Origin: a virus
Lineage: Duplodnaviria; Caudoviricetes
Direction: 5' to 3' (one strand)
Virus record (IMG/VR): IMGVR_UViG_3300007983_000016
Coordinates: 1-26,939 of that record
Length of the DNA: 26,939 bases
Both the position numbers and the translations under genes were made by a program. This document shows positions 1 to 26,939 of this stretch, piece by piece (within the stretch, counting starts at the first letter, position 1; each line of letters starts with the position of its first letter). Under the pieces are notes generated by a model, which saw only the letters and a program-made list of their open reading frames with translations, had not been told where the DNA came from and ran no database searches.

Positions 1-159
1 ACATATGAAAATGTGGTAGTTCGTTGCAGAGGAAACGAATGGTTTCAAGTCGGTTATTTTTCGTTTGACAATTCGATCAAAGAATACGAATGGGCCTACA
101 TCGATGAGTATGGAAACATAGGCGAGCCGCAGAAGTTTTTGAAGCATGGAGAAAAGTAA
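1..159 (+). CDS. hypothetical protein, 3' part (runs off window start)
   Basis: Frame 1 is open from position 1 to TAA at 157-159, which overlaps the next ATG (TAATG). Confidence 0.6.
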   Translation, partial: TYENVVVRCRGNEWFQVGYFSFDNSIKEYEWAYIDEYGNIGEPQKFLKHGEK

Positions 160-362
160 TGGGTGGACACGCATTAAAGAATATGAATCCCGGTAGTGAT
201 TACTCTATTTCTCTTGGTTGTACATGTCCTGTTTTGGATAATGGTCATGGTAGTGATATTATTGGTGTAACAAGAGGTTTTTGGATTAGTGAGAACTGTC
301 CTCTGCATAGTAAAAATGTAGTAATCGACGAACAAATAGAAAGGAGAAGTAATGCCCCATAG
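159..362 (+). CDS. small Cys/His-rich phage protein
   Basis: NPGS...GCTCPVLDN...CPLH pattern suggests metal binding; start overlaps the upstream stop. Confidence 0.7.
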   Translation: MGGHALKNMNPGSDYSISLGCTCPVLDNGHGSDIIGVTRGFWISENCPLHSKNVVIDEQIERRSNAP

Positions 363-594
363 AAGTCAGATGGTTAAACAAGTACTTTATATGCAGTCAA
401 AAGTAAATGAAGCTGAATGTTTAATAGCAAAGCTTAGAACCGAAGTGGATGAAAAAAATATTATGCTAAGAGAAGCCGAACCAATGGTGAAGCTTTTGCT
501 ACCGCAGAGAACAGCAAAAACTTGGTTGTCAAAATACCGATTTCAAAAGAAAATAAATATACACCCACCCTATAGCCAAGTGGTAAGGCAGTAG
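352..594 (+). CDS. hypothetical protein
   Basis: AAGGAG Shine-Dalgarno (SD) upstream; 3' end overlaps tRNA-Cys. Confidence 0.6.
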   Translation: MPHRSQMVKQVLYMQSKVNEAECLIAKLRTEVDEKNIMLREAEPMVKLLLPQRTAKTWLSKYRFQKKINIHPPYSQVVRQ

Positions 595-636
595 ACTGCA
601 AATCTACGAACGTCGGTTCGACTCCGATTAGGGTGT
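566..636 (+). tRNA. trnC: tRNA-Cys (GCA)
   Basis: Acceptor CACCCTA/TAGGGTG, D arm GCC/GGC, anticodon stem GTAGA/TCTAC with loop CT-GCA-AA, T arm GTCGG-TTCGACT-CCGAT, discriminator U. CCA is not encoded. Confidence 0.95.
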
Positions 637-658
637 TATTAAAAGAAGTGTTTTATCA

Positions 659-665
659 GTATAAT
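659..665 (+). promoter_or_regulatory. -10 box GTATAAT (leadered transcript, SD GAGAGG)
   Basis: Copy of the recurrent GTATAAT motif, upstream of the ORF at 686. Confidence 0.6.
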
Positions 666-685
666 ATAGATAAGAGAGGAAAGAT

Positions 686-1075
686 ATGACAAAAGTATAC
701 ATCTTAGAAGACGATCAATCTCGCATAAATATGTTTGACTCGTATCTAACTGCATATATGCACACAGATACGGTAAGTCAGGACTCTTTGGAGCTGTTCC
801 TTTCATATGATCCAGATATTGTTTTTCTTGATCATGATCTTGGTGGACGTACTATGGTAGACTCTGCTGAGGAAAATACCGGTGCGGGATTTGTTCGATT
901 GCTTGTGAAAAACGACCCTAAGATAAAGGAAAGAACCTTTTACGTTCATTCATTTAACCCGAATGGTTCTATGGAAATGGTCCGAACATTGTTAGAAGTG
1001 TACGCTACTGTATACCGTGAACCGTTTGGTTCATATGGGTTTCGAGCAGCATTAGCTGATATCATGGAGTACTGA
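686..1075 (+). CDS. cyclic-phosphate-processing receiver-domain protein (RNA repair associated)
   Basis: Motifs ILEDD..R, FLDHDLG and VHSFNP are characteristic of this receiver-fold family. Confidence 0.75.
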   Translation: MTKVYILEDDQSRINMFDSYLTAYMHTDTVSQDSLELFLSYDPDIVFLDHDLGGRTMVDSAEENTGAGFVRLLVKNDPKIKERTFYVHSFNPNGSMEMVRTLLEVYATVYREPFGSYGFRAALADIMEY

Positions 1076-1575
1076 TGATGAAAGTATTGTTCTTAGATGT
1101 AGACGGAGTTCTCAACTCTCACATGGGCCTAATAAAGCGTGGAGGTCAGAGTCTAATGGACGTGTATGAAGAGCACGTTAACATTCTTGAATGGACACTA
1201 GAACGGTGTAAGGATGATGTGAAAATCGTTGTTAGCTCTACTTGGAGACTTCCATATATAGAGGAGAATGATGTTGAGGGGATCGCTCTTGAGCTTTTTT
1301 CCGATAATACTTTTCTTTTTAACTCAGTAATAGGGATGACTCCACGATTTAATGGAAAAAAACGAGGAGCTGAAATTCATCATTGGGCTTTGGAAAACAG
1401 CCTAAGCTCAAACGATTTTGTTATTTTAGACGATGATAGTGATATGGTGCCTTGTATGGATCGACTAGTGCAGGTTGATAACACGTATGGACTAACCCAC
1501 GTAAGTGCCGTAGAGGTCTTAGAAAAGTTTTATGGAAAAGAGTACACGAAAAAAGTAATATGGGGATTATCATGA
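1075..1575 (+). CDS. HAD phosphatase, Swiss-Army-Knife RNA repair type (HAD_SAK_2-like)
   Basis: Motifs FLDVDGVLN, IVVSSTWR, RGAEI..W and FVILDD. Confidence 0.85.
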   Translation: MMKVLFLDVDGVLNSHMGLIKRGGQSLMDVYEEHVNILEWTLERCKDDVKIVVSSTWRLPYIEENDVEGIALELFSDNTFLFNSVIGMTPRFNGKKRGAEIHHWALENSLSSNDFVILDDDSDMVPCMDRLVQVDNTYGLTHVSAVEVLEKFYGKEYTKKVIWGLS

Positions 1576-2048
1576 AATACATAAACAAGCATCGAATAGG
1601 ATGGTTGGCTCGTTTGTTGCGACTCAAAAATCCCAAGATCAAGATAAAGCTTCGTCCCTCAGACACATGGTCCATTGACTATGCAGTGGCTCCTCTGCTT
1701 CTTGCGCTGATGAAGCAGTTCAAAGCGGCAACTGTATCCATTGCAGCTATTGAAAACGAGGATGCCCCAGAAGAACTACGCTCAGATGAAGCATATTCAA
1801 ACGAACGGTATAACTGGTTCTTAGATGAAGTTATCTGGGCACTGGAACAAACTCTAATAGACTGGGAAGATCAGTACTATACGGGAGACCCTGATATAGA
1901 GTTTCAAGACAATGCAGACGGTACGGTAGAAATAGTCCATAAAGATACTAATTTTAAGGTAGACTATGAGGGGGTAGAAGCTCACCAAAATAGAATGCAG
2001 AACGCAATGATGCTTTTTGGTAAGTACTTCTATACACTATGGTCATGA
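1572..2048 (+). CDS. hypothetical phage protein
   Basis: Long ORF; probable start is the ATGA overlap at 1572. Confidence 0.75.
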   Translation: MKYINKHRIGWLARLLRLKNPKIKIKLRPSDTWSIDYAVAPLLLALMKQFKAATVSIAAIENEDAPEELRSDEAYSNERYNWFLDEVIWALEQTLIDWEDQYYTGDPDIEFQDNADGTVEIVHKDTNFKVDYEGVEAHQNRMQNAMMLFGKYFYTLWS

Positions 2049-2197
2049 TGATGAGTGAGCTGATAACTATCATCTTTGCCTCTTCTTATTTTGTTATAGT
2101 AGCAGTAGGGTTTTGTGTTGCTATTATAAATTCAATACGATCAAGAAGACTATATAAGCTTACACGCAAAATAGCAGAAAAGAGAGGTAACAACTGA
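2045..2197 (+). CDS. small membrane protein (50 aa, not in ORF track)
   Basis: MMMSELITIIFASSYFVIVAVGFCVAIINSIRSRR...; overlaps the flanking genes at both ends. Confidence 0.6.
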   Translation: MMMSELITIIFASSYFVIVAVGFCVAIINSIRSRRLYKLTRKIAEKRGNN

Positions 2198-2388
2198 TGG
2201 AAGTGTTAGTGACAATTCTCTTAATATTAGTAGTTAGCTTGGTACTTCTAACTGTATTAGCAATTCTATTAGAGATAAACTACACTCGACAAAGAGCTGA
2301 GCAAGAAAAGCTTCGTATAGAGCACGAGGCAAGGATGGAAGTTCGTGAAAAAAGAAAGCTATATCCCTATGGACGGAAGAGAAATTAA
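2197..2388 (+). CDS. small membrane-anchored protein
   Basis: N-terminal hydrophobic helix; SD GAGGT. Confidence 0.65.
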   Translation: MEVLVTILLILVVSLVLLTVLAILLEINYTRQRAEQEKLRIEHEARMEVREKRKLYPYGRKRN

Positions 2389-2635
2389 AAAAAGTGATTA
2401 CCCCGAACTTAGTGAAATGTTTGACACTGGGTGGGTCGATAGCAAAGAGTGGGGTAACACTACGGTGAAAGCAACTTTGGATTTTCCCGTAGGAACTGTT
2501 TTCCCCACTTTGGAAAAAGATTTATTTAGTGTGAGAACAAACACCGGATGGAGACGATTTCATAAACGAGCAATACTTCTTTGGATAAAGTTTAACAAAA
2601 TTTCTGAGACAAATATTCGTAAGGAGAGAGTATGA
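2345..2635 (+). CDS. hypothetical protein with tail-collar-like N-terminal motif
   Basis: YIPMDGREIKKSDYPELSEMF resembles the phage tail collar signature (..CDG..l....YPELF). Confidence 0.55.
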   Translation: MKKESYIPMDGREIKKSDYPELSEMFDTGWVDSKEWGNTTVKATLDFPVGTVFPTLEKDLFSVRTNTGWRRFHKRAILLWIKFNKISETNIRKERV

Positions 2636-3390
2636 TTTTAGATACCAAAAAACTGGAAAGTATATGCCTTTATTTTATTTTCATTTCTTTTATAACAATC
2701 GGAATAGTAATGGTAACTCGATATGTTCATCATACAATAGAAACAGCCAAAATTCATAACATTGCCTTACAACTCGAGCTTATAGAGACCAAAAATCTTT
2801 ATGAAGAGGCAATTTCTACTGATGGATATGAAGTGCCCGACAGTGAGCATATTTCTTTTCCATTTTTTCCAGACTCAGGAATATTTGTTACATCGCAATT
2901 TCATCTGCGTAGCAATCCTTTTGAGAAAAATACTGGACCGAACCAATCTGAGGATTTAATTCATAAAGGCATAGATATTGTAAGTACAAAGCAGACGGCG
3001 ATCCGGAGTACTGTCAACGGAATGGTTGTTCGTCATTATCCACCCCCTGATGGTTATTGGCGAGGTTTTGGAGTCTACGGCGGAGTCATTGTTATTGAAG
3101 ATGAATATGGATACTTTCATAAGTTTAGTCATATGTCAGAAACCTATGTTCAATCTATGCCTATATCGGATAGAACACTTGTAATTGCTGGAGAAACCGT
3201 TATTGGTAGACAAGGTAATTCTGGAAGAACCACTGGTTCTCATCTACACTATGAAATTTTTTCTGGTCCTGATGCTGATACTCCAGAAATCTGGTACGAT
3301 CCAATGAAGTATTTTGATATCAGACTCACCGAAAATGGAGAAGTGATGTTTAACACTGACGAAGTTATTTCATTGATCGTCAACGACTAA
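2632..3390 (+). CDS. M23 family peptidase with N-terminal transmembrane helix
   Basis: Zn motifs HKGID and HLHYE, plus GNSGRTTG. Confidence 0.9.
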   Translation: MILDTKKLESICLYFIFISFITIGIVMVTRYVHHTIETAKIHNIALQLELIETKNLYEEAISTDGYEVPDSEHISFPFFPDSGIFVTSQFHLRSNPFEKNTGPNQSEDLIHKGIDIVSTKQTAIRSTVNGMVVRHYPPPDGYWRGFGVYGGVIVIEDEYGYFHKFSHMSETYVQSMPISDRTLVIAGETVIGRQGNSGRTTGSHLHYEIFSGPDADTPEIWYDPMKYFDIRLTENGEVMFNTDEVISLIVND

Positions 3391-3429
3391 ATTTATCAAA
3401 ATCCGAATTCTAGTCAGTATAATAAAAAT

Positions 3430-4551
3430 ATGATGAGTGAAATATCAAACATTGACAAGCTTAGAAACTTTATTCTGTCAAACAATGACTGGGAGAAGAT
3501 TCTTTCTTCTGATCCTTATAATTTGTCCGTTAAAAGAGATCTAGGTTATGTGCTACTTAAGTATAATCAGATCACAAGTGATATGTCTACTGATTACGCG
3601 CGGGCTGCTCGCGGAGTAATTCTGGATGAAGAGAATCAATATTGTATAGTTTGCCGACCTTTTGAAAAGTTTTTCAACTGGGGTGAAAGTCGTGCTGCTG
3701 ATATTGACTGGGACTCCGCTTTTATTCAAGAGAAGATCGATGGATCGATTCTCAAGATGTGGGTTTCTAACAAGCTAGAGCAGTGGGTTATTTCTACTAA
3801 TGGAGTCATAATGGGGTCTAAGGTTCCAGTTATGTTTCCAAAGAACGGAATTAAGACCTTCGGAGATATGGTAGAACAAATTCCTGAACATTTTTGGACT
3901 ACTAATAATTTCGACGAAGAATATACGTACATCTTTGAAATTGTAGGGCCTCAGAATAGAGTCGTAGTTCCCTACGATCACATCAATATGTATTATCTAT
4001 CCTCATTTCATAATGAAAGTGGAGAAGAAAAGAGATTTTCTGAAGAAGATTTGCATTATTTTTCTCGCCCTAAAACTTATAGCTTTTCCTCATTAGAAGA
4101 AACTATAAACTTCACAAAGAGCGAATCCTTTAATGACTACAAAAATGAAGGATTTGTAGTCACAGATAAGTTTAGCAATCGTATAAAGATAAAGACAGAA
4201 GATTATTTGAGAATCCATCGTCTTCGCGGAGAAGCTATTCCTACCGATAAGAAGATACTAGATATAGTTATTCAGGGAGAGACAGAAGAGTTTCTTAGTT
4301 ATTTTCCAGAATATAAAGATCAATTTCTTGAAGTAGAGACCTCACTACAAAACTTTAAGCGAGACCTTCAGAAGCAAAAAATCGACTTGGAATCTAAAAC
4401 GTTCGATAATAGAAAACAAGCAGCAATGTGGATCAAGAATGAAAAAGATCCTAATTTCTTGTTTCAAGCCTATGATGGAAAAGTCGATGATATCGATGAA
4501 TGGGTAAAAGAACAGCGGTTGGAAAATTTGGTAAGAAGGATTCTTTCTTGA
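3430..4551 (+). CDS. RNA ligase, T4 Rnl1-like
   Basis: ARGVI, PFEKFFN, EKIDGS (adenylation Lys), FEIVG, EGFVV and KIK. Confidence 0.88.
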   Translation: MMSEISNIDKLRNFILSNNDWEKILSSDPYNLSVKRDLGYVLLKYNQITSDMSTDYARAARGVILDEENQYCIVCRPFEKFFNWGESRAADIDWDSAFIQEKIDGSILKMWVSNKLEQWVISTNGVIMGSKVPVMFPKNGIKTFGDMVEQIPEHFWTTNNFDEEYTYIFEIVGPQNRVVVPYDHINMYYLSSFHNESGEEKRFSEEDLHYFSRPKTYSFSSLEETINFTKSESFNDYKNEGFVVTDKFSNRIKIKTEDYLRIHRLRGEAIPTDKKILDIVIQGETEEFLSYFPEYKDQFLEVETSLQNFKRDLQKQKIDLESKTFDNRKQAAMWIKNEKDPNFLFQAYDGKVDDIDEWVKEQRLENLVRRILS

Positions 4552-4970
4552 AACACGAAGATTTATATCTTGAGATAGCTAAGACAGTAGCAGAAAGATC
4601 GAAGGCGAAAAGGAAAAAGGTTGGAGCTGTTCTCGTAAAGGATAACAACATAATTTCCTTTGGATGGAATGGAACTCCTTCTGGATTCGTTAATGATTGT
4701 GAATATGAAAAAGATGGGGAACTTCACACTCATAAAAGCGTTGTTCACGCAGAAGCGAATGCGATATCAAAAGCAGCAAAGTCGACAATTTCAACCGATG
4801 GATCAACTCTATTTTTAACACTTTCTCCTTGCTATGAGTGTTCAAAGCTTCTTATTCAAAGTGGAATAAAAAAAGTAGTTTATTTAGAGGAGTATAGAGA
4901 TACTGAAGCAATTAATTTTTTGAAAAATGCAGGTATAACTTTGGAAAAAGTAACAGCAGAAAAGGTATAA
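4548..4970 (+). CDS. dCMP deaminase
   Basis: KVGAVLV, GWNG, HAEANAI and PCYEC. Probable start is TTG 4548, overlapping the ligase TGA, with AGAAGGA upstream. Confidence 0.92.
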   Translation: MKHEDLYLEIAKTVAERSKAKRKKVGAVLVKDNNIISFGWNGTPSGFVNDCEYEKDGELHTHKSVVHAEANAISKAAKSTISTDGSTLFLTLSPCYECSKLLIQSGIKKVVYLEEYRDTEAINFLKNAGITLEKVTAEKV

Positions 4971-4977
4971 TATAACA

Positions 4978-6047
4978 ATGAATGAAAAAAACCGAGAAGA
5001 AAGGAGCGTGGGACGAAGAATACTTTTGTCCCACGTCTAGCTTGCGGGGAGTTATTTGCTTAGCTCCCCGCAAGCATTTAAGTTGACCTCGACGGCCACG
5101 GCATAATCACATTGGCAAAACATTTTGAAAGTAAAAGAATATATCTATTTGATGAAATTTTTCCTTGTGATTATGGATTTGAACTAGATGAAGATTTTTA
5201 TGGATACGTTTCAGAATTCGACGAAATCGTAATTGCCGATTTGACTCTTGATCAAAAAAAAGTAAAGAAGTGGATTCGATTGGGAAAGAAAGTACAGATA
5301 TTTGATCATCACTCTGAGACACAATGGATAGAAGAATACGAAGGAAGTGTTTGGGATAATACCCGCTGTGGAACAAAAATCTTTTGGGAAGAATATGTAA
5401 AACCTAAAATAGGTCGATACAAGCCAATTATCGATGAATTTGTAGATTTGGTAAATACGTATGATTTGTGGGATAAGGAAGGACCTCTTTGGGATCAAGC
5501 CGTAAATCTTAATAATGTTCTATATGGTGTCATAGACTATAGCCAAGACGATATCATCGAAAAGCTTACTCCTTTTTATAATTTGATGTCAAAAAAGTTC
5601 TCCAAGTTAGACCACTGGAGATGGACTCAAAAAGAAATAGATGTCATTGAACGAGCTCATCAACGAGAAGAAGAAATGTATACTAAAGCTATGGAGACTA
5701 TTTCGTATAGAGAAGACTCCAAGGGAAAGTATTTTGCGGTCATAATGATTGGATCAAAAGTGTCTTTGGTAGCTTCTAGAATCTTAGAGGAGCAAGACTA
5801 CCTAGACTATCTTATCGTGATCAACACTTATGGAGGAGTTACGGGAAAACTTTCTTTCCGATCGAGTCGAGGATTTATTTGTCATGATATTTGTGTAGCG
5901 AATGGGCATGATGCAGCTGCAGGAGGAAAAATAAGCTCAGATGATGCCAAAGATTTTTGGGAAAATGATGACCTCTGTATTAGGTATAATGATGAATATG
6001 ATGAGTCGAAGCCAAACGATATTTTCAATAGGGTTACTTATTCATGA
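4978..6047 (+). CDS. DHH/DHHA1 phosphoesterase interrupted by a 47-nt non-coding gap (join 4978-5037 + 5085-6047, about 340 aa)
   Basis: Segment 1 ends ILLSHV and segment 2 starts DLDGHG, restoring DHH motif 1 (SHxDxDG). IADL, FDHH and GHDAAAGG lie downstream. Confidence 0.85.
5007..5084 (+). other. candidate ribosomal bypass element: 5' stem-loop, take-off GTC, TAG, 15-bp hairpin, landing GTT
   Basis: Stem 5007-5018/5024-5035; GTC 5035-5037; TAG 5038-5040; hairpin 5040-5054/5061-5075; TAA 5079-5081; GTT 5082-5084. Confidence 0.7.
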
Positions 6048-8572
6048 GCGATTTTTTTCAATATGATGAATTAGTTAAAAAGAACGAGGAAGACCTCCTA
6101 AGAATAAAAGATCCATTTATTCTAAAGGCAGATAATCCCGAAGTCTATGTTTTATGTGATACTTTTCTCTCAAAACTACAGATTGGAATTCTAAGAAAAC
6201 TTTTAAAGACATTTGCCTCTATAGAACAGGTATCTATTCTTTATACTTATGATGTCAAAGCAACGGCGAAGGATACAGAAAAGTCTATTACTAAATTCGC
6301 TATGGATCACGCGATAGATTTTTCTGCATTTATTCCAGCTAAGTCTAAAATAATCACAATGGGACGGGCTCTTTATTCTATAACAAAGGATACGTCTGTT
6401 CAGGTTTCTGCTTTTCAGGATATTGTTTGGAACGATACGAAGTTCTATGATCCCAATACAGAGAGTTGGGTATTTCCTACGGCGTGGCTCATGGGTCTTT
6501 ATAGTTTTTCTGATGAATCTCTAATTAGCTCCTATGATCTCTATCATTTTAAGCATCAGCTAAAATATGTTGCTTCTTTCAAACCGCCGGCAATTCGAGT
6601 TCCAAAACTTAAAGTAGAACTAGTAGAAAATCCTAATGCTTTTTTACAAGAACATTTTGATGAAAAAGTAGTAGCTTGGGACTTAGAGACTGGTGGATTT
6701 GATTGTTCTCGAGATAAAGTTCGATGTGTTACTATGTCTTTCGATGGTAAAACAGGATATTATCTTAGATGGCCCGATATAGACCCAGAAATCCTAAACA
6801 AATTTTTTGAAGGAAAATATCAGATAGGAGCCAATCTAAAATTCGATTGTAGATTTATGCATCTACAGGGCGTTACAAATGCTAAACCTGATTTTGATAC
6901 TCTTCACGCAGGTCATGCTCTTAATGAAATGAGATCGAACTCTCTAAAGACTCATGCTTGGGTCTATACTTATTACGGCGGCTATGATCTTCCTCTCGAG
7001 GAGTATAAGAAAAAATATCCTAAAACAAAAAGCTATCTTCTAATTCCAGAATCAGTATTAGCCGACTATGCCGCTAAGGATTCAATTATAACCTATCAGG
7101 TATGGGAGAAACAGAAAGAGCATTTAGCGAAAGATCCAGAATTAGAAAGATATTTTTATGACGAGATGATGCCAACTGTTCAGATGTTTGTAGACATTGA
7201 AACAGAAGGTGTTTTCATAAATTGGAATAATATCCGAAAGAACAAAGAAAAGCTTTATAACGAGAGACAAGAAATTGTTGAGAAAATTTATAAAGAAGTT
7301 GGACGAGAATTCAATATCGCTTCGTCTAAGGAAACATCTCATATTTTAGAGTTCGAAATGAATCTTCCGTTCTTAGGAACACGAAACAAAGCTGGAGGAT
7401 ATTTTACAAATGAAGAACATTTAACAGAGTGGAAAAAGAAGGGTCATAGGATTGCTGAGTTACTTCTTGAATATCGAAGCTATAGTGCTCTATTAAATAC
7501 CTTCATTGGAGACGAAAAACTTAAGACTGCCTATTGGGAATACAAAGCTCCCAACGATTTAATCTATCCAAGCTATTCGGTTATGATGGCCAACTCTCAC
7601 CGTAATAAGTCAAATAGTCCCAATATGCAACAAGTACCTCATCATGGCGACAAGGCCTGGATGATACGATCTTTCTTCGACTGTCCAAAAGACTTCAAAA
7701 TATCTGAATTTGATTATTCAGGATTTCAACTTAGAATTGCGGCGATAATTTCTGGCGATGAGAATATGAAGAAAGCCTTCGTAGACCTCGGCGGCGATAT
7801 GCACAGTTTTACTGCTCAACCGATCTTTTGTCCAGAAATGACTCTCGAGGAGTTTCTAAGTAAGAAAAAAGAAGACCCTTATAAGGAGTATAGATTCCGG
7901 GCGAAAGGAATTAACTTTGGTCTTCTCTTTGGAATGGGTCATTTTACCTATGCCGCAAATTTTATACGAAAGGAATGGTCTTTGCAAGAGTGTAAAGACT
8001 TCTGTAAGGAGAGAAAAGTAACTATTCTTACTGACTTCCAATCGGGAACGACTGACTATTATCTATCAGTAGCTAAATATCTACGAGATACTTTTTTTGA
8101 AACTTATCCCGGATTAGTTTCTTGGCATGAATCAACTCATGCTTTTGCAAAAAAGAATGGATATGTTCGGTATGTTCATGGAGGCAGAAGATTGCTTCCA
8201 CAACTTCTTGGAGTTGGAGAAGATAAAAAAACAGAAGCTAGCTTGAAAAATATTTCTCTTAACTCTCCTGTTCAAAACTTCGAAATAGTTATCATATCGC
8301 GAGCGATGAGAGCTTTTAACAATTTTTGCAAAGAGAATAATTTCAAGTCAAGAATATGGGCAACAGTTCATGATGCAGTAGCCTTTTATATTCATAGAGA
8401 CGAAGAAAAAGTTTTAGGAGAAAAAATTCCAAAGATTCTACAAGCGTCTTTTCCAGAATTTGGGGATATTCCTATCGAAGTTGAGGGAGACCTTTCAGAT
8501 CCTTATGCAGAGTCTCCAGAATATTGGGGATACGGACAAGCATGGTACGAGGATCAACGAGTATTAATATAG
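6044..8572 (+). CDS. polA: DNA polymerase family A with 3'-5' exonuclease and degenerate UDG-like N-terminal domain
   Basis: Exonuclease motifs DLETGG, NLKFD and YAAKD. Polymerase motifs PNMQQVP, DYSGFQLR, RAKGINFGLLFG and VHDA. Confidence 0.93.
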   Translation: MSDFFQYDELVKKNEEDLLRIKDPFILKADNPEVYVLCDTFLSKLQIGILRKLLKTFASIEQVSILYTYDVKATAKDTEKSITKFAMDHAIDFSAFIPAKSKIITMGRALYSITKDTSVQVSAFQDIVWNDTKFYDPNTESWVFPTAWLMGLYSFSDESLISSYDLYHFKHQLKYVASFKPPAIRVPKLKVELVENPNAFLQEHFDEKVVAWDLETGGFDCSRDKVRCVTMSFDGKTGYYLRWPDIDPEILNKFFEGKYQIGANLKFDCRFMHLQGVTNAKPDFDTLHAGHALNEMRSNSLKTHAWVYTYYGGYDLPLEEYKKKYPKTKSYLLIPESVLADYAAKDSIITYQVWEKQKEHLAKDPELERYFYDEMMPTVQMFVDIETEGVFINWNNIRKNKEKLYNERQEIVEKIYKEVGREFNIASSKETSHILEFEMNLPFLGTRNKAGGYFTNEEHLTEWKKKGHRIAELLLEYRSYSALLNTFIGDEKLKTAYWEYKAPNDLIYPSYSVMMANSHRNKSNSPNMQQVPHHGDKAWMIRSFFDCPKDFKISEFDYSGFQLRIAAIISGDENMKKAFVDLGGDMHSFTAQPIFCPEMTLEEFLSKKKEDPYKEYRFRAKGINFGLLFGMGHFTYAANFIRKEWSLQECKDFCKERKVTILTDFQSGTTDYYLSVAKYLRDTFFETYPGLVSWHESTHAFAKKNGYVRYVHGGRRLLPQLLGVGEDKKTEASLKNISLNSPVQNFEIVIISRAMRAFNNFCKENNFKSRIWATVHDAVAFYIHRDEEKVLGEKIPKILQASFPEFGDIPIEVEGDLSDPYAESPEYWGYGQAWYEDQRVLI

Positions 8573-8592
8573 AAAAAAGTTTCAAAAAAGTA

Positions 8593-8621
8593 TGTACATA
8601 ATCTTCACAGTGTGATATAAT
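8593..8621 (+). promoter_or_regulatory. sigma70-like promoter TGTACA-N17-TATAAT (extended -10, A-rich upstream)
   Basis: TGTACA 8593-8598, TGATATAAT ending at 8621, AGGAGG SD before 8653. Confidence 0.7.
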
Positions 8622-8652
8622 ATTCTTAGATCACTAAATATAGGAGGATCTG

Positions 8653-9294
8653 ATGAAAAAGATTTCAGATTATGAGTTGATGAAGAGAATTGTTGAGGAC
8701 GAGGATGAATGGTCTAAGATTCATCTATGGCATCGGTATCAGCCAGTAGTTCATAAGAGAGCTAATTATATGATGACGGTGGTAAGCTCTCGATGGGAAA
8801 AAGATGACCTGATTCAAGAGTTTTTTATTGCCTTCCTAAAAGCAGTAGAATACATAAATCTAGAGAAGATTCCTGATGAGTCTTTTCACTTCGGAACAAT
8901 CTACTTTTTCTTTCTTAGGAAAGTAGAAAATCGTATCAAAATACATCATTTTAAGACACTGTCGGTAGAATCCGAATCTTATGAAAAATTGTTTCACCCT
9001 GAATCTAATTCACAAGATAACTCCAAGTCTATTCATGACAAAAAGGCTACCGAAACAATAAAGCACTCTCATATTTTCGATTTTGACGAATCTTCGGTCC
9101 TATTCAATTCGATAGAGCTTCCGTCTTTTCGAAAGATTCTGACTCCTGATCAGAATAATGTTCTTAGTGATCTTCTCGCGCGGAAGAAAATCGTAGATAT
9201 TTCTAACTCTAGAAATGAAAAGTATGGGCAAGTTTACAAAATGGTAAAAGAAATTAGAGAAAAAGCAAAAACTCATTTTGAGGCGGTGAATTAA
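8653..9294 (+). CDS. RNA polymerase sigma-70-like factor
   Basis: Region 2-like LWHRYQPVV...KDDLIQEFFIAFLKAVE; C-terminal HTH-like LTPDQ...IVDIS. Confidence 0.7.
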   Translation: MKKISDYELMKRIVEDEDEWSKIHLWHRYQPVVHKRANYMMTVVSSRWEKDDLIQEFFIAFLKAVEYINLEKIPDESFHFGTIYFFFLRKVENRIKIHHFKTLSVESESYEKLFHPESNSQDNSKSIHDKKATETIKHSHIFDFDESSVLFNSIELPSFRKILTPDQNNVLSDLLARKKIVDISNSRNEKYGQVYKMVKEIREKAKTHFEAVN

Positions 9295-9456
9295 ATGAAA
9301 ACGTATATCAAACAAGATCGATCCGTGATTATTGAAGAAGAGTCAGACTATTATCGAGTTACTTTTTCTATTTTGGGAATAGTGACAAATACCTACACGG
9401 TTTTTAAGCTTTCATCTGTAGATAGAAGTGAAATACATACGTTTCTAAATATTTGA
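9295..9456 (+). CDS. hypothetical protein (53 aa, not in ORF track)
   Basis: MKTYIKQDRSVIIEE...; abuts the upstream stop; SD-like GAGGCGG. Confidence 0.55.
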   Translation: MKTYIKQDRSVIIEEESDYYRVTFSILGIVTNTYTVFKLSSVDRSEIHTFLNI

Positions 9457-9474
9457 AAAAATTAAGAAAAGTAG

Positions 9475-9503
9475 TGTACAAAAGCTTCGGTATAGAGTAC
9501 TAT
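9475..9503 (+). promoter_or_regulatory. sigma70-like promoter TGTACA-N17-TACTAT
   Basis: Same -35 variant and spacing as the promoter at 8593; AGGAGG SD follows. Confidence 0.65.
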
Positions 9504-9521
9504 GATTTAGGAGGATCAAAT

Positions 9522-9755
9522 ATGATCAAGAATAGAAATGAGATGAAACGAGAGATCGAAATTGATCTTAGTGGACCCGAAGGAAATGCTTTTGTTCTTT
9601 TAGCCTATGCTAGAGACTTGGGACGAAAGCTTAATATGAGTCAAGAGGAAATAAACTTCATCACACACCGCATGCAGAGATCAGATTATGAAAATTTGAT
9701 TAAGGTATTTGATAAATCTTTTGGTCATGTGGTTACTCTTTATAGAGAAAGGTAG
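9522..9755 (+). CDS. conserved hypothetical phage protein
   Basis: IDLSGPEGNAFVLL motif. Start moved to ATG 9522, after AGGAGG. Confidence 0.75.
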   Translation: MIKNRNEMKREIEIDLSGPEGNAFVLLAYARDLGRKLNMSQEEINFITHRMQRSDYENLIKVFDKSFGHVVTLYRER

Positions 9756-9764
9756 AATATTGAA

Positions 9765-11636
9765 ATGAAAAATAGATATGCTGAAACAGATATTAAAAAG
9801 TTAAGTTCAAGAGAGCACGTGCTTTTAAGGCCCAACATGTACATCGGATCAGTTTCAAAGGTTTCTTCAGAAGAGTTTATTCTAGACGAAGAAGAAAAAC
9901 TTGTGAAGAAACAAGTGACCTATGTTCCTGGACTTCTTAAGATAATTAACGAAATAATCGATAATGCTATCGATGAATCCGTTCGAACAAACTACGATTT
10001 TGCTAATGTAATTAGAATAGACATCACAGAAAAATCGGTTTCAGTAGAAGATAATGGCCGAGGAATTCCTGTAAAGAAAATCGAAGGAACCGATCATTAC
10101 ATGCCGGTAGCTGCTTTTTGCCAAGCGCGCACTGGAGCGAATTTCGAAGACGATGAAAATCGATCCACGATTGGTATGAATGGTGTAGGATCTTTTGCAA
10201 CAAATGTTTTCTCTTCTCTATTTAAAGTAGATACCTGTGACGGTGAGAATAAGCTTTCTCTTGTTTGTGAGAATAATCTTAAGAAAGAAAATTTCTCAAT
10301 AAGAAAAAACTCCAAGCAATTTACTACGGTTGAATTTGAACCCGATTTTTCTCAGTTCGAAATCGACAAGCTAGATAAGAATCATATAGATATTATCTAT
10401 CAGCGTATTCTTTTCCTCTCCGTATCTCATCCTCAGGTCAAGTTCTTCTTTAACAAGAAGAGAGTAAGGGTAGCAAACGAGAAAAGTTTCATGTCTCTAT
10501 TCTCAGATTCTTTCGAGCTACTTACTGGGGATGGCTGGTTTGTAGGAGTTTTTCCAAATGAAGAGGATAATTTTTCTTTCTTCTCATACGTGAATGGCCT
10601 CTATATCAAGACGGGTGGAAATCATGTTAACCTCATCTCAAATGAAATTGTAAGTCGAATTCGAGACAAGCTGGTCAAGAAGTATAAGACAATTAAGCCG
10701 GGAGATATTCGCAACAAGCTTTCTTTGGTAGTATTTTTTAACGGCTTCAAGAATATGAAGTTCGATTCTCAAACGAAGGAAAATCTTACCAATTCTACTG
10801 CTGAAATAAGAGACTACATGAAGCTAGAAGTAGCTGATTGGGATAATTTTGGAAAGAAAATTCTTCGCAATACAGATCTTATAGAGCCGATTGTAGAAAT
10901 GTTTCGAATCAAAGAAGAGTTTAAGAAGAAGCAAGAACTTAAGAAGCTATCTTCCAACAAGAAGAAAGTACAAAACGATAAGTATTATCCTCCAATAGGT
11001 GAAAAGAAATATCTTCTTCTTTCAGAGGGTGATTCTGCAACGGCTGGACTTCAGCCGGTTTTTGGACGACAGGGAATCGGATATTTTTCTCTAAGAGGAA
11101 AGCCTCTTAATACTTTCGATACAAAGATTCTCAAGATGGTGGCCAATAAGGAGATTCAAGCTATCGTGGATATTTTGAATCTCGATCTTACGGATCCAAA
11201 TACCAATATGGAATATGAAAAGGTAGTATTCGCTAGCGATCAGGATGCGGATGGGATTCATATTCGCTCACTGTTGCTTACCTTCTTCTTCAGGTTCACT
11301 CCTGCTTTAATCGAACAGGGAAGAATAGTATTCTTACAAACTCCTCTTGTCGTAGGAAAGAAGAAGAACGATATCAAAGAATGGTATTTCTCGATGTCTG
11401 AGTACCAAGATTCTACTTCAGATTTAGAATGGCAATACAAGAAAGGTTTGGGTTCATGGACCAAAAAAGATCTTCAGGAAATTGTAGAAAAAACTGGCGG
11501 AATGGATTCTCTTCTTGTATCATTTTCTCCTACCGAAAAATCTAAAGAGTCAATTACTTCTTGGATGAAGGGAACAGAAGCTAACGCAAGAAAAGAAAAA
11601 TTGTATGGAAAAAAGTTTAATATTTCGACTCTATAA
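9765..11636 (+). CDS. type IIA DNA topoisomerase large subunit (T4 gp39+gp60-like, uninterrupted)
   Basis: HVLLRPNMYIGS, EIIDNAID, DNGRGIP, GMNGVG, EGDSA, LRGK, DQDADG and YKKGLG. Confidence 0.95.
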   Translation: MKNRYAETDIKKLSSREHVLLRPNMYIGSVSKVSSEEFILDEEEKLVKKQVTYVPGLLKIINEIIDNAIDESVRTNYDFANVIRIDITEKSVSVEDNGRGIPVKKIEGTDHYMPVAAFCQARTGANFEDDENRSTIGMNGVGSFATNVFSSLFKVDTCDGENKLSLVCENNLKKENFSIRKNSKQFTTVEFEPDFSQFEIDKLDKNHIDIIYQRILFLSVSHPQVKFFFNKKRVRVANEKSFMSLFSDSFELLTGDGWFVGVFPNEEDNFSFFSYVNGLYIKTGGNHVNLISNEIVSRIRDKLVKKYKTIKPGDIRNKLSLVVFFNGFKNMKFDSQTKENLTNSTAEIRDYMKLEVADWDNFGKKILRNTDLIEPIVEMFRIKEEFKKKQELKKLSSNKKKVQNDKYYPPIGEKKYLLLSEGDSATAGLQPVFGRQGIGYFSLRGKPLNTFDTKILKMVANKEIQAIVDILNLDLTDPNTNMEYEKVVFASDQDADGIHIRSLLLTFFFRFTPALIEQGRIVFLQTPLVVGKKKNDIKEWYFSMSEYQDSTSDLEWQYKKGLGSWTKKDLQEIVEKTGGMDSLLVSFSPTEKSKESITSWMKGTEANARKEKLYGKKFNISTL

Positions 11637-11650
11637 GGTATAATAAGAAT

Positions 11651-12979
11651 ATGAGTGAGATTGCAATTGAAGATTTTTTGAATAATGAGTATTCTCAGAC
11701 AGCTTTGTATGCTAGCTTTAGATCCATTGCTAGTTATGTAGATGGCATGAAGCCTTCATCGAGAAAGATCGTTTATACTCTAAAGAAGAAGAATATTACT
11801 ACAGAAGTAAAAGTCTCACGACTTGCTTCTACAGTATCAGAACTTACAGAATACCTTCATGGTGAAGGAAGCCTTCAAGGAGTAATTTCTGGTATGGCTC
11901 AAACTTTTGTTGGAGCGAATAATGAAGCATTGCTTTATCCAGCAGGAAGTTTTGGAACTCGGTTTGTTCCTACTCCTTCAGCTCCTCGATATATCTTTAC
12001 AAAAAAGTCTTCGGCGTTTGATAGCTACTTCAGCAAAGACGACGATGATGTTTTGATTAAGCAAGAATTTGAAGGAGAAATAATCGAGCCGAAGTTCTTT
12101 GTTCCTATATTCCCACTGCTATTGATCAATGGTTCAGAAGGTATTGGAACCGGTTTTGCACAGAAAATTCTTCCTCGTAATAAGCAAGACCTTATTAAGT
12201 ATATCGAGAATTCACTATCGGGAAAAACAAACTCTAAGCCGCTTACTCCTTACTATGAAGGATTTAGGGGAAAGATTATTGCTGGAGAAGGAGAAGGGGT
12301 AGGTTCGTGGAGCATTATCGGATCCTTCAAGATTAAGGATACGACAACGATTATTGTCGATGAAGTTCCAGTTGGGTATACTCTCTCGTCTTATTCGAAG
12401 GTTCTTGACTCTCTTGAAGAAAGAAAGATTATTCGAGATTATACAGACAAGAGTGAGAACGATAATTTCCTCTTCGAAATCAAAGTTAGTAGAGAGTTTA
12501 CTAAGCAATCGGAAGAAGAAATTCTTAACTCACTGAAGCTTATCAAGCGAGTCTCAGAGAATTATACTTGCATTGATGAGAATAATTCAATAAGAGAATT
12601 TGAATCAGCAGAAGAGATTCTTGAAGCTTATATTAAGATTCGTCTAGAGTATTATAAGAAGAGAAAGCAATATCTTCTGAAGAACTACTCAGAACAGCTC
12701 TCAGAGATATGCAGTAAGGCTCTGTTTATCTCGGAAGTAATAGATGATAAGATACATGTCAACAATGTTCCAAAGCACCAGATCATCACCTCATTGACCG
12801 AGTATGAAGATATTATTCAAATAAATGGATCATATGACTATCTTTTGAATATGCCTATTTATTCACTTACAAAGGAGAAGTATGAAGAGTTATTGAAGAA
12901 AGCAGAAGATAAGAAGCAACAGATAAAGACATTGAAGTCTAAGTCGGAAACTGATCTATGGTTCGAAGAGATAAAGTAA
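11651..12979 (+). CDS. type IIA DNA topoisomerase medium subunit (T4 gp52-like)
   Basis: DGMKPSSRK, YLHGE, active-site SAPRY and NGSEGIGTGFA. Confidence 0.95.
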   Translation: MSEIAIEDFLNNEYSQTALYASFRSIASYVDGMKPSSRKIVYTLKKKNITTEVKVSRLASTVSELTEYLHGEGSLQGVISGMAQTFVGANNEALLYPAGSFGTRFVPTPSAPRYIFTKKSSAFDSYFSKDDDDVLIKQEFEGEIIEPKFFVPIFPLLLINGSEGIGTGFAQKILPRNKQDLIKYIENSLSGKTNSKPLTPYYEGFRGKIIAGEGEGVGSWSIIGSFKIKDTTTIIVDEVPVGYTLSSYSKVLDSLEERKIIRDYTDKSENDNFLFEIKVSREFTKQSEEEILNSLKLIKRVSENYTCIDENNSIREFESAEEILEAYIKIRLEYYKKRKQYLLKNYSEQLSEICSKALFISEVIDDKIHVNNVPKHQIITSLTEYEDIIQINGSYDYLLNMPIYSLTKEKYEELLKKAEDKKQQIKTLKSKSETDLWFEEIK

Positions 12980-12994
12980 ACTAAGGAGTTACGT

Positions 12995-13162
12995 ATGAGT
13001 ATGAAGAAGAAGACGGCATCAGAAAAGAAGAAGAGTCATGATATTCGAGTTGCGCGAGCGGGACAAGAAATGATTGCTAGGATGAATAAGGACGGGAAGT
13101 TTGTTCCTCCTTCTTTGAGCCGAAAGTATACTCGTGGAGCTTTTGGCAATCAGAACGGATAA
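12995..13162 (+). CDS. small basic hypothetical protein (55 aa, not in ORF track)
   Basis: TAAGGAG SD; MSMKKKTASEKKKSHD... Confidence 0.65.
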   Translation: MSMKKKTASEKKKSHDIRVARAGQEMIARMNKDGKFVPPSLSRKYTRGAFGNQNG

Positions 13163-13165
13163 TCT

Positions 13166-13567
13166 TTGAACAGTAATGATCTTCGCCTAATAGATAAAGC
13201 GGCTACTCTTTGTGAACAAAATCCTGAAAACAGGAATAGGCAAAGAATAGCCGCTATTGTTACAGATGCGAAAGGTAATATTCTAAGCACGGGTATCAAC
13301 AGTTATCAAAAGACACACCCTGTACAGGCCCGATATGCCGAAAAAACCAAAAACCAGTATAATGTTTTTCTTCATGCTGAGATTGCTGCTCTCGTAAAAA
13401 ACCGATATACGGAAAAAGCCGCTAGAATCTATATAGCTCGTATTTATAGGAATGGCGATTATGCATTAGCAAAACCTTGTCCTATTTGCTCATTAGCTAT
13501 TAAAGAAGCCGGTATTGAAGAAATTTTTTATACCACGAAAACCAAAGTCATAGAAAAAAGGTACTAA
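13166..13567 (+). CDS. cytidine/deoxycytidylate deaminase-family protein
   Basis: Zn motifs HAEIAAL and KPCPIC. Confidence 0.85.
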   Translation: MNSNDLRLIDKAATLCEQNPENRNRQRIAAIVTDAKGNILSTGINSYQKTHPVQARYAEKTKNQYNVFLHAEIAALVKNRYTEKAARIYIARIYRNGDYALAKPCPICSLAIKEAGIEEIFYTTKTKVIEKRY

Positions 13568-13568
13568 A

Positions 13569-13721
13569 ATGAATAGCAAAAAGGCGAAAGCAATTCGAAG
13601 AATGGTTGAGTCTGAGATCGCAATTTATGAAGAGAAAAGTGGTAAGAAAGTTCCCGACAGCATGCGAAAAAAGTTTTACCAAGACCTTAAGAAAAAGTTC
13701 AAAAACAGCACTATTAACTAG
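13569..13721 (+). CDS. small basic hypothetical protein (50 aa, not in ORF track)
   Basis: MNSKKAKAIRR...; its TAG overlaps the terminase GTG. Confidence 0.6.
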   Translation: MNSKKAKAIRRMVESEIAIYEEKSGKKVPDSMRKKFYQDLKKKFKNSTIN

Positions 13722-15778
13722 TGAGCTCAATTATAAATGAATCCAATGCAAATGAAGGAAAATATCTCATAACTGATCTTGCTTCTGGCGACGAAAGTGT
13801 CAGCAAGAGGAAAGATTTTCTTTCGTTGTCAGGAGAAGAAATAAGAGAAGCGTTGGGTCTTATTTCAAATAGAAAAGATTTATCAAACAAACAGAAACAA
13901 AAGATCCTTTCCAACATTTGGAGAATTCATTACCGAAACAAGCCTCCTACGATAGAAGAATTTTTATCCGAAGAGTGGATAGGACCAACCGCAAATAGTG
14001 TTTATCCTCATGTTAAAGATATTTTGACTGAGTTTTGGCATCCTCAAAGTAACAAAAGAAATCTGTTATTAGGAATGTCGATCGGAACGGGAAAATCGTT
14101 TACTTCTACTCTTTGGTCACTTTATATTACCACTCATCTTTGGAGTATGCGTGATCCTAAGAGATTCTTTGGACTTTCTCAAGCAACTTCTATCGTTCAT
14201 GGTATGATATCTTTTACCTTAGAAAAAGCACAGCAGTTATTATTACAGCCGTTTTTTCAAATACTGCTATCCTCGTCGAAGTTTCATCGCGTGAAGCAAG
14301 AAGAGCATCTTAATAGACATCAGACAGAAAATCCGAACGAGATATGCTGGACTTCAGCTGGAAAAATAGGCGTTCTACAATTCTATAACGACGTTCACTA
14401 TATGATTGCTAGCTCTCCGGCTCAATTGCTTGGATTGAATATGATTACAGCAATTCTTTCAGAAATATCTTTCTTCTTAGAAAAAGGATTCTCATCAGAA
14501 TATATCTGGAGAATTTATCAGGATAGCAAAGGACGTGTTCGTTCTCGTTTTGAGAACATGTATTTTAGCGGCACTGTAATTGACTCTTCGCCAAATGATA
14601 TCGAACTCTCTCCAATAGATAAGTATATTTTTCAAGGTGATGCGGAAAAAGATCCTAGCAATATGGTTATTACCGGAGCTCAGTGGGATTTTCTTCCTCA
14701 TAAATTTCCTGAGTGGTATAAGACTGGAGCATCTTTTCCAGTCTTTAAGGGATCACAAGGTTCTCCTGCTAGAATACTTGAGACAGAAGCTTCAGTGAAT
14801 CAATACAAAAAAGATGAGATTTACCATGTTCCTATTGATCTGAAACAGATGTTTATCGACAATACTGTTAAGTCGGTAAAGGACTATTGTGGATGGCCCT
14901 CGGGGTCTCAAGGAGTCTTAATCAGAGAGGACTCAGTTATAGAAAAAATGTTTACTCCTCAGCTGAAAAATATCTACTCTTATATTTCGGCTCCTGCGTC
15001 TAAGTCATCTACCCGTCTAATTTGGAATGAAATCTATTCTCAATTTTTTATAGAGCATAATAAGGGATTCGAGTTCTATAGAAATCCATTGGAGAAGAGA
15101 TATATTCATGTTGACCAGGCTGAAACTGGAGACATGGCTTCTATATCAATGGTACATCCTGAAATAACTGAAGACGGAGAAATAGTTTACATCACAGATT
15201 TTAATCTAGCTATCTCACCAGAAAAAGAACGAATAAATCTCGATGCTATCCGATTATTTATTCAGGACCTTCGAGATGTAGGAAGAATAAATGTAGACCT
15301 GGTATCTTTTGACCAGTATCAATCTAAAGCAACTATGCAGTATTTGAAGGAAAAGGGATTTAGTGTAGAATTACTATCTGTCGATAGAGATTCGAAACCC
15401 TATTTGACCTATGTTTCACTTATTCATTCGCAGAAAGTCAAAGCTGGTAGAAATATTTTTCTAAAGAATAATCTAAGATCACTGCAGGAAGTTACTACCA
15501 ACAGCGGAAGAAAAAAGATAGACCACACAAAAGGAAAAATTATTTACGAAGACGGAGCTAAATGGGAAACATCAGACATGGGCAAATTCGCAAAAGACGT
15601 CTCAGACTCTCATTGCGGAGCCGTTTGGAATGCTATTCATAATTTTATAGGAGCTCCACGAATGGTATGGAAGAAAGAAAGAGAGATAAAAAACGAAGAC
15701 TACAGCAGTATAATAAAGAAAGAGTTGTATAGTGAATTAAAAAGCCGATATGGTTTGGAGGTATCAAATGGAAGATAA
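13721..15778 (+). CDS. terL: terminase large subunit
   Basis: Walker A IGTGKS; RNase H-like nuclease motifs YIHVDQA, SFDQYQS, KIDH and KDVSDS. Confidence 0.85.
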   Translation: MSSIINESNANEGKYLITDLASGDESVSKRKDFLSLSGEEIREALGLISNRKDLSNKQKQKILSNIWRIHYRNKPPTIEEFLSEEWIGPTANSVYPHVKDILTEFWHPQSNKRNLLLGMSIGTGKSFTSTLWSLYITTHLWSMRDPKRFFGLSQATSIVHGMISFTLEKAQQLLLQPFFQILLSSSKFHRVKQEEHLNRHQTENPNEICWTSAGKIGVLQFYNDVHYMIASSPAQLLGLNMITAILSEISFFLEKGFSSEYIWRIYQDSKGRVRSRFENMYFSGTVIDSSPNDIELSPIDKYIFQGDAEKDPSNMVITGAQWDFLPHKFPEWYKTGASFPVFKGSQGSPARILETEASVNQYKKDEIYHVPIDLKQMFIDNTVKSVKDYCGWPSGSQGVLIREDSVIEKMFTPQLKNIYSYISAPASKSSTRLIWNEIYSQFFIEHNKGFEFYRNPLEKRYIHVDQAETGDMASISMVHPEITEDGEIVYITDFNLAISPEKERINLDAIRLFIQDLRDVGRINVDLVSFDQYQSKATMQYLKEKGFSVELLSVDRDSKPYLTYVSLIHSQKVKAGRNIFLKNNLRSLQEVTTNSGRKKIDHTKGKIIYEDGAKWETSDMGKFAKDVSDSHCGAVWNAIHNFIGAPRMVWKKEREIKNEDYSSIIKKELYSELKSRYGLEVSNGR

Positions 15779-15908
15779 AATAGTTCTCGATGGTAAAGAG
15801 TTTACAAAGACTTTATTCTTGGAGAAGAAAGAAGAACTAGAAAAAAAGCCTGGAGTGAAAATCATCGAGGTTCAGCCTGGGGTTTTCAAGACAAAAATTC
15901 AAGGCTGA
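15768..15908 (+). CDS. hypothetical protein (46 aa, not in ORF track)
   Basis: GGAGGT SD; upstream TATAAT at 15709-15714. Confidence 0.65.
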   Translation: MEDKIVLDGKEFTKTLFLEKKEELEKKPGVKIIEVQPGVFKTKIQG

Positions 15909-15924
15909 GTGGTATAATACATAC

Positions 15925-16275
15925 ATGATAAAGTTCTCAAAGAAAGAAAAAGATGCAGTGCATAGACTTCATCTGTTGACGGGAAAGTCATATCAAGAAG
16001 TTCGAGAGTTTTATGAAGGACTTTTGTTGGACTTTTGTCTTCGGTATCTAGAAAAGGAACAAGTTACTATTCCTCTTTTCGGCGATATCTTTTTTCATTA
16101 CCTGGGAGATGAAATTTCTTCAAAAGGTAGAAAGGCTAAAATAGATATCGACTTTATTCCTGATGACTTTTTAGTAAGGGTAATCGGACAGATTGAAGAC
16201 GGTGAGGAATCTGATCTAGAAAAGCATTTGAAAGAAAAGATTAAGAAGAGTATTGAAGAGACGATAGGTGAATGA
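15925..16275 (+). CDS. hypothetical protein, possibly HU/IHF-like
   Basis: Helical N-terminus followed by EQVTIPLFGDIF, weakly similar to the HU V.i.gFG.F motif. Confidence 0.5.
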   Translation: MIKFSKKEKDAVHRLHLLTGKSYQEVREFYEGLLLDFCLRYLEKEQVTIPLFGDIFFHYLGDEISSKGRKAKIDIDFIPDDFLVRVIGQIEDGEESDLEKHLKEKIKKSIEETIGE

Positions 16276-16994
16276 CAAAGTTTTTTAAGGATCATTCTGC
16301 TAGAATAAAGAAATACGACGTCATTGAAAAAGACGGTGAAGATTATTTTATCGAAACTCAAGAATGGGTCGATTACAAAAACAAGCGTAAGACAGAAAAG
16401 ATAATATCAAAAGGAAATCTTCCTCCGCATATTATTGATCTATCGTTCGATGATCTTATTAAAATGAATGATAGAGTAGATAAGTTGAAGATGTATGTGT
16501 TGAACTTTGACGAGAAGTTTAAGCATATTCATCTTTACTTTTGGGGCAGTAAAAATGGTACTCAAAAGACTACTACTGCTTCTATACTAGCGAAGGAGTT
16601 AGCATTATCGGGTCATTCGGTAGAGTTTATTCTAATGAGTGATTTGTCAAAACTTTTGACGAAGGAAGGTTTCGAAGAAGAAGCCAACGACGAAATAAAT
16701 CGATATCTAAACACAGACTTTTTGATTATCGATGATGCCTTCGATGGAAAAAAGATTACCGTTTATAAGTCAGGATATCAGATTCCATTTATCGATACCT
16801 TTCTGAGAAAGAGATTGGAGACAAAAAGAAAAGCAACTTGTTTTACGAGTAACATACCCCTGAGTAAAATAGACTCAGATATTTTTGGAGTATCATTGAC
16901 AAAGTTATTAGAGAGATCAATTTTTGATCCTTGGGAATTTACTGTTCCTTATTCTCTAAGAAATGATTTTGATCCTACATCTCTTTGGAGTTAG
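16272..16994 (+). CDS. DnaC/IstB-like AAA+ helicase loader
   Basis: LYFWGSKNGTQKT (variant Walker A), DFLIIDD and TCFTSN; adjacent to the helicase. Confidence 0.8.
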   Translation: MTKFFKDHSARIKKYDVIEKDGEDYFIETQEWVDYKNKRKTEKIISKGNLPPHIIDLSFDDLIKMNDRVDKLKMYVLNFDEKFKHIHLYFWGSKNGTQKTTTASILAKELALSGHSVEFILMSDLSKLLTKEGFEEEANDEINRYLNTDFLIIDDAFDGKKITVYKSGYQIPFIDTFLRKRLETKRKATCFTSNIPLSKIDSDIFGVSLTKLLERSIFDPWEFTVPYSLRNDFDPTSLWS

Positions 16995-17024
16995 TTAATT
17001 GTTGGAAAAAGGTAGATTTAGATA

Positions 17025-18395
17025 ATGAATTTCGGAACAGTGAAAGTCGAACAACAAGTCCTGAATTGTGTCTGGGAAAATCCGGATCTTCTCTATAAAT
17101 TAGATAAAGATTATTGGAATACAAATCCAGCGAGAGCTATCAAAGAAAGCATTCAAGAACTCTATGAAAATAAGGTTACGATAACCGTTAATGAAATTGT
17201 GGCAGTTGGTAATAAGAAAGATCCAACAGTTACAAAAGAAAATCTCGAGAAGCTTAGAAGTCAAGAATACGATCTTGCTTCGTTTGATTTTTACCTAAAA
17301 AATCTCCGCAAGAATTGGGCAAAGGAACAAATAGAAGATAAGCTTCTAAAGGAAACTTTGATTGAAGTTTCTAGCAAAGGCGAATTGAATATTGATGTTG
17401 TTAGACAGCTTACAGCTGATATAGATTTAAAGCTTGAAATAATCGAAGGGAAAGATAGTTTACTTCGATCACTGAGTCAGATAACAGAAGAATATCGTGG
17501 AGTTTTGATTAAGAGAAAAAGAGGAGAATATAAATTTTCCACTGGAGACTCTCATCTTGACACATACTTAGCTCAGGGTTTTCCTCCTGGAGAAATAACA
17601 ACTCTTTTTGGAGCCACCGGCGTTGGAAAAAGTATGTATGCTCTAAATCTGATTAGTAGGCAAATGAATAAGCGGATACCTTCGGTTTATTACACTCTCG
17701 AAATGAGCGAGATCGCCTCCATGGACAGATTAATCTCTATTCGTCAAAAGATACCTTCATCATTTTTTCATCTAAACGAAGATGGAGAATTACCAGAAGA
17801 GGCCTTTAAAGTATTGGAAAAAGAAACCGAATATCTGAAGAAGTATGAGGATAATTTTTTCTTGGTAGAAAATCCATCGATATCTCTATCGGATTTTGAA
17901 GCAACAATCAAAGAAGCTCAGAAACGAATGAATACCAAATATTTAATCGCTACGATAGACTTGTTTACCATGATGGCCGATGTTGGTCAAAAAGCAGACG
18001 AAATAGAACAAGCCATGAATCATTTACACTCTATTGTCAAGAGAACGGGAGTTCATGCTCTAATTGTTGTTCAAGCTAATCGGTCGGCGGATAATGCTCG
18101 TGTAGCCACAATAGAACAAATATCTAATCTTCGTCCTTCGCTTAATCATATCAAAAATGCTAATGCTATGGCCGAAAGATCACGTCTAGTATTAGGAGCC
18201 TTTCGCCCTAAGTATTATGCCTCTCGTCTATTTCCAGAAAGTGAAGATTTAGAACTTATGGAAGATACCTTGGAAGTACAGGTTTTGAAGCAGAGTTCTG
18301 GAGAAGTTGGAAAAATAGTTCGGTATATATACGATGCAGAATGTTTTAGAATCTATCCACTAATTTATGAAGAAGATGACCTCGAAGAGGTATAA
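17025..18395 (+). CDS. dnaB: replicative DNA helicase, DnaB-like
   Basis: STGDSHLD, GATGVGKS, YTLEMS and VVQANR. Confidence 0.9.
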   Translation: MNFGTVKVEQQVLNCVWENPDLLYKLDKDYWNTNPARAIKESIQELYENKVTITVNEIVAVGNKKDPTVTKENLEKLRSQEYDLASFDFYLKNLRKNWAKEQIEDKLLKETLIEVSSKGELNIDVVRQLTADIDLKLEIIEGKDSLLRSLSQITEEYRGVLIKRKRGEYKFSTGDSHLDTYLAQGFPPGEITTLFGATGVGKSMYALNLISRQMNKRIPSVYYTLEMSEIASMDRLISIRQKIPSSFFHLNEDGELPEEAFKVLEKETEYLKKYEDNFFLVENPSISLSDFEATIKEAQKRMNTKYLIATIDLFTMMADVGQKADEIEQAMNHLHSIVKRTGVHALIVVQANRSADNARVATIEQISNLRPSLNHIKNANAMAERSRLVLGAFRPKYYASRLFPESEDLELMEDTLEVQVLKQSSGEVGKIVRYIYDAECFRIYPLIYEEDDLEEV

Positions 18396-18419
18396 TATAG
18401 ATATCAATGAGTTAAGGAG

Positions 18420-18620
18420 TTGAGTATGATTTTTTTATTTACTTTGGGCTTTATAGTCACGATGATGGCTGTGCTGCTCGTTGTTTTCATGTTATTTGGA
18501 GAGACAAAGGTTGTTGTTAAATATAATCCTCCAATCTCTAGTGAATTTAAGACGCTCGAGGTTTTTCCTCGAAGAGTGAAGTATGGACGATTACCCAAAG
18601 GAGCGTATGGACAATGTTAA
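18420..18620 (+). CDS. small membrane protein
   Basis: TAAGGAG SD; N-terminal transmembrane helix. Confidence 0.6.
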   Translation: MSMIFLFTLGFIVTMMAVLLVVFMLFGETKVVVKYNPPISSEFKTLEVFPRRVKYGRLPKGAYGQC

Positions 18621-18820
18621 TTCTATGGATTATGATTGCGGGAATATACATTACCGGAGTAATTTATTTTGTAGAGTACGAGCTATATAATGCCGACCCT
18701 ACAGACACTAAGACAGAGCGTTTTTACTATATCCTCGCAGCGTGTTTGTGGCCAATATCATTCCTTTTAGGGCTCATTATGCTAATCTATAATGAACTTA
18801 AAAGATTTTTAAGTAAGTAA
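18614..18820 (+). CDS. small membrane protein
   Basis: AAGGAG SD; two hydrophobic segments, including LWPI. Confidence 0.65.
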   Translation: MLILWIMIAGIYITGVIYFVEYELYNADPTDTKTERFYYILAACLWPISFLLGLIMLIYNELKRFLSK

Positions 18821-18844
18821 ATTTATTTCATAAGGAGAAATAAA

Positions 18845-19726
18845 ATGAGTGTATTTAGTACAGTGGAAGGAATTCCTATCTCAGAGATAAAGGATTCCGT
18901 AAAGGCAGAAGTTACTGACGAGGGAGCTATTAGTCAGGAAACTACGACCTTCTTGAATAAGAAGGCTGTTATGCGAATAGAAGAAGATGAGACACGAGTT
19001 CCTTTGGGTCTCGTTGCTACTAATCGTCTTCTTCTACACCATTCTGATCTTCTAGACTGGGTCCACGAAGGTCTAGACAAGACAAACATCGATTATAAGG
19101 TCATCGATAATGTTGTAAATCAACGATCAGATCTTTTTCAGCAATATCTTCTTAATATTGATATGGATACTCCAGACGGAGAGTCAATTAGCCCCAGCCT
19201 TATTCTTAAGGCTAGCTATGTTGGAAAGCCCTTGGAGATTATGTTCGGTACCTACCGTTTTGTCTGTAGCAACGGAGCGATCGTAGGAAATACTTTGGAG
19301 AACTTTACAGTAAAGCCAAATCAGCTTTCTGATCTTCTTAATCGAAGTATTGAAACAGAAATTCTTCATGGCGTCGAAAATATGTCAAGAGTATCTAATC
19401 GATATGCTCGTATGGCTCAGGAACCGATGAGTGACTATCTTCCTTCCCTGATTGAAGAAAAACGACTTTCAACAAAGATTCGAAAGGAAATCTTATACTC
19501 ATTGGAGAAGTCCGGTCAGGTCTCGCTTCCCTTGGAAGATGATGATATTCAAATTGATGCGGAATCGCTTAATCACAGTGATCCTACTTCTCTGTATACT
19601 CTTCTAGTTGACAATAGTGCTTGGGACCTTTACAATGTAGCCACGAATATTGCTACTCATACAACCCGGACTGTCTCTGGAAGACAATCAGCAGATCGTC
19701 AGATCGCTAATATTTTTAGCGTCTAA
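18845..19726 (+). CDS. DUF932-like protein
   Basis: GTYRFVCSNG and SAWDLYNVAT motifs; TAAGGAG SD. Confidence 0.75.
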   Translation: MSVFSTVEGIPISEIKDSVKAEVTDEGAISQETTTFLNKKAVMRIEEDETRVPLGLVATNRLLLHHSDLLDWVHEGLDKTNIDYKVIDNVVNQRSDLFQQYLLNIDMDTPDGESISPSLILKASYVGKPLEIMFGTYRFVCSNGAIVGNTLENFTVKPNQLSDLLNRSIETEILHGVENMSRVSNRYARMAQEPMSDYLPSLIEEKRLSTKIRKEILYSLEKSGQVSLPLEDDDIQIDAESLNHSDPTSLYTLLVDNSAWDLYNVATNIATHTTRTVSGRQSADRQIANIFSV

Positions 19727-19770
19727 CAATCTAGAGGTTCCCACTCATCCTAGAAAAGTGGACTTTTGTC

Positions 19771-19844
19771 GGGCTCATAGCTCAGTGGAATAGAGCAGGT
19801 GGTTTCTACCCATCAGGTCGGAGGTTCGAATCCTTCTGGGCTCA
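19771..19844 (+). tRNA. trnR: tRNA-Arg (UCU)
   Basis: Acceptor GGGCTCA/TGGGCTC, D arm GCTC/GAGC, anticodon stem GGTGG/CCATC with loop TT-TCT-AC, T arm GGAGG-TTCGAAT-CCTTC. CCA is not encoded. Confidence 0.93.
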
Positions 19845-19900
19845 AATTGATTATCATATCACTTAGAAGAGGTAGATGCTTCTGAAAAGAAGCCGCGATA

Positions 19901-20182
19901 ATGAAATATTTAAACCTAAAAGAAAATTATCCAGAACTTCACGAGCATATTGATACTGAGCTAAGAAAATTAGTAGGCCCTAAGATAAATAGTTCGCTAG
20001 AGTATCTGCATGCTAAACTTTTTTCATCTATTATTTTTCAAGGATATTGGGATATTCTAACAAAATATAGACTACACATCTTCGCTCCTCAAGGTCTTCT
20101 TGCTGTTCTTCTAATTACTGCGAAAGGAAATAAACTTCCTAATATAATTACTGACGCCAGAAAACTGGAAGGAATAATATAA
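19901..20182 (+). CDS. hypothetical protein
   Basis: ORF fills the space between the tRNA and the clamp loader; no motif recognised. Confidence 0.55.
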   Translation: MKYLNLKENYPELHEHIDTELRKLVGPKINSSLEYLHAKLFSSIIFQGYWDILTKYRLHIFAPQGLLAVLLITAKGNKLPNIITDARKLEGII

Positions 20183-20215
20183 CCATCATACCGGAAGGAG
20201 TATAATACTAGTAAT

Positions 20216-21295
20216 ATGTATACACTAGAACACAGACCGTTTAGTTTTGACGAGATGATTGGAAATAAGGGCACGCTTTCTGAAATGAAGAAGAGAAGTG
20301 AAACTATGGATTTTCCAGAGGTTATGATCTTCGAAGGCGCAAGTGGAACAGGAAAAACCACTCTCGCCTTCATTATTTCTGCTCTTATTAACGACACGAA
20401 TCCATTAAAGATTCGCGGACAAAAATATTTGAATCCAAATCCAAATTCTCCATCATCAAAGAATGTTTTGGAAGAAAAGTTTAGCCGTGACATTCATTTC
20501 TATGACGCCTCTACTATGGGAAAGGACGATGTATCAAAGCTAGAGTCTGTAGTAAGTACAGCTCCAATGTTTGATAAGAAGAAAGTAATCATTATTGATG
20601 AAGCACAGGAGCTTACAAAGTCCGGTAAGGGTGTTACTTTGAAGCTTTTGGAAAAAAAGCGAAAGAATGCTCACATCATCCTCTGTACAATGAACATCAA
20701 TGCCTTTGATAAGGCAGTAAAAACTAGAGGACAGCTTTATACGTTTCGTTCTCCCTCGTCAACCGACATAGCAGAATATTTGTACAATATCTCAGAGAAG
20801 GTAGGAGCAACTCCCCCCGATGAATTCTATGAGTCTGGAATTTTTGTAATAGCAGAAAATTGCGAAGGTTCTATTCGAAGTGCCGTACAAAATCTAGAGC
20901 GTTGTCTGGTTGGAGAATTCTATTCTGAAGAGCAGATTCAAAACGAGTTAGGATTTTTGTCTACTAATGCTTTGGCTAAGATAATTTCTAAGATTTTCGA
21001 GAACGATATGTCAGTTATGAAAGATATTATCGATTTCTCTGTGAAGGAATTTTTCTACAAGACAAAGAAAACCATTACTGAAGCGGCTATCTATAAGAAT
21101 ATCGGATTCATAAAGGCTGATTGGAAGAAAGGTTTCGCAAAGAAAATAAGCAAGTACGATCTAGATGGATTTGTTGATATGCTTATGAGAGTAGATTCTG
21201 AGACCTATTTCAAGGAAGACTTTTTTCTATACGAGCTCTCGAAGTTCATGAAAAATAGCCAAAAAATTACCAAAAAAAGAGAACCCGTAAGCTAG
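20216..21295 (+). CDS. dnaX: clamp loader, DNA polymerase III gamma/tau-like
   Basis: HRPFSFDEMIG, GASGTGKTT, DAS, IIIDEAQ and EGSIRSA. Confidence 0.88.
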   Translation: MYTLEHRPFSFDEMIGNKGTLSEMKKRSETMDFPEVMIFEGASGTGKTTLAFIISALINDTNPLKIRGQKYLNPNPNSPSSKNVLEEKFSRDIHFYDASTMGKDDVSKLESVVSTAPMFDKKKVIIIDEAQELTKSGKGVTLKLLEKKRKNAHIILCTMNINAFDKAVKTRGQLYTFRSPSSTDIAEYLYNISEKVGATPPDEFYESGIFVIAENCEGSIRSAVQNLERCLVGEFYSEEQIQNELGFLSTNALAKIISKIFENDMSVMKDIIDFSVKEFFYKTKKTITEAAIYKNIGFIKADWKKGFAKKISKYDLDGFVDMLMRVDSETYFKEDFFLYELSKFMKNSQKITKKREPVS

Positions 21296-21314
21296 ATTTT
21301 AGTATAATAAGAAT

Positions 21315-21878
21315 ATGAACATATTTATGTTGGACGATAATCCAAAAATTGCTGCTAAAATGCTAGACGATGTAAGGGTTGTAAAAATGATAACAGAGAG
21401 CGCTCAGATGCTCTCTACAGCTCACAGGATCCTTGATGGTCGCAAGATACTGGTTCATACAACTAGTAGAAATCGAACTCACTGGGAGCTACCAGAACCT
21501 TTTGAGTCTAACCTGTACAAAGTTGCTTATCGCAATCATCCGTGTAATATTTGGATACGAGAAACTACTGACAATTATCAATGGCTCTTCGATCATTTCG
21601 TAGCTCTTGCACAAGAGTATACGCTTCGATATGGAAAGAAGCATAAAAGCAGCGGTCTTATTCGTTTTTTGCTAAGATATCCCTTAAACATTATGGATGG
21701 TCCTCTTACTTTTCCGGCTCTCGCTATGCCCGAAGAATACAAGTCATCCAATTTTGTTGAATCTTACCGTAGCTACTTTAATGGAGAAAAACTATTTCCG
21801 AAGAAAAGGCCCGCGTCATGGAAAAATAATGAAATTCCATCATGGGTTGATACTCAAAAGCTTACTAGACTAGTATAA
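21315..21878 (+). CDS. pyrimidine-dimer DNA glycosylase / endonuclease V-like protein
   Basis: MNIF.LD, VVKMITESAQMLSTA, HPCNIW, EYTLRYGKKH and SYRSYF. Confidence 0.75.
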   Translation: MNIFMLDDNPKIAAKMLDDVRVVKMITESAQMLSTAHRILDGRKILVHTTSRNRTHWELPEPFESNLYKVAYRNHPCNIWIRETTDNYQWLFDHFVALAQEYTLRYGKKHKSSGLIRFLLRYPLNIMDGPLTFPALAMPEEYKSSNFVESYRSYFNGEKLFPKKRPASWKNNEIPSWVDTQKLTRLV

Positions 21879-21899
21879 TATATATATAAGGAGACAACA

Positions 21900-22178
21900 T
21901 TGGCAAATAAGATTAAGGGACTGCCGGAAAGTGAAGAGTTTGATTTTGAACTATGGCGGATAGACTTTCAGTTCGCTATCATGCTGAACATTAGATATGG
22001 ACTTGAGAAGAGATACATGAAGGTTCAAAATAAGTTCAAGCAGATAACAAAGGATTATCTGTCACTAGATCAAACTAAGATAGCTATAGAAAAGATTGTG
22101 AATAGTGCATATTTGACTATTCCTGAAGAATTCTATAGAGAGGCTGAACGATACAATGGAATACCTACGAGCAGTTAA
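21900..22178 (+). CDS. hypothetical protein
   Basis: TAAGGAG SD, TTG start, upstream GTATAAT. Confidence 0.7.
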   Translation: MANKIKGLPESEEFDFELWRIDFQFAIMLNIRYGLEKRYMKVQNKFKQITKDYLSLDQTKIAIEKIVNSAYLTIPEEFYREAERYNGIPTSS

Positions 22179-22211
22179 ACGTCAGTATGTTCATAATATA
22201 AGGAGACAACA

Positions 22212-22421
22212 ATGCCAGAAGTTACGATGAAATCAGACCTGAAGGATATGGCAGCATATCTACTTTACTGTGATATTCCCTTTCAAATCGTGAGAGAAGA
22301 AAATTACATTCGACTTTTGACTGATCTTAAAGAGATTAAGTTCAAATATACTGGAGAAATGTTCGAAGCTACCACATTTAATGTTCCCCACACTGTAGGA
22401 GAATATCGTCTACATTCATGA
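22212..22421 (+). CDS. hypothetical protein
   Basis: TAAGGAG SD; ATGA overlap with the primase. Confidence 0.7.
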   Translation: MPEVTMKSDLKDMAAYLLYCDIPFQIVREENYIRLLTDLKEIKFKYTGEMFEATTFNVPHTVGEYRLHS

Positions 22422-23410
22422 TTAGCTATGAAGAATTAAACAGCATTTATCCTGTATCACTGCTTTTGGAAAATTTAGGCCTACAGAAGGTAGAAGAACG
22501 AGAAAAGTATTATCGTTTTTCGTCGCCTTTTAAGACGGATAAAAATCCATCAATGGTTCTTTACAAAGATAATCTAATGTGTATAGATTTTTCTTCCAGG
22601 TATAGAAACAGTCTTTTTTCGTTTGTGAAGGATTTGACGGGAGAAAGTCTGTATTCTGTTGCTGGATTGGATAAGGGAAAGCTTTATGGAAAGATGTTTG
22701 AGAATTCTTTGCAAACTAGAACAGAGTTTCCAAGCAGAATCAAATCCATCAAGATAAATGGAATGCTGGATAGAGTCGAAAAAAGTGAAGAGGCTCTTTC
22801 GTACTGTCAAAAGAGGAACCTTTTCAAAGACTTTAGAAAAAAGTTCGATATACGATATATGAAATCCGGTAAGATTAATGAAACTTACTTCGGAAATAGA
22901 GTCTGCATTCCTATCATTAGCGGCGGAAAAACTGTTTCTATGGAAGGAAGAGATATTACCGGAAAAGCGAGAGCGAAGGTTCTTTATCCCAAAGGAGCTT
23001 ATGTATCAACACTTTTCAACATCGATAATCTAAATAGAAATGAACCTCTTATTGTTGTAGAAGGAATTATGGATATTCCTAAGATTTGGAAGTTCTTTAC
23101 TACGAATGTTACAACTACCTTCGGAATAATGATTACAACAAAACAGAAGGAGTTGCTTTCTACTTTCGATGATGTTATATTAATGCCCGACGGAGATAAG
23201 GCTGGAGAAGATATGATAGATGAGTTTGATTCTTTCTATGATAGAGAGTTCAAAATCGCTAGACTAGAAGGAAAAGACCCTGGCGATGCGTTCACAAAAG
23301 AAATAGAAAAAGTACTATCAAACGTAAAGTCTTCTACACATTATTTTCTAGAAAAGTCTGAGTTATTTAACTCAGATGAAAAGAAAGAGGTATCTTTGTA
23401 TGACGCATAG
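22418..23410 (+). CDS. dnaG: DNA primase (TOPRIM)
   Basis: NRVCIPI, EGR, VVEGIMD, DGDKAG and KDPGD. Confidence 0.9.
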   Translation: MISYEELNSIYPVSLLLENLGLQKVEEREKYYRFSSPFKTDKNPSMVLYKDNLMCIDFSSRYRNSLFSFVKDLTGESLYSVAGLDKGKLYGKMFENSLQTRTEFPSRIKSIKINGMLDRVEKSEEALSYCQKRNLFKDFRKKFDIRYMKSGKINETYFGNRVCIPIISGGKTVSMEGRDITGKARAKVLYPKGAYVSTLFNIDNLNRNEPLIVVEGIMDIPKIWKFFTTNVTTTFGIMITTKQKELLSTFDDVILMPDGDKAGEDMIDEFDSFYDREFKIARLEGKDPGDAFTKEIEKVLSNVKSSTHYFLEKSELFNSDEKKEVSLYDA

Positions 23411-23588
23411 TTGGATAGTAAATCTAAAAGAAGGACAAAAGCTAGTTGGGTCTATTTTGGTAGATACTGAAATAGGAGAGGATCCTTATCTTAAGGCTGA
23501 CTTTACTGACTACCAAAGAGAAATGATAAAGACAAATAAGTATTCTTTAGAGCTTAGATTGCTAAAGAAAGAATCAAAGGGGAAGTAA
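23400..23588 (+). CDS. hypothetical protein
   Basis: Probable ATG at 23400 after GAGGT; the stop lies inside the 5' end of the tmRNA-like RNA. Confidence 0.55.
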   Translation: MTHSWIVNLKEGQKLVGSILVDTEIGEDPYLKADFTDYQREMIKTNKYSLELRLLKKESKGK

Positions 23589-23683
23589 AGGTTTCGATTA
23601 TGAATTCGTTTGAAGCGACGTAAGGCCCACTGCATCGAAAGCTTAGAGTTCATAAGACGAGGGTTCGACTCCCTCCTTCTCCA
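23579..23683 (+). ncRNA. ssrA: miniature tmRNA-like RNA (tRNA-like domain only, 105 nt)
   Basis: 5' GGGGAAG-TAAAGGTTTCGA and 3' GAC-GAGGG-TTCGACT-CCCTC-CTTCTCC-A; G3:U70 pair; 10-bp P2 helix; no D stem or anticodon arm. Confidence 0.85.
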
Positions 23684-23694
23684 AAGAGGAAGAA

Positions 23695-23745
23695 ATGAGT
23701 AAAACATGGTTTATTTCCGATACACATTTTAGACACAGCAGATGA
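23695..23745 (+). pseudogene. orphaned 5' fragment of metallophosphoesterase (MSKTWFISDTHFRHSR*)
   Basis: AGAGGA SD; the first 14 aa are identical to the reconstructed N-terminus of the gene at 24623. Confidence 0.85.
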
Positions 23746-23769
23746 TATAAATTATCATACTATTAAAGT

Positions 23770-24626
23770 ATGATAATAAAGAAGTGTTTAGTCTGCGGCA
23801 AAGAGTTTGGAACATATCCTTCAATTAATTCTAAGTTTTGTTCTAGAAAATGTTACGGGGTATATTTAAGCGAAACTATTAGAGGTGAAAATAATCCTAA
23901 TTTCGGTAATAAATGGACAAAGGAACAAAAAAGACTCAGTCAAATATTATAAAATCAAAAGTAGATGAAGATTATAGGTATAAAGCAGGAACGGCGAATC
24001 GAGGCAAAAAGTTTTCTAAAGAACGAATAGAAAGAATGCATGGCCACCGCACATTCGAGTCTTATTCGAGAGAACACTCAGATGAATCGAAGAAAAAGAT
24101 AGGAAAGAAGAGTTCTGAAAAATTTACTGAAGAGTATAAGATAGCTTTCAGAAAGAAAATGGAAGACAGTGGCCGTTGGCTTCCTTTAGAAGAAAAAGAA
24201 GACTGTCAAATATATTTCAAAGAAGCGAGCTGGATAGATAAAATGTTCGATCTTGTTGAAGATGGGAGAGAGTTATTGAAAGAATTCGGTGTTTTTCACA
24301 ATACAAAAAATATTGAGGGGGTAGTTAGAGACCATAAGTATGGCAGAGTGTCTGGATTTAAGAATAAAATTTTTCCTGAAATTCTAAGACATCCGGCAAA
24401 CTGCCAAATAATATTACATTCAAAAAATGTAAGTAAAGGACAGCTCAATAGAGGAAGAGGAAGGATCGACTCATCTATCTCTTTGGAGAAACTTTTTGAA
24501 GAAATAAAGAACTATCAAAAACAATGGAAAGAACAAAAATTAGTTTTGGAGTTAATAAAGCGGTATGAAAACGGAGAAAGATGGGAAAGAAAAGGGGGCA
24601 AATGCGTATCAGAGGGCCAAGTATGA
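23770..24626 (+). mobile_element. free-standing HNH homing endonuclease (Zn-ribbon + NUMOD3-like repeats + HNH), frameshifted near 23927-23932
   Basis: CLVCGKEF..FCSRKC, GENNPNFG and HSDESKKKI; HNH-like RDH...HPANCQIILHSKNVSKG. Two overlapping ORFs are joined by a -1 shift at an A6 run. Confidence 0.75.
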
Positions 24627-24662
24627 GTAAGACTTGGTTCATCTCTGATACGCATTAGCTAT
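24601..24662 (+). other. candidate bypass element 2: 22-bp 5' stem-loop, take-off CAT, 7-nt gap TAGCTAT
   Basis: 24601-24614 is perfectly complementary to 24643-24656, and 24615-24622 pairs with 24632-24639. Gap is 24656-24662. Confidence 0.65.
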
Positions 24663-25175
24663 TTTCGTCATGCTAATATTCTAACTTTTGAAAAAGATGA
24701 TGGAAGTCTTCTACGACCTGGATTTAGAGACGTCGATCATATGAACAAGTATATGATCGAAAGATGGAACAGCGTAGTGGCTAAGGATGATAAAATTTAT
24801 CATCTAGGCGATGTTTTAATGGGAACTTCTATCGAAGCCTTTAAAATTTTATCCCGCCTCAATGGAAGAAAAGTTCTAATCAAAGGAAATCATGATACGG
24901 CTAAGATTCATCGATATATGGAATATTTTACCGACGTAAGAAGTGAGATACATAAGAAAACTCCAGCAGGAAAAAAGGTAATTTTTACTCATCGTCCTAT
25001 ATATCTGGCCCAAAACGAAGAAGTTTTCAATGTTCATGGTCATATGCATTATCGTAGTATTCAAGACTCTAGGTATCTGAACATTAGCGTCGAAAGGTTA
25101 GAGGATTATACGCCTATCAGCTGGGAAAAAATCAATGAAATTCTCTTACAAAACAATCGTCTTTTACCAGTATAA
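24623..25175 (+). CDS. calcineurin-like metallophosphoesterase interrupted by a 7-nt gap (join 24623-24655 + 24663-25175, 181 aa)
   Basis: FISDTH|FRHANI, HLGDV, KGNHD, FTHRP and VHGHMH. Confidence 0.85.
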
Positions 25176-25205
25176 TATCTATAAGTCAATTGGATAGGAG
25201 ACAGT

Positions 25206-25445
25206 ATGAACGAATTGATTCAGTATGTTCGAGACAATAATGGAACTCCAATCGGAGCAGTTGTTGCGGTAGGAAAGAATCAAGTTGGATGGTCAAGGCT
25301 TCATAAGCTGGACAAGTGGGATCGTGAAAAAGCTTTGATGATTGCTCGAAACCGAGCAGTAGCTGGATTCAATAGTACTATGCCTCATGATGTTGTTTAT
25401 ATTTATGACAATATGATCGAAAGATCAAAGAAATATTTTAAGTAA
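25206..25445 (+). CDS. hypothetical phage protein
   Basis: AGGAG SD; GWS....DKWDREKAL.IA..RA pattern. Confidence 0.75.
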   Translation: MNELIQYVRDNNGTPIGAVVAVGKNQVGWSRLHKLDKWDREKALMIARNRAVAGFNSTMPHDVVYIYDNMIERSKKYFK

Positions 25446-25471
25446 TCATTCAGAAAAGGTATAATACACAT

Positions 25472-26758
25472 ATGAATTTGAATAGACTTCAAGAAATGGT
25501 TGACACTCTAAATCAGTCGAACAGCAACAATGAAAAGAAAGAATCATTGAAGAATTTTTCTGATATGAAGCCAATTCTTTGGTGGGTATATAATCCCTAC
25601 AAGCAATTTCATATTACTTCAGCTAATTTGGAAAAGCGAAAGGATTTGATCGATGATGCCTGGAAAGATGTAAATTTAGAACTGTTGCTTCAGAATCTTT
25701 CTAATGAAAAGATTACTGGTCACTCTGCTCTTTCTGCAGTAAATGGTTTTATCTCAGGACACATAGAACACAAGGATCTTATTTACAAGATCATTGACAA
25801 GAATCTAGAAACCCGAGTCGATACTAAATCAATTAATAAAGTCTTTCCAAATCTGATTCCAGAATTCAGCGTAGCTTTAGCTAATACCTTCGATGATAAG
25901 ATTGCAGAAAAGATCGACTTTGAAAAAGAAACATACTACGCCTCGCACAAGTTGGATGGGGTTCGTTGTATTGCTCGTAAGGAAGGAAACGAAGTTAAGT
26001 TTCTATCTCGCAATGGAAAGGAGTTTTTGACTCTCGATAAGATTAGAGACGAGCTTCTATCGATTTTCGAAGGACAAGATATTGTTCTAGACGGAGAAAT
26101 CTGTCTAGTAGACGAAAACGGCAATGAAGACTTTCAAAGTGTAATGAAAGAAATTCGTAAGAAAAATTCAACGATTCAGAATCCTCTTTTCAATGTCTTT
26201 GATTTTCTAACACTAGAAGAATTTGATAATAAGGAATCAACCAGAAACCTAGTTCAGAGAGCTGAGGATCATCGCAGCAACCTCCAGTCAGCTTCCTATA
26301 TTAAGGTTATTGATCAAATAGAGATCGTTAACCAGGATCATCTAGCGACTCTCTCAGAGAAAGCTGAGTCACTTGGCTGGGAAGGATTGATTCTTAGAAA
26401 GAATACTACCTATAAGGGAAAGAGAAGCAATGATCTTCTAAAGGTAAAGAAGTTTCATGATGCGGAGTACGTTGTAGAAGATGTAGAAAGTGGGTTTATT
26501 CGATGGATTAATGAAGAAGGTAAGGAAGTTGAAGAAGAAATGCTGAGCCGAGTATTCATTAATCATAAGGGATATCGAGTAAGAGTGGGTAGTGGATTCA
26601 GTATGGAACAGCGACGAGCATTCTATGCTGATCCTTCTCTCATACTGGGAAAAACAATTACTGTTAAATACTTTCAAGAAAGTCAGAATCAAAGCGGAAA
26701 TCTTTCTCTACGATTTCCGACAATTAAGACTATTCACGGTTTGGAGAGAGAGGTATAA
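25472..26758 (+). CDS. lig: ATP-dependent DNA ligase
   Basis: KLDGVR, SRNGK, LDGEI, FNVFD, EGLILR, LLKVKK, VGSGFS and SLRFP. Confidence 0.95.
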   Translation: MNLNRLQEMVDTLNQSNSNNEKKESLKNFSDMKPILWWVYNPYKQFHITSANLEKRKDLIDDAWKDVNLELLLQNLSNEKITGHSALSAVNGFISGHIEHKDLIYKIIDKNLETRVDTKSINKVFPNLIPEFSVALANTFDDKIAEKIDFEKETYYASHKLDGVRCIARKEGNEVKFLSRNGKEFLTLDKIRDELLSIFEGQDIVLDGEICLVDENGNEDFQSVMKEIRKKNSTIQNPLFNVFDFLTLEEFDNKESTRNLVQRAEDHRSNLQSASYIKVIDQIEIVNQDHLATLSEKAESLGWEGLILRKNTTYKGKRSNDLLKVKKFHDAEYVVEDVESGFIRWINEEGKEVEEEMLSRVFINHKGYRVRVGSGFSMEQRRAFYADPSLILGKTITVKYFQESQNQSGNLSLRFPTIKTIHGLEREV

Positions 26759-26939
26759 TGTATATTGAAACCGAAGTATATTTTGAGCTTGATGAATTAG
26801 ATCAGGAAGAGATTAAAATGTATGCAATGGATAATTTTAACCTCGTCGAGGGAGTCGAAGAAGATAAAAACTATTGGGCTCTAGAGTTTCTCGAGAAGAC
26901 TAAGAAAGAAACTTCTCAGTGTGGTGAATGGATCAATAT
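26758..26939 (+). CDS. hypothetical protein, 5' part (runs off window end)
   Basis: TAATG overlap, GAGG SD, frame open to the window end. Confidence 0.6.
   Translation, partial: MYIETEVYFELDELDQEEIKMYAMDNFNLVEGVEEDKNYWALEFLEKTKKETSQCGEWIN

Follow-up and report, generated by a model that had tools for sequence, protein, structure and literature searches.

How, if at all, could ribosomes read two phage phosphoesterase genes that run into a TAG stop codon after 20 and 11 codons and resume 47 and 7 nt further on? Both lie in a ∼27-kb contig of an uncultured phage (Caudoviricetes; IMG/VR record IMGVR_UViG_3300007983_000016), all 26,939 nt of which were analyzed and are called the window here (Table 1). 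A sequence-only reading of this DNA had placed these gaps within the first 11-20 codons of two phosphoesterase genes of unrelated fold, in the first metal-ligand motif; the genes encode a DHH phosphoesterase (site 1) and a calcineurin-like phosphoesterase (MPE; site 2). It had also described gap lengths that are not multiples of 3, a TAGCT start to each gap, a 5′ stem reaching the last sense codon, closing triplets one base off the take-off codon (GTC/GTT and CAT/TAT), and an intact topoisomerase gene. Each of these observations was borne out, with the correction that TAGCT is frequent, not fixed, among MPE relatives. The proposal of a genome-wide system did not survive: the two gapped genes are 2 of the 30 in the contig, and for the remaining genes with relatives (19 in the window) the alignment stays in one frame. 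A blind scan of both strands for a start codon, short ORF, 5′ stem, stop, matched triplet, and long frame returned precisely two places in the window, namely sites 1 and 2; the criteria are loose, and ∼1.0 Mb of other phage DNA gave 92 raw candidates. Among the 60-nt folds of the window's + strand, the two strongest are the site 1 gap hairpin and the site 2 5′ stem. A second, separately assembled contig (depth 14.3) carries both gaps letter for letter; it may share the source sample and is thus not an independent lineage. The topoisomerase large subunit is a single 623-amino acid ORF that aligns full length to a relative, and both phosphoesterases are stored as N-terminally shortened database entries. 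Overall, both breaks are real coding gaps, and we think it likely that ribosomes cross them by a programmed hop.

Table 1. Features at the two sites, in window coordinates
Feature	Position	Strand	Remarks
Sigma-70-like promoter match, TGGAAA-18-TATAAT	4942..4971	+	-10 box ends 7 nt before ATG 4978
Site 1 upstream piece, 20 codons from ATG 4978	4978..5037	+	Ends L-L-S-H-V
Site 1 5′ stem-loop, 13 pairs	5006..5036	+	Predicted fold; 3′ arm ends inside take-off codon
Site 1 coding gap, 47 nt	5038..5084	+	Starts TAGCT, ends with landing codon GTT (5082-5084)
Site 1 downstream piece	5085..6047	+	Another frame; D-L-D-G through DHH C terminus; phrog_4771
Stub of original MPE gene start	23695..23745	+	14 matching codons, then S-R-stop; upstream of nuclease
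Likely homing endonuclease	23770..24626	+	NUMOD3 motif, D-H...N...H motif, weak HNH fold matches
Site 2 5′ stem-loop, 14 + 7 pairs	24602..24655	+	Predicted fold; 3′ arm ends at last base of take-off codon
Site 2 upstream piece, 11 codons from ATG 24623	24623..24655	+	Cassette-borne copy of MPE start, ends S-D-T-H
Site 2 coding gap, 7 nt	24656..24662	+	TAG, C, landing triplet TAT (24660-24662); starts TAGCT
Site 2 downstream piece	24663..25175	+	F-R-H-A-N through calcineurin-like metallophosphoesterase C terminus; PF00149, PF12850

At site 2, the take-off codon is His CAT (24653-24655), with TAG directly next at 24656. The 5′ stem (-29 kcal/mol, z = -7.0; 0 of 200 shuffles fold as well) holds ATG 24623 within its loop, and an in-frame ATG at 24602 opens its 5′ arm. 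The product would combine D-x-H, encoded 5′ of the gap, with G-D, G-N-H-D, and G-H-x-H, encoded 3′ of it. The landing is imperfect, as CAT/TAT requires a G-U pair at the first position, and the same holds in relatives L114 and L116. ATG 24623 is overlapped by the stop codon of a gene that likely encodes a homing endonuclease, judging from its motifs and weak fold matches: there is a NUMOD3-type match (PF07460, E = 6e-5), the R-D-H, H, and N columns of the alignment are invariant, and a structure model of a relative (pLDDT 90.7) weakly matches Cas9 HNH domains first (best solved-structure E = 0.02), and also viral HNH proteins, in Foldseek. Over 14 codons, counted across the 7-nt gap, the stub upstream of the nuclease and the cassette copy agree in every residue; eight of the codons differ, all synonymously. 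A homing endonuclease appears to have entered the MPE gene at its first metal-binding motif, supplying a spare gene start. We note that the earlier reading had missed both the cassette and the duplicated gene start.

Breaks resembling the one at site 2 are present in dozens of other phages, often next to a nuclease of this kind. Of 39 distinct nuclease records, 36 lie directly before an MPE gene; among these 36 genes, 28 have a break in the D-x-H-x-x-H motif and eight are intact (L058-L062 and L078 were classed by eye, the motif in the script being too strict). After near-identical records were collapsed, breaks were found in 21 of 29 nuclease-adjacent MPE genes compared with 0 of 11 genes without an upstream nuclease (Fisher 3e-5, kinship ignored). 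Because 8 of the 29 are intact, the cassette does not require a break. An upstream stub accompanies 12 of the 21 broken loci and 14 of the 29 distinct loci overall. The breaks are +1 shifts at UUU-Y, stop gaps of 4-7 nt, or gaps of 22-26 nt, most of the last with a T4-type UUCG stem, and candidate in-frame stop hops occur in L053, L070, L074, L076, and L085. When the landing triplet was left free in a search pattern, all six matches were real MPE genes of the 7-nt design with x-A-Y there (TAC in two, where the window has TAT). A long-gap pattern found real MPE cassettes in 8 of 28 matches, six with the TAGCC-TTCG-GG stem of gene 60, one with a TGCG loop, and one with another hairpin starting TAGCT; a take-off stem of the CC-UUCG-GG type is present in L065/L167, L154, L156, L173, L177, and L178. 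Further, six lineages with a 22-nt gap retain both the gap and an open downstream frame (pN 0.12-0.25 versus pS 0.51-0.78), which points to purifying selection 3′ of an old shared gap.

A predicted 5′ stem goes with the stop gaps: z is below -2 in 16 of 18 stop-gap cassettes (median -5.0), one of nine frameshift-type cassettes, and one of 19 intact genes, cassette counts that, like those of the breaks, ignore shared ancestry. At the Ser wobble and variable-codon columns, the 5′ arm changes in step with the coding arm, and four pair types occur there; the pair types were taken from per-sequence folds and may mean repeated inverted duplication rather than stepwise compensation. Across 19 stop-gap sites, take-off and landing triplets share the middle base in 19, the third-base class in 18, and the amino acid in 12; among the seven non-synonymous landings, three (AAT, GAT, and GCT after TCC) do not allow so much as a G-U pair at position 1. 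Where sites had not been chosen by pattern, 10 of 14 landings were synonymous, a level reached by 0 of 100,000 permutations. These comparisons support a family of coding gaps, linked to a 5′ stem, that reaches beyond site 2. The family that had been proposed for both sites is thus supported for site 2, where relatives gave further examples and stem covariation; among relatives of site 1, none of 30 assessable loci is gapped.

Site 1 has to be judged on its own features. Its upstream piece comprises ∼10 extra N-terminal residues and the first strand of the DHH phosphoesterase, intact relatives of which start M-x-R-I-L-I-S-H-V-D-L-D-G, and the take-off codon, Val GTC (5035-5037), is directly followed by TAG at 5038. 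With the gap skipped, the product would contain both the N-terminal D-x-D and the D-H-H motif (phrog_4771, E = 1e-13), and when 90 gap lengths were tried against a profile of 42 relatives, 47 scored best. A predicted 15-bp hairpin (5040-5075) followed by a 6-nt A/T spacer occupies the gap interior, and the landing codon lies 6 nt beyond the hairpin end. The position of the promoter match predicts a leaderless or near-leaderless transcript; TATAAT followed by 5-8 nt and a start codon occurs at eight places in the window.

The most serious alternative is that only site 2 hops, and that site 1 is a dispensable DHH gene recently inactivated or attenuated by an inverted-repeat insertion that stops translation or transcription. 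We consider this improbable. It would account for the lack of gapped relatives (no DHH gene was among the 31 of 32 gap-pattern matches translated either, L129 being omitted as a copy of L123/L128), for the absence of a nuclease or stub adjoining the site, and for the terminator-like score of the gap hairpin, and DHH is an accessory enzyme. However, the T-run behind that hairpin is broken and a DNA polymerase gene lies directly downstream, the 320 downstream codons are open with the D-H-H motif kept, and a separate 5′ stem within the coding region ends at the take-off codon (-19.9 kcal/mol, z = -5.4; 0 of 200 shuffles fold as well), whereas 0 of 24 intact DHH loci fold below z = -1.4 at the equivalent position. 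Further, the only in-frame Val triplet is the gap end itself, and the sole other GTN, an out-of-frame GTT (5051-5053), is buried in the 5′ arm of the gap hairpin. In the MPE family, some cassettes have no nuclease next to them (L114, L116, L154, L161, L162, L177, and L178), which is the situation that site 1 would need; site 1 probably represents a cassette that has lost its nuclease or never had one alongside.

Very improbable, in our view, is that selfish elements have left both genes dead or dying, the stems being by-products of insertion. The nuclease copy in the window is indeed frameshifted at an A-run near 23926; the second assembly lacks this frameshift and has an altered nuclease start codon instead, and both phosphoesterases are probably non-essential. 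Against this stand the duplicated 14 codons with their purely synonymous changes, the selection that appears to act downstream of the old shared gap, codon matching far above permutation, and downstream frames that are open in 21 distinct broken lineages. Slightly less probable still is that site 2 is recoded in another way, by landing on the exact CAT 16 nt beyond take-off (24669-24671) with loss of F-R-H or by a 4-nt skip that inserts Tyr, or that internal starts, which are present at 5112 and 24741, make the downstream pieces. Conservation of the second His places an exact His codon at +16 in the 7-nt class; the stub keeps D-T-H-F-R-H, the triplet left free before F reads x-A-Y in seven of seven cases, and in phosphoesterases of this family internal starts would drop the first metal ligands. 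The least probable alternative is the micro-splicing that had been suggested earlier, in which the gap is excised from the RNA and the ends are re-joined by a host enzyme or by the Rnl1-family ligase that the window does encode: the gaps are flanked by strong hairpins, but four of five near-complete cassette-bearing genomes lack a PF09511 match (a loose first look at PF09511 only), gap lengths run from 1 to 47 nt with ends not shared, landing triplets vary with the take-off anticodon, a match that splicing would not need, and an Rfam scan of the window to E = 1, with its gaps of 7 and 47 nt, matched two tRNAs and a tmRNA and no intron or ribozyme.

We therefore return to the hop, which is highly probable at site 2 and likely, if a little less so, at site 1. 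A ribosome pausing at the stop that follows the take-off codon would be driven onward as the stem refolds behind it, and its peptidyl-tRNA would pair again with a matching triplet, 47 nt away at site 1 and 7 nt away at site 2. At site 2, the extra bases would spoil the nuclease target, as in T4 mobA/gene 60, while the hop would restore the enzyme; ribosomes that reach the end of the nuclease gene would unfold the stem and start again at ATG 24623, which overlaps that gene's stop. At site 1, the slide would be started by the 5′ stem and completed by the gap hairpin. We note that a 15-bp stem in front of the ribosome might be an obstacle instead of an aid; scanning ribosomes are reported to melt gap structure poorly (10.1101/2024.12.09.627546). 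Stem-to-landing spacing is 2-6 nt in the short cassettes, and the 6 nt at site 1 falls within this range, so the stem end may serve as a ruler; such a ruler may tolerate the first-position mismatch of CAT to TAT. In T4, pairing of the exiting mRNA has been proposed as the forward driver (10.1101/2024.12.09.627546), and +1 shifting by 70S ribosomes in vitro is enhanced by refolding upstream hairpins, there only without RF2 (PMC6321510). Common descent of the two elements seems doubtful to us.

T4 gene 60, a 50-nt bypass within a MobA homing-endonuclease element (Manning and Atkins, 10.1101/2022.08.31.505936; Wills et al., 10.1101/2024.12.09.627546), shares with both sites the stop directly after take-off, a 5′ stem, and a break in a metal-binding motif. 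It resembles site 1 in its wobble-matched landing (GTC/GTT at site 1), hidden decoy codon, and AU-rich 3′ gap part free of premature landing triplets. A nuclease cassette with a recoded copy of the target region links T4 MobA to site 2 and not to site 1, and in the gene 60 family, as in the MPE family, the cassette survives loss of the nuclease. The TAGCC-TTCG-GG gap stem recurs in MPE relatives and not at the window sites. The published gene 60-type cases are all in the topoisomerase large subunit, with gaps of 20-50 nt and Gly/Asp take-off, whereas the host genes in the window encode DHH and calcineurin-like phosphoesterases, with take-off from Val or His after 11-20 codons, and gaps range from 1 to 26 nt in the MPE family and reach 47 at site 1. 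In the window the 5′ stem extends to the take-off codon; in T4 it stops 9 nt short of it. The T4 take-off stem-loop is absent from both sites, as is the mini Shine-Dalgarno found 5-7 nt before the T4 landing (no GAG, GGG, GGA, or AGG in the 15 nt before GTT 5082), and no KKYK-like peptide, which T4 carries in a 44-46-residue extension, occurs in the upstream pieces (20 residues at site 1; 11 or 18 at site 2).

Programmed bypassing has been described in print for the T4 gene 60 family, phage Hau3, and Magnusiomyces mitochondria (10.1101/2022.08.31.505936; PMC10732093), and our literature search found no published bypass in an MPE or DHH gene. The 10-nt bypass that Streptomyces phage Hau3 has in its terminase gene is similarly a short phage gap with a proposed 5′ stem-loop stimulator, and its junction peptide was demonstrated in E. 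coli for a UAA variant; it differs in its rare UUA sense-codon trigger and proposed regulation, and the available text names no homing endonuclease (PMC10732093). Mitochondrial byps are 27-55-nt inserts, a size similar to site 1, that sit in unrelated genes of one genome with tolerant matching; unlike the two stop-codon sites here, they use an unassigned sense codon and number 81 copies per genome (10.1101/2022.08.31.505936). Synthetic stop hops and upstream-hairpin +1 frameshifting likewise involve matched codons around a stop and a refolding 5′ hairpin that pushes forward, in engineered constructs rather than natural phage sites (PMC5009743; PMC6321510), and natural in-frame stop hops were not known to a 2016 review (PMC5009743).

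Taken jointly, the results allow a tentative reading that we put somewhat short of an even chance: homing endonucleases of environmental phages would routinely rely on ribosomal recoding, not introns or inteins, inside essential active-site codons. One target would then show a graded series of +1 slip, 4-7-nt stop hop, and 22-26-nt T4-type bypass; stems in cis would push the ribosome, with the landing set by stem-to-P-site distance and not by perfect codon match. Site 1 would be a 47-nt non-topoisomerase bypass with two tandem pusher stems, for which the T4 nascent peptide is unneeded, and T4 gene 60 the long end of a widespread class.

If both hops are true, the rare trick of T4 gene 60 extends to new genes and gap sizes, and gene callers truncate gapped phage enzymes 5′ of the first metal ligand. 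The origin of the gene 60 cassette has been termed a puzzle (10.1101/2022.08.31.505936), and the main open problem has been located in the events at the mRNA exit (10.1101/2024.12.09.627546). With gaps of 1-26 nt, co-varying stems, and a narrow stem-to-landing distance, the MPE family would provide minimal natural constructs of ∼70 nt for the model in which exiting mRNA pushes the ribosome, and it offers a route by which a one-base slip may have evolved into the T4 element.

The sequence-only reading had placed a frame-shifting gap near the start of two phosphoesterase genes, and both gaps were confirmed: 47 nt in the DHH phosphoesterase gene (site 1) and 7 nt in the calcineurin-like phosphoesterase (MPE) gene (site 2), each preceded by a 5' stem reaching as far as the take-off codon (z of -5.4 at site 1 and -7.0 at site 2; 0 of 200 shuffles reached either value). 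Both breaks fall in the first metal-binding motif known for the respective enzyme families. At site 2, the ATG at 24623 opens 11 codons ending in D-T-H (CAT) before TAG, and a 7-nt skip, the sole solution compatible with the MPE family motif, leads to F-R-H-A-N and a frame open to 25175. At site 1, the ATG at 4978, likely a leaderless start, opens 20 codons ending in S-H-V (GTC) before TAG, and 47 nt on, past GTT, another frame starting D-L-D-G is open to 6047. The closest full-length DHH relative (64% identical) reads S-H-V-D-L-D-G, and 47 nt was the top-scoring of 90 gap lengths tried against a profile of 42 DHH relatives. A protein search found the first strand intact at the start of 48 of 55 other DHH relatives and missing from 7, including P0002 (76% identity), which may reflect a gap or a contig edge. 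The site 1 gap itself contains a second stem of 15 pairs (z -7.1; 0 of 200 shuffles), which also scores as terminator-like. At the place of the 5' stem, 0 of 24 intact DHH loci fold (minimum z -1.4).

Features of the window with their positions
Feature	Position	Remark
tRNA-Cys(GCA)	566-636	
Cyclic-phosphate receiver domain, Swiss-Army-Knife HAD domain, Rnl1-family ligase	686-1575 and 3430-4551	
Site 1 coding gap	5038-5084	DHH phosphoesterase gene
Next-strongest hairpin	13196-13255	-26.7 kcal/mol; inside second deaminase gene
Next-strongest hairpin	13781-13840	-23.6 kcal/mol; start of ORF at 13721
tRNA-Arg(TCT)	19771-19844	
tmRNA-like gene	23579-23684 (+)	106 nt; tRNA-like domain only (RF00023, 53.7 bits)
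Stub of MPE gene start	23695-23745	upstream of nuclease gene
NUMOD3-bearing gene	23770-24626	stop overlaps new ATG of site 2
Site 2 coding gap	24656-24662	MPE gene
Next-strongest hairpin	26586-26645	-22.6 kcal/mol; inside DNA ligase gene

Upstream of site 2 lie a stub of the original MPE gene start and a NUMOD3-bearing gene, which the earlier reading had overlooked. The same 14 residues, among them the F-R-H that follows the gap, are encoded by the stub and by the cassette copy, which differ in 8 codons, all synonymously. The NUMOD3-bearing gene likely encodes a nuclease, and a confident structure model of a relative gave weak matches to HNH domains. In the window, this gene is frameshifted at an A-run (23921-23926); a second assembly has an extra A but an altered start codon at 23770. 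These differences come either from two alleles damaged in different ways or from noise in assembly, and an assembly error behind the frameshift near 23926 is plausible. The arrangement of stub and recoded copy is that described for the phage T4 homing endonuclease MobA, which carries in a recoded version of the stretch that it interrupts (Manning and Atkins, 10.1101/2022.08.31.505936).

Two nuclease-based scans for relatives yielded 41 loci, corresponding to 39 distinct records, 3 of which were not beside an MPE gene. In the remaining 36, the MPE gene was broken in the D-x-H-x-x-H motif in 28 and intact in 8. Collapsing near-identical records left 21 distinct broken loci. Nine of these carry a single additional base, at UUU-C or UUU-U, and the other 12 a gap of 4, 5, 6, 7 or 22 nt that includes a stop codon. 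Protein similarity retrieved 16 MPE loci; the motif was visible in 15 of them and intact in all 15, and no locus from this search had this nuclease within 1.6 kb upstream. Thus, in the collapsed sets, MPE was broken in 21 of 29 loci with the nuclease versus 0 of 11 without it (Fisher 3e-5, without correction for ancestry).

When 7-nt gaps behind a His codon were sought by pattern, any landing triplet being allowed, six matches emerged, each a real MPE gene whose 5' stem is strong (one being the record of MPE locus L090); they land on CAC (3), TAC (2) or GAT (1). Because landings vary in this way among 7-nt-gap relatives, the TAT landing of the window is, by sequence comparison, a recurring variant rather than decay. 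Of 28 matches to a pattern with gaps of 18-48 nt, 8 were real MPE cassettes (one being the record of locus L065): 6 carry the gene 60 TAGCC-TTCG-GG stem, 1 a TGCG loop, and 1 another hairpin starting TAGCT. We note that, in locus L162 near 1501 (gene sense), the MPE Ser codon AGT is followed by TAG and a 22-nt hairpin gap from TAGCT, with landing at AGC, a short H-E duplication on the flanks and no upstream nuclease. Directly upstream of seven cassettes there is no nuclease, and another adjoins a different HNH gene. Upstream of 1500 (gene sense), locus L113 carries a decayed zinc-finger nuclease remnant and locus L117 a different HNH gene, each before the same 7-nt cassette, which, because its partners differ, has evidently swapped nucleases. 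The nine distinct cassettes that need a +1 shift (L058-L064, L066, L068, L073, L091 and L093), always at one of the two UUU sequences, in many cases combine a strong Shine-Dalgarno-like start with weak stems; they are a candidate separate +1 frameshift family. Further, a tblastn search of 50,697 phage records for cultured carriers gave distant nuclease matches only (13 records) and two distant DHH genes. The three cultured nuclease matches inspected lie amid tRNA genes or unannotated DNA, none before an MPE gene. Loci L055 and L057 hold more distant nuclease-family members, which stand alone within the tRNA arrays of jumbo phages, Serratia phage BF and a Vibrio phage among them.

When the 60 nt up to the take-off codon were folded, z was below -2 in 16 of 18 stop-gap cassettes (the exceptions being L053, -1.6, and L072, -0.2), compared with 1 of 9 frameshift-type cassettes and 1 of 19 intact genes. 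Changes in the coding arm, at synonymous positions and variable codons, are mirrored by the 5' arm, with pairs taken from each sequence's own fold. Pairs were counted with the Asp codon as the anchor because stem and loop lengths are too variable for a calibrated covariance model. At 19 stop-gap sites, including both sites in the window, take-off and landing codons agree in the middle base in 19, in third-base class in 18 and in amino acid in 12; among the 14 sites not selected by pattern, 10 have synonymous take-off and landing codons, a number reached in 0 of 100,000 permutations. The first position is mismatched in 7 of the 19 landing triplets, and wobble rules allow a G-U pair in 4 of these 7. 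The stem end lies 2-6 nt from the landing triplet in 17 of 18 cassettes (the remaining one carries a T4-type stem), and the gap hairpin of site 1 lies 6 nt from its landing. TAGCT at the start of the gap is not a fixed signal: the stop and its next base read TAGC in 7, TGAC in 5 and otherwise in 6 of 18 cases, and in 5-6-nt gaps this base is part of the landing codon. A stop codon followed by C terminates weakly.

Genome-wide recoding, as had been suggested, is not supported here: only 2 of 30 window genes are gapped, and ~1.0 Mb of other phage DNA, with limited homologue coverage, gave no new homologue-supported site. Compared with relatives, 19 of the 30 genes run in one frame, 8 have no relative and 3 are the known broken ones, and a blind scan of the window gave nothing beyond sites 1 and 2. 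The same scan of 11 other phage records (~1.0 Mb) produced 92 raw candidates; among the matches listed, many homologues across the junction support five known MPE sites only, with homologues in the local set for just 43 of 94 candidate sites, and T4-type cassettes, L065 and L162 among them, escape the scan. No gapped DHH relative was found among 12 viral loci, 21 from metagenomes and 1 from a genome (30 assessable; the other 4 not so at the N terminus), none of the 31 gap-pattern matches examined, out of 32, held a second gapped DHH gene, and 35 cassette-related records gave 3 weak DHH matches with no stop within any match. A family of stem-linked gaps with co-varying 5' stems exists for site 2; no gapped relative of site 1 turned up in the loci examined. 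The design of site 1 is nevertheless like that of site 2 (a short leader, a stem up to the take-off codon, TAG and a wobble-matched landing), and from this architecture, it may belong to the same family.

We consider it most likely, with every step inferred, that a refolding stem pushes the mRNA and the tRNA then re-pairs. The ribosome would pause at the stop codon, the stem just unwound would refold behind it and pull mRNA out, and the peptidyl-tRNA would re-pair at the triplet where the push stops; at the 47-nt gap, the stem within the gap would take over from the 5' stem. Refolding of exiting mRNA has been proposed as the T4 driver (Wills et al., 10.1101/2024.12.09.627546), and an upstream refolding hairpin promotes +1 shifts by 70S ribosomes in vitro in the absence of RF2 (PMC6321510). 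The gap may protect the host gene from its own nuclease while leaving the enzyme unchanged, by analogy with the MobA results summarized in 10.1101/2022.08.31.505936.

Excision of the gap from the RNA and re-joining of its ends by an Rnl1-like ligase, the alternative in the sequence-only reading, is disfavored: a PF09511 match is absent from 4 of 5 near-complete cassette-bearing genomes (13 records searched), and splicing would not need the anticodon-compatible gap ends. That the genes are dead is likewise disfavored, by the solely synonymous differences of the duplicated start and by the dN/dS pattern; in the 22-nt-gap lineages (n = 6), synonymous sites are near saturation and the downstream frames are open and conserved (pN 0.12-0.25, pS 0.51-0.78). 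Assembly error was rejected as the source of both gaps: a contig from a separate assembly, possibly of the same sample, has them unchanged, and breaks like that of site 2 recur in relatives.

The 26,939-base virus contig is the entire record and is probably a minority of the phage genome, because records with relatives of its DHH gene reach 134-155 kb. It encodes DNA polymerase A, a two-subunit type II topoisomerase, a helicase, a primase and ligases, and the three domains at 686-1575 and 3430-4551 suggest an RNA repair set. Neither tRNA in the table decodes take-off or stop codons. TATAAT is followed by a start codon 5-8 nt later at eight places (3418, 4966, 5985, 11639, 15913, 21303, 25460 and 26754); many genes may be transcribed leaderless, because six of these sites directly precede called gene starts (3430, 4978, 11651, 15925, 21315 and 25472). 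Behind the three next-strongest hairpins there is no stop and no frame break; the ORF at 13721 is, by motifs, a probable terminase large subunit without a Pfam match. The tmRNA-like gene ends 10 nt upstream of the MPE stub, and comparable short forms occur in genome records G005 (126 nt) and G041 (109 nt, the weaker case). Mycobacteriophage DS6A offers a precedent, with inhibition of host tmRNA reported (PMC4131195, PMC11915505), and the short RNA might shield paused ribosomes from rescue. As the hop agent, it was rejected: G005 carries a similar RNA but an intact DHH gene, and several cassette genomes have a full-length tmRNA or none.

The programmed bypasses found in print comprise the topoisomerase family, the Hau3 terminase (PMC10732093) and the Magnusiomyces byps, and a 2016 review knew of no natural in-frame stop hops (PMC5009743). 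Our literature search, with subscription journals mostly outside its coverage and preprint supplements that may list more, found nothing published on bypass in the phosphoesterase genes of phages. The T4 gene 60 bypass works alike, but several of its defining features are absent from the window's sites; site 1 has no nuclease neighbor, no take-off stem and no mini-SD. To these, the window adds a graded series of gaps at one target, MPE, a direct link between the T4 stem and the MPE family, and a candidate bypass of 47 nt in a gene other than topoisomerase.

Follow-up and report, generated by a model that had tools for sequence, protein, structure and literature searches.

The RNA gene and its genomic setting

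The stretch of DNA analysed here (the window) is the whole of a 26.9-kb virus record (G000), which is about 15% complete. PHROGs matches among the 33 ORFs scanned revealed a replication module with polymerase A, topoisomerase II, helicase, clamp loader, primase and ligase, and RNA-repair genes and two tRNAs are also present. The RNA-repair cluster (686-4551, + strand), which adjoins tRNA-Cys, comprises a cyclic-phosphate receiver domain, a HAD phosphatase and a T4-type RNA ligase 1. After the primase comes a small RNA gene (Table 1), overlapping the last codons of a 70-aa ORF without family match (23376-23588), the TAA stop of which forms the first three bases of the D-loop. No promoter-like site was found just upstream of this gene; the scan comprised the window and two of the 14 members of the subtype described below, and in these two a sigma-70-like promoter was located 7 and 12 nt upstream.

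Table 1. Coordinates of the RNA gene and its parts in the window
Feature	Positions	Strand	Support
Tag-less (TLD-only) tmRNA gene, long subtype	23579..23683	+	RF00023, 53.7 bits; 14 related sequences with covarying stems
Acceptor stem, 5' strand GGGGAAG (G1, G2, G3)	23579..23585	+	Sequence; G3.U70 in 14/14 subtype members
Stemless D-loop, tmRNA type	23586..23597	+	Sequence and RF00023 match
Helix 2a, 5' strand	23598..23607	+	Watson-Crick pairs over the first 8 positions: own partner 5.6 vs swapped 2.3
Inner stem X, 5' strand	23613..23616	+	24 double-change cells vs 8.0 in shuffles
Conserved inner module: GACG, 15-nt loop (A-rich run and GC at its start), CGAAA	23617..23640	+	Subtype comparison
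Mini reading frame, 6 codons then TAG, unsupported as tag	23626..23646	+	Sole candidate obeying the U85/A86/R87 rule
Inner stem X, 3' strand	23641..23644	+	Covariation
Helix 2a, 3' strand	23646..23655	+	RNAalifold and sequence
GAC linker (23656-58) and T arm (23659-75)	23656..23675	+	RF00023, subtype pairing, sequence
Acceptor stem, 3' strand CTTCTCC (23676-82), with U70, and discriminator A73 (23683)	23676..23683	+	Sequence

The initial annotation had described both tmRNA termini in normal order at this place, and they were confirmed by the sequence and by the RF00023 match; the acceptor stem with G3.U70 and discriminator A, the stemless D-loop, helix 2a, the GAC linker and the T arm were likewise all found where it had put them. 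Helix 2a consists of 10 bp, nine of them Watson-Crick and one G.U. The interior, where the message would be in a tmRNA, is 38 nt long as described (23608-45), but the simple small hairpin suggested for it gave way to a stem of 4 bp, then an internal loop (GA/AAA) and two C-G pairs, which carry a loop of 15 nt. A pseudoknot in the interior was also considered and dropped, because its first stem is missing in most relatives. CCA is not encoded by the gene; the last CCA is made up of C71, C72 and A73 and is followed by AAG.

RF00023 was the best match in Rfam, with both ends aligned (model positions 1-374) above the cut-off of 47 bits (E 1.1e-18) and 300 model positions set against ~35 nt of the window RNA, i.e., the strong terminal matches and large internal gap that had been predicted. 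The gene order is standard and not circularly permuted, and RF02544 (mitochondrial tmRNA) was not reported for the window in the Rfam search. ARAGORN called no tRNA, tmRNA or tag at 23579-23683, and the traits of a tRNA-Ala (RF00005) were not found, there being no D stem and no tRNA call. The folding energy was within chance (z -1.5; 17 of 200 shuffles equally stable), and support for the RNA therefore comes from the model match and covariation, not from folding energy. Judged from its sequence, 23579-23683 is a non-permuted tRNA-like domain of tmRNA, of the tag-less kind and with alanine identity.

A separately assembled contig of the X1 run covers 23000-24200 in a single piece without joint, which speaks against mis-assembly, but since the contig possibly comes from the same sample it does not represent an independent occurrence. 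Among sequencing runs, no RNA holder turned up, which carries no information on expression. Directly after the RNA gene (23695-23745, +) lies a 16-codon duplicate of the start of a phosphoesterase gene, separated from the full copy by an HNH/NUMOD3 gene, which from the sequence is likely a homing-endonuclease insertion with duplicated start. The HNH-like gene (23770-24626, +) is split in two ORFs; as the X1 contig has an extra A after 23926 and a different base at 23770, the split may be an assembly difference.

No cultured close relative was found. The best 15 polymerase matches were all less than 30% identical, and blastn matches to cultured phages were confined to tRNA T arms, with none of 318 records covering 80% of the query. 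The best primase relative found was G001 (148 kb, 86% complete), with identities of 42% in primase and 46% in polymerase. A TAG once reported within the G001 polymerase match was absent from the direct alignment. G001 contains a member of the same RNA subtype (L354), and neither an RF00023 match over the cut-off nor a full-length tmRNA was found in it; nine other carriers searched with RF00023 gave short matches only. A lone deletion amid relatives with full-length tmRNA, which the initial annotation had named as the case that would overturn its reading, is thus not what the closest relative found presents.

Comparison with known systems

In the work of Hudson, Lau and Williams (2014; PMC4131195), 'TLD only' is the entry for mycobacteriophage DS6A, whose gene is 80 nt long (JN698994.1:28478-28557; tmID 11587; Phage__Mycobacterium.9) and unannotated in its record. 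The statement of the initial annotation that the tmRNAs known from phages exceed the window RNA several-fold in length is therefore not supported. Like the window RNA, the DS6A form is phage-borne and in standard order, with an alanine acceptor, a stemless D-loop, helix 2a and a T arm; in both there is no phage smpB, CCA is not fully encoded and no tag frame is supported. The two differ in length (80 vs 105 nt) and in the closure of helix 2a, which in DS6A and other short forms consists of an A-rich loop and a 4-bp hairpin, whereas in the window RNA the helix is 10 bp long and is accompanied by a further covarying stem and by the GACG-loop-CGAAA module. Nawrocki, Petrov and Williams (2025; PMC11915505) relate at second hand that the DS6A form inhibited the cell's own tmRNA in E. 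coli, and a similar molecule, chargeable or not, was described as a strong inhibitor of tmRNA, perhaps by titrating SmpB (PMC4131195). A paper on the Lacusarx phage repeats the counter-tagging idea (PMC5648845).

The whole tRNA-like domain of full-length tmRNA (RF00023) is shared by the window RNA over the family cut-off, but ~300 model positions, the pseudoknots and a conserved tag frame are lacking. Organellar tmRNAs without CDS, i.e., those of jakobid and other mitochondria (RF02544) and the ~65-nt form of Mallomonadaceae plastids, combine the absence of a tag frame with an alanine tRNA-like domain (PMC11915505). However, most of the mitochondrial tmRNAs are permuted, and they belong to the organelle itself and are used with imported SmpB, whereas the window RNA is a phage extra beside the host tmRNA; the standard order of its ends also sets it apart from the permuted and mitochondrial families in general (RF04321, RF01849-51, RF02544). 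The 2-aa tags in tmRNAs of Fermentibacterota illustrate how nearly completely a tag can be reduced (PMC11915505), but these tmRNAs keep a validated resume codon and stop, and no such conserved frame was found in the window kind.

Occurrence of tag-less forms

The pattern scans asked for the two tmRNA ends only, except for one that used an interior motif, and were complemented by family searches; one of the end-pattern scans alone was estimated at ~250 stretches in total. Together they gave at least 250 distinct matches in at least 333 loci. After removal, from the 250, of 62 matches within full-length tmRNAs, two tandem tRNAs and 14 matches with a broken or imperfect acceptor, at least 172 distinct tag-less forms of 76-137 nt remained: 80 of up to 82 nt, 14 of 83-99 nt and 78 of 100-137 nt, a mix which reflects the ranges of the scans. 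Twenty loci checked in Rfam all matched RF00023, 19 of them over the cut-off, and ARAGORN made no call on the first six homologues. Only nine 'standard, no CDS' genes, with one phage example named, are given among 97,179 in the curated tmRNA database, whose curators reject deleted tmRNA forms in MAGs (PMC11915505); the kind has been barely studied so far.

Among the 172, a few are probably nothing more than deletions. For example, at L302:3001-3099 an enterobacterial tmRNA is reduced to 99 nt; the MAG has no full-length copy, and assembly or recombination likely caused the deletion. TLD-only forms of 83-85 nt were also observed in Poribacteria assemblies (L288, L290, L292, L307, L320), two of which are single chromosomes; a full-length tmRNA was present too in all four of these genomes searched.

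The TLD-only kind as such is already known from DS6A. What is new is a subtype of 14 members, 102-127 nt long, in which an inner stem covaries and the inner loop is conserved. The inner-module subtype was not found in print, and no paper describing it or the broad family was found in a literature search in which subscription journals were poorly covered.

Covariation and the conserved inner module

The sequence GACG, 14-16 nt and CGAAA is common to 10 of 84 long forms, the window included, all of which were found by TLD-only patterns. An interior pattern blind to the acceptor matched 23 loci, 16 of them non-members, and yielded four further distinct members. The invariance of GACG and CGAAA partly results from their having been used to define the set. 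RNAalifold on nine members gave 27 consensus pairs, 19 of which showed compensatory change. Among the 14 members, pairing with the own partner exceeded pairing with swapped partners in the acceptor (5.9 vs 4.1), helix 2a (5.6 vs 2.3), the T stem (5.0 vs 3.1) and the inner stem (3.1 vs 1.6). The excess of double changes in inner stem X was equalled in none of 500 shuffles, and its pairing was 85% in register vs 26-42% when slid; such shuffle tests on the subtype are inflated by the relatedness of its members.

The exact loop motif, which was fixed before the metagenome scan, occurred in none of 43 held-out long clusters; a relaxed motif occurred in seven (0.8 expected), and a form chosen afterwards in 21 (4.0 expected). 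Loop lengths within the subtype differ by single bases (14, 15, 16). By eye, the loop resembles the pseudoknot-1 junction of E. coli tmRNA, which is a candidate likeness. The module was not found in any of the full-length tmRNAs searched with a model of it, and an origin of the module in full-length tmRNA was dropped as no source emerged: over 166 sources, the matches of model R2 were limited to the window, G001, a weak one and the duplicate of a member already known. No neighbour gene was shared among 108 of 154 flanking ORFs scanned. Members lie among tRNA genes in eight of 15 loci scanned, one of which repeats another.

Alanine identity

The window RNA has G1-C72, G2-C71, G3.U70 and A73, and this alanine identity set is present in all 14 members, including, for G3.U70, the four acceptor-blind finds. 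Because the first patterns had forced G3.U70, a separate scan blind to the acceptor was used for the short forms. Among 58 distinct short forms from 98 loci, which share one hairpin and may be kin, G3.U70 was found in 57, and G1-C72 and A73 in all 58, while pairs 4-6 of the acceptor vary with compensation. The near invariance of G3.U70 against the variation of pairs 4-6 suggests selection, and from these sequences alanine charging looks to be maintained by it.

Message or no message

In E. coli tmRNA the frame is set by A86, four bases before the resume codon and followed by a purine (PMC2481249), and SmpB contacts the resume-site bases (PMC3929946). The sequence GCG-ACG-TAA, which the initial annotation had tentatively taken as a vestigial mini-tag, could not be upheld: it begins inside the covarying inner stem, has U at the critical A86 position, and its TAA is kept in only four of the 14 members.

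Resume contexts were then compared more generally. With a profile built from 21 real contexts, 12 of 57 long clusters exceeded shuffles, and the window was not among these (P 0.38). A canonical resume context was present in 22 of 43 metagenome-only long clusters vs 10.2 +/- 2.9 in shuffles, a test that was picked after the sequences of the 43 clusters had been viewed. A resume-like context common to the short forms was rejected, as it was not enriched (9/49 vs 5.4 +/- 2.1). Among the long forms with context, an in-frame stop was found in eight of 27 vs 15 and 13 in the other frames (11.5 expected); the best resume frame has a stop in 21 of 57 clusters vs 28 and 26 for the remaining two. The codon usual at the second tag position was not kept (1/43 vs 2.0). 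A context without enrichment of in-frame stops supports no tag. Within the subtype, a stop in one frame occurs in 10 of 14 members vs 5.5 expected (P 0.011 raw, 0.033 for three frames), but after merging kin into 10 groups the excess was 6/10 vs 3.7 (P 0.10). U-A-A at 23621-23 of the window would select that stop-enriched frame. However, the varying loop lengths and the missing stop in this frame of the closest relative, L354, argue against a kept frame; L170 has a perfect resume context and no in-frame stop. Three 124-nt members have a resume-like GCA with a stop nine codons on. As far as these comparisons go, a tag in the long subtype is unsupported.

Partner genes and possible bypass sites

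SmpB was not found in any of 42 viral records (41 carriers and one false-positive contig), including 16 at least 90% complete; the search control was positive in 10 of 10 bacteria, and all viral records, the L074 region aside, had been brought in by RNA patterns. It follows that host SmpB would be used.

Pth2 lies ~520 nt downstream of the RNA in G001 (L354:2087-2506) and is also present in G003 and G011. Over the cut-off it was detected in three of six subtype contigs, one of 25 other carriers and none of 19 non-carriers (Fisher P 0.004), a link which is post hoc, with kinship and genome size uncontrolled; it was absent from G048, a 91%-complete carrier.

Two gene breaks were observed in the window. 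In the DHH phosphoesterase gene (4979-5084, +), TAG at 5038 follows GTC and is itself followed by a 15-bp hairpin (-30 kcal/mol), and the DHH motif resumes in another frame after GTT at 5082, with a gap of 47 nt; the break resembles a gene-60-type translational bypass element. In the metallophosphoesterase gene (24623-24665, +), eleven codons end with TAG at 24656, followed by a 7-nt gap and a change of frame, with CAT before and TAT after the stop; this is a second bypass-like break. It had been supposed that the RNA might protect ribosomes paused at such sites. However, in G001, which carries the RNA too, the DHH gene is continuous; it is the one gene that could be compared, in a reading of 78 of the 148 kb, and such sites may lie elsewhere in G001. 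On the sequences compared, a link between the RNA and the bypass sites is not supported. No direct link of bypassing or of tRNA cleavage with tmRNA was found in the literature, where subscription journals were poorly covered.

Possible function of the RNA

Based on the results of this study, the window RNA is a tag-less tmRNA of the DS6A kind, in a longer subtype, and it would probably compete, charged with alanine, for the SmpB of the host and for stalled ribosomes and so lower degron tagging. This is the most likely reading given the alanine identity that appears to be under selection, the lack of phage SmpB and of a supported tag, and the analogy with DS6A. The decoy against host trans-translation proposed by the initial annotation has a precedent in DS6A; its tie to the bypass sites is not supported. 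In the absence of a promoter-like site just upstream, the RNA would be co-transcribed with the replication genes and processed, i.e., matured by host RNase P and CCA addition. It would then be charged by host AlaRS and bound by host SmpB and EF-Tu, so that SmpB and stalled ribosomes would be drawn off host tmRNA and fewer proteins would receive the destruction tag. It could also enter vacant A sites and pass on its alanine; with no message and stop on offer, the ribosome would have to be freed by drop-off or by a back-up factor. The inner loop would likely serve for binding, perhaps by mimicking the resume-site bases touched by SmpB, and not as a message. If tag-less forms do inhibit tagging, interference with host trans-translation would be a common and overlooked tactic of phages.

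Nevertheless, some observations do not fit this reading well. The inner module, kept by the long subtype and absent in the 80-nt forms, is unaccounted for by the competitor model. The lack of a promoter-like site just upstream and the mild excess of stops in one frame of the subtype also count against it. Since inhibition may be independent of charging (PMC4131195), the strict alanine identity points equally to a productive role on the ribosome. Moreover, in B. subtilis alanine tails act as degrons for ClpXP (PMC8012679), and repeated alanine transfer might therefore not spare proteins, which weakens the argument from benefit.

Rescue of ribosomes without tagging, perhaps by the same chemistry but with a different net effect, is the close rival, although we consider it unlikely to be the main role. 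Together with host SmpB, the RNA would add alanine and free ribosomes by drop-off and peptidyl-tRNA hydrolysis, and reduced host tagging would be a side effect. The alanine identity of the short forms agrees with this, and so do the position of Pth2 in the closest relative and its distribution, within the limits given above and with G048 as the exception, as well as the RNA-repair genes of the window. Previous studies also point in this direction: TLD and SmpB alone transfer alanine on template-free ribosomes in vitro (Shimizu and Ueda 2006, cited in PMC2481249 and PMC3929946), and tag-less mitochondrial tmRNAs are thought to assist with broken mRNAs (PMC11915505). On the other hand, the RNA has no built-in release step, and the only phage form tested, that of DS6A, was reported as an inhibitor. 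A bolder version, which seems rather improbable from the sequence comparisons, is that the 100-127-nt subtype is a working micro-tmRNA, in which the loop would present a resume site to SmpB after translocation, with a short read to a stop or with release aided by phage Pth2. If this were true, the phage would rescue ribosomes without a degron by an RNA one third the size of a typical tagging tmRNA. The long subtype offers a natural series (80, 105 and 124 nt) for dissecting what SmpB contact, resume-site choice and release require beyond the TLD.

Two further roles are quite improbable. The RNA could be a bait for a host protein, from a defence system or a toxin, which recognises the ends of tRNA or tmRNA. 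Alternatively, its inner loop could bind a phage protein, and in either case SmpB would be incidental. The location of members among tRNA genes, the RNA-repair genes and the inner module unmatched in full-length tmRNAs would be in accordance with this, but the tmRNA-type D-loop, helix 2a, GAC linker and alanine identity would be superfluous for a generic bait, and no shared neighbour gene emerged. Similarly improbable is the smallest coding tmRNA, with resumption in the inner loop and a few codons to a stop, by which the chain would be released with a short non-degron tag. The canonical contexts of the long clusters, which the short forms do not share, the frame that U-A-A would set in the window, the three 124-nt members and the natural 2-aa tags (PMC11915505) could be taken in its favour. 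However, stops are not enriched in frame, the loop varies by single bases, L354 and L170 lack the stop, and the best context of the window does not exceed shuffles. In addition, the closed 38-nt loop is probably not large enough to encircle the 30S beak in the manner of the pseudoknot ring.

A non-functional origin as integration-site remnant, decayed full-length tmRNA or mis-assembly is extremely improbable: although deletions like L302 exist, curators reject such forms in MAGs and folding energy alone is not significant, both ends are kept, compensatory changes are frequent, the closest relative has the same form and the X1 contig shows no joint, so that a dead remnant is already largely refuted by covariation. 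An ssrA integration site (attP) was likewise rejected, given that both ends are kept and that an integrase match, found in four of 24 carriers, was not found in G000 (15% complete), G001 or G048.

Several other arrangements were observed among the tag-less forms. In L101 and L102, a short mini-tmRNA adjoins a ROOL RNA (RF03087) and a tRNA. Two mini-tmRNAs occur on one contig in tandem in G020 and far apart in G013 (L368:1001-1167; L036 and L057). Longer tag-less-looking forms are sparse and include L369 and L373 (162 nt) and L370 (140 nt).
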